Positions 1 through 64,000 of a DNA stretch of 64,000 bases are shown here, piece after piece; the stretch's first letter is position 1, and the number at the start of each line of letters is the position of its first letter. The stretch is from contig CBDUPA010000019.1 of the NCBI GenBank assembly GCA_965368975.1, forward strand, positions 32,001-96,000, in the 5' to 3' direction. The notes below the pieces were generated by a model. It saw only the letters and a list, made by a program, of their open reading frames with translations. It was not told where the DNA came from and searched no databases. This DNA is from an uncultured bacterium (GTDB lineage: Bacteria > Acidobacteriota > Thermoanaerobaculia > Multivoradales > JAHZIX01). Position numbers and translations under genes: made by a program.

Positions 1-1825
1 CCAGCGTCAGCACCGGCACTGTGTCCCTGGCGTCGGCAGTGTCCCCGGCCGGTGATCGGTCCGTCAGCAGCACCACCGGCGCGGCCTCGTGCAACACATC
101 GCGTCGACGTGCCGAGGGCCAGCCGGCATCGACGGGAACGAACGCGCCGCCAGTGCGCAGCACGGCTAGGATCGCCAGTGGCAGCTCCAGGCGTCGACCC
201 AGCTCCAGGGCGACGAGCCTCTCTGGCCCGGCACCCCGCTGCCTCAACACGGCCGCCAGGGCAGCGGTTCGACGCTCCAGCTCGCCGAAACTGAGGCAAC
301 GACGGCCGCGCACCACGGCCACGGCATCGGGTCGCCGTGCCGCCTGGGCCTGGAAAAGGGCAGAGACCGAGGTGAAGCCCTGAGGCACTCCAAGCTCCAC
401 CTGAGTCGACGGCCAGCCACCCCACTCGTGCAGCACCTGCTGGCGCTCGGCCGGGCTCCACCACTGCAAGCTCCACAGATCACCCTCGGGAGACGCCAGC
501 AGCTCGCTCAGGAGCCGTGGCAGCGCCGCCGCCAGGCGCTGGGCGGTGCTGGCATCGTAGAGACCGGCATCGTAGGTCAAGGCTCCCGCCAGCTCTTCGT
601 CCACTGTGCCCGGTGCCTCGACCAGCACCCAGCTGAGATCGAAGCGTGCCGCCGCAGGCCCGCTGTCGACAGGGGTCCAGCGAGTCTCGCCCGGCTGCTC
701 GCCGAGTTGCAATTGGGCACGCGGCTGATTCTGCACATTCAGCATCACCTGGAAGAGCGGCGGTCGATCCAGGTCACGCTCGGTTTCCAGCCTCTCGACC
801 AGCTGCTCGAAGGGCACGTCTTGGTGCGCGAACGCCTCCAGGCTGCGCTCCCGGGATTGTGCCAGCAGCTGCACGAAGCTCGTACCTACCGGCAGCACGC
901 CGCGCAGCACCAGGGTGTTGATGAAGAAACCGATCAAGCCTTCCAGCTCGCTGCGACCGCGGCCCGCCACGGCAGTACCGACGGTGAGATCGTGCTGATC
1001 CGCCAGGCGTGCCAGCAGCGTTTGCAAAGCAGCCAACAAGCCCATAAAGACCGTACCGCCGCGCTCGCGCACGAAGGCACGCAGCGCGGCCGTGGTGGTC
1101 GCGGGAATGGTCAACGGCACGCTGCCACCCCGACTGGTATCCCGCTTGGCACGCTGACCGCTTCGCGGCCGGTCGGTCGGTAGTTGCAATGACTGCAGGC
1201 CGGCCAGGCGCTGTTGCCAGACCGCCAGGTGCTGCTCGAGCTGTGCGCCGCCGAGGTGGCGGTCCTGCCAGGCCGCGAAGTCGGCGTACTGCACCGGCAG
1301 CGGTGCCAGGACGGCTTGACGTTCGGATGTCGCAGCCTGGTACAGCGCGCCCAGTTCGCGCACCAGGATACCCATCGACCAACCGTCGGTGACGATGTGG
1401 TGCAGCGTCAGAACCGCCACGTGGTCGTCCGTCTGCAGCCTCAGAAGACGCAGACGCAGCAGCGGTCCCACGGCCAGGTCGAAAGGACGCGCACGCTCAC
1501 GCGCCACCAGGTCGCTCACCAGGGTTTGACGCACATCGTCGGCGATTCGCGTCACGTCGACCAGGGTCGGGGCCAATGAGTCAGCCAGCGAGCCAGCTTG
1601 CTCGGTGGCGGACTGCACCACCTGCACCGGCTCTCCCTCGGCACTCTGCGTGAAGACTGTGCGCAGACTCTCGTGCCGCACCACCAGGGCCTGTAGCGCG
1701 GACGCCAGGGCCGCCAGGACCAGCGGTCCTTCCAAGCGCAGAGCGGCGGCGATGTGGTAGGCAGGCGAGCCCGGCAGCAGACGGTCGAGCAACCACAGAC
1801 GACGTTGCGCGATCGAGGCCGGCAC
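1..1825 (-). other. Module 16 (partial): LCL-type C domain plus the N-terminal part of an A domain
   Basis: [27 protein letters not shown] (~1375-1410), LSFGELER and AFVPVDAGWP. The specificity region lies outside the window. Confidence 0.85.
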
Positions 1826-4800
1826 CGGCGCCAGCAGCCTTCCCGCGCGGTCGCGAGGCAAGGGCTCGATCGCAGGCAGCGCCGCCGTGGTGTTTTGCTG
1901 CGCGGACAGCCAGCGGCTCAGGCGTGCCGGGGTCGGGTGTTCGAATAGCACCGGCAGCGGCACCTCGACGCCGAGCACGGTGCGCAGCCTGGCAACCGCC
2001 CGCATGGCCAGCAGCGAGTGACCACCGAGTTCGAAGAAATCACCGTCTGCGGCCACCGGCATTTGCAGCTCTAGCACGTGTGCCCAGGCGTCGGCGACCA
2101 GCTCCTCGAGCGGCGAGCGTTCGCCGGCTGGCATTGCTCGTTCGGAGCCTCCCTCCTCAGCCAACGACGGGCCAGCCAGCGATAGGGCCGCCAGCGCTTG
2201 CCGGTCCACCTTGCCGCTGACGTTCACCGGCAGCGCCTCCAGGACCGAGATGTGCGACGGCACCAGGTGCGCCGGCAGCTCTTCCCTCAGAGCTTCGCGC
2301 AGCGCCGAGCCCAGACCCGAGCCCAGACCCGAGTTCAGCCCACCTCCATCAGTCTGGTCGCTTTCCACCCAGGCCACTAGCTGTGCCGCCTCGCCTTGCC
2401 CGCGCAGCTGCGCCACCGCGCGCCGGGCCTGCGGCTGGCGTTCGAGAGCCGCTTCGACTTCTCCGAGTTCGACCCGGAAACCGCGCACCTTCACCTGCAT
2501 GTCGAGACGGCCGAGGAAGTCCAGGCTGCCGTCGGCACGCCAGCGCACCAGGTCTCCGGTGCGGTACTCGCGCGCGCCGTCGCCACCACGTGCGGCCGGC
2601 ACGAAGGCGGCAGCGGTCAAGGCGGGCTGTCCGCGGTAGCCACGAGTCACCTGTGGACCGCTCACCCGCAGCTCACCGGCCACGCCAACGGGTACCGAGG
2701 CCCCCGTACGGTCAACAACCTCCAGGCCGACACCATCCAGGGGATAGCCGATCGGCAACACGTCGCCGCCCCGGTAATGCCAAACACTAGCGCAGATGGT
2801 CGTCTCGGTGGGACCGTAGCCGTTGATCAACCGCCGCCCGACAGCCCAGACTGCAGCCACCGACGGCGGGCAGGCCTCGCCGGCCGTGATCACCGTGCGC
2901 AGCGCCGGCCAGCTCGCGGCTCGCGGTGCCAGCGCCGCCAGCAAGGACGGCGGCAGAATCGCTGCACTGATCTGCTGCCGCGCCAGCAAGGCCTCGAGAC
3001 CGGACGCACCACCGCTGGGCAGCAGCTGCTCGCGCGGCGCCAGTACCAGGGTCGCACCGGTGGTCAGAGTCATCGCCACCTCGGCCGCCGCGGCGTCGAA
3101 CGACAGGGCGGCGAATTGCAGCACCCGATCCGCAGGTTGCAGGTCGAAAGCGGCCCGCATCGCGACCGCCAGGCGGCCATAGCCGCGGTGCGGCACCACG
3201 ACGCCCTTGGGCCGTCCGGTCGAACCGGAGGTGTAGATCAGGTACGCGGGATTCGCCAGATCCAGTTCCACCGACGTTACTGCAGGCTCTGCAGTTCCAT
3301 CTTCGAGCCAGGCAGAGAGGGTTCGCGCGGGCGCCTCCGCCTCGACCTGGGACGCAACGCCGTGGCGGTCGGTCAGCACCAGCTCCGCTCCCGCGTCGCG
3401 CACCATCAGAGCCAGTCGGGAACCCGGATAGGCGCGGTCCAGCGGAAGGTAGGCGGCGCCCGCCTGCAGCACGCCGAACAACGCCAGCATCAGCTCCGTG
3501 GAACGTTCGAAGCACAGGCCCACCACGCTCTCTGGCCCTATTCCCTCGCGCGTCAGGCGATCCGCCAGGACGCGGCCTCGCCGCACCAGCTCACCGTAGC
3601 TCAGGTGCTGCCTGCCAGCCGCCACGGCCACCGCTTCCGGATGCCGCGCGGCAACGACCGCCACCTGCGCATGTACCGGCGGCGGGTCTACCACCTCACT
3701 GGCCAGCCTCGTCTCGGTCATCAACCGAGCCTGACCGCTCCACTCCCAGAGCAGCTGATGGTGCTCGGCGGAGCCCAGCCACGGCACACCGTGCAGAGCC
3801 GTCCCAGGCTGCTCCACCAGCCGCGCCAACCAGTGCTCGAAGCGCCGTACCAGACGCTGCGCGGAGGTGGCGTCGTAGAGGTCGGCGTTGTAGCTCAGGG
3901 CACCGTTGAGCACCGGCTCGCCGCTCTCATCCACCGTCTCGCCGAAGGTCCAGGCGAGCTCGAAACGTGCCGGCGGCACCCCGGTACCCAACCACTCCAA
4001 CTGCACCTCGTCCTCCAGCTGCAGCTGCGATCGCGGCACGTTCTGCAGCGCCAGCATGACCTGGAACAGCGGTGAGCGGCTCGGATCCCGGGCCGGCTCC
4101 AGCTCCTCCACCAGTCGCTCGAAGGGCACAGCCTGGTGAGCAAAGGCTTCCAGCGTGCGCTGCCGGGCCTGGGTCAGCATGTCAGCAAACGTCGCACCCG
4201 GTGGCAGCTCGGCGCGCAACACCAGCGTGTTGACGAAAAAGCCGATCAGGCCCTCGACTTCCTGCCGATCGCGGCCGGCCACCGGCGTGCCGACGGTGAG
4301 ATCGTCCTGATCCGCCAGCCGCGCCAGCAGCATCTGCAGAGCGGCCAGCAACGCCATGAAGAGCGTCACGCCGTGCTCTCGGCAGACCCTGTGCAGCGCC
4401 GCCAGCACCGGTGACGGGACGCTCAGCGCCTGCAGTCCACCGCGCTGCGTCGCGACGCTGGGCCGCGGCCGATCGGTCGGCAGCTGTAGCGGCCTGACCT
4501 CGGCCATCCCCGCTTGACCTAACCGTTGGCGCCAGAAGTCGAGATGCCGCTGCATGCCGTCACCGCTCAACCAGCGGTGCTGCCAGGCGGCGAAGTCCGC
4601 GTACTGCAAGGGCAGAGGCGGCAGCTCGCGCTGGGCATAGAAGTCGCTCAACTCGCGCACCAGGATGCCGGTGGACCAGCCGTCGGTGACGATGTGGTGC
4701 AGAGTCAGCACTGCCGCCAGGCTGTGCGCGGCCAGCGGCAGCAGCAGAACACGCAGCAAGGGGCCGCGGTGTAACTCGAAGGGCCGTGCCGCCTCGGTCT

Positions 4801-7800
4801 GCACCAAGGCCGCGAGCTGGGCCTCTCGGTGCGCAGGCTGCAGGCGGGTGAGATCGACGCAGCTCAGCCCGGTGCTGGCGTCTGCCGAGATCTGCTGCAC
4901 CGGATCTCCGTTGGCCTGCACCGCGAAGGTGGTGCGCAGGGTCTCGTGGCGCGCCACCACCTGGGCCAGGGCCGATAGCAGGCGACGGCGGTCGAGCGGG
5001 CCTTCGAAACGCAGGGCCACCGGCATGTTGTAGGCTGAGCTCGCGGGCTGGAGCTGGTCGAGCAGCCACAGCCGGCGCTGCGCGAACGACAGCGGCGGCG
5101 CGTCCAGCGGCACACCGCGACTGTCCCGCGCGAGGGCTTCCAGAGGCGCCGTGACGGCGGCGGGACCGAGGCCGGCCACGCGACGCGCCAGGGCTGCCGG
5201 GGTCGGGGCTTCGAAGAGCATCGCCACCGGCACCTCGACGCCGAGCAGCGTGCGCAAGCGAGCTGTGGCGCGGGTCGCCAGCAATGAGTGCCCACCGAGG
5301 TCGAAGAAGTCGGCGTCGCGCGCCACCAGTCCTGAACCCAACTCGGCACCCAGCAACTCGGCACCCAGCAATTCGGCCCAGACACCGGCGATCAGCTCCT
5401 CGGTCGGCGACACCGCCGGCTCGGCCAACGACACCACGCTCGCCGGATGCACGGCCGGCAGATCGTGCCCGGACAGCGCGCGTCGGTCGACCTTGCCGGC
5501 GACCGTGCGCGGCAGGGCTTCCAGTTCGACCAGGCGTGCCGGGCTCAAGGCTGCCGGCAGACGCTCGGCGAGGAAGGCGCGCAGCTCGTCGACGTCCACG
5601 CGGACGTCTCCCGCGGCCTCCAGCCACGCCACCAGGAAAGCTCGGTCCCCTTCGCCGCGCAGTTCGACCACCGCACGCTGGACGTCGGGATGCGCCTCCA
5701 GGGCCGCCTCGATCTCGCCCAGCTCGACGCGCAGACCGCGTACTTTGACCTGGTGATCCAGCCGGCCCAGGAACTCCAGTTCACCATCGGCGCGCCAGCG
5801 CGCCAGATCGCCGGTGCGGTAGTGACGCGCGCCGGGATCGGCCAGCGGATCGGGCTGGAACTTGGACGCGGTCAGCGCCGGCCGTCCCAGGTAGCCCCGG
5901 GCCACGCCGTGGCCCCCGATCACCAGCTCACCGGCGGCGGCCAGCGGCACTGGCTGCGCCGCGCGCCCGAGGATCTGCAAGCTGACGTGCGCCAGCGGTC
6001 GCCCGAGCACGGGTACGCTGCCGGCAACCCGGCGCACAGTGGCATCGACCGTGGCTTCGGTAGGTCCATAGACGTTGAAAGCCCGCCAGTCGCGCCGCGA
6101 CGCCAGCCAACGCCAGGGCTCGTGAGAGATCGCTTCTCCGCCCAACAACAGGAAGCGCGGTCGGGCAAACTCCGCTGGCGACAGCGAGGTGCTCGCCTGC
6201 GCCCACCAGCTGGGGGTCGCATCCACCACCTCGACGCCGGCAGCTTCGAGCCAGGCAGCCCAGACCGCCGGATCGCGGCGGGCCTCGTCGCCCGCCAGGC
6301 ACAGCGTGTGACCGTGTGCCAGCTGGATCCACTGCTTGACCGAGGCATCGAAGACCGCCGACGCGGTCATGCCGACGCGCAGCGCTCGCGGAGTCGACGA
6401 GCTCTCGGAAAACAAAATCCGTGTAGGGGCAGGCCCATGTGCCTGCCCTCCCGGGTGGAAGGTGGCATTGCCGTACACTGCCGTCCGCAGGCTATCGAGC
6501 AGCGCGCTCAGTCCCCTGTGCGGGACGACGACGCCCTTCGGCGTGCCGGTGGAGCCCGAGGTGTACAGGATGTACGCCGCCTGTCGAGGATCGATCGCCG
6601 GTACCGTCGAGGCGGTGCCAATCGCGGGCAAGGCGGTCGAGGGCACGGTGCCAGTCGCGGGCAAGTCGTCGGTGGCAGCCAAGTCGCGCAGGTCGGCCCG
6701 GGTCAGAATGGGGACACCACCCGGCACCGCCGGCTGCCAGGCTTCGGCGGACGCGGCCAGCACGACGCGCGGCGCCACCTCGTCGAGCACCTGCTGTCGA
6801 CGTGCCGCCGGCCAGGCGTCGTCGAGTGGTACGAAGGCGGCGCCGCAGCGCAGCACGGCGAGCAGGGCGAGCGGCAGCTCGGGAGCGCGCCCCAGAGCCA
6901 GCGCGACGGTCGACTCTGGACCGGCGCCCAGCCGCTGCAGGTGCTGCGCCAGCAACGCCGTGCGTCGTTCCAGCTCGCGGAAGCTCAAGTGCCAGGCGGG
7001 AGTCACATCGCCGGCACCATCTCCGGCATCGTCGCCCAGGCCGCCACGACCCGCCACCACCGCGATGCGCTCCGGCGCCAGCGCCGCCTGCGCGTGCACG
7101 AGTTGCACGATCGAGATGAAGGCTGACGGCTGGGTCGGCTTCTGAACCGACACACCGTGACCACCCCACTCCACCAACACCTGCTGCCGCTCGGCGGGCG
7201 ACCACCACTCGACCTCCCAGAGATCGCGGTTCGGCGCCGCCAGCAGAGCCGCCAGCAGGCGCGGGAAGGCCAGGGTCAGGCGTTGGATGCTGGTCGCGTC
7301 GAACAGGTCGGCATCGTAGGCAACGCTACCGGCGATGCGGGCAGCGCCACCCGTTCCCGGCGGCGTCTCCTGCAACGACCAGCTGAGGTCGAAGCGCGAG
7401 CCGCCCGGCTGCAAAGGCAGCATCTGCCAGCGCACGTCGCCCAGCTGCAGCTCCGAGCGAGGGACGTTCTGCAGGCTGAGCAGGACCTGGAACAGCGGCG
7501 TGCGGCTGAGATCGCGCTCCGGCGCGACCGCCTCGACCAGCTGCTCGAAGGGCACTTCCTGGTGGGCGAACGCCTCCAGCGTGCGCGCGCGCTGCTCGGC
7601 CAGCAGATCCTCGAAGCTCGTGCCGGGTGGCAGCTGGCCCCGCAGCACCAGCGTGTTGACGAAAAGACCGATCAGACCTTCCAGCTCACCGCGCGTGCGA
7701 CCGGCGATCGTCGTTCCCACGGTGACGTCCGGCTGCTGCGCGAAGCGTGCCAGCAGCACCTGCAAGACCGACGACAGCACCATGAACGGCGTCAGTTCCG

Positions 7801-10800
7801 CCTCGCGGCACAAGCCGTAGAGCGCTTCGCAGGTGGCCTCGTCGACCGCCAGCGGCAGGCGTCCGCCCTGGTGACCACGCACCAGTGGTCGCGGTCGATC
7901 GGTCGGCAGACGCAGCGGCTCGACACCGTCCAGCCGCTGGCGCCAGACCTCGACCATGGACTCCAGCACCTCGCCTTGCAGGCGCTGGCGCTGCCAGACG
8001 GCGAAGTCCGCGTAGGCCACGGGCGGCGCCGGCAGGCGTCGTGGATTCGCCTCTCGGATACCCTGATAGAAGGCACTGAGCTCGCGCATGAGAATGCCCA
8101 TCGACCAGCCGTCACTGACGATGTGGTGCTGGGTCAGACTGGCGGCATGTTCCTCGTCGGCGTGGATCAGCAGCAACGCGCGCAGCAGGGGACCGCGCTC
8201 CAGGTCGAAGGGTCGCCGTGCCTCGCGGCTCAGCAGACCCGCGGCCAGCGACTCTCGCTCTTCGGCCGAAATCGCGCGCAGGTCGATCACCGGCCAGGTG
8301 ACGTCCGCGCGGGCGGCGATGACCTGGACCGGCACGCCGCCCTGCTCCTGGAAGGTGGTGCGCAGGCTCTCGTGGCGCGCCAGCAGGGCCGCCAGGGCGG
8401 CACGCAGGGCGCGGCGATCGAGCGGACCTTCGAAGCGCAAGGCGGCCGGCATGTTGTAGAGGTCGGTCGCTCCCTGCAGCTGCTCGAGGAACCACAGCCG
8501 TTGCTGCGCGAACGACAGCGGCGGTGCTTCGAGCGGCACACCGGCGGCGTCGCGCGGCAGTGGTTCGATCGGCTGCGGCGCAGACAACCCCTGTTGCTGG
8601 CGCCGGGCTTCTTCCAGCCAGGCGGCCAGGGCCACCACGCGCGGCTGCTCGAAGACGGCCAGCACCGGCACTTCGAGTTCGAACAGGTCGCCGAGGCGCG
8701 AGGTGAGCTGGGTCGCCAGCAGCGAATGGCCTCCCAACTCGAAGAAATGACTGGCGGCGCCAACCTGGTCGATGGCGAGCAACTCCGCGAACAGAGCCGC
8801 CACCAGCTGCTCGGTCGGCCCCTGCACTTCACGGCCGATCAGCTCAGCGGCCATGTCCTCCTGTGACTCGGTCAGCGACTCGGTGTCCTGCACCCCGGCG
8901 TCCAGCAACAAGCCGCGCAGCGCCTGGCGATCGACCTTCTCGTTGGCGGTAAGCGGCAGCCGCTCGAGCCGCTGGTAGCGCGCGGGCAGCATGTAGGCGG
9001 GCAGCCTCTCGGCCAGGAAACCGCGCAGCTCTTGCACCTCCAGCGCCGCCGCACCCCCGGCCACCACCCAGGCGACCAGCTGCTCCCGGTACACCAGCAC
9101 GGCGGCCTCGCGCACGTCCGGGTGGGCCGTCAGCGCGGCCTCGATCTCGCCCAATTCGATCCGGAAACCTCGCACCTTGACCTGGTGATCGATACGACCC
9201 AGGAAGTCGAGCTCACCGTCGACATGCCAGCGCACCAGATCGCCCGTCCGGTATAGGCGAGAACCTGTGTCCGCCGAGGCGCCCGCATCCGGCACGAAGG
9301 CCTCTGCCGTCAGGCTGGGACGATCCAGGTAGCCGCGCGCCAGCTGACCGCCGCCGAGCACCAGCTCACCGGCGACGCCGACCGGCTGCGGCTGCAGCCG
9401 CGCATCGACAACGCGGGCGTCGACCCCCGGCAAGGGACGGCCGATCGAGGGGGGCCGCTGCTGGCCGTCCGCCGATCCCGGAGCCTCCGGACGGACGCGG
9501 CTAGCACTGGCGACCACCGTGTTCTCGGTCGGCCCGTAGTGGTTCCACAAGGCAAACGGCACGCGCGCCCGCGGCCGGCGGCGCAGCCGGTCGCCGCCGG
9601 TCAGCACGTGACGCAGAGTCGGCGCCGCGGAGCCGGCGAGCGCCGCCCAGTCGAGGTCGAGCATCAGCTCCAGAATCGGCGTCGCCAGAAAACCGCTCTC
9701 GATGCGTTCGGCGATCAGCCAGGCGGCCAGGCGATCGGCGCGCGCCCGGTCGACGGCGTCCGGCAGGCAGACGCAGGCACCGTGGGCCAGACCTGACCAC
9801 AGCTCCCACACCGTCGCGTCGAAGGCCAGACCGGCGACCGCTGACGTCCGCTTCCCCGGCCCCGGCGCGTAGGCTGCCCGGTGCCAGGTCATCAAGTGCT
9901 GCAGGGTGCCATGCTGGACCGCCACACCCTTGGGACGGCCGGTGGAGCCGGAGGTATAAATGACGTAGGCGAGCTGCTCGGGGTGGACGGCCTTGAACTG
10001 AAGAGTCTCGAGCTGAAGAGTCTCGAGCTCGGCACCCGTGGCAGCCAGCGCGTACAGGCCTTCGAGCGTCTGCACACGCACCGCCGGTGGCAGCACCTCG
10101 GACCAGGACTCGGCGTCCTCGGCATCGACCACCACCAGCGACTCCGAAGCCTGCGCACCCGGTGCGGCCTGCTGAGAATCCTGCACCTGGAAGGCCAGCC
10201 GCGCGGCCGGTGTGTCCGGATCCAGCGGCACGTAGGCTGCACCGGCCAGCAGCACGGCCTGGACGGCAACCGCCAGCTCCGGCGAGCGCTGCATCAGCAC
10301 CGCGACGCGCTGTTCTGGAGCCACCCCGAGACGGCGTAAACCGGCCGCCGCCAGCGCTGCCCGCTGCTGCAAGACCCCATAGGTCAGGGCCTCGACCGTG
10401 CCGTCGGCTCGCCGTGCCGACACCGCCACGGCATCGGCCTGGCGCGTCGCCCAGGCAGCGACCTGCTGGTGCACCGGCAGCTGAGCCGCCTCGATCGCCG
10501 GCGGCGCACCGATGGTCGTGTTCCACTCGCACAGCAAGGCGTGACGCTCCGCCGCGCCGAGCAGACCGATCGTCGCCAGCGGCAGATCCGGTGCCGCCAC
10601 CGCGGCGCACAGCAGCTCGTCCAGGTGGTGCAGCAGACGGTCGATGGTCGTGCCGTCGAACAGCGCGCTGGCATAGTTGGCACCGGCGACCAGACCGTCC
10701 GGCGTCTCACCGACCACCAGCGTGAGATCGAACTTGGCCGCGCCGGTCGACGCCGGCAGCTCTTCCAGCTGCAGCCCGGAACCAGCGGCCGCGGCGACTC

Positions 10801-13800
10801 CGGAACCCGCGCCAGGCAACACGGCCGTGCCGGCACTCTGCAACGCGAAAACCACCTGGAACAGGGGGGTGTGGGCAGTGTCGCGCTGCGCCGCCAGCGC
10901 TTCGACCAGCTTGTCGAAAGGCACGTCCTGGTGCGCGAACGCTTCCAGGACGTCGTCACTCAGCGCCCGCAACCGCTGGCGCAGGCCGTCCTCGGGGTGA
11001 CGCCGGGCAGGCAAGGCCAGCGTGTTGACGAAGAAACCGATCAGCGGTTCGAGCTGGACGTGGCTGCGGCCGGCGACCGGCGTACCGATCGTCAGACGAC
11101 GGCGGCCGGCGTGGCGGCCCAGCAGTTCCTGGACGGCGGTCAGCAGCAGCAAGAAGAGGGTGGCACCTTCTGCCTGTGCCAGCTCTCCGACGGCCGTGGC
11201 ATCGACGCGCAAGGCACGCTGACGGTCCGCCCCCACCTGCGACTGCACCGCGCCGCGCGGACGGTCGGTCGGCAGATCCAGGGCCGGCGGTACGCCTTCG
11301 TCACCGCCCAGCAGCTGGCGCCAGAACTCGATCTCGGCTTGCAGCGTCTCGCCGTGCAGCCAGGAGCGCTGCCACAAGGCATAGTCGGCGTACTGGACCG
11401 GCAATTGAGCTGGTAAGGGTGCCAGCTCGCCCTCGGCCGCGTAGAGGGTCGTCAGCTCCTGTACCAGCACCTGCAGCGACCAGCCATCCCCGGCGATGTG
11501 GTGCAGGGTCAGCAGCAGCGCGTGTTGACGCTCGTCCAGGCGCAGCAGCCGCGCCCGCAGCACCGGGCCGCGCTGCAGATCGAACGGCTGGCGGGCCTCG
11601 GCCTGCGCCAGCTCGAGCGCCTGCGCTTCGGCCTGTGGCGCCGGCACGGTGGAGAGATCGACCAGCGGCAACGAGAAGTGCCGGTCCGCCGTCGCGATCA
11701 CCTGCACCGGCTGCCGGCCCGCGCCAACTTCAACTTCGCTGAAGGTCGTGCGCAGAACCTCGTGCCGGCGCACGATCCCGGCCAAGCTGCGCGCCAGCCG
11801 CGCCGGGTCCAAGTCGCCTCGCAGACGCACCGCCTGCGGCAGGTTGTAGGCGGCGCTGCCGGGCACCAGGCGATCGAGGAACCACAGACGTTGCTGGGCG
11901 AAAGACAAGGGCAGCCACGCGGGCCGCGCTTGCCGCGTCAGCGGTGGTGCCGCCAAGGCCGGTACTGGTACACCTGGTAACGGCGGCGCTGCGTCGGACG
12001 TCCGCTCGGCCCCCGCCTCGTCGACGCGCTGCGCCAGGGCCGCGACGGTCGGTGCCTGGAAGATGGCCCGCACCGGTAGCTCGACCTCGGCCCGTTCCCG
12101 GATGCGCGCCACCAACTGCGTCGCCAGCAGCGAGTGCCCCCCGAGCTCGAAGAAATTCTCGGTCGTGCCGACCTTCTCGATCCCCAACAACTCGGTCCAC
12201 AGCGCGGCCAGGAGCAGTTCCGTCGCCGTCGTCGGCGGCACGAACTCCTTGCGCTGGATCTGGCCGCGCGCCTCCTCGACCGAGGGTAAGGCGTCGCGGT
12301 TGACCTTGCCGTTGAGCGTCAGCGGCAGGCGGCGCAGGTGGACGAAAAGCTGCGGCACCGTGTCGCCGAGCAAGCGCTCGCCCAAGAACGCGTTGAGCTC
12401 GGCCGGCTCGACCGCCTTGCGGGCGGCATAGTACGCGACCAGCAGATCGTTGCCCTGTGCATCGTGGCGCAGCAGCACCGCGCTGCTCTTGACCTGCGGA
12501 TGCTCGTCGAGGGCACTCTGGATGCCTTCGAGCTCGACGCGGTAGCCGTGGAACTTGACCTGCGCGTCACGGCGGCCCAGGAACTCGATCCCGCCGCCGG
12601 GCAACCAGCGCGCCAGGTCGCCACTGAGGTACATCCGCTCGCCTCCCCCGGCGAAAGAGCCAGCCCTCTCGGCGGCGTCGGCCGCCTCAGACGATCCTGC
12701 GAGGAAGGGACAAGGCAAGAAACGCTCGGCGGTCAGGGCCGGCCGGCCGACGTAACCGCGAGCCAGGCCGCGGCCGGCGATGAACAGCTCGCCGGTGACG
12801 TTGTCAGCGACCGGCCTCAGGTCGCCGTCGGCACCGGCAGCGAGCAGGTAGATCCGGGTGTTGCCTGCCGGCAGGCCGATCGGCACCGTTGCGCGCAGAT
12901 CGCGCTCGGGGTCGAAGCGGTGGATCATGCAGCCGACGGTCGCCTCCGTGGGTCCGTATTCGTTGACCACCTCCAGGTCCTGGCGCCGGCCGGCGGCTTG
13001 CTGCAGGATGCCGCGCGCCAGCTCGGTGCTCAGCGCTTCGCCCCCCAGCACCAGGCGACGTAGACCGGCCCGCGCCAGGTCTCCTTCCTGCAGCAGGGCC
13101 AGGTGACTGGGGGTCAGCTTGAGCAGATCAGCGCGCCCATCGGCCAACACGTCGAGCACCACGGGCTCGTCTCCGCGCTGGCGATAGACGTGCACCGGTC
13201 GCCCCGCCAGCAGCGCTGGATAGAGGGCGGTCACCGTCAGGTCGAAGGACAGCGACGAGTAGAGCGCCGAGGTCAACTGCTGGCCGTCGAGATACGAGCG
13301 CTGGGCCCAGGCCACGTAGTTGGTCAGTGCACCGTGGTGCACTTCGACGCCCTTGGGTTTGCCGGTGGAACCCGAGGTGTAGATGATGTAGGCGCTGTCG
13401 AGCGACGACGGCAGACGCTGCCCCTGGACGCTCTGGTCGCCCTGGCCGCCCGCGTCGGCGCCAGCGCGTACTCGCTGCCACAGATCGCGGTCGTCGAGAT
13501 CGAGCAGCGGCGGCAAGTCCTCGGCCTCCAGGCGGGCCGCGAGCGTGCCGCGAGTGACCAGCAGCACGACGCCGGCGTCGGCCAGCATGTAGGCGGTCAG
13601 CCTCGGCGGATGTCCGGGATCGAGCGGTACGTAGGCGGCCGCCGCTTCGAGCACGGCCAGCAGGGCGATCACCGTCCGCGGCGAGTGGTCGAGATAGAGG
13701 CCGACCCGAGCGCCCGGTCCGACGCCCCGGGTGCGCAGCTTGGCGGCCAGGCCGCGCACCTGCCCCGCAACGGAACGCAGCGTCACGTGGCGACGGCCGG

Positions 13801-16800
13801 CAACCAGCGCGATGGCGTCGGGACTCTCGAGTGCGCACGCCTGCAGCTGAGCAGAAACGGTCGGAATGCCGGCATCGGACTCGAAGTACTCCTCGGTGGT
13901 GGCGTTGGGTTGCTCCAGCAGCTGCCGCATCTCGCTGTCGTCGAGCAAGGGCAAGCTGTCGATCGGCGTCTCGGGGGACCGTACGGCGGCTTCTAGCAGG
14001 CGCCGCAGGTGATGCAGCAGACGCTCGGCGGTGTGCGCGTCGAACAGGTCGCTGCTGTACTCCAGACTGCCGACTAACCCGACGTCCGCGTCCGAAACCT
14101 CCCCCATCGACAGGTTGAGATCGAACTTGGCACTACCGCCCGCCGTACCGGCCGGCTCGAGCGTCAGCTCTTCGAGCACCAGCTGTTCGTCCGGCGTGTT
14201 CTGCAACACGAACCACACCTGGAACAGCGGCATGTAGCTCAGGCTGCGCTCCGGCTGCAACTCCTCGACCAGCTTGTCGAACGCCAGATCCTGGTGCGCG
14301 TGACCTTCGAGCGCGACGTCGCGGACACGGCGCAGCAACTCCTCGAATGTCGGCTGCCCCCCGAGGTGGGTGCGCAGCACCAGCGTGTTGATGAAGAAAC
14401 CGATCAGGTTCTCGATCTCCAGCCGGTTGCGGCCGGCCACCGGCGTGCCGACGCACACGTCGCGCTGCCCGGCCCAGCGGCCGAGAACCAGCTGGAAGCC
14501 CGCGAGCAGAACCATGAACAGGGTCGCGCCGCCGCGGTGCCCGAGGCCGCGCAGCGCGTCGGCCGTATCCCGATCGAACACCAGCTCCGCGGTGCCACCT
14601 CGGAAGCTCGGGATCGGCGGCCGCGGCCGGTCAGTCGGTAGTTCTAGCAACGGCGGAGCCCCCGCCAGCTGGCGGCGCCAGTAGGCGAGTTGCCCCTCGA
14701 TCACTTCGCCTTCGAGCCAGCGTCGCTGCCACCAGGCGTAGTCGGCGTACTGCACCGGCAGGGCCGGCAAGCTCGGCTCGCCGCCCTGCACGCCGGCGCG
14801 GTAGAACTCGGCCAGCTCGCGCACCAGCAGACCACCGGACCAGCCGTCACTGACGATGTGGTGCTGGTTGAACACCGCCGTGTGATCGTCGGTGGCGCGG
14901 CGCAGCAGCAGCGCGCGCGACAGCGGTCCCTCGGCCAGACGGAAAGGACGCTGTACTTCGGCGGCGGTCAAGCGCTGTAACACCTCGGTCGCCCGATCCG
15001 TCTGCAGGCCGCTCACTTCCTCTGGATCGTTGACGTCCCGTAAACCGCTGAGATCGACCACCGGCAGCGGCACCGGGGCCGGCGCATGAATATGTTGCAG
15101 CGGTTTGCCGTCGCGGCTCGGGAAGACGGTGCGCAGCACCTCGTGACGAGCCACGATGCCGGTCAAGGCCGCGGCCAGCTTGCCAGCGTGCAGCGGACCG
15201 CGCAGGCGCACGGCGCTGGGGATGTTGTAGAACGGATTCTCGGGCTCCAGCTGGTCGAGGAACCACAGCCGCTGCTGGGCGAAGGAGAGCGGAATCTCCT
15301 CCTCGACACCGGCGTCTACCGTCACCGGTCGCGGCTCGATGTCCGGCAGGGACAGACCGCTCCCCTGCTGGCGCGCCTCCTCGACCACCGCGGCGAGCGC
15401 TGCCGGCGTCGCGGCTTCGAACACCTGGCGCAAGTCCAACTCGACGCTGAGCAAGCGACGGATCTGCGACACCAGGCGCGTGGCCAGTAGCGAGTGACCA
15501 CCGAGCTCGAAGAAGTCCGAGTCACCGGCGACCCGCTCGACGCCCAACAAGCGGCTGAACATGCCGGCCAGCAGTTCTTCCAGCTGGCTGCCCGCAGCCG
15601 TGGCAGCCACGCCGGCGCTGGAGGACTTCCCGCCATACAGCGGTGCCTGCGCCATGTCGGTCAAGGCCCGGCGGTCGACCTTGCCGTTGGGGGTCACGGG
15701 CAATGCCGGCAGCACCAGCACCGCCGACGGCACCATGTACTCGGGCAGTTGCTGACGCAGCGCCCGGCGCAGACGGCTCGGCAGGTCGCCATCGGCGAGG
15801 GCACCGGCATCGCGCGGCTCGACGAAGGCGGCCAACCGGGGCTCGCCGCCCTCGCCGCCGTCCACCACCATCGCGACCGCCGCCCGCACCTCGTCCCGCC
15901 GCTCCATCCAGGCCTCGATCTCGCCCAACTCGATCCGGAAGCCACGGATCTTGACCTGGTGGTCGAGGCGGCCGAGGTAGTCGAGGCGGCCATCGGCCAG
16001 GCGGCGCACCAGGTCACCCGTGCGGTAGAGGCGCCGGCCGGCCTCACCGCCCGACGTGCAGCCATCGGGCACAAAGCGCTCAGCGGTCAGGGCAGGACGG
16101 CCGAGGTAGCCACGGGCCAGCCCCTCGCCGCCGATCAGCAATTCACCGGGCACCTCGAGCGGCACCAGCGCGCCGCGACGGTCGAGCAGGTGGATCTGCG
16201 TCGCCGCCAGGGGTCGACCGATGTCGACCGTCGGGCCGGTGACCCGGCCGAGCGTCGACCAGACGGTGGTCTCGGTCGGTCCGTAGAGGTTCCACAGCGG
16301 CCCGGCCGTCTGCTGCAAGCGCACCGCCAGGGCCGGCGGCAAGGCCTCACCGGTGCTGAAGACACGCGGCCGCGGGCTTGCTGGTGGATGCAGGTCCGAC
16401 GCACCGTCCCAGGCACTCTCGAGCAGCAGACGCCAGGTGACCGGCGTCGCTTGTACCACGTCGGCAGCCGAGGTCTCCAGCCGGCGTCCGAGGCGGGCGC
16501 CATCGGCGGCGACGGCCGTGCTCACCAGGACGCAGCAAGCCCCGCTGACCAGCGGCAAGAACAGCTCGACGACCGCGATGTCGAAGGCCAGGGTGGTCAG
16601 CGCGGTCATGCGCTCCCCGGCCGCCAGACCCGGCAACTCGCGCACCGAGAGCAACAGGTTGGCCAGTGCCCCCTGCGGCACCGCCACGCCCTTCGGACGC
16701 CCCGTGGACCCGGAGGTGTAGAGAATGTAGGCCAGCTGACGCTCGTCGGGAACCTGGGCTGGCGGCACCTCGACGGCGGGTACGCCACTCTGAGAAGCAC

Positions 16801-19800
16801 TAGCCGACCGCTCCAACCAGCTCAGCGCCCCCAGACGCAGAATCGGCAGCGTCGCCGCCCGCTCGCCCAAAGCCTCCAGCACACCCGCGTCCAGGTCCGC
16901 TTCGGTGATCAGCGCGTCCAGGCCGGCATCCCGGGCGACGTACGCCAGGCGCTCGGCCGGATGGCTCGGGTCCAGCGGTACGTAGGCCGCGCCCGCCAGG
17001 TGCACGGCGAGCAACACCGCTGGCAGGTCGGCGCGGCGGCGCAGCAAGACGCCGCACAGGGCCTCGCCCTGGCGCGCTGGGCCGAGCGTTTCCCGCAGCT
17101 GCTGCTGCAACTCGAGTGTCCGCTGCCAGAGCCAGGCGTAGCTCAGGTGGATCGAACCGCTGCTGACAGCGATGGCCTGCGGTCGCGCCTGCACCTGGGC
17201 CGCCACCTGCAGCACCAAGGGAAGCTCGCCAGGGACCCGGGTCGCGAGCAGCGTGGGAGCCGGGCCTTGCTGCTCGTGGAGCAGCGCGTGCCGTTCGGCC
17301 GAGGACAGCAGGTCGAGCGAGCCGACGACCCGCTCACCGATCGACCGCTCCCCGGCCTCCCTGTCGCCCTCCTCGTGCACCGGCGCGACCATCGAGGTCA
17401 GAAGCTGCCCCAGGTGACCGAGCATGCGCTGCACGGAACTACCGTCGAAGCGACCGCGCTGGAAGGCCAGCTTCAGGTGCAGGCGAACACCGGGCGTCGC
17501 CACGACGGTCAAGGGATAGTTGGTCTGTTCCTGGAACTCCATGCCCGCGACGCCGAGGCGGGTGCCGGTTTGCCGTTGCAGCGTCTCGCGCACCGGGTAG
17601 TTCTCGAACGCCATGATGCTCTCGAACAGCTGCGCGCGCGGCGGCAGGTCGCTCCATCCCTGGACCTGCGCCAGTGGACTGTGCTCGTACTGGCGGGCTT
17701 CCGCCTGCCCCTCCTGCAGCTGGCGCAACCAGGGCACCAAGGAACGCTCGGGCGAGGCATCGACGCGCGCCGGCAGCGTGTTGAGAAACAGCCCCAGCAT
17801 GCCGTCGATGCCCTGCAGCGGGGCGGCACGGCCGGAGGTGACGGCACCGAAGACGACGTCCGGCTCGCCGCTGTAGCGCGCCAGCAGCAGGCCCCAGGCC
17901 GCCTGCACCAGGGTGTTGAGCGTGACGCCAGCCTGCCGTGCCAGCTGCTGCAGCTCACCGCTGACCGCCTCCGGCAGCAGCAGCTCGCGCGCGCCGGGAC
18001 CGACGTGCTCGCGATCCGCCGGGGCCTCGGAGGTGATCGCGCGGTCGACCACCAGCGGCGTCGGCGCCCGGAAACCCGCGAGGTAGCGACGCCAGAAGGC
18101 CTCCGCCTCGGCCAGGTCTTGCCCCTGCAACCAGCGGATGTAGTCGCCATAGGGCCGTACCGGTGGCAGCGGCGCCTCGTCGCCCCGCTGCAAGCCGCCG
18201 CCGCGGTAGGCATCGTAGCTTTCCAGCAGCTCCCCCAGCAGCAACGGCAGCGACCAGCCGTCGATCAGCACATGGTGGAAGCTCCAGACAAAGTGGTGCA
18301 GATCCGGGGCGAAGCGCACCAAGGTCAGGCGCAGCGGCGGCGCGGCGGCAACGTCGAAGCCGTACCGGCGGTCGGCATCCAACAAGGCACGCAGGCGCGC
18401 TTGCCGCTCCTCTGGCCGCACCCGCTGCCAGTCGAGCAGGCGCCAGGGGCTCGGAGGATGCTGCCACACGCGTTGCAGCGGTGGCTCGTGCTCGAACAGG
18501 AAGGACGTCCGGAGCACTGAGTGGCGGCGCAGCATGCGCTTCCAGGCGGCCAGGAAGGCCGGCATGTCGAGGGCATCGTCCAGGTGCAGCCCCAACTGCT
18601 CGACGTAGACGCCCGAGTGCGGCTGGTGCAGCGTGTGGAAGAGCATGCCCTGCTGCGCCGGCGCCAGCGGATACAGGTCGACCGGCGGCTCAGCCCCACC
18701 GGGCCGCTGGACGGTGAGCGCGTCGAGGGTCTCCTGGTCGACCTCGGCGAGCGGGAAATCGGACGGCGTCCGGCCGGCGATCCCGGGCGTCGCACAGTGC
18801 TCGATCAGCGCGTCGAGCCGAGCCTCGAAGCTCTCCGCCAGCGCCTCGATGGTCGCCGGGCGATGGCGCCGCTCGCTGTACGTGAAGCGCACGTGCAATC
18901 TCTCGCCGGCCACCTGCGCCGACACTTCGAGCAGGTAGAGCCGCTGCTGGCGCGCATCGCGCATGGGTCCAGACGACTCGGGAGCACCGCGCCAGGGACT
19001 ATCGGCAGCGACCGCGCGGTCGAGCTGACCGAGGTAGTTGAAGACGACCGACGGCCGGGGTAGATCGCGCAGTCCGAGATCGTCGCGCTCGGCGTAGCGC
19101 AAAGCGCCGAAGGCCGCACCGCCGCCCAGGCCTCCGGCCAGCTGTGGTGACGCCGCGGCGCGCACCTGCTCCTTGACGCGCTTGAGCACGCTGCCGAGAT
19201 CCTCCTCGCCGCCTTCCCCAGTCTGCGCAGCCTCCCGTTCTGGCAGCTCCAGCGCTACCGGGTACAGCGCCGTGAACCAGCCGGCGGTACGGCTGGGATC
19301 GAGTTCGTCGGCGACCTCTCCACCGACACTCAAGGCGTCGCGGCCGTGGCCCTCCATCTCGACCAGCAGGCGCGGCCGGCCGGTCCAGGCGCCGACCGCT
19401 TGCAGCAGCGCCGCCAGCAGGACCTCGGGCACGCCAGTGCGGTAGGCCCGCGGCACCTGCTGCAGCAGTGTGCGGGTGCGCTCCGGCGTCAGCGAGATCT
19501 CGACGTCGCGGGCGGCACTCAACAGATCCTTGCCAGCCTTGAAGTCGACCGGAAGCAGGCTCGATGCCGAAGCCAGGCGACGGCGCCAGGCTTCGGCCAG
19601 CTGCACCGCCCGCGGCGCCTGAGCAAAGGTGTCGAGCGCCTCGCCCCAGGCCTGCAGCGTCACCGGCGACGCCATCGGCCGTGGTGATTGGCCGCTCGTC
19701 AGCTGTTCCAGCACGACGGTCAAGTCGTCGAGCAGCACGCGCCAGGTGACGCCGTCGACCACCAGGTGGTGCAAGATCAACAACACGCGGTCGACCTCCG

Positions 19801-22800
19801 GCGAGCCTCCGGGCGGCGTGCTTTCCAAGACGAAGAACAACGCGCGCAGCACGCGGGCCTGCGTCGGATCGAGACTCGCCTGGGCCGCGGCGGCCAAGCG
19901 CTCGTGCTCGGGCTGGCGTGCCCCCTCGATCAGCCGCGACAGGTCGAGCACGGCACCAGCCGGACCGGCCAGGCGTCGTGCCTCGGCCGCGCTCAGGATC
20001 TCCTGCGTCGACTTGGCCGGTGCTTCCAGGTCGACCGAGAAGCGGCTACGCAGCGCGCCATGGTGTCGACGTAGCGTTTCGACCGCGCGGTCGAGCAGCA
20101 CGACCGGCGGCCGCGTGTCGCCGGCTGGACGTAATTGCACCGCCTGGTTGAAGTGCCACCAGCCTTCCAGCCGCTGCTCGAAGAACCAGCGCTGCGCCGG
20201 AGTCAGGGCGGCCGGCCCCTGGTCGGACTGCGCACTTCCGGCTCCGTCGGCGACGCCCGCGACCGCCGCCAGGCCGGCCACCGTCGGCGCCTCGAACAGC
20301 TGTCGTGGCGACAGCGTGATGCCATCGCGGCCGGCGCGCGAGATCACCTGGATGCTCAGGATCGAGTCGCCGCCGAGCTCGAAAAAGTTGTCGTCGACCG
20401 CCACGTCGGAAACGCCGAGCACCTCCTCGAACACCGCCACCAACTTCCGTTCGAGCGGCGTGCCGGGAGCGCGTCGCTCCTGGCTCACGTGGCGCCAGCG
20501 CGGCGCCGGCAGGGCACCGCGGTCGACCTTGCCGTTGGAGCTCAGCGGGAAGCTCTGCAAGTAAACGAAGTGGCTGGGCACCATGTAGCCCGGCAAGTGT
20601 TCGAGCAGCTGGGCGGTCAACTGGGCACTGATCGCGTCCTGCAACTCCTCCGAGTCCCAGCGCACCGTGCTCGACGGCAGCACGTAGCCGACCAGGGTGC
20701 GCGAGCCGGTGTTGTCCTCGCGCACCACGCACACGGCTTCCTCGACCTGCGGATAGCCGAAGAGCACGGCCTCGATCTCGCCCAGTTCGATGCGGAAACC
20801 CCGCACCTTGACCTGGTGGTCGGCACGACCGAGGAACTCGATCAGGCCGTCGTCGCGGAAGCGCCCCAGGTCGCCCGTGCGGTAGAGGCGTTCGCCAGTC
20901 TGGGCATCGTGGCGGAAGGCCGCGCGCGTCTTCTCGTCGTCGGCCCAATAGCCGAGGGCGACGCCGATGCCGCCGATGAACAACAAGCCGGGCAGACCGA
21001 ACGGCCGCGGCTCCAGGTTCTCTTCCAGGATGTGGAAGCTCTGGTTGCGCATCGGCCGGCCATAGGGGATCGACGTCCAGTCCGCCTTGACCTCGCCGAT
21101 CGGATAGCAGATCGACCAGATCGACGCCTCCGTGGCACCCCCACCGCTGTACACCGTACATGCCGGCCACAGCCGGCGGATGCGATCGGGCAGCGACACC
21201 GGCAGCCAGTCACCGCTCATCAGCACACCGCGCAGGTCCGGCGGCGGCGCCACGTCGTGCAGTTCGAGCTGCCCCTCCAGGTACTCGACGTACATCTCCA
21301 TCAGCGCCGGCACCGAGTCCCAGAAGGTGACCCGGTGCTGACGGCACAAGCGCTCCCAGGTCGCCGGATCGCGGCGCGCGGCGATCGGCAGATTGACCAC
21401 CGCGCCGCCGGTCATCAGCAAGCCGAAGATGTCGTAGACGCTCAGATCGAAGGCCAGCGACGAGATGGCCAGCACGCGGGAGTCGGCGTCGATATCGAAG
21501 CGGTCGTTGACGTCGAGCAGCGTGTTGACGGCGCCGCGATGGTCGATCACCACGCCCTTGGGGCGGCCGGTCGAGCCGGAAGTGAAGATGATGTAGGCGA
21601 CGTGGTCCGGCTGGCTCAGCGACGGCAGCGCGGTCGTCTCCTCCTGCCACCAAGCGGGCTCCTCGCCATCGGCGGAGCGATCCAACCACAGTACCGGCGG
21701 GCACGACTCGGGCAGATTGTCGACCAGGGCATGCTGCGCCAGCACGAAGCGCGCATCCTCGACCATGAAGCCCAGGCGCTCGCGCGGATAGGTCGGGTCC
21801 ATCGGGATATAGGCACCCCCAGCCTTGAGGATGCCGTACAGCCCGGTGACGGTGTCAAACGACGGCTCGGTACACAGACCGACCAGCACGCCCGGCCCAA
21901 CGCCCTGCGCGCGCAGCGTGTGCGCCAGCTGGTTGGAGCGTGCGTCGAGTTCACCGTAGGTCCACTCGCGGGCCGCGTCGCCCTCGCCGTCGATCACCGC
22001 CACGCGCTGCGGCGCGGCCGCCGCCTGCGCTTCGAACAGCGCTTGCAGTGACGGCACCTTGGGTGTCTCCCAGGCGGTGTCGTTCCACTCGCGCAACTGG
22101 TGCCGCTCGGCACGGGTGAGCAGCGGCAGGCGCGACAGGGCCGTCCCCGGCGTCTGCACACCGCCCCCGAGCAGCACCTCGAAGTGGCGCAGCAGACGCT
22201 CGGCGGTGGTGGCGTCGAAGATGTCGGAGGCGAACTCCAGGCTGCCGAAGAAACCATCGGCGTCTTCGAGCAGGATCAGGCTGAAGTCGAACTTGGCGGT
22301 GCCATCGGCCAGACCCATGCCGGCGGCGGCCAGGCCACCGGCGGGCGCGCCGTCCTCGATCCCCGCGGTACCCGAGGCCGCCTCGATGCCTTCCTGCATC
22401 TCCAGCGCCAGTTCCTGCGGGATGTTCTGCAACGCCAACAGCGCCTGGAACAGCGGCGAATGGCTGAGACTGCGCTGCGGCGACAGCTCGGCGACCAGCT
22501 TCTCGAACGGCACATCCTGGTACGCGTGCGCATCGAGACTGATCTCGCGCACGCGGCGCACCACCTCGGCGAAGTCCGGGTCGCCGGTCAGCGGCGTGCG
22601 CAACACCAGGGTGTTGATGAAGAAACCGATCAGCGGCTCGATCTCGATACGGTTGCGTCCCGCCACCGGCGTGCCGACGCTGACGTCGGGCTGGCCGGTG
22701 TAGCGACCGAGCAAGGCCTGGAAGGCGGCCATCAGCACCATGAACGGCGTCGCGCCGGAACCGCGTGCCAGCCGGTGCACGCCCTGCGACACCGCCTGCG

Positions 22801-25800
22801 ACATGCGCAGGCTGCGATAGGCCCCCTGGAAGCTCTGCACCGGTGGCCGTGGACGGTCGGTCGGGAACTCGAGCAGCGGCGGTGCGCCCTCCAGATGCTG
22901 GCGCCACCAGCTGAGCTGCGCCTCGAGCAGGTCTCCGGTCAACCAGCGGCGTTGCCAGGCGGCAAAGTCGGCATACTGCACACGCAGAGGCGCCAGGGGC
23001 GAGCGGCGGCCCTGGCGGAAGGCATCGTAGAGCACCCGCACCTCGCGCCGCAGAACCGCCGACGACCAGCCATCGCTGGCGATATGGTGCATGGTCGACA
23101 GGGCAATGTGGCGCCCCTCTGTCTGGCGTAACAAGAGCGCGCGTAGCAGCGGATCACGGCCGAGCACGAAGACGCGCATGCCTTCGCGTCCTGCCAGCCG
23201 CCGTCCCTCGAGATCGCCAGCGGCGGTACCCAGGCCGGCGAGGTCGATCACAGGCATTCGGTAGCGGCGGGGTGGCGGCGCCACGCGCTGCATCGGCTTG
23301 CCGTCGACCTCCGGGTACGTGGTGCGCAGGACCTCGTGGCGGCGGATGATCTCCCCGACCGCGCGCTCCAGCGCCGCCACGTCGAGTTCCTCACCGTCGC
23401 CACCGAGCACGAAGGCATTGCCGATGTTGTACGCGGCGTTGTCGGGCACCAGGTGATCGAGGAACCACAAGCGTTCCTGCGAGAACGACAGCGGCGGTGG
23501 CTCGACCGGCACGCCGTGCTGGCGCGGCAGCGGCTCGATGTCCGGGATCTCGGGCTGGTGACCACCTCGGTGCAACTGCTCGATCAGCCGTCCGAGCGCC
23601 GCCGGGTGCGGCGCCTCGAAGACCCCGCGCACCGGCACCTCGACACCGAAGCTGGCGCGCACGCGCGACACCAGCTGCACCGCCAGCAAGGAGTGGCCGC
23701 CGAGGTCGAAGAAGCTGTCACCGCGACCGGCCTCGGGTACTTGCAGCAGATCCGTGTAGATCTCGATCAGGAGTTCTTCCGTCGCCGTGCGCGCCGGCTC
23801 GGCCCCCGGACGGTGCTCCCAGGCCGGCGCCGGCAAGGCCTTACGGTCGAGCTTGCCGTGCGCCGTACGGGGTAGCACGTCGAGATAGACGAGGGCCGAG
23901 GGCACCATGTAGTCGGGCACGGCCGCTTGCAGGTGGGCGCGCAACTCGGCTTCGCGCGGCGCGGCTTCCGACGCCAACGCCAGGACGTAGGCCACCAAGC
24001 GGGTGACGCCGGTGGGATCTTCGAGCGCCAGCACCACCGCCTGGCGCACCCGTGGATGCGCCGCCAGCGCCGCTTCGATCTCGCCCAGCTCGATGCGCAG
24101 GCCGCGGATCTTGACCTGGTGGTCGCGGCGAGAGAGAAACTCGACCTGCCCGTCCTGGAGGTGGCGCACCAGGTCACCGGTGGCGTAGAGCCGGTCGCCC
24201 GCCGAGGCTGACGACGGATCGGAAAGAACAGAGTCCGGCGGAAACGAATCCGCAGAATACGGATCCGGAAGATACGCCGCCGCCGTCTGGGCCGGACGTC
24301 CCAGGTAGCCACGGGTAACGAAGCTGCCCCCCAGGAACAGCTCGCTGGTGACCCCGGACGGGGCCGGCTGCAACTCGGCATCGAGCACGTAGGCGCGCGC
24401 CCCCACAAGGGGTCGCCCAAGCGACGAGGTGCGCGACGGACCGCTGCCGAGACCTTCATCGACCCGCCGTGCCAGCGCACCGACCGTCGCCTCGGTCGGA
24501 CCGTAGTGGCTGAAGGCCTTGCCTGGGGCCATCCATGCGGCCTGGCGCAAGGCCCAGGCGCGGGTGCTGGCCTCGCCGCCGAAAACGAGCCAAGTGGCCG
24601 GCAGCACGGCGCGCGGGTCAGCACTGCCCTGCAAAGCGGTCAAGTGCGAGGGCGCGATCTTGAGGCCGTCGACCCGGAAGCGCTGCAAGTAGTCCGCGAT
24701 GCCGGCGGCGTCGAGGGCCCGGTCCTCCGACATCGGATGCAGGGTACTGCCCCCCAGCAGGGGCGGATAGAGCGCCGTCTTGCAGGCGTCGACGGTCAGC
24801 GGCTGCACCATCAGCGCGCTACCGCCGGCTGCCGGGCCGAGCAGGCGGAAGATCGCGTCCAGGTACGCGAGGATCTGGCGATGCTCGACGATCACGCCCT
24901 TGGGCACGCCCGTGGAGCCCGAGGTGTAGAGCACGTAGGCGGCAGCCGCGGGGGACGCCGACAGCGTCAGGGGACCGGTCGCGGCCTGGCGCCACGGCCG
25001 TTGCCGCCAGGGCACCGTGGTGTCAACCACGTGGCCCTGGAAGGCCAGCAGCTTCGGTGTCTTGGCGCCGGCCAGCAAGACGCTCGCACCCGCGTCTTCG
25101 AGTACCGCCAGCAGGCGGGCCGGCGGCTGGGTCGGATCGAGCGGCAGGTAGGCGGCACCGGCTTTGAGGGTGGCGAGCACGCCGAGCACCTGCGCGATGC
25201 CGCGGCGCAGCGCCACCGCGACGCGCGGCTCCTCGACGCTGCCGAAGTGGCAGCGCAGGTGGCGCGCCAGACGCTCAGCCTCGGCGTGCAGATAGCCGTA
25301 GCTGAGGAAGTGGCCGACATACCCTCCACCCTGCGGCTCATCCTGCAACACTTCCTCCACAGCCGCGATCGCGTCCGGCGACTCCGCGGCCGTTGCTTCC
25401 AGTCGACCGTGCAGGAAGGCGTCGCGTGCGGCCTCGATACGCCGCGTCGACGCCTGCGCACAACCGCTCCACTCCCACAGCAGCTGGTGCCGTTCGGCGC
25501 TGCTGAGCAGGGGCAAACGCGTCCACGGCAGCGCCGGCGTCGCGGCGGCAGCTTCGAGCAGGCGCCCGTAGGCACCGAGCATGCGGCGGACGGTGGCCCG
25601 ATCGAAGAGGTCGCGATGGAATTCGAAGCTGGCGAACCAGCCTTCGGGGCTGGCGATGAGCGTGACCGTCAGATCGAATTTGGGCACCGGCGGCGGCAGC
25701 TCCATCGGCTCGACCTGCAAGCCCTCGCCTGCTTTCGAACCGGCCGTTCTCGAACCCGCATTCGCACCTTGACCGCCACGGCTCCCAGCCTGACCGCTGC

Positions 25801-27090
25801 TCTCCGCCTGCTGCAGCACGAACAACACCTGGAACAAGGGCGATTGGTCCAGGCGGCGCTCGGGGCGCAGTTCCTCGACCAGCTTCTCAAACGGCAAGTC
25901 GCCGTGTGCCTGGGCATCGACCATCGCCTGGCGCGTACGCGCCAGCAGCGTCCCGAAGCCGGGCTGGGCCGCGGCACTGTCTTCACCGGCACCGTCTTCA
26001 CCGGCACCGTCTTCATTGGCACCGTCTTCATTGGCACCCAGATCGAGGCGCAGTACCAGGGTGTTGACGAAACAGCCGATCAGATTCTCGATCTCTTCGC
26101 GGCTGCGTCCGGCCACGGGTGTACCGATGGCGACGTCACGACTGCCGCACAGCCGGCCGAGCAGCACCAGGACGGCACCGGCGAAGGTCATGAAGTCGGT
26201 CGCCCCGCTCGCCTTGCCGAAGGCCAGAAGCGGGCCGGTGACCGTCGCCGGCAACAATCTCTCGACGCGACCGCCAGCGTCACCGCGACGAGCGCTGCCC
26301 TCGCGTGGATGGTCGACCGGCAGCGCCAGGGGTTCCAGGCCGTCGAGGCGCTGGCGCCAGTAGTCCAGCTGCGCGGCCAGGCGCTCGCCACTCAACCAGC
26401 GACGCTGCCACACCGCATAGTCAGCGTACTGCACCCCCAGCTTGGGCAGCACCTGGCGCGCCTGCTGGCGGTCGGCATAGAAAGCGACCAGCTCACGCAC
26501 CAGCAACTCCATCGACCAGCCATCGCTGACGATGTGATGCTGGGTCAGAAAGAGCGCCGTGCGTGTCCTCTCGGTGGTGTGCTCAGCTGGCGGCAAGCGC
26601 ACCAGGGCGGCGCGTAGAAGGGGGCCTGTCTCGAGATCAAAAGGGCGCAGCGCCTCGCGTGCCGCCAACTCGCGCGCGCAGTGCTGGGCCCGTGCCGCGG
26701 GCAAGTTGCGCAGGTCGACCACCGGCAGCGACCAGCGCGGCGGTGCCTCGCCGACACGCTGGCGTGGCTCGCCCGCCACCTCCACGAAGGTCGTGCGCAG
26801 CGCCTCGTGACGGCGCACCACGGCGAGGAACGCCGCCGCCAGGCGAGCGCTGTCGAGCTGGCCGTCGAGAATCACCGCGGTCGCGACGTTGTAGAGCGGA
26901 TTGCCCGGTAGCAGGCGATCCAGGAACCACAAACGCTGCTGAGCGAACGCCAGGGGCTCTCCCTGCGGATCCGGCTCCCGCGGCAACACGACGTTCTGCT
27001 CGAGGTCCACCCCCTGCCGTCGCAACATCCCCTCGAGCAGGCGCCGCCGCTCCGGCGACAGGCCCGCGATCGTCTTGGCCAGATCGGTCA

Positions 27091-27091
<1 letters not shown>
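1..27091 (-). CDS. Giant multimodular NRPS (gene C), 3'-truncated by the window edge; at least 9030 codons, 7 complete modules plus C-A(partial)
   Basis: The ATG at 27091-27089 overlaps the stop of gene B (TGATG), with AGGGAG 7 nt upstream. Manual translation gives MTDLAKTIAGLSPERRRLLEGMLRRQG...[24 protein letters not shown]. The same frame still encodes A-domain sequence at the window start (AFVPVDAGW near 140). It contains repeated HHxxxDG, YTSGSTGxPKG and GG(H/D)S motifs. The ORF track lists no stop-terminated ORF in this frame, which is consistent with an uninterrupted frame. Confidence 0.93.
1910..5095 (-). other. Module 15: C(LCL)-A(aromatic clade, code DAAIIAGICK)-T
   Basis: [11 protein letters not shown]; FDAAAAE / AILPPS / VITAGE / NGYGPTETTICA; [10 protein letters not shown]. 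The code resembles the Phe/Tyr type (DAWTIAAICK). Confidence 0.8.
5180..8520 (-). other. Module 14: C(LCL)-A(Glu, code DAKDLGVVDK)-T
   Basis: TQHHIVSDGWS; FDASVKQ / VVDATPS / LLLGGE / [11 protein letters not shown]; [10 protein letters not shown]. The code equals the classical Glu code. Confidence 0.85.
6423..6448 (+). repeat. GTAG-type REP-like palindrome inside the coding sequence
   Basis: GTAG-GGGCAGGC-CCATGT-GCCTGCCC: GTAG followed by a perfect 8-bp GC-rich stem and a 6-nt loop, with an AT-rich flank (GAAAACAAAATCC). It lies within an extra-long loop of the Glu A domain. Confidence 0.7.
8610..11910 (-). other. Module 13: C(LCL)-A(Leu, code DAWFLGHVVK)-T
   Basis: [11 protein letters not shown]; FDATVWE / GFLATP / VLTGGD / NHYGPTENTVV; [10 protein letters not shown]. 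One position differs from the Leu code DAWFLGNVVK. Confidence 0.8.
12030..15295 (-). other. Module 12: C(LCL)-A(Asn, code DLTKVGEVGK)-T
   Basis: NQHHIVSDGWS; FDLTVT / LKLTPSH / LVLGGE / [12 protein letters not shown]; [10 protein letters not shown]. Confidence 0.85.
15390..18685 (-). other. Module 11: C(DCL)-A(Gly clade, code DIVQFTLVWK)-T
   Basis: DLYPLAPAQQGMLFH, WSFHHMLIDGWS; FDIAVVE / VQATP / VFSTGE / NLYGPTETTVWS; [10 protein letters not shown]. Confidence 0.8.
18760..23495 (-). other. Module 10: C(LCL)-A(Cys clade, code DLYDLSGIWK)-T-E
   Basis: TMHHIASDGWS; IDHRGAVNT, FDLSVYD / FWDSVPALM / LMSGDW / SGGGATEASIWS, SIPYGRP; T motif GGDSIL. E domain motifs: LTPAQRWF, HHLVVDGVTW, EGHGRD, RTAGWFT, FNYLGQ. 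Confidence 0.85.
23590..26960 (-). other. Module 9: C(LCL)-A(Asp clade, code DATKVGHVGK)-T
   Basis: TQHHIVSDGWS; QPLTVDACKT / LKIAPSH / LVFGGE / [11 protein letters not shown]; [10 protein letters not shown]. Confidence 0.8.
25973..26038. repeat. 15-bp tandem repeat x4.4, in frame (GANED/GAGED)
   Basis: ggcactgtcttcacc ggcaccgtcttcacc ggcaccgtcttcatt ggcaccgtcttcatt ggcacc. Confidence 0.95.
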
Positions 27092-34131
<7,040 letters not shown>

Positions 34132-34196
34132 CTCTCAGCGCCTCGTCCTAGGAAATTCATCGAAACGGTCCACTCCTCACAACGCCGTGGACACGA

Positions 34197-34242
34197 GATC
34201 ATTCCGTCACTTCACTCTTGATCATTCCGTCTCTTCGCTCTT
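34197..34242. repeat. 23-bp tandem duplication spanning the stop codon of gene A
   Basis: gatcattccgtcacttcactctt / gatcattccgtctcttcgctctt (2 mismatches). Confidence 0.9.
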
Positions 34243-37200
34243 GCGACTCACCCGCTGCAGCGCCCGCGCGATGACCTCTGCCTGCCCCGGCCGTGACTCG
34301 TGGGCGATGACAGCTTTGGCCAGTTCACCGACAGTCGGCCGCGCCAGCTCGAAGAAGGCTGGCAGCGGGAACTCGACGCGGAAAGTGCGGCGGACGCGAC
34401 TGACGATCCGCGTCGCCAGCAGCGAGTGACCGCCCAGATCGAAGAAGTCGTCGTCGACTCCGACCCGCTCGACGCCCAGCACACGCCGCCAGATCCCGCA
34501 CAGCACCGCTTCTACTGCTGTACGTGGTGCGACGAAGAGAGTTCCCGTGGCCGTTCCGTCCGGTTGCGGCAGCGCGCGGCGGTCGAGCTTGCCATTGGCA
34601 TTCACCGGCAGCTCTGCCAGGCGGACGAACGCAGACGGTACCATGTAGCTCGGCAGCCGCTGCAACAGGAACATTCGCAACTCGCTGGAGATGTCGACCA
34701 AGGAAGTGCCAGCTGCAGCCACATCAGCCTCCGTATCCCCCACCGGGACGACATAGGCCAGCAAGCGCTGGCCACCGGTCGCGGCCAGGGTCGGGTCAGC
34801 AGCCGCGACCACCGCCGCTTGGCGCACGTCGGGGTGGCTTTCCAGCACGGCCTGCACTTCGCCCGGCTCGACGCGGAAACCACGGATCTTGACCTGGAAG
34901 TCGGCGCGATCCAGGTATTCGATCTCGCCGTCCACGCGCCAGCGCGCCAGGTCACCACTGCGGTACAGACGCGCACCGGCGGCGGCCACGCGGCCGGCGA
35001 GTGGATGCGGCCGGAAGCGGTCCGCGGTCAAGGCCGCGCGTGCCAGGTAGCCCCGCGCCAGGCAATCGCCCCCGATCCACAGCTCGCCCGTCGTGCCCAG
35101 CGCCACGGGGTACAAGTCCGATCCGAGGATCTGGATCTGCGTGTTGGGCAAGGGTACACCGATCGGTGGTCGTGCCGGCCACTGCTCGGGCTCTCTCTGG
35201 GACTCGGGCTGGCCGGGGCCGCGCCGGAAGTAGCGCGCGGTGACCACGTGGCTCTCCGACGGACCGTAGTAGTTGCCCAGAACCAGCTCCGGACGCTGCT
35301 CGAACAGCCGGCGTACCAGCGGCGTTACGTGCTGCTGCTCCCCAGCGGTGATCAGCGCGCTGAGCGACGACGCCGGCCAGCGCCCCTCCGCCGCTTCCTC
35401 CGCGAGCTGCTGCAGCAAGACGACCGGTACCAGCGCCTTGTCGACCCGCTGGCGCTCCAGGTAGTCGGTGACCTTCGGCACATCGCGGCGCGCCGCATCG
35501 TCCAGGAAGCACAGCGTGCCGCCAGTGACCCAGGCCAGGAAGGTCTCGTTGTAGCAGGCGTCGAAGCCGACCGGCGAGAAGCCGAACACGCGCGGGCGAT
35601 CCCCAGTGTGCCAGGCCGCCTGGTCCCAGGCCACCAGGTTGCTCATCGCCCGGTGGCTGAGCTGGACGCCCTTGGGCCGGCCGGTCGAGCCGGAGGTGTA
35701 GATGACGTAGAACAGGTGGTCGGGATGCAGTTCGGGCGGCGGCAGAAGGGCCTTTCGGCCTCCTTGCTGCCGACCCGTTTCGGGCACGGGTACTGCAGCC
35801 GTCACGCGATCGAGCGTATCGAGTTCCACAACTTGTAGGTGCGGCAGCGCCGCGAAGCGGGACCGTAGTGACGAATTCCCTTCCGTATTGAGCACCAAGA
35901 GCCTGGCACCGCTGTCCTGCAGTTGGAACTCGAGCCTTTCCGGCGGAACCTCTGGGTCCAGCGGTACGCACGTGGCGCCCGCGAGCAAGACGCCGAGCAT
36001 GGACACCAGGAGTCCCGTCGAACGCGGCAGGCAGAACGCTACCGGCACGTCCGGCCCGGCGCCGAGGGCCCGCAGCTGGTAGGCGAGATCCTCGGCGCGA
36101 GCTCGCAGCTGCCCGTAGCTCAGCTGGCGCTCCGTGTGCGAGCCTACCGTCAGCGCCAGTGCGTCCGGGGTGCGCGCGGCCTGGGCGAGCCAGGCGGCGG
36201 GCAGCAAGCGCCGCTCCGGCGCCAGCTCGAGCCGGGTGTCGTTGCGCTCGACCACCAGCAGCTGACGCTCGGCCGGACTGAGCCGCGGCAGGTCGCCCAG
36301 CTGTTCTGCCGACACATCCGGACCCGACAAACCCTCCAACAAGCGTTGCAGCTGGCCGAGCAAACGCAGCGCGGTCGTGGCGTCAAAACGTTCCGGATCG
36401 TAGAGCAAGCGCAGGCTGAGCCGGTCGCCCGGCGCCGCCACCAAGGTCAGCGGGTAGTTCGTCTGCTCCGCCATCTCGACCCCGCGCAGGCCCAGCCCAC
36501 CCCCGGCAGCGGACGCGCTCGCGCCGACCGGGAAGTTCTCGTACACCAGGATGCTGTCGAACAAGGGCTGCCCCGGCGGCACGCCACTCCAGGCTTGCAG
36601 CTGCGCCAGCGGGCTGTACTCGAAGCGGCGCAGGGCCGCCAATTCCTCGTGCAGCGCGCGCAACCAGTCCGCCGTCTTGGCGCTGGGCGACACCTGCCGA
36701 CGGACTGGCAAGATGTTGATGAACAGCCCCACCGTCTCCTGCAGACCCGGCAACGGCGCCGAGCGTCCTGCCGTGATGGCGCCGAAGACGACTTCCGTCT
36801 CACTGTCGCCTCCAGTGCTTCCGCCACGCGCGCCGCGCTGTCCCCACAACGTCTGGGCCAGCAACAAGGCCCAGGCTCCCTGCAACAGCGAGTTGGTGGT
36901 GATGCGCAACTGGCGGGCGCGCGCCTCGAGATCTTCGCTCAGCTGCGGCGTCAGGAAGCTGCGGTGCTCGTGCTGCGAACCACCCGTGCTGCCCTCACGC
37001 GCCGGACGATCGGCCGGCAGTGGCGTCGGCGCGGCGATGTCGGCCAGGCGCGATCGCCAGAACTCCTCGGCCTCGCCCGACGCCAGGCGCGGTTGCAACC
37101 AGGCGACGAAGTCGCGGAAGCGACCGGCAGGCGGCGCGATCTCGACGCGCTGCCGCTGACGGGCGGCGCGATAGAACTCGAACAACTCGCGCAGCAGGAT

Positions 37201-40200
37201 CGGCGTCGACCAGCCGTCGAGCAACGCATGGTGGTAGCTCCAGATCAGGGCTCGCTCCCCGGCCCCCAAGCGCAGCAGGGCGAGCCGGAACAGCGGGGCG
37301 GCGGGCAGACGGAACGCGCGCAGACGGTCGGCCACCAGCAGACGATCGAGGGCACGGCGCTGGTCGACGGGTGGTAGGTCACTCCAGTCGCTCACCGTCC
37401 AGGGCAGGGCCACGGCCTCCGCGGGCAGGACGACCTGCAGAGGTTCGTCGAACTGCAGCCAGAAGGCCGTGCGCAGGGCCGGGTGGCGTTCGAGCAGGCG
37501 GCCCCAGGCGGAATACAGGGCCCGCTCGTCGAGGGTCGAACCCGCAGCGCCCTCACCGCCAAAGCGCAGCACCAACTGCTGCACGTAGACGCCGGAGCGC
37601 GGCGCGCGCAGACTGTGGAACAGCATGCCTTGCTGCATCGGCGTCGCCGGGTAGAGATCCTCCAGGCGTCCACCGACGACCGTCACAAGTTCGTCCAGCT
37701 CGGTCGCTCGCAACACGGCGAGCGGGAAGTCCGAAGGCGTATAGCCTCCAGCGTCCGGTTGCAGGCAGTGCGCGACCAGACCATGTAGATGCTCGGCGAA
37801 GGAAGCCGCCACGCGCTCGAGCACATCCTGCGCACCGCGTCGGCGGTCGTAGCGCAAGCGTAGTTGCAGGCGCGGCTGCTGCATTGGCTGCTGTTCTGGC
37901 CCCTCAGCCGCGCCGGCGACGACCTGGGCGTCGACCATCAGCGCGTGACTGCGGCGCAGCCTGGGACTGGCATCGGGGCCGGCCGACTCGGCCGCGGCAC
38001 GCCACGGCGCTTCACCCTCTGCCGCCACGCCGCCGCCGCGGTGCAACTGGCCGAGGTAGTTGAACAGCACCTCCGGCTGCCGTACTGATGGGGGCAACGA
38101 CGGGGCCATCGACGCCAGCCGCTCGCGCACCAGGCCGAAGGCGAGCCCGCCGGCCGGCAGCGTCCGCAGCTGTTCCTTGATCGCCTTGAGTGCGGCTCCC
38201 AGGTCGAGTCCCGCCTCTCCTGCCGGGCCACGCGCAGCACCCAGGTCGAGCAAGACGGGATAGAGCGAGGTCAACCAACCCACCGTGCGGCTGAGATCTG
38301 GAGCCGCAGCCTCGTCGGCGCGCAGGGAAGTCAAGGCTTCGGCGTCACGACCGTGCCCTTCGAGGTCCAGCCACAGGCGATCTTCCCCGCTCCACTCGGC
38401 GCAGGCCAAGGTCAAGGCGGTGAGCAAGATCTCATCGACGCGCATGCGGTAGGCGGCACCGGCGCGCTGCAGCAGGTCACGGGTGGTCGCGCCATCCAGT
38501 TCGACGCTCACCGACGCCTCGTCGGCGCGGATTCCGTTCTCAGTCGGGGCATCGCCGCTCTGGGCCAGGGGTAGTGGCGGTGGCAACCGCTTGTGCAGCC
38601 GGCGCCAGTAACTCGCCACCGCTGCTAGCGGTTCAGCTGCATCGAAGCTCTGCAACCACTCGGACCAGGCACGGAAGCTGGTACCGACCCCCGCAACCGC
38701 GGCGAGCGGATCGCGTCCGGCGCGCACCGCCGTCAACACCGTCGCCAGGTCCTGCAGCAGGATGCGCCAGGAGACGCCGTCGACCACCAGGTGGTGGGCG
38801 CCCAACCACAGGCGTTGCTCGCGCCCACCGAGACGGATCAGCACCGCGCGCAGCAGCGGGCCGCGCGTCAGGTCGAAACTTCGCTGGAGGCAGGTGGTCA
38901 GCTGCTCCACTGCCGCGGGCTCCGGCATGCGCCCAAGATCGACCACGGCCCCGGCCGACGACGCCAGGTGCGACGCTCGCTGCGCCGACGCCAGCACCGG
39001 CCGCCAGGCTCCGTCGACCGCCCCGTCCAGCACCTCGAGCCGCAGCCGTAGCGCGTCGTGACGCTCGAACAGCACGCGCAGGACGGTGAACAACTCCGGT
39101 GCCGCCAAGGGCTGCGCCGGCTGCAGCAGGAGCGCCTGGTTGAAGTGGTGCCCGGGGTGCTCCGGTCGTTCCAGGTGCAGCTCCTGGCCACCCTGGCGCA
39201 GATGATCCAGGAACCAGGCCTGGATCGGCGTCGGCGGCACTGGACCAGCGGCCGAGGCACTGTGCACCAGCTCGACCTCGTCCAGGCCGACCGCGGCGGC
39301 GGCCTGGGCGGCGATCGTGGGATGCTCGAACAGCTGAGCCGGCGTCAGGCCGAGCCCGGCGGACCGCGCGCGTGCCACGACCTGCAGCGCCAGGATCGAG
39401 TCCCCGCCCTGGGCGAAGAAGTCGTCGTGGATGCCGAACGGCCCCGCTCCGAGCACTTCCTGCCAGATCGTCGCCAGTGCGCTTTCCCGGTCGTTCGATG
39501 GCGCCGCCTCCCCTTGTACCTCACTTGCTTGCACCCCAGGAGCCGGCAGCGCCTTGCGGTCGACCTTGCCGTTGGGCAGCAGGGGCAGTTCCGGCAGCCG
39601 CACCCACAGCGCCGGCACCATGTAGTCCGGTAGACGGGTGCCCAACTGCGCGCGCAGGTCGGCGACCCACTCGCTCTCGGAAGCCGGCGGCGCGTCCGTC
39701 GCCACGTAAGCCACTAGGCGCGCGGGGCTGTCGGCAGCCTGCGCCGGTCGCCAGGCGGTCACGACGATGTCGCGCACCGTCACGTCGCCCACAGGTGCCA
39801 GAGTCGCCAGAGCGGCCTCGATCTCACCGAGCTCGATGCGCAGGCCGCGGATCTTGACCTGGTGGTCGAGGCGACCCAGGAACTCGATCTCACCGTCGGC
39901 CAGGGTGCGCGCCAGGTCGCCGGTGCGGTACAAGCGTCCGCGGTATTGCTTGTGCGTGCCCTCCGGCACGCGATTTCCCTGGTGCGTACCGTCCGGTACG
40001 AACGAAGAAGCCGTGCGGGCCGGGCGGCCGAGGTAGCCGCGAGCCAGCTGGACGCCACCGATGTGCAGCTCGCCAGCGACGCCGATCGGCACCGGAGCGC
40101 CACGGCGATCGAGCAGCAGGATGCGGGTGTTCGCGACCGGCCGGCCGATGGCGGCCGAGCTGCCCGTCTCGTCAAGGCGGCAGGGATGGTGCGTGACGTC

Positions 40201-43200
40201 CACGGCCGCCTCGGTCGGTCCATACAGGTTGTACAGCCCCGCGCCAGGTCGGCGCTCGAGCAGGCGCCGCGCGAGCGCCGCCGGCAGCGCTTCACCACTG
40301 GCCACCACGCGGCGCAGGGAGGTGCACAGTTGCAGGCCGGGTTCTTCGACGAAGACCTGCAACATCGACGGCACGAAGTGCAGCGTGGTCACCGCCTGGC
40401 GCACGATCAAGCGAGCCAGGTAGCCGGGGTCCTTGTGACCCGCCGGCTTGGCCAGGACCAGTCGCACGCCTTCGAGCAGCGGCCAGAAGAACTCCCATAC
40501 CGAGACGTCGAAGCTGGCCGGCGTCTTCTGCAACACCACGTCACCTGCCGCCAGGCCGTACTGCTGCTGCATCCAGTGCAGGCGGTTGCAGATGGCACGA
40601 TGGCTGTTCATGGCGCCCTTGGGCTTGCCGGTCGAGCCGGAGGTGTAGATGACGTAGGCGAGATTCTCCGGGCGCCTATCGGCCAGGCTCGTCGAAGCGG
40701 TTTGGCTCGTCGAAGCAGTGGGTACATGCAGCGAGCCGTCGCCGTGTAACTCGACGATCACCCCTCCCGCCGTGACAGCAGCGGACTCGACCGCCGGTGC
40801 CAGCCCCGGTGCGGTCACCAATAGCCCTCTATCTTCGTTCGCAGCGGCGCTCCAGGCATCTCCGAGCATGAAGGTCAACCGTTCGCTTGGATAGTCGGGG
40901 TCCAGCGGCACGTAGGCCGCACCAGAACGGAGGATGCCGAGCAGCGCCACCACCAGTTCCAGCGAGCGCGGCATGCAGACGGCGATCACGGACTCAGGAC
41001 CGGCACCCTGCTCTCGCAGGCACTCTGCCAGCGTCTCGGCTCGGCTGAGCAATTCGTCGTAGCTCAACCAGTGCTGACCGCACTGGACCGCGATCGCTTG
41101 CGGCCACTGCCCAGCCCGGGCGCCAATGCGCGCATCCAGCACGGCCGGTTCGCTGACCGGCACTGGCGGATGGGCTGGCGGCAGTTCTGCCGGCAACAGT
41201 GCAGGTGTCTCGTTCCACTCGCGCAGCACCTGCTGTTCCTGCGCCACGGACAGCCAGGGCAAGTCCGCCAGCGGCACCTGCGGCTGCGCCACGCCGGCAG
41301 CCAGCAAACGTTGCCAGGCAGCCATCCAGCGACGCACGGTGGTGGCGTCGAAGAGTGCCAGGCTCCAATCGGCGATGGCTCGGTAGGTGCCTGCTCCGGC
41401 GGGCTCGACGGTCAGCGACAGGTCGAAGCGTGCCTGCGCGGTCTCGACCTCCAGCGGTCGCACCGCCAGCCCGGGCAAGCTCAGGTGCACCGGCGGCACG
41501 TTCTGCAACACGAAGAGCACCTGAAACAACGGTGTCCGGCTGCGATCACGACGCGGTTGCAGCGCCGCGACGAGCTGTTCGAAGGGCAGGTCTTGGCGCT
41601 CCTGCGCGGCTAGCGTCTCGTCGCGCACCCGCGTGACCAGTTGACCGAAACCGTCCGCGGCCGCCAGGTCGCTGCGCAGCACCAGCGTGTTGACAAAGCA
41701 GCCCTGGAGCGTCTCCAGTTCGGGCCGCGGACGACCAGCGACCGGCGTGCCCACCGCCACATCGGCGCGCGCGGCGAGGCGGCCGAGCAGGAGCTGGAAG
41801 CCGGCGAGCAGGGTCATGAACAGCGTGCTGCCACGGCTGCCGGCAAACGCCTCCAGACTTTGCGTCAGCGACGCCGGCAGCGGCAGGGCCAGGCGTCCAC
41901 CGGTGAAGCTCTGCTGCGCCGGCCGCGGTCGGTCGCTCGGCAGGTCCAGCGGTTCCAGGCCCCTCAGCTGCTGGCGCCACCAGTCGAGCTGCGCTGCCGC
42001 GCCGCCGGCGTCGAACCAGGCACGCTGCCACGCCGCATAATCGGCGTATTGCAGACTTTCCTCGGCAGGCGCCGAGGCAGCCGGCTGAGCAACCTGCCCA
42101 CCAAGCTGACGGCTGTGCTGCCGCTGGTATTCCTCCACCACCTCGCGCACCAGCAAGCCGACGGACCAGCCGTCGGTCACCGCGTGGTGCAGCACCAACA
42201 ACAAGGTGTGCGTTGCCGGCTCCTGGCGCACCAGCAACCAGCGGTGCAGCGGTGCGCGCCGCAAGTCGAAGGGTCGCGCGCCGGCCAGCTGTGCCAGGCG
42301 TCGTGCTTCAGCCGAGCGTCGCGACGGCGCCAGGTGGTGCAGGTCCAGGCACGGAACCGAAACGCCCGTGGCGGCCGGGGCGATGACCTGCCGCAGCCTT
42401 CCCTCCTCGTCGGCGTCGAGGTGGCTGTGCAACACTTCGTGCCGGGCCACCACCGCACGCACCGCCCGATTCAGGAGAGCGCCATGCAGAAGGGCACGAT
42501 TCAAGACGGCACCCTTCGAGCCCGCCTCGTCTTCCGACGTGGACTCCAACCTGCTGGCGAACACCACGTTGTAGGCGGCGCGCCCGTCCAGTGCCCCTTC
42601 AGGCTGGCCAGCTTGCACTTGCCGTGCCTCCAAGGGCCCGTCAGGCAGGGGAGCGAGCAAGCGATCGAGCACCCAGAAGCGCTGCTGCGCGAACGAGGCC
42701 GGCAGTACCTGGTCGCGGGAGATACGGCGTAGCGGCGGCCCCACCGAGGTGCGCCCCGAAGCCTCCTCTGAGACGGAACCCGCCTCGCGTAGACGCTGCG
42801 CCAGGGCCGCGACGGTGCCGGCCCGGAAGATGTCCCCCAAGCGCAGCGACACTTCGGCTCCGACCCCGGACTCCGACGCCATATCGCGACGCAGGCGGCC
42901 GAGCAGGCGCGTGGCGAGCAGGGAGTGGCCACCGAGGGCGAAGAAGTCGGCGTCACGGCCGCTCACCGGCACTTCGAGCAACTCGCTGAACAGCGCCGCC
43001 AAGCGCGTTTCCAGCTCGTCGCGCGGCGGCCCACCGGCGTCCGCACCGCCGGTGCCGGCGGCCAGCAGGTCGCTGTCCGGCGCGGGCAGCGCCTTGCGGT
43101 CGACCTTGCCGCTGGTGTTGAGCGGCAGGGCGTCGAGCTGCACGAAGGCGGCGGGGATCATGTAGTCGGGCAGGGTGTCCGCTAGCCGCTGGCGCAGGTC

Positions 43201-46200
43201 ACTGGGGTCCTGCGTCGAGGAGGCAGTCAGGTAGGCGATCAGGCGTGAATCGCCGCCCGCCGTGCGCTGGGCGACGACCACCGCGTCCGCGACTTCCGGC
43301 AGGCGTCGCAGCACGTCTTCGATCTCCCCCAACTCGATGCGCAGGCCCCGTACCTTGACCTGAAAATCGATGCGTCCCAGAAAGTCGATCGCACCGTCGC
43401 CGCGATGGCGAGCCAGGTCGCCCGTGGCGTAGGCACGGGCGCCGCCGGTACCGTCCTCCGGGAAGGGATCGGGACGGAACGCGGCGGCGGTCAGCGCCGG
43501 TCGACGCAGGTAGCCGCGCCCCACGTTGACGCCGGCGATCCACAGCTGCCCCGGCACCAGCGCCGCCACCGGTCGCAGGCTGGCGTCCAGGAGGTGGATA
43601 CGCGTGTTGGCGATCGGTCGACCGATGGGCAGCGTCGTGGCGCTCGGGCGGCAGGTCCAGCGCGTCACGTCGACCGCGGCCTCGGTCGGACCGTAGAGAT
43701 TCTCCAGCCGCGCGCCGCGACGGGGATCCAGCTGTGCCAGCGTGCGCTCGGCCAGGGACACGGGCAGCGCTTCTCCACTGGTCACCACCAGGCGCGGCCC
43801 CCAGGGTCGCTGGGTAGCCTCTTCCGGTGCCGCGTCCACGTAGAGCTGCAACATCGACGGCACGAAGTGCAGCACGCTGATGCCAGCGCGCCGGATCAGC
43901 GCTGCCAAGTACGCCGGATCGCGGTGGCCTCCGGGTCGCGCCAGTACCAGGCGTGCGCCTTCGAGCAGGGGCCAGAAGAGTTCCCACACGGAGACATCGA
44001 ACGTCACCGGCGTCTTCTGCAACACGACGTCGCCCGGGCCCAGCTCGTAGGCCGTTTGCATCCAGCGCAGGCGGTTGTCGATGCTGCGATGGCTGATCAT
44101 CGCCCCCTTCGGCTTGCCGGTCGAGCCGGAGGTGTAGATGACATAGGCGAGCTGGTCCGCCCCGGCATCCGCCGGCACGAGTTGGTCTGCCCCGGCATCC
44201 GCCGGCACGAGTTGGTCTGCCCCGGCATCCGCCGGGATCCGGGCCACCGCGTCCGGCGAGCGTGCACCCGCAGGGCTCGACACGTCCAGCTCCAGGCACG
44301 GCGGTGCCGGCTGCGGCAGCAATGGCCGTAGGGCATCGACCCGCGCGCGCAGCGCCGCGACGGTCACGATGGCGACGGGCTCCGCGTCGCCGACGATCTC
44401 GGCCAGGCGCGTCGGCGGATGCTCCGGGTCCAGTGGCAGATAGGCACTGCCGCTGAGCAGCGTGCCGAGCAGTGCGATTGACAGCTCCGCCGAACGCTCC
44501 AGGCACAGCGCCACGCGGCGGTCGGGACCGGCACCGAGGGCCTGCAGGCGCGCCGCCAGGTGGCAGGCTCGACGCCAGAGTTCGGCGTAACTCACATGCT
44601 GAAGACCGGCGACCAGGGCGACCACGTCCGGCAGGCGTTCGACCGTGGCGGCGACGCGCCGATGCAGGTAGCGGGATCCGTCGGCCGGCCACGTGACACG
44701 CGTGTCGTTCCAGGCGTAGCGCAGCTGGTGGTGCTCAGCGCGGCTGAGCAGCGACCGCGCATGGCGCGGCAGGTCGGGCTCTGCGGAAGCCGCCACCAGC
44801 GCCTCCAGCGTCCGCCGGTACCAACCCGCCCACTGGCGCACCTGGGCCGGGTGCAGGCGCTCACGCCGGTATTGCAGCTCCAGCGTCGGCCGGCCGTCGC
44901 CGGCATTGCGGCCGGTCTGCACCATGAGCGTGAAGTCGGTCTCGGCGAAGGTGTGGACCGCCAGCGTCTCGAGACGCTCGGCGAGGTTGTCGGCCGAGGC
45001 CAGAACGTGGAAGTGGATGTAGTTGAAGGCCACTTCGAACAAGGCACTGCCGTCCGCCAGCCGCCGTTGCAGCTCGGCCAAGGGCAGGCGGCGATACGGC
45101 AGCATGGCCACTTCGGCGTCGTAGACCGAGCGAATCAGCTGACGCCAGCTGCCCCCGTGCCGCGCCGACGGCAGGCGCAGGCGCAGCGGCAGGGTGTTGA
45201 GGAACAAGCCCATCGTGCGTTCGCTGTCGGCACCTTCCGGACGCCCGTTGCTGACCAGACCGGTCATCACGTCGCGGCTGCCGCTCAGCTGCTCCAGGAC
45301 GTGCAGGTGAACGGCCAGCAACACGGACTTGAGCGTCACGCCGATAGCGCGCGCCAGGGCCTCGAGCGCCGCCGTGTCCGGCATCGGTACCTCGATCACG
45401 TCGACGCCTGGCGGCTGGTCGGCCAAAGTCCCGGCACGAGGCAGGCGCAGCATCTCGGCCCCCGCCAGCTGGCGGCTCCAGAAATCCCAGGCCTCGCGAC
45501 TCGGCTCTCGATTGGCCAGCATCTGCCGCTCCAGCTGCACGAAGTGCCTGTACGGTGGTGCTGGCGGTGTTGCGTCCCGGGAGGCGGTACCAAGCAGCCG
45601 CTGGACCTCGGAGAAGACCTCGGTCAACCAGCTGGCGATGCTCCAGCCATCGATGATCGCGTGGTGCTCGCTCCAGCCGAAGACGAAGCTGCCGTCCCCG
45701 TAGGGCAACAGCCAGACCCGCAGCAGCGGTGGTCGACGGACGTCGAAACGCGCTCGCTGCTCGGCCTCGAAGCGCCGCGCCCGCTGGCGCTCGCGGTCCT
45801 CGGGTGCCAGCGCCGACAGGTCGCAGACGCTGAAGCGCACCGGTGCCCGTCGCGCCACGAGCTGCAGCGGCTCGTCGAACCTGTCGAGATCGAAGCTGGT
45901 GCGCAGCGCCGGATGCCGGTCGGTCACCGCTTCCAGCGCCCGTTGCAGGGTTCCGGGGTTCACGTCGCCGCGCAGGTGCAGGGCCGAGACGTTGTGGTAG
46001 ACCGCTCCCGGCTCGGCAGAAGGTTCGGCAGCTGTATCGGGGCTCGCGTGCTCGGTGAAGTAAAGCATGCCGAGCTGCAGCGCCGACACCGGATAGGCGT
46101 CCTCCAGCTCCGTTTCCCGGTCTTGCAACCGCTGCCGGTCGGCGTTCGTCAGCAACTCGAAGGGGCCGGCCCAAGCCTCCTGATCCGGCGCCGCGCCCTC

Positions 46201-49200
46201 TGCCTGTTCAGCGCCCATCACCCGTGAAACCGTCGCCAGCTGGGCCACCGTCGAGTGCGTGAAGAGGTCGCCGAAGCCGATCTCCAATCCTTGCTCGGCC
46301 GCCTGGGCCCCGACGCGCAAGCTGAGGATCGAATCGCCGCCGAGGCTGAAGAAGTTGTCGTGACGCCCGACCCGCTCCAGGCCCAGCACGCGGGCGAACA
46401 CCGCCGCCAGCCGGATCTCCGTCTCCTCCACCGGGGCCTCGTAGGCGATTTCGCGGCTCAGCCCACCGTCCGGCGCCGGCAGAGCGCGCCGATCGACTTT
46501 GCCGTTGGGCAACAAGGGCAAGGCGTCGAGACGCAGCCACAGCGCCGGCACCATGTAGTCCGGCAGGCGGCTGCGCAGGTGAGCTCGGAGGTCTTCCTGC
46601 CAGCTGTCTTCGCCGCGGGTGTCCGACGCGTCCAGGACCACGTAGGCCACCAGGCGCGCGCTGCCGGCAGAGCCCCCGGTGCGGTGCGCGACCACCACGG
46701 CGTCGCGCACCCGCGGGTGCTCGTCGAGCGCCGCTTCGATCTCGCCCAGCTCGATGCGCAACCCGCGGATCTTGACCTGGTGGTCGATACGCCCGAGGAA
46801 GTCGATCTCGCCATCCGGCTTGTAGCGGGCCAGGTCACCCGTCCGGTAGAGACGCGCGCCCCGGTCCAAGCTCTCCCCTTCTCCTCCCCGAGCTGGAACG
46901 AACACTTCCGCCGTCTTGGCAGGGCGTCGCCAGTAGCCGCGAGCCAGCTGGACGCCGCCGATGTGCAGCTCACCACCGACCCCGATCGGTACCGACTCAC
47001 CTTGACGGTCGAGCAGCAGAATTCGCGTGTTGGTCACCGGCCGGCCGATGGGCACACCGGCAGCGAGCTCGTCCGGCGTGCAGCAGTGGTAGGTGACGTC
47101 GACGGCGGCTTCGGTGGGACCGTAGAGATTGTGGAGACCGGCTCCCGGCAAGCCAGCATCGCTCAGGAGCGGCAAGGGCAAGCGCTGCAACAGGCGACGC
47201 GCCAGGGGACCCGAGAGCGCTTCACCGCTGGTCACGACGCGGCGCAGCGAACGGCACGCCGGCAGATCCGGCTGGTCGACGAAGACCTGCAGGAGCGACG
47301 GCACGAAGTGCAGCGTGGTGATCGCCTGGCGGCGGATCAGCCAGGTCAGGTAGGCCGGATCCTTGTGCCCGCCGGGCTTGGCCAGCACCAGGCGCACGCC
47401 TTCGAGCAGCGGCCAGAAGAACTCCCACACCGAGACGTCGAAGCTGGCTGGCGTCTTCTGCAACACCACGTCGCCCGCATCGCCACCTGTACCCGGAGTG
47501 CCGGCATTCAGCTGGTACTGCTGCTGCATCCAGGCCAGGCGGTTGCAGATCGCGCGGTGGCTGTTCATCGCGCCCTTGGGCTTGCCGGTCGAGCCGGAGG
47601 TGTAGATGACGTACGCGAGATGCTCCGGCTTCGACTCCGTCCACGGCTGCATCTCATCGGGGGCCGCGGCCAGGTCGGTGTGCGAGTCCGGCATCTCGAC
47701 GCCACCGTCCGGCGCCAAGCGCAGCACCGCGGCACCACGATCGACGGCCTGCTGTTGCAGCTGCGGCACGGCGTGGGGCTGCACGAGCAGAATGCCACCC
47801 TGGTCGCTACTCTGCTCGCTGCCCTGGTCGCTGGTGGGGTCGTCGTGGCCCAGTTGGTTGGCCCAGGCATCGTCGAGCATGAAGGCAAGGCGCTCGTGCG
47901 GATAGTCGGGATCGAGAGGGACATAGGCCGCTCCGGCGCGCAGCACGCCGAGCAGGGCGACCATCAACTCCGGCGAGCGCTGTAGACACACCGCCACTAC
48001 CTGGTCCGGGCCAGCCCCGACTCGACGCAGCCGCGCGGCCAGCGCCGTGGCACGGCGATCCAGCTCGCCAAAGCTGAGCCAACGCCGGCCGCAGACGACG
48101 GCGGTCCGCTCCGGCACTCGACGCGCGCGGGCGGCGATGCGTTCGTGCAGCACTGCGGGTTCCCGGCCGGGGTGCTCGGCAAGGTTGGGCGTCTCGTTCC
48201 ACTCGATGAGGAGCTGATGACTCTCGGACTTGCCGAGCAGCGACAGCGCCTCGATCGGCAAGTTCGCCCGTGAAGAGTCCTCCTCGCCGACCGACGCCAG
48301 ACCTTCGAGCAGACGGAGCAAGTGCCCGAGCAGTCGCAGCGCCTCGGTCGACACGAAACGCGAGCGCTGGGACAGCAGGCGCAGTTCCAGACGCTGGTCG
48401 CGCCCCGGCACCACCAGCAGGCTGAGCGGATAGTGCGGCTGTTCGCGTGCCGCCACCTCCTCGACCTGCAAGCTCGAAGGCTCGTTGGATGCGCTGTGAT
48501 CGGCTTCCAAGGGATAATTCTCGAACGCCAGCAAGGTCTCGAACAGCGACCGGCCGGCCGGCACCTGGCTCCAGGCCTGCAGCCGCGCCGGAGGCGTCGC
48601 CTCGTAGGCCCGCTGCTCGACCTGGGCCCGCTGCAACGCCTGCAGCCAGGGAACCAGCGGTCGACCGTCGAAGTGCACGCGCACCGGCAGCGTGTTGATG
48701 AACAGGCCAACCATCTCTTCGATACCCGGCAGCGGCGCCGAACGACCCGCGGTCACGGCACCAAAGACGACATCGGGAACACCTCCATCCGATGCCCCCT
48801 CCGTAACACCGGCATGCACCGCCAGCAAGCGGGCCCAGGCGCCCTGGAACAACGTGTTGAGGGTCAGACGGTGGCGGCGTGCGAAGGCTTCGAGTGCCTG
48901 TACCAGGTCGTGGGACAGCGGCTGTCGACGGTCGTCGAACGCATGGCCTTCGTCGGCTCTTCCATCACCAGAGGCCACAACAGCACCCGACGTCGGCCCT
49001 GACGCCGGCAGGGGCGTCGGCTCGTCGAAGCCGGCCAGGTAGGCGCGCCAGAAACGCTCCTCGGCCGTCGCGTCGCGACCTTCCAGGTACTCGGCGTAGC
49101 GCTGGAACGGTGGTGGTGGCGGCGCCAGTGCGGCGCCGGCATAGAGCGCCCGCACTTCGCCCAGCAAGCGCGGCAGCGACCAGCCGTCCATCAACGCGTG

Positions 49201-52200
49201 GTGATGACTCCACAGGAAGCGGTAGCGCGTCGCCCCCTCCGCCTGTGAAGACGTCAACGCTGCGAACTCACGCGCCAGCAGCAGCCGCATCAGCGGCGCG
49301 GCACCGGCGGCAAAACCCTGGCGACGGTCGGCGTCGGCGAGGCCCTGCCACTCTGCCACACGGACAGGTTCCGGCAAGCGGCTCAGGTCGACTACCTGCA
49401 GCGGCAGCGGGTGCAGCGCCAGCGGGGATCCGCCGTCCGCCAAAGAATCTGACCAGGAATCCGACCAGGACGGCCACGCCCGCACCGCCTGCAGCGGCGT
49501 CTCGGTGTCGAGCGCGAAGAAGCCGGTGCGCAGGACCGCGTGGCGCTCGAGTAGCTGGTGCCAGGCGCGGTGGAAGGCCTGCACATCGAGGCCCGGGGCC
49601 AGGCGCAGCGTCAGCTGCTGGACGTAGAGCCCCTGGCCCGGCGCGCGCAAGCTGTGGAATAGCATGCCCTGCTGCATCGGCGTCACGGGATAGATGGCTT
49701 CGGGACGCCGGCCGTCGAGCGTCATGCGGACTAGCAGGTCGCGTGCGGCTGCCGCCAGCTCTTCGAGTGCCGAGGTCAGGCCATCGAGCAGCAGCTCGAC
49801 GGTCGCCCGCTGATGCCGGCTCGGCGCATAGCGCAGCGTCATTTCCAGGCGACCTTCGCGCACCGCGGCTTGCAGCTCCAACGCCAGGGGCCGCGGCAGC
49901 TCGGGGTCGACCTGCGGGCCGATCCAGGCCGGCACGTCCAGCCTCGGCTCCCAGAGCTGCGAACCGCCGGCAGCGTCGAGACGTCCCAGGTAGTTGAAAC
50001 CCAGGGTCGGCCGCGCCTTGGGGATCGGCGTCGGGAGCCCCTGCAGCACGCCCCATTCCGCGCGGCCATCCAGGCCGGCCAAGGCCCCCATTTCTGAGGA
50101 ATGACCGTCTGAGGCATGACTATCCGTAGCGTCACCCGGCCCGGGAGCGACACCGCGACGCAGCTCGTCCTGCGCCGTCCGTACCTTTTGTAGCGCCTCT
50201 GCCGGCTTCGCCGTGCCAGCACTCGCAGGCTGCAGCACCAGCGGAGTCTGCACGGTGAACCAGCCCGCGGTTCGGCTGACGTCGAGGGCACCGTCCAGCA
50301 ACACGTCGCGACCGTGGCCTTCGAGCTCGACCAGCAGAACCGGATGCCGCCGGTGCTGGCCTTCTGCCGGGCCGTCTGCTGGCTTCTCGAGTGGCTCCGC
50401 CTGCAGGTGTCGCGGCCAGGCGCGCAGCAGGGCGCTGAGCACGGCGTCGGCCAGGCTGCCGCCGTAGACACTCAGCGCATCCGTCAGCAGCGTTCCGGTG
50501 AGGTCGGTACTGAGGCGCCGCTCGACGCTCGCCTGCCGACCGAAGGTGTCAACTTCGGGCGAAGCAGTTTCGCGAGCAGCTCGGACATCTTCGGGCAGGT
50601 GCAGCACCGGCGCCGCCAGGTATGCCGCCCAGGCTGCCGCCCGTGCGGGAGCTTCCGGTGCCGCCGCGAGCTCGGCCAGGTGGCGACTCCAGGCGGTCCA
50701 GGGCGCCGTCTTGGGTGGTAGTCGACGCTCCAGGACGAGTGATTCCAGGTCGTCGAGCAGCAGGCGCCACGAGACCGCGTCGACCACCAGGTGGTGGCAC
50801 AGCCAGATCAGATACTCCTGAATGGGCGACTCCTCACGAGGAGATACACCCAGGACATGCAGCAGCCGCACCAGCGGTCCGCGTGCCGCGTCGAACGACG
50901 CCTGCGCTCGCGTCGCCAGGCGCTGCGCTTCGGCGGGCCGCCTCTCGGCGGGCAGGCCGCGCAGGTCGAGACAGGCGTACGGCGTTTCCGCGCGCGCCAG
51001 CGGCGGCAGGATCAGCGGCTCGCCAGCATTGTCCTCGGTTGCGGAGGCCCCTTCCGCCGGGACCCGCCAGACCAGGCGCAGCGCGTCGTGGTGACGCAGC
51101 AGACGGCCGAGCGCTCGATCGAGATGCCCCGGAGACACCTGGCGAGACGGCTGCAGCAACAAGGCTTGGTTGAAGTGAGCGGGCGCCCCGAGATTTCGCC
51201 ACCAGCGCTGGATCGGGGTCGGCGGTGTTGGGCCACTCACGGGACCCTGCTCCGCCTCGGGGCGAGCGCGCTCGGGCGACGCTTGCAGGTGCGCGGCCAG
51301 GCGGGCGACGCTCGGGTGTGCGAAGACGTCGCGCGCGTCCAGCTGCACTCCGGCTTGCTGCGCGCGGGCCACCAGCTGGATGGTCAGGATGGAGTCACCA
51401 CCCAGGGCGAAGAAATCGGCCTCGGCGTCGAAGGCTTCCAGATCCAGTTCCGCGCCTGCTGCCTGCAGGCCCAGCACTTGGATCCAGATCTCGGCCAGGC
51501 GACGCTCGAGGTCGCCCGCGGGTGGCCGGCCTACGGTACGGGTCGCACCCGCAGCACTCCCAACCCCGCCAAGCGCCGCCGAGCTGAGCTGCGGTGCCGG
51601 CAAGGCTTTCATGTCGAGCTTGCCACTGGCCAGCAAGGGCACGGTGTCCAGCACCACGAAGGCGGCCGGCACCGCGTAGTCCGGCAGGTGGGCCGCCGCC
51701 AGCTGGCGCAGGTCGTCGGCGGCCGGATCGGCGCTGCCCGCCGGCGTCACGTAGGCGGTCAGCAGGCGCTCGCCGGGGTGATCCTTGCGCAGCACCACCG
51801 CCGCCTCGCGCACCGCCGGGTGCTGGCGCAGCACGGCCTCGATCTCGGCCGGTTCCAGGCGGAAGCCGCGCAGCTTGATCTGGCGGTCGGCACGGCCCAG
51901 GAACTCCAGCTCGCCGCGAAAATCGCGCCGGGCCAGGTCTCCGGTGCGATAGAGCCGGCCACCTGCCACGCTGGCTTCGACGCCATCCGGAACGAACGCT
52001 TCGATGCCATCCGGAACAAACACCGTCGCCGTCTGCGCCGGACGGCCGAGATAGCCGCGTGCCACGCCGGGCCCACCGAGCACCAACTCGCCAGCGACGC
52101 CGCGCGGCACCGGTTGCTGGCCCAGTGCCTCCGCACCTGTCGCCAGCAGGTACAGGCGGACTCCGGCCAGGGGGTGTCCCAAGCGCAGGTTGCCCTGGCT

Positions 52201-55200
52201 TGCCGGAGCGGCGCCAGCGGAACGGCGCAGCACGTCCAGGTTGCGCGCCTCGATGGCGGTCGCGGTGACGGTGGTTTCGGTCGGGCCATAGGACGACAAG
52301 AAGTCCATCGGCCAGGGTGCCAGCCCGGCCCAGGTGCGCAGGTGCGCGTGTGGCACGCTCTCGCCACCGGTCAGGCACAGGCGCAGACGGCGCGGCAGCG
52401 GCAGGCCGTGGGCCGCCGTGTCGTCGACCCAGGCGCGCCACAGCGCAGCCGGCAGGTCGAGCACCGTCAAGCCATGGCGCGCGGCGTAGCCGAGCAGAGC
52501 CCGCCCGACCAGCAGGCGCGGCTGGCGCGGGATCAGCAACCCGGCACCGGCGCCGAGCGCCGGGAAGGTCTGCAGAACCGAGGCGTCGAAGCTGAGCGGC
52601 GCGAAGAGCATCAGGCGGTCCGCGGGAGTGAGCGCGAGCTGCCGGCGGAAGGTGGCGGCGAAGCCACCGGCGGAGGCCTGGCTGATCACGACGCCCTTGG
52701 CGGCACCCGTGGTGCCGGAGGTGTAGATCACGTAGGCGGCCGCCTGCGGATGGACCAGGCCCTGCTCCACCGCGACCGCCGCCGCATCCACCTCGTCGGC
52801 ATCGTCCTGAGGAGCGTCGTCCGACGTGGCATCCTCCAAGCGTGCCACCGTGGCGACACCCAACTCGGCCGCGAGAGCGGCATGCTCGGCGTCGGTCAAG
52901 ACCACGGCGAAGGCGGCGTCGGCGGCGAGCTGCTGCAAGCGCGACGGCGGAGCTTGGGGATCCACCGGCACGTACGCGGCGCCCGCCATGAGCACGCCGA
53001 GAATGCCGGTGAGGGCCCGCGGCGTGCGCTCGGCGAGCAGGCCGACGCGATCGTCCAGGCCGACCCCGGCCGCGCGCAGTCTGCCGGCGACGGCACGCGC
53101 GCCACAGACGAGCGCGGCGAAGCTGAGGTGGTGACGACCGGCGAGCAGGGCCACGGCGTCCGGACGCTGCGTCGCCTGCGCCACGACCGGCCCGTGTAGG
53201 CTGGGGCCGTGTAGGCTGGGGTCGGGCGAGTGAGGTACCGGGAGACCCTGGTATTCGAACAACAGTGCCTGGCGCTCGGTCGGCGGCAAGGCAGGCAGTG
53301 CCCCGAGTCGTGTCTCGCTGTCGACCGCCGCCGGCAACACCGTCCCGAGCAGCCAGTGCAGCTGGTGCAGCAGGGCACCGACCGCGACCGGCTCGAAGGC
53401 CTGCCACTGCGCGTCCAACTTCAGGTGCAAGCCCGCCGCCGCGCCGTCGGCACCCGCCGCCGGCTCGGCGATCAGGGTCAGGGGATAGTTCGTCTGCTCG
53501 CGCATGTGGGCGCGCCGGACGCGCAAGTCCTGCCCAGCCTGCTGGCTGGCGAGACGGTCGACCGGGTAGTTTTCGAACACCAGCAAGGTGTCGAACAGCT
53601 GCTCACCGGCAGGCAGGGGGCTCCAGCGCTGGACGTCGGCGAGCGCGACGTACTCGTGCTCGCGCACCTGCGCCTGTCGCGTCTGCTGCTGGTGCAGCCA
53701 CGACGTCACACGCTGGCTCGGTGCCAGGCTCAGGCGCACCGGCAAGGTGTTGATGAACAGCCCGACCATCTGGTCGATGCCGGACAGGTCAGCCTCGCGT
53801 CCCGACGACACGGCGCCGAAGACGATGTCCCGGTCGCCGCTGAAGCGTCCCAGCACCAGGCCCCAGGCTGCCTGCACCCAGGTGTTGAGCGTGACCCCGG
53901 CGTGGCGCGCGGCGGCGCTGACGGCCTCGGCCTGAGCGGCGCTCAGGTGCACCGAGCGCGCGAAATGGCCACCGTCTTGCTTGCCGGTCTCGGAACGGTC
54001 GTCCGTGCCCGCTTCCGCGGTGCTTGCTTCCACGGGCCGCTGTACAGCCAGCCGCGTGGGGGCACGCAAGCCGTCCAGGGTCGTGCGCCAGAACGTCTCC
54101 GCGGCGGCAGGATCACGCTCGGCCAGATCGCGCTCAGCCAACCAGGCGATGAAGTCGCGGTACGGACGAGCCGGAGCCAGGGACGTCGATGCGCCTCTCC
54201 GGCCTTCGCCCGTGGCGCGGGCACGACTTCCTGCCGCATAATGGGCAAGATCACCCGCCAGATCCCGGATCAGCAGGGCCATGGACCAGCCATCGAGCAG
54301 CAGGTGGTGGTGACTGCACAGCAACGCCGGTCCTTCCTCAGCGCGCGAGATCCACAGTAGGCGCAGCAAGGGCGGTCTCTGCAGGTCGAAGCCATGGCGG
54401 CGATCGGCAGCCAGCAGCTGGTCGAGTGCCCACGCGCAATCGTCGGTGCGCAGACCGTCGAGTTCGATACGGCTCCAGGGCAGCGGCACCTGGCGGTAGA
54501 CCGCCTGCAACGGCTGCGACCGATCCAGCCCCAGGATGCCGGTGCGCAACATCGGCTGCCGCGCCAGCAGTCGACGCCAGGCGGCAGCCATTGCGAGAGG
54601 AAGCGCCGCGGCGTCGAAGCTACCGTCGGTTTGCGGCTCCAGTTCGAGCAACATCTGCCCGACGTAGGCACCGTCGGTGGGGGCCTGCAGGCTGTGAAAA
54701 ATCATGCCGCGCTGCATCGGTGCCAGCGGATACAGATCCTCGATCGCTCCCCCCGCACGCTCTTGCAGCGACAGCAGCTGCGCGGTCTCGGCGGGATTGT
54801 CCGCGAAGCCCGCCAGCGGCACGTCCTCGGGCCACAGGCGCAGAGCCTGGGCCGAGTCGCCGTACTGCACCAGCTCGGCCAGGCGCTGACGGAAGCGCTC
54901 GGCACGCGCCGGCATGCTCGCCCCGGCTTCAGCGCCGTCCGGATAGGTCCAGCGCAAGCACAGCCGGCCTTCGATCACCGCGCCGTTGATCTCGTACGCG
55001 TGCGGACGCGGCTGCCGTGGGCTGCGCAGGCTCCGCACGGGTCGATCCAGAGGCTGCCACCGTCCCGCCTCTCCGGAACCGGACTGGCCGGAACCGGCCC
55101 GGCCGCTGCCCGTCAAGCCAGCGCCACCTGCCTGGCCGAGATAGTTGAACACCAGGTGCCGGGGCGGCAGGTTGGCCAGTGCCTTGGACGCGTGCGGCGG

Positions 55201-58200
55201 TCCCAGGTAGCGCACGATGCCGAAGGGAATGCCCCCCTCCGGCAGGGCTCGCAGCTGCCGCCGCACGCTGCGCAGGTCCGCGGCCGCCTCCGGCGCTTCA
55301 TCCAGGGGCAGCAAGACCGGGAACAACGCGGTGAACCAGCCGGCGACGTCGCTGCACTCGACACCGGGCAGATCGCGCCCGTGCCGCTCCAGGTCCAGCC
55401 AAAGAGCTGTGCTTTCGGCGCGGTCGGGCCAGGCGCGCGCCAGCACAGCGAGCAAGACCTCGTCGACCTTCATGCGCAGACGGCTGCTTACCGGACCGAG
55501 CAGACGCGTGGTCAGCTCGCGGTCGAACTCGACGTCGAGACTGGCGGTGCGCTGTGGCTCGGCGGCTTCGACCGCCGTGGGCAGAATCGTCGACGGACGT
55601 GACCCCAACCACGGCTCCAGCCAGCACAGCGCGCCGTCCAGGGTGCGGGAATCGTGCGCCAGACGGACCTGGGCCTGCGCCCAGTCGCGGAAGCTCGCCG
55701 ACGACCGTGCCGCAGCCCCGAACTCGCTGCCTGCCGCGGAGGCCAGAGCCGCGTAGCCCGCAGCCACATCGGAGAGCAGCAGACGCCAGGTCACGCCATC
55801 GACCACCAGGTGGTGGGCACACCACAGCAGCTCGGCCGGCGCGGTGCCGTAGGTGAGCAAGAGCACGCGCAGCAGCGGCCCGCGCGCGAGGTCGAAGCGA
55901 CCCTGAAGGGCCTCGCCCAGGCGCCGGGCTTCCGACTCACGCGCGGCCGGCGCCAGGCGTTCGAGATCGACATGCACCAGGCTGTCGAGCTGGCGCGCTT
56001 CAGCTCGCGACGCGTAGCGCTGCTGCCAGGTGCCACCGTCCTTGCCCGGACGCTGATCGAAGCGCAGACGCAGCGCGTCGTGACGTTCGGGCAGCTGCCG
56101 CAAGACCCGTCGCAGCAACGCCGGATCGAGCGGCGGATCGCCAGCGTCGCGCAGCCACCACGCCTGGTTGAAGTGGTGCGGGTCGCGCACGCCGGGACGC
56201 AGGAACCAGTGCTGGATCGGCGTCAGCGGAACCGGCCCCTCGAGCAGCCTGTCGGAACTGGGAGTGGTGGCGAAAGCTGGACCGGACTCGGCGACAGCGA
56301 CTCCCCCGCTACCCTGCTCCACGCCACTCTGCTGCAGGAGGGCCGCCAGCGCTCCCAGCGTCGGGTGCTCGAAGAGTTGACGCGGCGTCAGCGTGAGGCC
56401 GGCCTTGCGCGCCTGCGACACGACCTGGATGCTGAGGATCGAGTCGCCACCCAGCTCGAAGAAATGGGCATCGGCTCCCGGCAGGGTCTCCAGCCCCAGA
56501 ACCTGCTGCCACACTTCGGCCAGGCGAGCCCCCGTCGAGCCGAGCGTCGCAGAGGCCTCGGCCGTTCGCTCGAGGGCCGTGTCCTGCGCAGCTCCGTCCA
56601 TGGCCGTGCCTTCCATGGCCGTGCCTTCCATAGGGAGTGACCGCCGCGCCAGTTGGCTGCGGTCCACCTTGCCGTTGGGCAGCTGCGGCAAGGTCTCCAG
56701 CATCTCGATGCGCGACGGCACCATGTAGACCGGTAGACGGGTCCCGAGATGTGCCAGCAGGCGTCGACGCAGGCCATCCTCGTCCGGACTGTTCGCGACG
56801 CTGTCGCCTCGCTCCGCGGCCGGCTCGACGTAGGCGACCAAGCGCGTGCCCGCGTGCACCACGGTCACCGCGCGGCGCACCTCCGGGTGGCCGGCCAGCA
56901 GCGACTCGATCTCGCCCAGCTCGATGCGGAACCCGCGCAGCTTCACCTGGTGGTCGAGACGGCCCAGGTAGTCGAGTCGACCGTCGGCCAGGCGCCGCAC
57001 CAGATCGCCAGTGCGGTACATCCGCGAACCGCCTATTCTCAGCGCGGCACCATCACGGTCCGATTCGTGCCTGCACGGGCGTCCAGCGGCCAGCCCGGTG
57101 GCCAGCCCAGCGGCGAGTGCCGTAGCAAGTACTGGCACCGCGGGCAGGAAACGCTCAGCGGTCAGTGCCGGCCGCCCCAGGTAGCCGCGAGCGAGTCCGC
57201 CACCACTGAGATGCAGATCTCCCGCGACGCCGACCGGCTGCACGCGCGCATGGCGATCGAGAACGGCGGCGGTGGTCCCGGGCAGCGGCAGACCGAGTGT
57301 CACGCGCACGCCGTCTGGCGTGGACTTCAGCCGCGTGCCGGTCGAATAGGTCGTGTCTTCGGACGGGCCGTAGAGGTTGCGCAGCTCGACCCGCGGACGC
57401 AGCTGCAGCAGCTGCCCCGCAAGCGTCGGCGGCAACGGCTCTCCCGCCAGGTTGACCGCAGCCAGCGCCGGCGGCAGTGCGGCTTCTCCGTCTTGCTCCA
57501 GCGCCACCAGGGCGGTGAGTGCCGAGGGCACCGTGTTGACCAGCGAGACGCGCGCGGCGGCACGCAGGTGCGGCAGCTGCAAGGCGTTGGCCGCGAGCAC
57601 GACGCTGCCGCCGTGGACCAGCGGCGTGAAGAGTTCGAACACCGACAGGTCGAAGCACACCGACGTCGCCGCCAGGGTGCCCGCGAGCTGCGCCGCCGTG
57701 AAGGTCTGCCCGGCCCAGCGCATGCGCGCCACGGCCCGCCTGTGCTCGATCGCCACTCCCTTGGGCTTGCCGGTCGAGCCCGAGGTATAGATGACGTACG
57801 CTAGGCGCTCCGGACGGCTGTGATCCGGGAAGTTGTCCAGAGAATCGGCCAGGCTCGCCCCGGTCCGCTGCTCCTCCTCTGCGAGCGACACCTCTGCGAG
57901 CGACACCTCCACCAGCAACGCCGGATCCACCACCTCCACACCCGACGAACTCTCGCCACCGTCGCTGATCAGCAGCAGCGCGGCACCGGAGTCCTGCAGC
58001 ATGAAGACGGTGCGCTCGGCCGGATAGGCCGGATCGAGGGGGACATAGGCCGCCCCGGCGCGCAGCACGCCGAGCAGGCTCTCGACCAGCAGCGGTGTTC
58101 GCGGCAAGGCGACGCCGACGCGGGGCTCCGCCTCGGAACCCGTCAAGGCCTCCGCTGGCGCGATTCGGTCTGCGACCCCGGTAGCAATGCGGCCGGCACG

Positions 58201-61200
58201 GCGCCACAACTCGCGGTAGCTCACGTGCCGGGAACCGGCGACCAGGGCCACGGCCTCCGGCACGCGTCCAGCACTGGCGGCGACCAGCGAGGCGAGAGTC
58301 TCGCTAGCAAGAATGTCGCCGGTAGCCTTCCGCAGCGAGGCGGGGCCGTGCCACTCCTGGGCGAGCTGATGGCACTCGGCCGGGCTGAGCAGCTCGAGCC
58401 GTCGCAGGCGTTGTTGCGGCTCGGCCGCGAAGCCGGCAAGCAGCTGTCGATAGTGACCGAGCAGGCGCCGGATCGTCGTCGCGTCGACAAGGGCCGGCCG
58501 GTACTCGGCATCGAGACGCAGCGTACGAACACCGGCACCGTCCCGCAGCGGCGTGACGCTCAGACTGAGGTCGTACTTGGCGCCTCCAGCCGCGACCGAC
58601 AGCGGTCTCACTTCGACGCCCGGCAAGCCCACCGGAGCCGCCGACGGTGCCTCGGTGTTCTGCAGCACCAGCAGGGTTTGGATCAGGGGCTCGCGGTCGA
58701 GTCGACGTTCCGGCTGCAACGCCGCCACCAGCTGACTGAAGGGCAGATCCTGGTGGGCGTAGGCTTCGAGCGTCACGGCGCGCACGCGCTCTAGCACCTC
58801 GGCGACCGTCGGTCCGCCGGACGTCGTCGAGCCACCGAGATCGAGGCGCAGAGGCAAGGTGTTGACGAACACACCGAGCAGCGGTTCCAGCTGCTGCTGC
58901 GTGCGTCCCGCCACCGGCGTGCCGACGGCCAGGTCGGTCGCGGGATCGCCAGCGCCGCCGTGGCGGCTGAGCAGTTCGCCGAAGGCAGCCAGCAGCACCA
59001 TGAAGACCGTCAAGCCAGAACCAGTCAAGCCCGACGAGCGTGTCAGCTCTTCGATGGCAGCGGTCTCGGCCGGCGTCAGCGTCTCCAACAAGCGAGCACC
59101 ACGCGCCGCCTCAGCCGTGTCGACCGTCGACCGTGGACGATCGACCGGCAGTTCGACCGGCGGCGGCGGCGGATCCAGCCGGCGGCGCCAGACGCGCAAC
59201 AAGTCTTGCAGCCGTTCGCCCTGGAGCTGGCGGCGCTGAGCGACGGCGAAGTCGGCGTACTGCAGAGGCAGGGGTGGGATGGAGGCCGCTTCGTCGCCAT
59301 AGAAGGCACCGACCTCAAGCCACAGGCGATGCCACGACCAGCCGTCGGCGACGGTGTGGTGCAGCTCGATCAACAAGCGGTGCTTCGGCTCAGAGAGGTG
59401 CTTTGTGGCGGAGTCAGGAGCCGAGGGCAAGCGCAGCAACACAGTGCGCAGCAAGGGACCGCGCGAGAGATCGAAGCGACGCCCGGCCGCGCGGGCCAGC
59501 AGCTGGTCCGCGAGTGTGCCCACTGCGATAGCCGCCACTTCGGAACTGCTCCCCGCCAGCGCCCCTAGGTCGACGACAGGCAGCGCGGTACTCGCGCGCA
59601 CGATCGGCGACGAGGCGGGCAGGATCTCCTGGTAGGGACGCCCGTCCAGTTCGGGCAAGCGCGTGCGCAGCACTTCGTGCCGCTCGACGACCCGCCGCAA
59701 CGCCGCGCGCAAGCGCGCCACGTCCAGACGGCCGCGCAGCTCCAGGGCCGCCGGCAAGTTGTACGCGGTGCCACTGTCTTCCAGGCGCTCCAGGAACCAC
59801 AGGCGCTCCTGGGCAAAGCTCAGGGGCGGATGCTGGGGTCGCGGCGGTAGCAGGTCCAGATCGAGGTCGACCGCATCGAGAGGGATGACTCGATCGGCCT
59901 CGGCTGCGGCCGACAAGCCAGGGTCCCGCGCCTCGAGCAAGCCCGCCAGGGCGTGGGGCGTCGACGCCGTGAACAGCTCAGGCAACGACAGCTCGGCCCC
60001 GATTTCGTCGCGCAGCAGCGACAGGAAGCGGGTGGCGAGCAGGGAGTCGCCGCCCAGCTCGAAGAAGTCATCCTGCGCACCGACCTCGGGCACGCCCAGC
60101 AAACGGCCGAGCAGCGCGGCGATGCGGCCGGCGACAGTATCGTCGATGTCCGAGGGCGCAACGGCCGACGAAGCGACCTCCACCTCCGCGTCGACTCGCA
60201 GGGGCATTGAAGGGGCCGAATGGGGCTGGGCGGGGCCCGTCTCGCCAGCCCACAGCGGTGCTATGCCGTCCAGCTCGACCCAATGACGCTGCCGCTGGAA
60301 GGCGGTTCCCGGCAGGTGCCGGCGCCGCGGTGTCTGGGTCGCCGAGCCGTCGAAACGCTGCCAATCGACATCGGCGCCCGCCAACCACAGACGTCCCAGC
60401 GCCTCCAGTGCACGGGCTCGATCGTCCTCCTGGGCCTCGGCAGCATCGCTTTGCCGGCGCATCGACGCAATGGCGGTCACCGGCTTTCGGCTCGGGACAT
60501 CACTCTTGGGTTGCAGGCCATCCTGTCGCAGCGTCTGGCGCGCCAGGCTGCCGAGGGTGCGGCCCGGTCCGACTTCCAGTAGCACCAGGTCCTCGAGTTG
60601 ACTCAGGCACTCGACGCCGTCGGCGAAGCGTACGGACCGGCGCAGGTGACGGGCCCAGTAGTCCGGATCCTGGGTCTGCTCGGCGGTCACCCAGTCGCCG
60701 GTCAGGTTGGAGATGTACGGCAGGGTGGGTGGACGCAGCTCGACGCGGCCGACCGCTTCGGCGAAGGCAGCGCAAATCGGCTCCATCATCGCCGAGTGGA
60801 AGGCGTGGTCGGTCGGCAGGCGGCGGCAGCTGATGCCGTCCGCTTCGAGCCGCGCCTGCATCGCTTCGACCGCCGCGACCGGCCCGGTCAGCACGCACAC
60901 GGACGGTGCATTCACGGCCGCGACTTCGACCCGCTCGCCTGGGTTACCAGCTTCGTCCTGGGACGCTTGCAGGTAGCGCGCTTCGATGTCGCTGCCGGCA
61001 GCCGCCACGCTGACCATGGCACCACCGTCCAGCGGCTCCATCAATTCTCCACGCAGCGCCATCAGGTCGAGCGCGTCGCGCAAGCTCAGCACGCCGGCCA
61101 GCGTCGCAGCCGCGTACTCGCCGACGCTATGGCCGAGCAGCGCTACCGGTTCGATCCCCCAGTGCTGCCACAGTCGCGCCAGTGCCACCTCGACCAGCAG

Positions 61201-64000
61201 CAACGCTGGCTGCGCCCAGCGCGTGCGCCGCAGCTGTGCCGCGGCCTCGCTGTCGTCGGCGGGCGCGTGCAGCAGGGTGCGCAGATCAAGCCCCAGGCGC
61301 GAGCGCAGGTGCTCGGCTCCCTCGTCGATCCAGCGCCGGTACTCGGGCTCGGTCTCGTACAGGGCCGCGCCCATGCTGGGGAACTGGCTCCCCTGCCCCG
61401 GCAGCAGGAAGGCGACGCGCGGCCGGGCACTGCCGGCGGTGATCGCGCGCAGGTGTGCAGGCACGTCGCGGCTGCGCAGCGCGCGCATGGCTCCGGCCAC
61501 ATCGCGGCACACCACCAGGCGACGTGTCGGCCAGCGTGGACGGCCGCTGCGCAGCGTATGCGCCACATCCGCCAGATCGGGGGCGGCCAGATCGGGGGCG
61601 ATGCGCTCGGAGACGACCTGCTCGTCCAGCCAGGTCGCCAAGTCCTCGCAAGTGGTGTGCAGGGCCGCCGGTGTGTGCGCCGATAACAGCAGCAGGTGCC
61701 AGGCGTCCCCGGCGGCGCTCTCGGCGGGTGGCTTCGGCTCGTCGGCGACAGCTCCGGCGATCGCGGAAGGTGCCTGCTGCAGCACGACGTGCGCGTTGGT
61801 GCCGCCGAGCCCGAAGGCACTGACACCCGCACGGCGCGGCAGCTCGGAGGACGGCCAGGACTCGGCCTGGCCGCTGACGTAGAAAGGCCCCTCCTCGAAG
61901 GGAGCCGCCGGATTGGCCGTCTCGAAGCCGGCGGTCGGCGGTACGACGCCATGACGCAGCGCCAGCACCGTCTTGATCAGGCCAGCGATCCCCGCCGCCG
62001 CGCCCAGGTGACCGATGCTCGCCTTGACGGCACCCAGGGGTCGCCGGTCGTCGACCTCGGCGAACGCCCGGTTGAGCGCCGACACTTCGATCGGATCGCC
62101 CAGCTGCGTGCCCGTGCCGTGCGCCTCGACATAGCCGATCGTGGCCGCCTCGACCGCAGCGTCGGCGTGCGCGGCCGCGATCACGCGGGCTTGGGCCTCG
62201 ATGCTCGGGGCGGTGAAGCCGGCTTTGTGCTTGCCGTCGTTGTTGACCGCCGAGCCCAGCACGAGGGCATGAATCGGGTCCCCCGAGGCCAAGGCATCAT
62301 CGAGCCGACGCAAGGCCACCAAGCCAGCACCACTACCCCAGACGGTGCCGTCGGCCGCCGCATCGAAGGCTCGGCAGCGACCACTCAGCGCATCGATGCC
62401 GCCTTCTTCGTACAGATAGCCCGTGACCTGCGGCACCTTGATCGACACACCACCGGCCAGGGCCAGGTCGCAGTCACCCGCGCGCAGTGCACGGCACGCC
62501 AGGTGCACCGCCACCAGGGCGGTGGAACACGCCGTCTGGACGCTGACGGCGGGGCCGCTGAGCCCCAGGCGGTAAGCCAGCTGGGTGACGAAGTAATCAC
62601 GGTCCGCGCCCATCGCCAGCTGGTAGGCGCCCACCTCGCGCAGCAGGTTGGGATCGCGTTGCAGGTAGTGCAAGAAGTAGGTGGAGAGCGTGCCACCGGC
62701 GAAAACGCCGATCGAGCCGGCAAAGCGTTCGGGATCGACCGCAGCATCGTCGAGAGCGAGACGCGCGGTCTCGAGCAACAACCGCACCTGCGGATCGAGC
62801 AGCTGAGCCTGACGCGGCGTCAGCCCGAAGTGCTCGGCGTCGAAGTCCTCGACACCGTCGAGCACGCCCCGACCGCGCACCAACTTCGGATGCGTCACCA
62901 GCTCGGCAGGCAGGCCCGCCGCCAGCAACTCTTCGTCGGTGAAGCGGCGCACCGCCTCGCGACCGTCGAGCAGCTGCCGCCAGAAGGCGTCGACATCGGG
63001 CGCACCCGGGAACCGGCCCGCCATGCCGACGATGGCGATCGGTACGGCACTCTCGCCAACACCGGCACTGGCACTGGCACTGGCACCGGCCGGCCGAGAC
63101 GCTTGCAGCACCTGGGCTCGGACCGCCGGCTCCGACGTCTCCAGCAGGCGTGCCAGGTAGCGAGCCTGCCCGCGCACCGTCGGATGCGCGAACAGCTCGA
63201 CCAGCGGCAGCTCACGGCCCGCCAGCTGCTGCAAGCGCGCGTGCAGACGCACCAGCAGCAGCGAGTGACCGCCGAGGTCGAAGAAACTGGCTTCCGGGTC
63301 GACCGCTGGCACTTCGAGCAACTCGGCCCACAACGCCTCGATGTCGCGCTCCAGCCGTTCTTCCGGCGTCGAGCCGGGCAGCAGCGGCGCGGCGGCCAGT
63401 TCGGCTCCAGAAACGGCTCCAGGCACTACCTGTGCCGACGAAGCCAGTACCGACGAAGCCAGTACCGACGAAGCCAGTGCCGACGAAGCCAGCGCCGGCA
63501 GACGCTGGGCCAGGGCGCGGCGATCGACCTTGGCGTTGGCGGTCAGCGGTAGTCGATCGAGGACCTCGAAGGCCGCGGGCACCATGTAGGCCGGCAGACG
63601 CTGCAGCAACGCGGCGCGTACCGCTCCGGGGTCGATCCCGCCCGTGGCAACGGCCCCCGCCGATCCCGCCTGGGGCACAAGGAACGCGACCAGGCGACTG
63701 GCCACTCCCAGCTGCGGTCCCCTCAGCCCAGTACTACTGCTCGGGCCCTGCGCCAGCACCACCGCCTCGCGCACCTCTGGCAGGGCCACTAGGACCGCTT
63801 CGATCTCCGCCGGTTCGACGCGGAACCCGCGAATCTTGATCTGCTTGTCCCGGCGACCGGCGAACGCGACTTCGCCATTGGGTAGATAGCGGCCGAGATC
63901 GCCGGATCGATAGAGGCGAATCTGCGACTGGGTGCGGGCAGCGTCAGGATGGACTACATCCGGTGTGAACGCCAGAGCCGTGGCGCGGGGATCGTCCAGG
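34222..64000 (-). CDS. Giant hybrid NRPS-PKS (gene A), 5'-truncated by the window edge; more than 9900 aa
   Basis: The ORF track gives 34222..63789, but the frame stays open to the edge (LDDPRATALAFTPD...RLYRSGDLGRYLPNGEVAFAGRRDKQIKIRGFRVEPAEIE), so it begins in the middle of an A domain. It contains T, KS-AT-ACP and six NRPS modules with three E domains. Confidence 0.96.
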   Translation of the reverse strand, partial: LDDPRATALAFTPDVVHPDAARTQSQIRLYRSGDLGRYLPNGEVAFAGRRDKQIKIRGFRVEPAEIEAVLVALPEVREAVVLAQGPSSSTGLRGPQLGVASRLVAFLVPQAGSAGAVATGGIDPGAVRAALLQRLPAYMVPAAFEVLDRLPLTANAKVDRRALAQRLPALASSALASSVLASSVLASSAQVVPGAVSGAELAAAPLLPGSTPEERLERDIEALWAELLEVPAVDPEASFFDLGGHSLLLVRLHARLQQLAGRELPLVELFAHPTVRGQARYLARLLETSEPAVRAQVLQASRPAGASASASAGVGESAVPIAIVGMAGRFPGAPDVDAFWRQLLDGREAVRRFTDEELLAAGLPAELVTHPKLVRGRGVLDGVEDFDAEHFGLTPRQAQLLDPQVRLLLETARLALDDAAVDPERFAGSIGVFAGGTLSTYFLHYLQRDPNLLREVGAYQLAMGADRDYFVTQLAYRLGLSGPAVSVQTACSTALVAVHLACRALRAGDCDLALAGGVSIKVPQVTGYLYEEGGIDALSGRCRAFDAAADGTVWGSGAGLVALRRLDDALASGDPIHALVLGSAVNNDGKHKAGFTAPSIEAQARVIAAAHADAAVEAATIGYVEAHGTGTQLGDPIEVSALNRAFAEVDDRRPLGAVKASIGHLGAAAGIAGLIKTVLALRHGVVPPTAGFETANPAAPFEEGPFYVSGQAESWPSSELPRRAGVSAFGLGGTNAHVVLQQAPSAIAGAVADEPKPPAESAAGDAWHLLLLSAHTPAALHTTCEDLATWLDEQVVSERIAPDLAAPDLADVAHTLRSGRPRWPTRRLVVCRDVAGAMRALRSRDVPAHLRAITAGSARPRVAFLLPGQGSQFPSMGAALYETEPEYRRWIDEGAEHLRSRLGLDLRTLLHAPADDSEAAAQLRRTRWAQPALLLVEVALARLWQHWGIEPVALLGHSVGEYAAATLAGVLSLRDALDLMALRGELMEPLDGGAMVSVAAAGSDIEARYLQASQDEAGNPGERVEVAAVNAPSVCVLTGPVAAVEAMQARLEADGISCRRLPTDHAFHSAMMEPICAAFAEAVGRVELRPPTLPYISNLTGDWVTAEQTQDPDYWARHLRRSVRFADGVECLSQLEDLVLLEVGPGRTLGSLARQTLRQDGLQPKSDVPSRKPVTAIASMRRQSDAAEAQEDDRARALEALGRLWLAGADVDWQRFDGSATQTPRRRHLPGTAFQRQRHWVELDGIAPLWAGETGPAQPHSAPSMPLRVDAEVEVASSAVAPSDIDDTVAGRIAALLGRLLGVPEVGAQDDFFELGGDSLLATRFLSLLRDEIGAELSLPELFTASTPHALAGLLEARDPGLSAAAEADRVIPLDAVDLDLDLLPPRPQHPPLSFAQERLWFLERLEDSGTAYNLPAALELRGRLDVARLRAALRRVVERHEVLRTRLPELDGRPYQEILPASSPIVRASTALPVVDLGALAGSSSEVAAIAVGTLADQLLARAAGRRFDLSRGPLLRTVLLRLPSAPDSATKHLSEPKHRLLIELHHTVADGWSWHRLWLEVGAFYGDEAASIPPLPLQYADFAVAQRRQLQGERLQDLLRVWRRRLDPPPPPVELPVDRPRSTVDTAEAARGARLLETLTPAETAAIEELTRSSGLTGSGLTVFMVLLAAFGELLSRHGGAGDPATDLAVGTPVAGRTQQQLEPLLGVFVNTLPLRLDLGGSTTSGGPTVAEVLERVRAVTLEAYAHQDLPFSQLVAALQPERRLDREPLIQTLLVLQNTEAPSAAPVGLPGVEVRPLSVAAGGAKYDLSLSVTPLRDGAGVRTLRLDAEYRPALVDATTIRRLLGHYRQLLAGFAAEPQQRLRRLELLSPAECHQLAQEWHGPASLRKATGDILASETLASLVAASAGRVPEAVALVAGSRHVSYRELWRRAGRIATGVADRIAPAEALTGSEAEPRVGVALPRTPLLVESLLGVLRAGAAYVPLDPAYPAERTVFMLQDSGAALLLISDGGESSSGVEVVDPALLVEVSLAEVSLAEEEQRTGASLADSLDNFPDHSRPERLAYVIYTSGSTGKPKGVAIEHRRAVARMRWAGQTFTAAQLAGTLAATSVCFDLSVFELFTPLVHGGSVVLAANALQLPHLRAAARVSLVNTVPSALTALVALEQDGEAALPPALAAVNLAGEPLPPTLAGQLLQLRPRVELRNLYGPSEDTTYSTGTRLKSTPDGVRVTLGLPLPGTTAAVLDRHARVQPVGVAGDLHLSGGGLARGYLGRPALTAERFLPAVPVLATALAAGLATGLAAGRPCRHESDRDGAALRIGGSRMYRTGDLVRRLADGRLDYLGRLDHQVKLRGFRIELGEIESLLAGHPEVRRAVTVVHAGTRLVAYVEPAAERGDSVANSPDEDGLRRRLLAHLGTRLPVYMVPSRIEMLETLPQLPNGKVDRSQLARRSLPMEGTAMEGTAMDGAAQDTALERTAEASATLGSTGARLAEVWQQVLGLETLPGADAHFFELGGDSILSIQVVSQARKAGLTLTPRQLFEHPTLGALAALLQQSGVEQGSGGVAVAESGPAFATTPSSDRLLEGPVPLTPIQHWFLRPGVRDPHHFNQAWWLRDAGDPPLDPALLRRVLRQLPERHDALRLRFDQRPGKDGGTWQQRYASRAEARQLDSLVHVDLERLAPAARESEARRLGEALQGRFDLARGPLLRVLLLTYGTAPAELLWCAHHLVVDGVTWRLLLSDVAAGYAALASAAGSEFGAAARSSASFRDWAQAQVRLAHDSRTLDGALCWLEPWLGSRPSTILPTAVEAAEPQRTASLDVEFDRELTTRLLGPVSSRLRMKVDEVLLAVLARAWPDRAESTALWLDLERHGRDLPGVECSDVAGWFTALFPVLLPLDEAPEAAADLRSVRRQLRALPEGGIPFGIVRYLGPPHASKALANLPPRHLVFNYLGQAGGAGLTGSGRAGSGQSGSGEAGRWQPLDRPVRSLRSPRQPRPHAYEINGAVIEGRLCLRWTYPDGAEAGASMPARAERFRQRLAELVQYGDSAQALRLWPEDVPLAGFADNPAETAQLLSLQERAGGAIEDLYPLAPMQRGMIFHSLQAPTDGAYVGQMLLELEPQTDGSFDAAALPLAMAAAWRRLLARQPMLRTGILGLDRSQPLQAVYRQVPLPWSRIELDGLRTDDCAWALDQLLAADRRHGFDLQRPPLLRLLWISRAEEGPALLCSHHHLLLDGWSMALLIRDLAGDLAHYAAGSRARATGEGRRGASTSLAPARPYRDFIAWLAERDLAERDPAAAETFWRTTLDGLRAPTRLAVQRPVEASTAEAGTDDRSETGKQDGGHFARSVHLSAAQAEAVSAAARHAGVTLNTWVQAAWGLVLGRFSGDRDIVFGAVSSGREADLSGIDQMVGLFINTLPVRLSLAPSQRVTSWLHQQQTRQAQVREHEYVALADVQRWSPLPAGEQLFDTLLVFENYPVDRLASQQAGQDLRVRRAHMREQTNYPLTLIAEPAAGADGAAAGLHLKLDAQWQAFEPVAVGALLHQLHWLLGTVLPAAVDSETRLGALPALPPTERQALLFEYQGLPVPHSPDPSLHGPSLHGPVVAQATQRPDAVALLAGRHHLSFAALVCGARAVAGRLRAAGVGLDDRVGLLAERTPRALTGILGVLMAGAAYVPVDPQAPPSRLQQLAADAAFAVVLTDAEHAALAAELGVATVARLEDATSDDAPQDDADEVDAAAVAVEQGLVHPQAAAYVIYTSGTTGAAKGVVISQASAGGFAATFRRQLALTPADRLMLFAPLSFDASVLQTFPALGAGAGLLIPRQPRLLVGRALLGYAARHGLTVLDLPAALWRAWVDDTAAHGLPLPRRLRLCLTGGESVPHAHLRTWAGLAPWPMDFLSSYGPTETTVTATAIEARNLDVLRRSAGAAPASQGNLRLGHPLAGVRLYLLATGAEALGQQPVPRGVAGELVLGGPGVARGYLGRPAQTATVFVPDGIEAFVPDGVEASVAGGRLYRTGDLARRDFRGELEFLGRADRQIKLRGFRLEPAEIEAVLRQHPAVREAAVVLRKDHPGERLLTAYVTPAGSADPAADDLRQLAAAHLPDYAVPAAFVVLDTVPLLASGKLDMKALPAPQLSSAALGGVGSAAGATRTVGRPPAGDLERRLAEIWIQVLGLQAAGAELDLEAFDAEADFFALGGDSILTIQLVARAQQAGVQLDARDVFAHPSVARLAAHLQASPERARPEAEQGPVSGPTPPTPIQRWWRNLGAPAHFNQALLLQPSRQVSPGHLDRALGRLLRHHDALRLVWRVPAEGASATEDNAGEPLILPPLARAETPYACLDLRGLPAERRPAEAQRLATRAQASFDAARGPLVRLLHVLGVSPREESPIQEYLIWLCHHLVVDAVSWRLLLDDLESLVLERRLPPKTAPWTAWSRHLAELAAAPEAPARAAAWAAYLAAPVLHLPEDVRAARETASPEVDTFGRQASVERRLSTDLTGTLLTDALSVYGGSLADAVLSALLRAWPRHLQAEPLEKPADGPAEGQHRRHPVLLVELEGHGRDVLLDGALDVSRTAGWFTVQTPLVLQPASAGTAKPAEALQKVRTAQDELRRGVAPGPGDATDSHASDGHSSEMGALAGLDGRAEWGVLQGLPTPIPKARPTLGFNYLGRLDAAGGSQLWEPRLDVPAWIGPQVDPELPRPLALELQAAVREGRLEMTLRYAPSRHQRATVELLLDGLTSALEELAAAARDLLVRMTLDGRRPEAIYPVTPMQQGMLFHSLRAPGQGLYVQQLTLRLAPGLDVQAFHRAWHQLLERHAVLRTGFFALDTETPLQAVRAWPSWSDSWSDSLADGGSPLALHPLPLQVVDLSRLPEPVRVAEWQGLADADRRQGFAAGAAPLMRLLLAREFAALTSSQAEGATRYRFLWSHHHALMDGWSLPRLLGEVRALYAGAALAPPPPPFQRYAEYLEGRDATAEERFWRAYLAGFDEPTPLPASGPTSGAVVASGDGRADEGHAFDDRRQPLSHDLVQALEAFARRHRLTLNTLFQGAWARLLAVHAGVTEGASDGGVPDVVFGAVTAGRSAPLPGIEEMVGLFINTLPVRVHFDGRPLVPWLQALQRAQVEQRAYEATPPARLQAWSQVPAGRSLFETLLAFENYPLEADHSASNEPSSLQVEEVAAREQPHYPLSLLVVPGRDQRLELRLLSQRSRFVSTEALRLLGHLLRLLEGLASVGEEDSSRANLPIEALSLLGKSESHQLLIEWNETPNLAEHPGREPAVLHERIAARARRVPERTAVVCGRRWLSFGELDRRATALAARLRRVGAGPDQVVAVCLQRSPELMVALLGVLRAGAAYVPLDPDYPHERLAFMLDDAWANQLGHDDPTSDQGSEQSSDQGGILLVQPHAVPQLQQQAVDRGAAVLRLAPDGGVEMPDSHTDLAAAPDEMQPWTESKPEHLAYVIYTSGSTGKPKGAMNSHRAICNRLAWMQQQYQLNAGTPGTGGDAGDVVLQKTPASFDVSVWEFFWPLLEGVRLVLAKPGGHKDPAYLTWLIRRQAITTLHFVPSLLQVFVDQPDLPACRSLRRVVTSGEALSGPLARRLLQRLPLPLLSDAGLPGAGLHNLYGPTEAAVDVTYHCCTPDELAAGVPIGRPVTNTRILLLDRQGESVPIGVGGELHIGGVQLARGYWRRPAKTAEVFVPARGGEGESLDRGARLYRTGDLARYKPDGEIDFLGRIDHQVKIRGLRIELGEIEAALDEHPRVRDAVVVAHRTGGSAGSARLVAYVVLDASDTRGEDSWQEDLRAHLRSRLPDYMVPALWLRLDALPLLPNGKVDRRALPAPDGGLSREIAYEAPVEETEIRLAAVFARVLGLERVGRHDNFFSLGGDSILSLRVGAQAAEQGLEIGFGDLFTHSTVAQLATVSRVMGAEQAEGAAPDQEAWAGPFELLTNADRQRLQDRETELEDAYPVSALQLGMLYFTEHASPDTAAEPSAEPGAVYHNVSALHLRGDVNPGTLQRALEAVTDRHPALRTSFDLDRFDEPLQLVARRAPVRFSVCDLSALAPEDRERQRARRFEAEQRARFDVRRPPLLRVWLLPYGDGSFVFGWSEHHAIIDGWSIASWLTEVFSEVQRLLGTASRDATPPAPPYRHFVQLERQMLANREPSREAWDFWSRQLAGAEMLRLPRAGTLADQPPGVDVIEVPMPDTAALEALARAIGVTLKSVLLAVHLHVLEQLSGSRDVMTGLVSNGRPEGADSERTMGLFLNTLPLRLRLPSARHGGSWRQLIRSVYDAEVAMLPYRRLPLAELQRRLADGSALFEVAFNYIHFHVLASADNLAERLETLAVHTFAETDFTLMVQTGRNAGDGRPTLELQYRRERLHPAQVRQWAGWYRRTLEALVAASAEPDLPRHARSLLSRAEHHQLRYAWNDTRVTWPADGSRYLHRRVAATVERLPDVVALVAGLQHVSYAELWRRACHLAARLQALGAGPDRRVALCLERSAELSIALLGTLLSGSAYLPLDPEHPPTRLAEIVGDAEPVAIVTVAALRARVDALRPLLPQPAPPCLELDVSSPAGARSPDAVARIPADAGADQLVPADAGADQLVPADAGADQLAYVIYTSGSTGKPKGAMISHRSIDNRLRWMQTAYELGPGDVVLQKTPVTFDVSVWELFWPLLEGARLVLARPGGHRDPAYLAALIRRAGISVLHFVPSMLQLYVDAAPEEATQRPWGPRLVVTSGEALPVSLAERTLAQLDPRRGARLENLYGPTEAAVDVTRWTCRPSATTLPIGRPIANTRIHLLDASLRPVAALVPGQLWIAGVNVGRGYLRRPALTAAAFRPDPFPEDGTGGARAYATGDLARHRGDGAIDFLGRIDFQVKVRGLRIELGEIEDVLRRLPEVADAVVVAQRTAGGDSRLIAYLTASSTQDPSDLRQRLADTLPDYMIPAAFVQLDALPLNTSGKVDRKALPAPDSDLLAAGTGGADAGGPPRDELETRLAALFSELLEVPVSGRDADFFALGGHSLLATRLLGRLRRDMASESGVGAEVSLRLGDIFRAGTVAALAQRLREAGSVSEEASGRTSVGPPLRRISRDQVLPASFAQQRFWVLDRLLAPLPDGPLEARQVQAGQPEGALDGRAAYNVVFASRLESTSEDEAGSKGAVLNRALLHGALLNRAVRAVVARHEVLHSHLDADEEGRLRQVIAPAATGVSVPCLDLHHLAPSRRSAEARRLAQLAGARPFDLRRAPLHRWLLVRQEPATHTLLLVLHHAVTDGWSVGLLVREVVEEYQRQHSRQLGGQVAQPAASAPAEESLQYADYAAWQRAWFDAGGAAAQLDWWRQQLRGLEPLDLPSDRPRPAQQSFTGGRLALPLPASLTQSLEAFAGSRGSTLFMTLLAGFQLLLGRLAARADVAVGTPVAGRPRPELETLQGCFVNTLVLRSDLAAADGFGQLVTRVRDETLAAQERQDLPFEQLVAALQPRRDRSRTPLFQVLFVLQNVPPVHLSLPGLAVRPLEVETAQARFDLSLTVEPAGAGTYRAIADWSLALFDATTVRRWMAAWQRLLAAGVAQPQVPLADLPWLSVAQEQQVLREWNETPALLPAELPPAHPPVPVSEPAVLDARIGARAGQWPQAIAVQCGQHWLSYDELLSRAETLAECLREQGAGPESVIAVCMPRSLELVVALLGILRSGAAYVPLDPDYPSERLTFMLGDAWSAAANEDRGLLVTAPGLAPAVESAAVTAGGVIVELHGDGSLHVPTASTSQTASTSLADRRPENLAYVIYTSGSTGKPKGAMNSHRAICNRLHWMQQQYGLAAGDVVLQKTPASFDVSVWEFFWPLLEGVRLVLAKPAGHKDPGYLARLIVRQAVTTLHFVPSMLQVFVEEPGLQLCTSLRRVVASGEALPAALARRLLERRPGAGLYNLYGPTEAAVDVTHHPCRLDETGSSAAIGRPVANTRILLLDRRGAPVPIGVAGELHIGGVQLARGYLGRPARTASSFVPDGTHQGNRVPEGTHKQYRGRLYRTGDLARTLADGEIEFLGRLDHQVKIRGLRIELGEIEAALATLAPVGDVTVRDIVVTAWRPAQAADSPARLVAYVATDAPPASESEWVADLRAQLGTRLPDYMVPALWVRLPELPLLPNGKVDRKALPAPGVQASEVQGEAAPSNDRESALATIWQEVLGAGPFGIHDDFFAQGGDSILALQVVARARSAGLGLTPAQLFEHPTIAAQAAAAVGLDEVELVHSASAAGPVPPTPIQAWFLDHLRQGGQELHLERPEHPGHHFNQALLLQPAQPLAAPELFTVLRVLFERHDALRLRLEVLDGAVDGAWRPVLASAQRASHLASSAGAVVDLGRMPEPAAVEQLTTCLQRSFDLTRGPLLRAVLIRLGGREQRLWLGAHHLVVDGVSWRILLQDLATVLTAVRAGRDPLAAVAGVGTSFRAWSEWLQSFDAAEPLAAVASYWRRLHKRLPPPLPLAQSGDAPTENGIRADEASVSVELDGATTRDLLQRAGAAYRMRVDEILLTALTLACAEWSGEDRLWLDLEGHGRDAEALTSLRADEAAAPDLSRTVGWLTSLYPVLLDLGAARGPAGEAGLDLGAALKAIKEQLRTLPAGGLAFGLVRERLASMAPSLPPSVRQPEVLFNYLGQLHRGGGVAAEGEAPWRAAAESAGPDASPRLRRSHALMVDAQVVAGAAEGPEQQPMQQPRLQLRLRYDRRRGAQDVLERVAASFAEHLHGLVAHCLQPDAGGYTPSDFPLAVLRATELDELVTVVGGRLEDLYPATPMQQGMLFHSLRAPRSGVYVQQLVLRFGGEGAAGSTLDERALYSAWGRLLERHPALRTAFWLQFDEPLQVVLPAEAVALPWTVSDWSDLPPVDQRRALDRLLVADRLRAFRLPAAPLFRLALLRLGAGERALIWSYHHALLDGWSTPILLRELFEFYRAARQRQRVEIAPPAGRFRDFVAWLQPRLASGEAEEFWRSRLADIAAPTPLPADRPAREGSTGGSQHEHRSFLTPQLSEDLEARARQLRITTNSLLQGAWALLLAQTLWGQRGARGGSTGGDSETEVVFGAITAGRSAPLPGLQETVGLFINILPVRRQVSPSAKTADWLRALHEELAALRRFEYSPLAQLQAWSGVPPGQPLFDSILVYENFPVGASASAAGGGLGLRGVEMAEQTNYPLTLVAAPGDRLSLRLLYDPERFDATTALRLLGQLQRLLEGLSGPDVSAEQLGDLPRLSPAERQLLVVERNDTRLELAPERRLLPAAWLAQAARTPDALALTVGSHTERQLSYGQLRARAEDLAYQLRALGAGPDVPVAFCLPRSTGLLVSMLGVLLAGATCVPLDPEVPPERLEFQLQDSGARLLVLNTEGNSSLRSRFAALPHLQVVELDTLDRVTAAVPVPETGRQQGGRKALLPPPELHPDHLFYVIYTSGSTGRPKGVQLSHRAMSNLVAWDQAAWHTGDRPRVFGFSPVGFDACYNETFLAWVTGGTLCFLDDAARRDVPKVTDYLERQRVDKALVPVVLLQQLAEEAAEGRWPASSLSALITAGEQQHVTPLVRRLFEQRPELVLGNYYGPSESHVVTARYFRRGPGQPESQREPEQWPARPPIGVPLPNTQIQILGSDLYPVALGTTGELWIGGDCLARGYLARAALTADRFRPHPLAGRVAAAGARLYRSGDLARWRVDGEIEYLDRADFQVKIRGFRVEPGEVQAVLESHPDVRQAAVVAAADPTLAATGGQRLLAYVVPVGDTEADVAAAGTSLVDISSELRMFLLQRLPSYMVPSAFVRLAELPVNANGKLDRRALPQPDGTATGTLFVAPRTAVEAVLCGIWRRVLGVERVGVDDDFFDLGGHSLLATRIVSRVRRTFRVEFPLPAFFELARPTVGELAKAVIAHESRPGQAEVIARALQRVSRKSEETE
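34310..37665 (-). other. Module 6: C(DCL)-A(Pro clade, code DANLIAYVVK)-T
   Basis: DLYPATPMQQGMLFH, WSYHHALLDGWS; FDACYNE / ALVPVV / LITAGEQ / NYYGPSESHVVT; [10 protein letters not shown]. Confidence 0.8.
37730..42700 (-). other. Module 5: C(LCL)-A(Ser, code DVWHVSLVDK)-T-E (D-Ser)
   Basis: LHHAVTDGWS; LQKTPASFDVSVWEFFWPL, HFVPSML, NLYGPTEAAVDV; GGDSIL. E domain motifs: PTPIQAWF, HHLVVDGVSW, EGHGRD, FNYLGQ. Confidence 0.88.
42790..46110 (-). other. Module 4: C(modAA/dehydrating type)-A(Ser, code DVWHVSLVDK)-T
   Basis: EDAYPVSALQLGML, VYHNV, RHPALRTSFDLDRFDEPLQLV, SEHHAIIDGWSIASWLTE, FEVAFNYIHFHV; Ser A-domain motifs; GGHSLL. Confidence 0.8.
44150..44235. repeat. 30-bp tandem repeat x~2.8, in frame (PADAGADQLV)
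   Basis: (t/c)gccccggcatccgccggcacgagttggtc is repeated just before the A3 motif of module 4. Confidence 0.95.
46230..49700 (-). other. Module 3: C(DCL)-A(Ser, code DVWHVSLVDK)-T(GGDSI), no E domain
   Basis: AIYPVTPMQQGMLFH, WSHHHALMDGWS; Ser A-domain motifs; NFFSLGGDSILS. Confidence 0.88.
49760..54745 (-). other. Module 2: C(DCL)-A(unassigned, code DALDLGSVTK)-T-E
   Basis: DLYPLAPMQRGMIFH, SHHHLLLDGWS; FDASVLQ / VLDLPA / CLTGGE / SSYGPTETTVT; GGDSIL. E domain motifs: HHLVVDAVSW, EGHGRD, RTAGWFT, FNYLGR. Confidence 0.82.
54850..59830 (-). other. Module 1: C-A(Ala, code DLFNNALTYK)-T-E (D-Ala)
   Basis: LHHTVADGWS; FDLSVFE / VNTVPS / VNLAGE / NLYGPSEDTTYS; GGDSIL. E domain motifs: LTPIQHWF, HHLVVDGVTW, ERHGRD, FNYLGQ. 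Confidence 0.85.
59940..63045 (-). other. cis-AT PKS module KS-AT(malonyl)-ACP without KR/DH/ER
   Basis: KS: IAIVGMAGRFPGA, QTACST, EAHGTGT, SIGHL (intact Cys-His-His). AT: PGQGSQ, GHSVGE, HAFHS. ACP: FFELGGDSL. About 50 aa separate the post-AT linker from the ACP, with no NADPH-binding motif. Confidence 0.92.
63150..64000 (-). other. Module 0 (partial): C-terminal part of an A domain plus the T domain feeding the KS
   Basis: [48 protein letters not shown]. Confidence 0.9.
63436..63495. repeat. 15-bp tandem repeat x4, in frame (LASSV/LASSA) in the A-T linker
   Basis: cgacgaagccagtac x2, cgacgaagccagtgc, cgacgaagccagcgc. Confidence 0.95.

Follow-up and report, generated by a model that had tools for sequence, protein, structure and literature searches.

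An orphan, very large, putatively fatty-acid-primed NRPS-PKS line with a predicted lipopeptide product in an acidobacterial genome

A real, orphan and very large assembly line for a predicted lipopeptide, composed throughout of parts of well-known kinds, is described here; what is new is the line itself. The stretch of DNA analysed, 64,000 nucleotides long and referred to hereafter as the window, probably represents the central 64 kb of a single collinear, putatively fatty-acid-primed NRPS-PKS line, encoded by three co-directional genes covering 85.7 kb in an acidobacterium of uncultured type.

Gene layout and domain organisation

The minus strand of the window is occupied by three long, collinear, stop-free frames, as seen from the ORF listing and the translations:

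34222..63999, minus strand: gene 1 (G3), in-window part, 9,925 aa, open at the 5' end
27091..34131, minus strand: gene 2 (G4), 2,346 aa, complete
2..27091, minus strand: gene 3 (G5), in-window part, 9,030 aa, open at the 3' end

Genes 1 and 2 are separated by 90 nt, and a single base, 27091, belongs both to the stop of gene 2 and to the start of gene 3. Gene 1 encodes 13,258 aa in all, of which residues 3334-13258 fall in the window; its start lies 9,999 nt past the right edge. Gene 3 encodes 12,943 aa, of which residues 1-9030 fall in the window and the other 3,913 past the left edge. On the whole contig, 148 kb long, the three tightly packed genes are in frame throughout, over 28,547 codons. 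Four further genes stand upstream of G3, among them a split transketolase, an aminotransferase of the DegT type and a second gene for a transketolase C-terminal part. Long plus-strand ORFs were set aside as being antisense to the synthetase frames in DNA of 70% G+C. A scan of the window against Rfam at the gathering thresholds gave no matches, and a search for sequencing runs with positions 42000-50000 listed none, RNA included.

Domains were assigned from a motif map and from Pfam searches with 18 in-window pieces and with 27 pieces over G3-G5, in which the expected domains all scored above the curated cut-offs. The window contains 15 full and two cut NRPS modules, one PKS module, four E domains and 17 carrier domains, and these counts are identical to those of an earlier note on this DNA, which had described three collinear genes with 15 full and two partial NRPS modules. 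C-A-T units exceed the Pfam cut-offs (PF00668, PF00501, PF00550) in all 15 full modules of the window and all 21 of the contig; the A3, A8 and A10 Lys motifs are found in 15 of 15 A domains and GGxS in 17 of 17 carrier domains. The identity, order and intactness of the domains are read directly from these data. The order in gene 1 within the window is [A C-terminal part]-T, KS-AT-ACP, C-A-T-E, C-A-T-E, C-A-T, C*-A-T, C-A-T-E, C-A-T; gene 2 consists of two C-A-T modules; gene 3 within the window reads C-A-T, C-A-T-E, five C-A-T, C-[A N-terminal part]. The individual features, all on the minus strand, are as follows, with putative residue names, given by comparison with known specificity codes:

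63154..63999, minus: cut module 2, A C-terminal part (63529-63999) and T (63154-63345), by Pfam
59935..63042, minus: PKS module, KS 61924-63042, AT 60439-61410, ACP 59935-60126 (PF00109, PF02801, PF00698, PF00550)
54772..59856, minus: module 3, C(LCL-type)-A-T-E, code DLFNNALTYK (Ala), E ~54883-56265
49714..54771, minus: module 4, C(DCL-type)-A-T-E, code DALDLGSVTK, E ~49864-51246
46114..49716, minus: module 5, C(DCL-type)-A-T, code DVWHVSLVDK (Ser-like), T with GGDSI
42724..46116, minus: module 6, C*-A-T, C* (CmodAA-type) 44722-46104, code DVWHVSLVDK (Ser-like)
37669..42726, minus: module 7, C(LCL-type)-A-T-E, code DVWHVSLVDK (Ser-like), E ~37864-39246
34225..37671, minus: module 8, C(DCL-type)-A-T, end of gene 1, code DANLIAYVVK (Pro-like)
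30517..34131, minus: module 9, gene 2, LCL-type C, code DIESMGTVVK
27094..30519, minus: module 10, gene 2, LCL-type C, code DAWYIGHVTK
23522..27091, minus: module 11, C-A-T, code DATKVGHVGK (Asp-like)
18722..23524, minus: module 12, C-A-T-E, code DLYDLSGIWK (Cys-like), E ~18839-20221
15317..18724, minus: module 13, C(DCL-type)-A-T, code DIVQFTLVWK (weakly Gly-like)
11942..15319, minus: module 14, C-A-T, code DLTKVGEVGK (Asn)
8552..11944, minus: module 15, C-A-T, code DAWFLGHVVK (Leu-like)
5117..8554, minus: module 16, C-A-T, code DAKDLGVVDK (Glu)
1847..5119, minus: module 17, C-A-T, code DAAIIAGICK (Phe-like or other aromatic)
2..1849, minus: cut module 18, C 434-1825 and A N-terminal part, contig-complete A code DAKDLGVVDK (Glu)

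The frames are open at both ends of the window, as the earlier note had stated, and the line continues on the contig on both sides. Its proposed hybrid of at least 18 modules extends, by Pfam, to a putative FAAL-ACP-starter C unit followed by 21 NRPS modules and one PKS module, of which four C-terminal modules lie to the left of the window. These four modules, the putative start with a fatty acid, two C domains in tandem and the lack of a release domain had escaped that note, as all lie outside the window.

Specificity codes

The ten-residue codes of the A domains were extracted by hand and by script with identical results in 15 of 15 cases, and the residue string proposed previously on the basis of collinearity fits them, its residue names being predictions from known codes. 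Deviation from the codes known to us, claimed before for 8 of the 15 in-window domains, was found in the same number, and in three of six outside the window. The accompanying suggestion of many non-standard residues does not follow from it, as deviating codes in a phylum with poor sampling need not imply unusual substrates. The deviant code DAWYIGHVTK, for example, is found again at G1_1072 and G2_688 of the NRPS next to this line on the contig, where the near variant DAWFIGHVTK is also present (G1_3368).

Condensation, epimerisation and putative dehydration domains

The 26 C-like domains of the line comprise four E domains, four DCL-type, 16 LCL-type and one starter domain, and one distinct domain, C*. 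HHxxxDG is present in 24 of them, the exceptions being the starter (HHLIADF) and the E domain of module 4 (E2, HHLVVDA). The four E domains cluster apart, with 33-42% identity to one another and no more than 27% to any of the remaining 22, and the best solved matches of one are the E domains of PvdL, BacC, TycB, TycA and GrsA. Each of the four is directly followed by a DCL-type C domain, in keeping with a scheme in which the E domains would epimerise the residues of their own modules and the downstream DCL-type domains would read each of them. The carrier motif GGDSI precedes the four E domains and C*, while the other NRPS T domains carry GGHSL and the PKS ACP carries GGDSL.

The best solved matches of C* (module 6) are the N-terminal C domain of McyA (272 bits) and AmbE (179 bits), whereas a control DCL-type domain matches McyB and PvdL and, at E<=1e-20, neither McyA nor AmbE; with none of the remaining 25 C-like domains does C* share more than 32% identity. 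The published marks of the CmodAA subtype are [K/R]SVLLAAH ahead of C5 and R(R) where C6 begins (PMC11342130). KSVLLAVH and RR at C6 occur in C*, alone among the 36 C-like domains of the contig, which bears out the single modAA-type C domain of the earlier note. The A domain immediately upstream (module 5) has a Ser-like code, and its Ser is predicted to be converted to dehydroalanine by C*. In its subtype motif, the RR at C6 and the preceding Ser-type module, C* is like the N-terminal C domain of McyA (PDB 8jbr) and AmbE (PDB 7r9x), and it differs from them as an internal domain of a 21-module line, in which dehydration is a prediction.

Chain initiation and the PKS module

The N-terminus of G3 contains PF00501 and PF23024 (DIP2-like C-terminal domain), an ACP and a C domain by Pfam. 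Fatty-acid-AMP ligase models are among the top NCBIfam matches of this loader (458, 420 and 415 bits), all below their curated cut-offs. The FAAL-like domain would transfer a fatty acid to the ACP, and the starter C domain would join the acyl group to residue 1, for which the code is Leu-like. Further on in G3, outside the window, two C domains stand in tandem with no A-T in between, both of which keep the His motif; this pair breaks strict collinearity, and residue 2 is presumed to be added after it. The full A domain of module 2 has the code DPRHLVLRAK and, as best solved match, the second A domain of LgrA, the substrate of which is Gly.

In the PKS module the KS has its Cys and both His motifs, and the AT has GHSVG and HAFH, the latter of which we take to denote malonyl. 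Pfam finds no KR, DH, ER or MT, and the gap between AT and ACP is only ~105 aa. KS-AT-ACP is thus expected to add one malonyl unit and, as the module has no KR, to leave a beta-keto group, its retention being likewise a prediction.

Predicted product

The first ten of the 19 modules after the PKS module are expected to incorporate D-Ala, D-X, Ser, Ser, D-Ser, a Pro-like residue, X, a Leu/Ile-like, an Asp-like and a D-Cys-like residue, and the remaining nine X, Asn, Leu, Glu, an aromatic residue, Glu, Ala, Pro and X. The product would then be a lipopeptide of ~21 residues with one internal ketide unit, both substrates and stereochemistry being predicted by collinearity, and would carry dehydroalanine, a keto-extended residue and four or five D-residues.

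Host genome and integrity of the assembly

RpoB of the host is 81-85% identical to many proteins, the source names of which, where given, are Thermoanaerobaculia or Acidobacteriota, and an ADOP permease scores 886 bits against a cut-off of 622 bits. Judged by RpoB, the host groups with the Thermoanaerobaculia (Acidobacteriota). About 72 NRPS/PKS frames of at least 900 aa make up ~12% of its 7.1 Mb genome, which fits published accounts of Acidobacteriota, including Thermoanaerobaculia metagenome-assembled genomes, as unusually rich in BGCs (PMC13083261; PMC9723581). The clusters characterised in the consulted part of one of these reports are RiPP clusters and not NRPS lines of the present kind (PMC13083261).

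In a short-read metagenome bin, the module order might be an artefact of collapsed or mis-joined repeats, and the peptide fictitious. The genome is in 59 contigs, many of which break off inside NRPS genes, and the right end of the present contig (C19) itself falls within a repeated A domain. The closest module pairs in the window, however, share 78-80% DNA identity over at most 718 nt and are thus too diverged for collapse, the 28,547 codons remain in frame, and the E domains are each paired with a DCL-type C domain in a manner that random joins would not preserve. With a completeness of 99.3% and a contamination of 0.09% for the bin, such an artefact is considered highly improbable.

Orphan status

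In 40 related genomes of the same family or order, full-length matches to G4 do not exceed 45% identity, and the best match in 185,579 species genomes is 44% identical. Protein-library searches gave identities of at most 50% for residues 1-520 of G4 (best 120 of 8,000 scored candidates), at most 46% for C*, and at most 51% for the PKS module in the best 150 matches of an exhaustive HMMER scan of 1.84 billion representatives; G4 is alone in its own 90%-identity cluster. Neither the related-genome and species-genome searches nor the three protein-library searches returned a high-identity, syntenic, characterised match, the best identities being 44-51%, in line with the earlier description of the line as unrecognised. 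The word- or pattern-based searches (species genomes, G4 and C*) can miss relatives, and the cluster could in principle be that of an already characterised peptide; the ceilings of 45% for G4 in the 40 relatives and 46-51% for C*, the first 520 residues of G4 and the PKS module, the solitary clustering of G4, and the inclusion in the protein libraries of NCBI records, where characterised clusters would be deposited, make this very unlikely. By the genome and protein-library searches the line thus appears to be an orphan with no close relative found and nothing similar characterised.

Comparison with known systems

By the published account, SypA, SypB and SypC rank among the largest prokaryotic NRPS; they are encoded by three collinear genes with 22 modules for a long lipopeptide, have neither a PKS module nor E domains, and carry two terminal TE domains (PMC3039948). 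The present line resembles this syringopeptin synthetase of Pseudomonas syringae in its three collinear genes and in its long, here predicted, lipopeptide, and differs from it in the putative FAAL-ACP start, the KS-AT-ACP module, the four E domains and the lack of a TE. No sequence relationship between the two was seen beyond the generic NRPS level. Syringopeptin contains dehydro-amino acids.

Among the protein-library matches of C*, the only one with a source name that denotes a specific synthetase is PuwF-G, 39% identical to it. The puwainaphycin lines of cyanobacteria are FAAL-primed NRPS-PKS hybrids for Dhb-containing lipopeptides of ~10 residues, with a PKS and an aminotransferase at the start; unlike them, the present line has its PKS module after residue 2 and is twice as long. 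In nostopeptolide biosynthesis, a KS-AT-ACP of the NosB type between NRPS modules leaves an internal acetate-derived keto unit in a nine-residue product, from a separate PKS gene. The present line, with a like arrangement, belongs to another phylum and has the PKS module fused. Atypical C domains without the His motif are described for the myxoglucamide cluster (PMC13638107); this cluster was dropped as a model for the tandem C pair, as the tandem domains of G3 keep the motif.

A limited literature search found no characterised non-ribosomal peptide from the Thermoanaerobaculia. The complete, in-frame 86-kb line with its predicted lipo-21-mer is offered as a concrete target and, while it leaves the general view of NRPS/PKS function unchanged, as a test case for the transfer of specificity codes to under-sampled phyla and for the role of the tandem C-C pair.

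Chain release

The last domain of G5 is a T domain, followed by a short acidic tail. No TE, reductase or terminal C domain was found in G3-G5 by Pfam or in the 20 kb downstream. As it has no release domain, the line as described could not release its product unaided. Of 17 matches to PF00975 in the genome, one is on contig C19; it belongs to the neighbouring NRPS and forms the end of G2, which shares the strand of G3 and lies 5.6 kb upstream of it. Contig C4 holds a stand-alone 295-aa TE frame and C7 a lone gene with the order C-A-T-TE, with no link to G5 found for either. Directly downstream of G5 are two paralogues of the Asp/Glu racemase family, to which the ESM Atlas assigns the racemase-like protein; a search of this protein against PDB sequences gave no match at E<=0.01.

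It is doubtful, though conceivable, that cis release is absent because the line departs from the textbook, the chain being handed over in trans to another synthetase or off-loaded by an enzyme type new to NRPS release, for which the two racemase-family paralogues would be the first candidates. An extension of the line, in which G3-G5 would be part of a longer system of clearly more than 22 units and the chain of G5 would pass in trans to G1-G2 or to an orphan subunit that starts with a C domain, we regard as quite unlikely. It would agree with the end of G5, with the position of the sole TE of the contig, and with the several synthetase genes, for example on C1, C5 and C25, that open directly with a C domain and lack a partner immediately upstream. 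However, G1-G2 is very probably the continuation of contig C29: the terminal 600 nt of C19 match, at 90.7% identity, an A domain inside the C29 gene. The frame of that gene breaks off at an A3 motif, while G1 begins mid-A domain. The C29 gene moreover has its own start, with an N-terminal T-C and a stand-alone adenylating enzyme nearby, and a single mega-line with G1-G2 was rejected as unlikely on account of this start and of the C29 junction. The tail of G5 also lacks the LSDEE-type docking helix found at the ends of G1 and G4, and no single partner synthetase could be picked out for it. One complete line of G3-G5, our preferred reading, is a further test case, for product release by a line without a TE; if a chain of 22 units were instead handed over in trans, the resulting non-ribosomal peptide would be longer than any known bacterial one.

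Organisation of the synthetase line

The synthetase line of this acidobacterium is read from its sequence as genuine and intact, a lipopeptide NRPS-PKS line of very large size for which the searches below gave no characterised or close relative, although every part of it is of a known kind. It is carried by three minus-strand genes whose translations contain no stop (three of three frames), and its architecture was taken from two agreeing sources, a motif map and Pfam scans of module-sized pieces.

34222..63999, minus: gene 1 (G3), in-window part, 5' end open; C-terminal piece of an A domain with its T; KS-AT-ACP; C-A-T-E; C-A-T-E; C-A-T; C*-A-T; C-A-T-E; C-A-T
27091..34131, minus: gene 2 (G4); C-A-T twice
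2..27091, minus: gene 3 (G5), in-window part, open at the 3' end; C-A-T; C-A-T-E; C-A-T five times; C and the start of an A domain

The window holds 15 full NRPS modules, two cut modules, one PKS module, four E domains and 17 carrier domains, exactly as counted in the earlier note, which had also described a hybrid line of at least 18 modules running off both ends. The contig (C19; window at C19:32001-96000, in a host genome of 7.13 Mb and 59 contigs) bears this out, as the start of G3 and the end of G5 were located outside the window; the full-length proteins have 13,258 and 12,943 residues, respectively, and the whole line comprises a putative FAAL-ACP loader, 21 NRPS modules and one PKS module (28,547 residues, 85.7 kb). 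The parts beyond the window and the genes upstream are as follows.

G3 N-terminus: AMP-binding domain with a DIP2-like C-terminal part, then an ACP and a starter C domain (HHLIADF)
G3 module 1: code DVWFLGNVVK, Leu-like
C19:97300-100150, G3 residues ~1950-2900: tandem C-C between T1 and A2
G3 module 2: code DPRHLVLRAK
G5 beyond the window: Glu, Ala, Pro and DIFHFGLILK modules, ending after a T domain
C19:106044-110389, minus: transketolase C-terminal-type gene, DegT/DnrJ/EryC1-type aminotransferase, split transketolase N- and C-terminal genes

The top NCBIfam matches of the AMP-binding domain include fatty-acid-AMP ligase models, all below their cut-offs. Both tandem C domains are of the LCL type and carry HHIAADG, with no A or T domain between them. 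Among solved structures, the module 2 A domain is matched best by the second A domain in LgrA (267 bits vs 203 for the next), a domain that loads Gly. The four upstream genes lie directly before G3 on the same strand, the last of them 46 nt away, and probably belong to the cluster, where they may supply a building block. Further on, an FGE-sulfatase-family gene on the plus strand points towards the end of G2, a gene of the neighbouring synthetase.

The G+C content is 68.5-71.6% throughout the window. An assembly artefact appears an unlikely source of the module order, since the modules are well diverged in a self-comparison of the window (best pair 77.6% over 718 nt). Tandem Repeats Finder reported 22 short arrays (e.g. 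25972-26038, 31653-31719, 44148-44235 and 63432-63497), 21 of which have periods that are multiples of three (12-30 nt), are located within the synthetase genes and code for repeated stretches of 4-10 residues in linkers and loops; the one exception, with a period of 23 (34197-34243), spans the 3' end of gene 1 and extends into the intergenic gap before gene 2.

Condensation and epimerisation domains

Classes were assigned from an alignment of the 26 C-like domains that the full line has inside and outside the window. The four E domains form one cluster (33-42% mutual identity, at most 27% to the remaining C-like domains), and one of them, queried against solved structures, matched first PvdL, bacitracin synthase 3, TycB, TycA and GrsA. 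Four further domains (39-48% identity), each directly after an E domain, form a second cluster and are assigned to the DCL type, their position being as expected. Apart from C* and the starter C domain, which lies outside the window, the remaining 16 of the 26 are of the LCL type.

C*, the condensation domain of module 6 (window 44722-46104), shares at most 32% identity with every other C-like domain of the line. Its best solved relatives are the N-terminal C domain of McyA (8jbr, 272 bits) and AmbE (7r9x, 179 bits), neither of which was matched at E<=1e-20 by a control DCL-type domain, which matched McyB and PvdL. In a paper on corallorazine biosynthesis, the domain of AmbE is a characterised CmodAA, and the subtype is marked by [K/R]SVLLAAH just before C5 and R(R) at the start of C6 (PMC11342130). 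C* carries KSVLLAVH and RR, the motif occurring in one of the 36 C-like domains on the contig. As relatives, control and motifs agree, the assignment of C* to the modAA-type family, proposed in the earlier note, is well supported; dehydration by C* would follow from that membership. GGDSI is the motif of the T domains that precede C* and the four E domains; the other NRPS T domains have GGHSL and the PKS ACP has GGDSL.

The E domain of module 4 (window ~49864-51246) has HHLVVDA in place of HHxxxDG, and the A domain of the same module (51619-53181) has an unusual A3 (TSGTTGAAKG), an unusual A10 (SGKLDM) and an unassigned code.

PKS module

KS, AT and ACP score far above their Pfam cut-offs. The Cys and both His motifs are visible in the KS, and the AT has GHSVG and HAFH, the latter presumably the malonyl signature. 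No KR, DH, ER or MT was found in the module by Pfam, and the gap between AT and ACP is only ~105 residues. By textbook logic, residue 2 would be extended by one malonyl unit, the beta-keto group staying unless reduced by a trans-acting enzyme.

Specificity codes

The ten code positions were read at fixed offsets to the core motifs A4, A5 and A10, following Stachelhaus et al. Codes were extracted twice, by hand from one alignment and by script from a second, with the same result for 15 of 15 in-window codes.

Codes of the complete modules in the window and the residues presumed from known codes (?, none assigned)
Module 3: DLFNNALTYK, Ala
Module 4: DALDLGSVTK, ?
Modules 5, 6 and 7: DVWHVSLVDK (three times), Ser
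Module 8: DANLIAYVVK, Pro-like
Module 9: DIESMGTVVK, ?
Module 10: DAWYIGHVTK, Leu/Ile-like
Module 11: DATKVGHVGK, Asp-like
Module 12: DLYDLSGIWK, Cys-like
Module 13: DIVQFTLVWK, ?
Module 14: DLTKVGEVGK, Asn
Module 15: DAWFLGHVVK, Leu
Module 16: DAKDLGVVDK, Glu
Module 17: DAAIIAGICK, aromatic

Read in order, these presumed residues fit the collinear string of the earlier note. The Pro-like call for module 8 gains some support from motifs that are also present in module 20, whose Pro domain looks canonical. Deviant codes by themselves do not establish the note's further claim of many non-standard residues. DAWYIGHVTK, for example, is found again in the neighbouring synthetase (G1_1072, G2_688), with the near variant DAWFIGHVTK in G1_3368, and appears to be a common specificity in a lineage-specific spelling.

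Release step and downstream genes

The exit of the product from G5 is not explained by the domains found and is the sole real puzzle of the line. No TE, reductase or extra C domain was found by Pfam at the end of G5, and only one of the 17 genome-wide matches to PF00975 is on this contig, at the end of G2. The C-terminal tail of G5 is short and acidic. G1 and G4, the two subunits that pass on to a further one, end in an LSDEE-type helix, which G5 lacks. G5 is followed by two Asp/Glu-racemase-family paralogues, a PtuA/PtuB-like pair, an M1 peptidase, a DUF6702 protein and an Fe-ADH.

C19:18699-20200, minus: tandem racemase-family paralogues directly after the G5 stop (NCBIfam PRK07475, below cut-off)
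C19:15157-18610: HNH nuclease gene and HNH-AAA ATPase gene, resembling PtuB and PtuA (NCBIfam, below cut-off)

The racemase-family pair may supply D-Asp or D-Glu for modules without an E domain, or may have another role. The PtuA/PtuB-like pair, which resembles Septu/retron-type anti-phage effectors, is a putative defence pair and marks the downstream edge of the cluster.

Neighbouring synthetase

C19:111581-148152, minus, outside the window: G1-G2, with a cut A-T, ten C-A-T modules and a TE
C29:1-19786: 6,595-aa frame with a T-C start

G1 (3,846 aa) is truncated where the contig ends, while G2 (8,344 aa) has seven modules and the TE. The last 600 nt of C19 match, at 90.7% identity, an A domain inside the gene on contig C29; the frame of that gene breaks off at an A3 motif, and G1 starts in mid-A domain, so that G1-G2 very probably continues from C29. 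Genes flanking the C29 frame code for two ADOP-type permeases, a LeuRS-editing-domain protein and an adenylating enzyme (both stand-alone), an Fe-ADH, an M24 peptidase and an aldehyde dehydrogenase. Because of this continuation, the T-C start and the nearby adenylating enzyme, G1-G2 is read as a second line, separate from G3-G5.

Search for relatives

NRPS matches to G4 occur in all 41 genomes searched (the host and 40 others from its family or order), the best full-length matches in the 40 having 45%, 45% and 42% identity, each inside a much longer frame. A pattern scan for the PKS module in 185,579 species genomes, from which records of the host genome itself may be absent, gave 12 loci, the best at 44% (Dictyobacter and Verrucomicrobiales MAGs). 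A library of 5.8 billion proteins was searched within set length ranges, scoring the candidates that share most words: for the first 520 residues of G4, the top 120 out of 8,000 candidates scored reached at most 50% identity, and for C* the maximum among long synthetases was 46%, PuwF-G (39%) being, among the matches listed, the only one whose source name is a specific synthetase. G4 is alone in its 90% cluster in that library. An exhaustive HMMER scan of 1.84 billion representatives with the PKS module gave at most 51% in the best 150. The literature search, in the parts of papers that it returned, found none on an NRPS product from Thermoanaerobaculia. The main value of the line is as a discovery target.

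Host and genome context

Over its first 500 residues, RpoB shares 81-85% identity with many metagenomic proteins, whose source names, where given, are Thermoanaerobaculia or Acidobacteriota. The ADOP family model gives 886 bits (cut-off 622) for a duplicated permease on C29. About 72 frames of at least 900 aa with NRPS/PKS motifs sum to 284,616 aa, ~12% of the genome (7.1 Mb), which fits reports of BGC-rich Acidobacteriota (PMC13083261; PMC9723581). One such frame has 14,797 aa (contig C25), and many contigs end inside NRPS/PKS frames. Open frames of 18,228, 17,425 and 14,225 aa in three related genomes (G006, G017 and G018) would, if real, be among the longest bacterial proteins.

A tandem pair of Ser/Thr-kinase-TPR genes, both coding for 768 aa, lies at C19:222-4890; an exact second copy of the first 600 nt of the contig, a stretch that includes the start of the first gene, is found at 2363-2962. 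Contig C8 starts with an exact match, in reverse, to the initial 55 nt of C19, suggestive of a link in the assembly graph.

Follow-up and report, generated by a model that had tools for sequence, protein, structure and literature searches.

The 64-kb window analyzed here, the whole stretch of DNA examined, holds three co-linear NRPS genes, all on the minus strand, as read from the ORF list and from Pfam tiling (70 tiles, each 600 aa long, at 300-aa steps) combined with motif positions. Gene A (34222..63999; ORF list, Pfam tiles 1 to 33, and motifs) has its 5' end outside the window; at full length it spans C19:66222-105998 on contig C19 and encodes 13258 aa with the N-terminal arrangement FAAL-T-C-A-T-C-C-A. 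It enters the window with the tail of an A domain, a T domain, and KS-AT-ACP, followed by modules M1 (C-A-T-E), M2 (C-A-T-E), M3 (C-A-T), M4 (C-A-T), M5 (C-A-T-E), and M6 (C-A-T). Gene B (27091..34131, minus strand, 2346 aa; ORF list, Pfam tiles 34 to 40) contributes M7 and M8, both C-A-T, and gene C (2..27091 in the window, minus strand; ORF list and Pfam) contributes M9 (C-A-T), M10 (C-A-T-E), and M11 onwards, reaching M19 in its full length of 12943 aa (C19:20260-59091). Modules are numbered within the window; gene A carries a further two NRPS modules and a PKS module upstream of them. The complete line on the contig, an orphan hybrid PKS/NRPS assembly line, starts with a fatty-acyl ligase and runs FAAL-T, two NRPS modules, KS-AT-ACP, and 19 further NRPS modules, and no orthologous line was found among 401 sampled genomes of the phylum. 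Full-length gene C ends in a T domain and lacks a release domain, so the pathway is incomplete here, the rest being absent or encoded elsewhere. A sequence-only reading had assigned a possible cross-linked peptide to 18760-49700; this range covers everything from C3 through E10 on the minus strand, with the modules where that reading had placed them, and its module numbering is therefore that of the window.

The product should be an N-acylated peptide (lipopeptide) of ~21 amino acids. Specificity codes were extracted by hand from a MAFFT alignment and then automatically via HMM. Most residue assignments are predictions from general code-to-residue rules, and the GrsA-numbering anchors were checked only against alignments of BmdB, PchE, and FmoA3. 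From the codes, the core encoded by M1 to M19 would read D-Ala1, D-X2, Dha3, Ser4, D-Ser5, X6, a diamino or basic residue 7, Leu-like8, Asp9, D-X10, Gly-like11, Asn12, Leu-like13, Glu14, aromatic15, Glu16, Ala17, Pro18, and X19.

M3, M4, and M5 share the Ser-type code DVWHVSLVDK, found by hand and by HMM in A3 (46498..48132, minus strand; AMP-binding tiles 18 and 19) and A4 (43105..44649, minus strand; Pfam); DVWHLSLVDK is described as the common Ser/Dha code (PMC12283262). The carrier T3 (46231..46413, minus strand; PP-binding tile 19) bears an LGGDSI motif at aa 5886, and "TE"-type GGDSI carriers, as opposed to GGHSL, are reported to serve E, DCL, and dehydrating C domains (PMC10880069, section 3.3). 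The C domain of M4 (C4; 44710..46122, minus strand) is assigned to the dehydrating CmodAA type by PDB matches, motifs, and tree. It combines an intact HHAIIDG with KSVLLAVH and an RR pair before PLAEL, and the features given for CmodAA domains are the consensus [K/R]SVLLAAH and RR at C6 (PMC11342130). Its best relatives of solved structure are McyA (8jbr, 2.1e-80, 274 bits) and AmbE (7r9x, 1.2e-51, 179.5 bits), followed by PvdL (8.4e-42, 147 bits); in control searches at E <= 1e-20, neither McyA nor AmbE was among the 10 matches of C3 or the 30 matches of C5. In a FastTree phylogeny of 47 C/E domains, C4 groups with 11 CmodAA-like domains, sister to the 4 post-E C domains.

This D-clade position is shared with DCL and dual E/C domains (tree; PMC10880069), the GGDSI motif of T3 is common to partners of E and E/C domains, and PvdL-type domains come next among the PDB matches, so that C4 might instead be a dual E/C or plain DCL-like domain that leaves D-Ser, and no Michael acceptor, at residue 3. 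We regard this as unlikely: both McyA and AmbE score more than 30 bits above all other solved C domains (McyA by 127), the CmodAA-specific KSVLLAVH and RR motifs are present, and every modAA-type C domain of this genome (4/4) comes after an A domain with a Ser or Thr code and a carrier of the GGDS[IL] type. C4 is a dehydrating CmodAA domain by type, and its dehydration chemistry is predicted solely from homology. M3 would load Ser on T3, and C4 would dehydrate the peptidyl-Ser tethered to T3 before joining the resulting Dha-peptide to Ser4, making Dha likely at residue 3. The earlier assignment of Dha to modules 3/4 holds for the dehydrating domain after the Ser module M3 but comes down to a single Dha, as M4 is followed by an ordinary LCL-like domain (C5, about 41200-42600; best PDB matches Txo1/Txo2, 3.8e-76). 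Downstream, A5 (Ser code), T5, and E5 (HHLVVDG; 38047..41118, minus strand; motifs, Pfam, and codes) predict D-Ser, and in the tree E5 groups with the E domains and C6 with the post-E C domains.

The closest known systems are the second-module C domain of McyA (microcystin), the CmodAA domain of AmbE, Crz1-C2 (corallorazine), and AlbB-C2 (albopeptide), all of which, like C4, come immediately after a module that loads Ser and has a GGDSx carrier. With the McyA/AmbE type, C4 shares D-clade membership, the intact HHxxxDG, the [K/R]SVLLAAH-like helix, and RR at C6, as well as the expected chemistry, dehydration of donor Ser to Dha before condensation. Its identity to the nearest CmodAA-like domains identified is only ~40-45%, and it differs in lying inside a ~22-module line from an Acidobacteriota genome, where its activity is a prediction, and in belonging to a module without the N-methyltransferase present in McyA. 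A point against dehydration by C4 is that CmodAA relatives also perform other reactions, among them side-chain conjugation in the assembly lines for bleomycin, zeamine, and fabclavine (PMC11342130). In the C domain of NocB-M5 (nocardicin) and in BlmVI (bleomycin), NRPS-bound Dha is a Michael acceptor for an amine (PMC10880069, sections 3.2-3.3); however, it is the incoming acceptor amino acid, bound in that C domain's own active site, that attacks there and not a distant side chain, and the His pair is missing from BlmVI-type domains (PMC11342130), whereas C4 keeps HHAIIDG.

A cross-link between Dha and a nucleophile at residue 7 or 10 had been proposed, and the spacing of 4 and 7 residues after Dha is correct. 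That reading saw no cyclase in the window, an observation that extends to the whole 148-kb contig, on which LanC-like matches (PF05147) number 0; the 9 in the genome are all on other contigs. The flanks, which it had suggested searching for LanC-like or small proteins, contain only two Asp/Glu-racemase-family paralogues, transketolase and aminotransferase genes, and defence genes, and besides the two paralogues, there is no small gene without assignment in them.

The A domain of M7 (30847..32532, minus strand; code by hand and HMM) has the code DIESMGTVVK, and since Glu occupies code position 3, the feature that marks "mode 1" binding of diamino acids (PMC12042044, section 14), it plausibly loads a diamino or basic residue, such as Lys, Orn, Arg, or a shorter one. 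Related codes are DGEDHGTVVK (Lys) and DVESIGGVTK (Arg/Har) (PMC12283262, section 11), and the residue proposed earlier as Lys-like may thus also be Arg. Given this Glu and a likely Dha, the side-chain amine of residue 7 could add to Dha3 in a lysinoalanine-type, five-residue ring, which we consider very improbable, as M7 may load Arg, no unassigned small gene lies in the flanks, and thiols are far more reactive toward Dha than amines. The RiPP case of amine addition to Dha, duramycin, requires DurN, and in many NRPs, e.g., syringomycins and microcystins, Dhb or Dha persists alongside Dab, Lys, or Arg.

In M10, the A domain (20477..22036, minus strand; PDB match and residue comparison) belongs to the Cys clade, with the code DLYDLSGIWK. 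Among single-domain PDB entries, the BmdB Cys module (7ly7) matches it best, with 415 bits, and it has GGGATE where NxYGPTE is usual. Like canonical Cys A domains (BmdB and PchE; DL[YF]NLSLIWK), with which it forms one clade, it replaces YGPTE by GGATE and agrees at 7/9 variable code positions; in a residue-by-residue comparison with BmdB, PchE, and FmoA3, it departs from the canonical Cys code at the other two, with Asp for Asn at 278 (N278D) and Gly for Leu at 322 (L322G). A10 is not part of a Cy module and lies between an LCL C domain and an E domain. The C domain (C10; 22094..23494, minus strand; HHIASDG) is an ordinary LCL domain by Pfam, tree, and C-type HMM (LCL, 604.7 bits), not a heterocyclization domain. 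T10 (LGGDSI) and E10 (HHLVVDG) follow at 18842..20446 (minus strand; motifs, Pfam, tree, and C-type HMMs), and because C11 (17384-18676), next after E10, is of the post-E (DCL) type, residue 10 is predicted to be D configured.

Judged by the code, residue 10 is small and is loaded by a Cys-clade A domain whose pocket is altered. DLYDLSGIWK occurs once among 249 HMM matches in the genome, which elsewhere retains the canonical Cys codes DLFNLSLIWK and DLYNLSMIWK, so that a thiol at residue 10 is doubtful; Cys itself is a tentative candidate, at well under an even chance, the alternative being a different small polar residue, for example Dap or Ser. The D-Cys-like residue proposed earlier thus keeps its clade and its E domain, but the code is altered at 278 and 322 and the thiol is uncertain.

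That M10 loads a small polar non-Cys residue (Dap held by Asp278, Ser, or an Ala-like residue), presenting a D-amine or D-alcohol and no thiol, is quite possible, if short of even. Asp at code position 4 is among the anionic anchors for side-chain amines ("mode 2"; PMC12042044, section 14); however, mode 2 needs acidic residues at positions 4 and 9, and with Trp at position 9, M10 falls outside that definition. In our survey, Cys-clade A domains with Asp278 pair with a Cy domain in 1/11 classified cases, compared with 135/147 for Asn278, but Asp278 types are not monophyletic, and M10 is a singleton beside Asn278 domains. Both types occur together in one protein of a same-order genome (G256), which suggests different substrates. 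An adjacent SbnA-SbnB pair scores over curated cut-offs in this genome and recurs in the one same-order genome that also has Asp278 types (0/14 control genomes), although here it is located on contig C3, at a long distance from the NRPS A domains found there. Among full-text literature searched with 12 code strings, no characterized A domain with the M10 code was found.

Should M10 load Cys, epimerized by E10, its thiol could add to Dha3 and form a lanthionine-type, eight-residue thioether macrocycle, with ring closure that would be spontaneous or catalyzed by an unrecognizable or unlinked enzyme. Besides the likely Dha and the Cys-clade position of A10, its two closest relatives, Thermoanaerobaculia MAG proteins that form its sister group (support 0.99), carry canonical Cys codes in non-cyclizing LCL-A-T-LCL modules. 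In addition, Asp278 types lie directly behind a CmodAA-like C domain in 5/11 cases with a classified upstream C domain (Asn278, 0/147), five cases that represent about 2-3 lineages and are not independent; M10 itself is not behind a CmodAA domain. Verrucosamide offers an NRP precedent for a Cys thioether to a Dha-derived residue (PMC7694325). Against these points stand the N278D and L322G changes beside canonical codes elsewhere in the genome, the coexistence of both types in the G256 protein, and the absence of a LanC-like gene from the contig, and we judge this macrocycle unlikely.

The reactive pair of lanthipeptides, duramycin, and cinnamycin, Dha plus a thiol or amine at a distance of a few residues, could in principle be present here too, but those peptides are ribosomal, their Dha is made by LanB- or LanM-type dehydratases, and ring closure falls to LanC-like domains or DurN. 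In the present line, Dha would come from an NRPS C domain, on a contig without a LanC-like gene. Section 3.2 of a 2023 review includes no long-range lanthionine or lysinoalanine bridge among transient dehydroamino acids in NRPs, and those that it describes (nocardicin, bleomycin, pyrrolizidines, AMB, and carbamates) react only with neighboring residues (PMC10880069). A Michael acceptor and a basic or small polar residue within a ~21-residue peptide are not in themselves beyond chance. The premises of the proposed bridge are partly right and sequence evidence for the bridge itself is absent; a programmed bridge from Dha to residue 7 or 10, though conceivable, appears improbable.

Overall, we consider it probable that C4 makes Dha3 in a line for a ~21-residue lipopeptide and that no bridge is visibly encoded, although gene C lacks a release domain, and the gene for a tailoring enzyme could likewise lie outside the contig or cluster. 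As happens in most peptides made with CmodAA domains, Dha most likely stays free in the product and acts as a Michael acceptor; if M10 loads Cys, however, a thiol and Dha in one peptide could react without an enzyme, and Dha would then not stay free. In verrucosamide and BE-22179, NRPs of the thiocoraline family, Cys sulfur is attached to the β-carbon of a former or present N-Me-Dha residue (PMC7694325). The verrucosamide ring, for which its authors proposed a disulfide precursor, is a seven-membered 1,4-thiazepane between neighboring residues of a small symmetric depsipeptide and not an i to i+7 macrocycle, and BE-22179 retains Dha beside a disulfide (PMC7694325).

The source genome assembly comprises 7.1 Mb in 59 contigs, and the window lies on contig C19 (148153 bp) at C19:32001-96000, with a G+C content of ~70% throughout and all sensible long reading frames on the minus strand. 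Three co-linear nonribosomal peptide synthetase (NRPS) genes occupy these frames, gene A (window 34222-63999, open at the right end), gene B (window 27091-34131), and gene C (window 2-27091, open at the left end), and their domain order was read from Pfam tiling of the three frames (600-aa pieces at 300-aa steps, 70 in all) together with core motifs. Within the window, gene A passes from the tail of an A domain through T, KS, AT, and ACP to modules M1 and M2 (both C-A-T-E), M3 and M4 (C-A-T), M5 (C-A-T-E), and M6 (C-A-T); gene B carries M7 and M8 (both C-A-T); and gene C carries M9 (C-A-T), M10 (C-A-T-E), M11 to M15 (C-A-T), and the start of M16. The full gene A product has 13258 aa, and its N terminus consists of a fatty-acyl-AMP-ligase-like domain, T, a starter-like C, A, T, two more C domains, A, T, and KS. 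Full gene C (C19:20260-59091, 12943 aa), the last of the line, spans M9 to M19; its final domain is a carrier, and it lacks a terminal C domain, a thioesterase, and a reductase. Apart from Ser, the Cys clade, and the diamino class, residue names are presumptive, being assigned from specificity codes. In the N-terminal part of gene A beyond the window (C19:96001-105998), tandem C domains stand between T and A, the first clustering with the starter C domain in the tree. The A domain preceding the KS-AT-ACP module has the code DPRHLVLRAK; a similar A domain, DPRHFVYRAK, occurs in G256, a genome of the same order, where a heterocyclisation (Cy) module comes further along, in the next open reading frame (ORF).

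The sequence-only reading had placed a dehydroalanine (Dha) from modules 3/4 and candidate nucleophiles at residues 7 (Lys-like) and 10 (Cys clade) within window 18760-49700. This range extends from the start of the C domain of M3 (C3) to the end of the E domain of M10 (E10), so its module numbers are those used here, and the observation itself held up. The Dha premise emerged strengthened. M3, M4, and M5 have A domains with one shared code, DVWHVSLVDK, by both hand alignment and automatic extraction, and DVWHLSLVDK is the common Ser/Dha code (PMC12283262). The M3 carrier has the motif LGGDSI with no E domain after it; carriers of the GGDSx type partner dehydrating C domains, in which dehydration precedes condensation (PMC10880069), and the context of C4, behind a Ser-coded A domain on a TE-type carrier (GGDSI/V), fits this dehydrating (CmodAA) type. 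When C4 (window 44710-46122) was compared with PDB sequences (34 matches), the top-ranked match was McyA (8jbr, 2.1e-80, 274 bits), followed by the CmodAA domain of AmbE (7r9x, 1.2e-51, 179.5 bits) and PvdL (8.4e-42, 147 bits). Two control domains gave other lists: the post-E domain C3 matched McyB, PvdL, BacC, and TycB (10 matches at E <= 1e-20), and C5 matched Txo1/Txo2 and other LCL domains (30 matches), with McyA and AmbE missing from both. Alignment of C4 to its PDB relatives shows HHAIIDG, KSVLLAVH, and YRRLPLAEL; the second is one substitution away from the [K/R]SVLLAAH before motif C5 that, together with R(R) at C6, marks CmodAA domains in the corallorazine C-domain study (PMC11342130), close enough to count as that mark. 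A nocardicin-type β-lactam-forming role for C4 was rejected by the third-His test, as its EHHAIIDG has no HHH.

Phylogeny agrees with this assignment. In a FastTree tree of 47 C/E domains (36 from C19 and 11 CmodAA-like domains recovered with C4 in the phylum scan), C4 falls in a clade with the 11 CmodAA-like domains, whose sister is a group of four post-E C domains, apart from the E and LCL clades, which places it in the D-clade. Home-made HMMs counted 191 LCL, 14 DCL, 7 E, 4 modAA, and 2 Cy domains genome-wide; the modAA membership is circular because that HMM was trained on the same four domains, but their context is not, and all four follow an A domain coded for Ser or Thr and a carrier with GGDS[IL]. 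C4 is thus one of four, the other three lying in a 3108-aa ORF on the minus strand of contig C1, at C1:153128-166990, and at contig C7:70198-77634, each with a Ser or Thr module in front of it. The layout of the 3108-aa protein (FAAL, Ser-coded A, T, CmodAA, Gly-like A) resembles that described for corallorazine (PMC11342130).

Taken on these sequence features, C4 is likely to β-eliminate its donor residue, and we consider Dha at residue 3 to be well favored. The two-module assignment narrows to M3: C5, which follows the Ser of M4, is LCL-like, and one Dha rather than two is therefore predicted. The C1 motif of C5 (window 41200-42600) is degenerate at the N terminus, reading LPDGPLEARQVQ in place of a 12-residue sequence. 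The E domain of M2 (window 49600-51399) contains HHLVVDA, and its Pfam match covers the first half only, in one tile. Both domains may be impaired or atypical.

In scans of 401 sampled genomes of the phylum, C4 found relatives in 8 (E <= 1e-60, the source genome included), the best outside the source genome being 44% identical, and the M10 A domain found relatives in at least 5 (E <= 1e-110, three candidates scored per genome). Neither scan of these 401 genomes recovered an orthologous assembly line, so conservation cannot be used as evidence.

The first proposed nucleophile, the basic residue at position 7, is plausible. The M7 code, DIESMGTVVK, has Glu at position 3, the hallmark of mode 1 diamino-acid binding, from Dap to Lys (PMC12042044 section 14), and listed codes include DGEDHGTVVK for Lys and DVESIGGVTK for Arg/Har (PMC12283262 section 11). 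From this Glu and these codes, a basic residue is likely at M7. Its code fits a side chain of Dap-to-Lys length and Arg alike, and it could be Arg, a poor nucleophile.

Pocket positions at M10 follow GrsA numbering, checked against the FmoA3, BmdB, and PchE alignments only. Among solved single-domain relatives, BmdB ranks first for the M10 A domain, through its Cys module (415 bits), and the pocket core region of M10 matches FmoA3 (9.7e-33), BmdB (4e-32), and PchE (9.8e-27); SGGGATE corresponds to GGATE at core A5, which places the domain in the Cys clade. Its nearest relatives are named as Thermoanaerobaculia or Acidobacteriota metagenome-assembled genome (MAG) proteins, and its sisters (support 0.99) are two domains with Asn at position 278 (Asn278) in LCL-A-T-LCL modules of Thermoanaerobaculia MAG proteins. 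This placement marks M10 as a descendant of uncyclised-Cys-type domains. The clade assignment thus stood, but the thiol premise weakened, as the canonical code has been lost at two positions: BmdB and PchE have DL[YF]NLSLIWK in the pocket alignments, and the M10 code, DLYDLSGIWK, departs from the canonical DL[YFW]N[LM]S[LM]IWK at 278, where Asp replaces Asn, and at 322, where Gly replaces Leu/Met. Canonical Cys codes do occur elsewhere in the genome (DLFNLSLIWK on contig C7, DLYNLSMIWK on contig C14), and DLYDLSGIWK appears once among 249 HMM matches in the genome, in M10 alone. Mode 2 diamino binding uses acidic residues at code positions 4 and 9 (PMC12042044 section 14); M10 has Asp at the former and Trp at the latter and so lacks this pair. 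C10 is an LCL rather than a heterocyclisation domain, and a D residue is expected at position 10 because E10 and a post-E-type C11 follow. As ancestry and pocket change pull in opposite directions, we regard Cys loading by M10 as possible but somewhat doubtful. Full-text searching recovered no paper with the six unusual codes found in this line or with six Asp278 variants, and DLYD and SGIWK did not turn up in the text of one supplement of PMC12283262, whose table layout may hide codes; PMC10906522 and PMC12181424 yielded nothing on A-domain codes.

The change at position 278 recurs beyond this line. Our survey drew on 150 + 120 proteins, the 150 being giant NRPSs from a representative search with the M10 A domain, ranked by summed domain scores and hence not its nearest relatives. 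It comprised 203 Cys-clade A domains (GG[AP]TE at core A5), M10 counted; after 18 with another letter or a gap at 278 were dropped, 163 had Asn and 22, including M10, had Asp. The upstream C domain is of the Cy type in 135 Asn278 and 1 Asp278 domains, LCL in 10 and 5, DCL in 2 and 0, CmodAA-like in 0 and 5, and absent or too short in 16 and 11, respectively; among classified domains, Cy therefore precedes 135/147 of the Asn278 group versus 1/11 of the Asp278 group, and a CmodAA-like domain lies directly upstream in 5/11 of the latter. These five cases (P0075 twice, P0063, P0209, and P0194) represent about two or three lineages, and their C domains contain QHAILDG and K-E-[LI]-C-L-[SA]-A-H. Asp278 is not monophyletic: its domains split into clades of 11 and 4 members plus 7 singletons, of which M10 is one. 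Judged by code and upstream domain, the M10 pocket carries a change that is seen again in other lines and tends not to sit behind Cy domains.

Named carriers of the Asp278 type are P0063, P0075, P0194, P0209, P0210, and P0157, with a locus at contig C132:48294-101404 of G256; in that genome, Cy-A (DLFNLSLIW) and LCL-A (DLYDFSLVW) coexist within one 6338-aa protein. Adjacent SbnA-SbnB pairs (2,3-diaminopropionate synthesis) scored over NCBIfam cut-offs in the source genome (contig C3:389688-391687) and in G256 (contig C79:17441-19425) and in 0 of 14 control genomes, and both genomes with the pair carry Asp278-type A domains. The pair in the source genome lies away from this cluster and does not adjoin an NRPS. 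The tendency of Asp278 Cys-clade A domains to avoid heterocyclisation domains and often to follow dehydrating C domains is the most useful by-product lead of this analysis; if the product does carry a long-range Dha-derived bridge, the subtype would mark an undescribed and wider "Dha plus partner" logic among NRPSs.

Macrocycles of the lanthionine or lysinoalanine type typify ribosomal peptides, and capture of a Dha by a distant side chain in this line would matter if true. The absence of a cyclase noted from the window was borne out: PF05147 (LanC-like) has 9 matches in the genome, on contigs C18, C1, C13, C22, C41, and C11, and none on C19, and Pfam identified no LanC-like, LanM, or LanKC cyclase in any flank ORF, which on this count leaves the line outside a lanthipeptide-like scheme. 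Of the small candidate proteins proposed for the flanks, no family-less small ORF with gene-like GC3 was found there, and every flank ORF could be placed in a family that has no link to ring closure. Transient dehydroamino acids are described in AMB, nocardicin, pyrrolizidines, bleomycin, cyclocarbamates, and salinazinone, and section 3.2 of that 2023 account, which treats transient dehydroamino acids in NRPs, includes no long-range lanthionine- or lysinoalanine-type bridge (PMC10880069). In the NRP verrucosamide, a Cys sulfur is bound to a Dha-derived carbon, between neighboring residues (PMC7694325). A Dha bridge of any kind in the product is rated improbable, and a cyclase-independent long-range bridge, whether through a D-Cys10 thioether or through an amine of residue 7 or of D-Dap10, very improbable. 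The best-supported reading is a giant orphan synthetase for a lipopeptide, one of its C domains being dehydrating; the lipopeptide, a chain of 21 residues, would keep one free Dha. Another such synthetase helps genome mining in Acidobacteriota and is unsurprising.

The assigned flank genes begin 76 bp after gene C with two tandem paralogues of the Asp/Glu racemase superfamily (250 and 242 aa; C19:18699-20183). NF005679 matches the two at 2.1e-51 and 4.4e-40, in each case short of its cut-off, their PF01177 matches are weak, and they belong to Atlas clusters of the same family; the sole match of the racemase-like protein among PDB sequences is a hydantoin racemase (E 0.04), and its single-sequence fold has a pLDDT of 33, too low for use. 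These paralogues might supply a D-amino acid, yet LCL-type C domains follow the Asp and Glu modules. Beyond them lies a PtuA/PtuB-like pair (C19:15157-18610), an 811-aa AAA_21 ATPase with an HNH-like N terminus and a 335-aa PtuB-like HNH protein (NF041761, 2.6e-18, under the cut-off). This Septu/retron-type defence pair marks where the cluster ends on the downstream side. At C19:222-4890, two tandem genes encode 768-aa Ser/Thr kinase-TPR proteins whose first ~300 residues are identical, which points to a recent duplication.

Upstream of gene A, C19:106044-110395 encodes one transketolase N-subunit, two C-subunits, and a DegT-type aminotransferase, an operon that is a possible source of an unusual starter or building block. 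Its second C-subunit gene (minus strand, C19:109349-110395) had been masked by a longer, 445-aa plus-strand ORF (C19:109430-110767), whose GC3 pattern led to its rejection as an antisense artefact. Further upstream are a divergent FGE-sulfatase-family gene and another NRPS line, U1 and U2. U2 (C19:111581-136615) ends in T-TE, and U1 (C19:136612-148152) starts inside an A domain and repeats the code family DAWYIGHVTK, as does contig C29, where a 6595-aa NRPS ORF (C29:1-19786) has a carrier-domain start and is cut short by the contig edge at an A3 motif. From these ends, C29 and C19 probably join, and the neighboring line would then be separate, with its own start.
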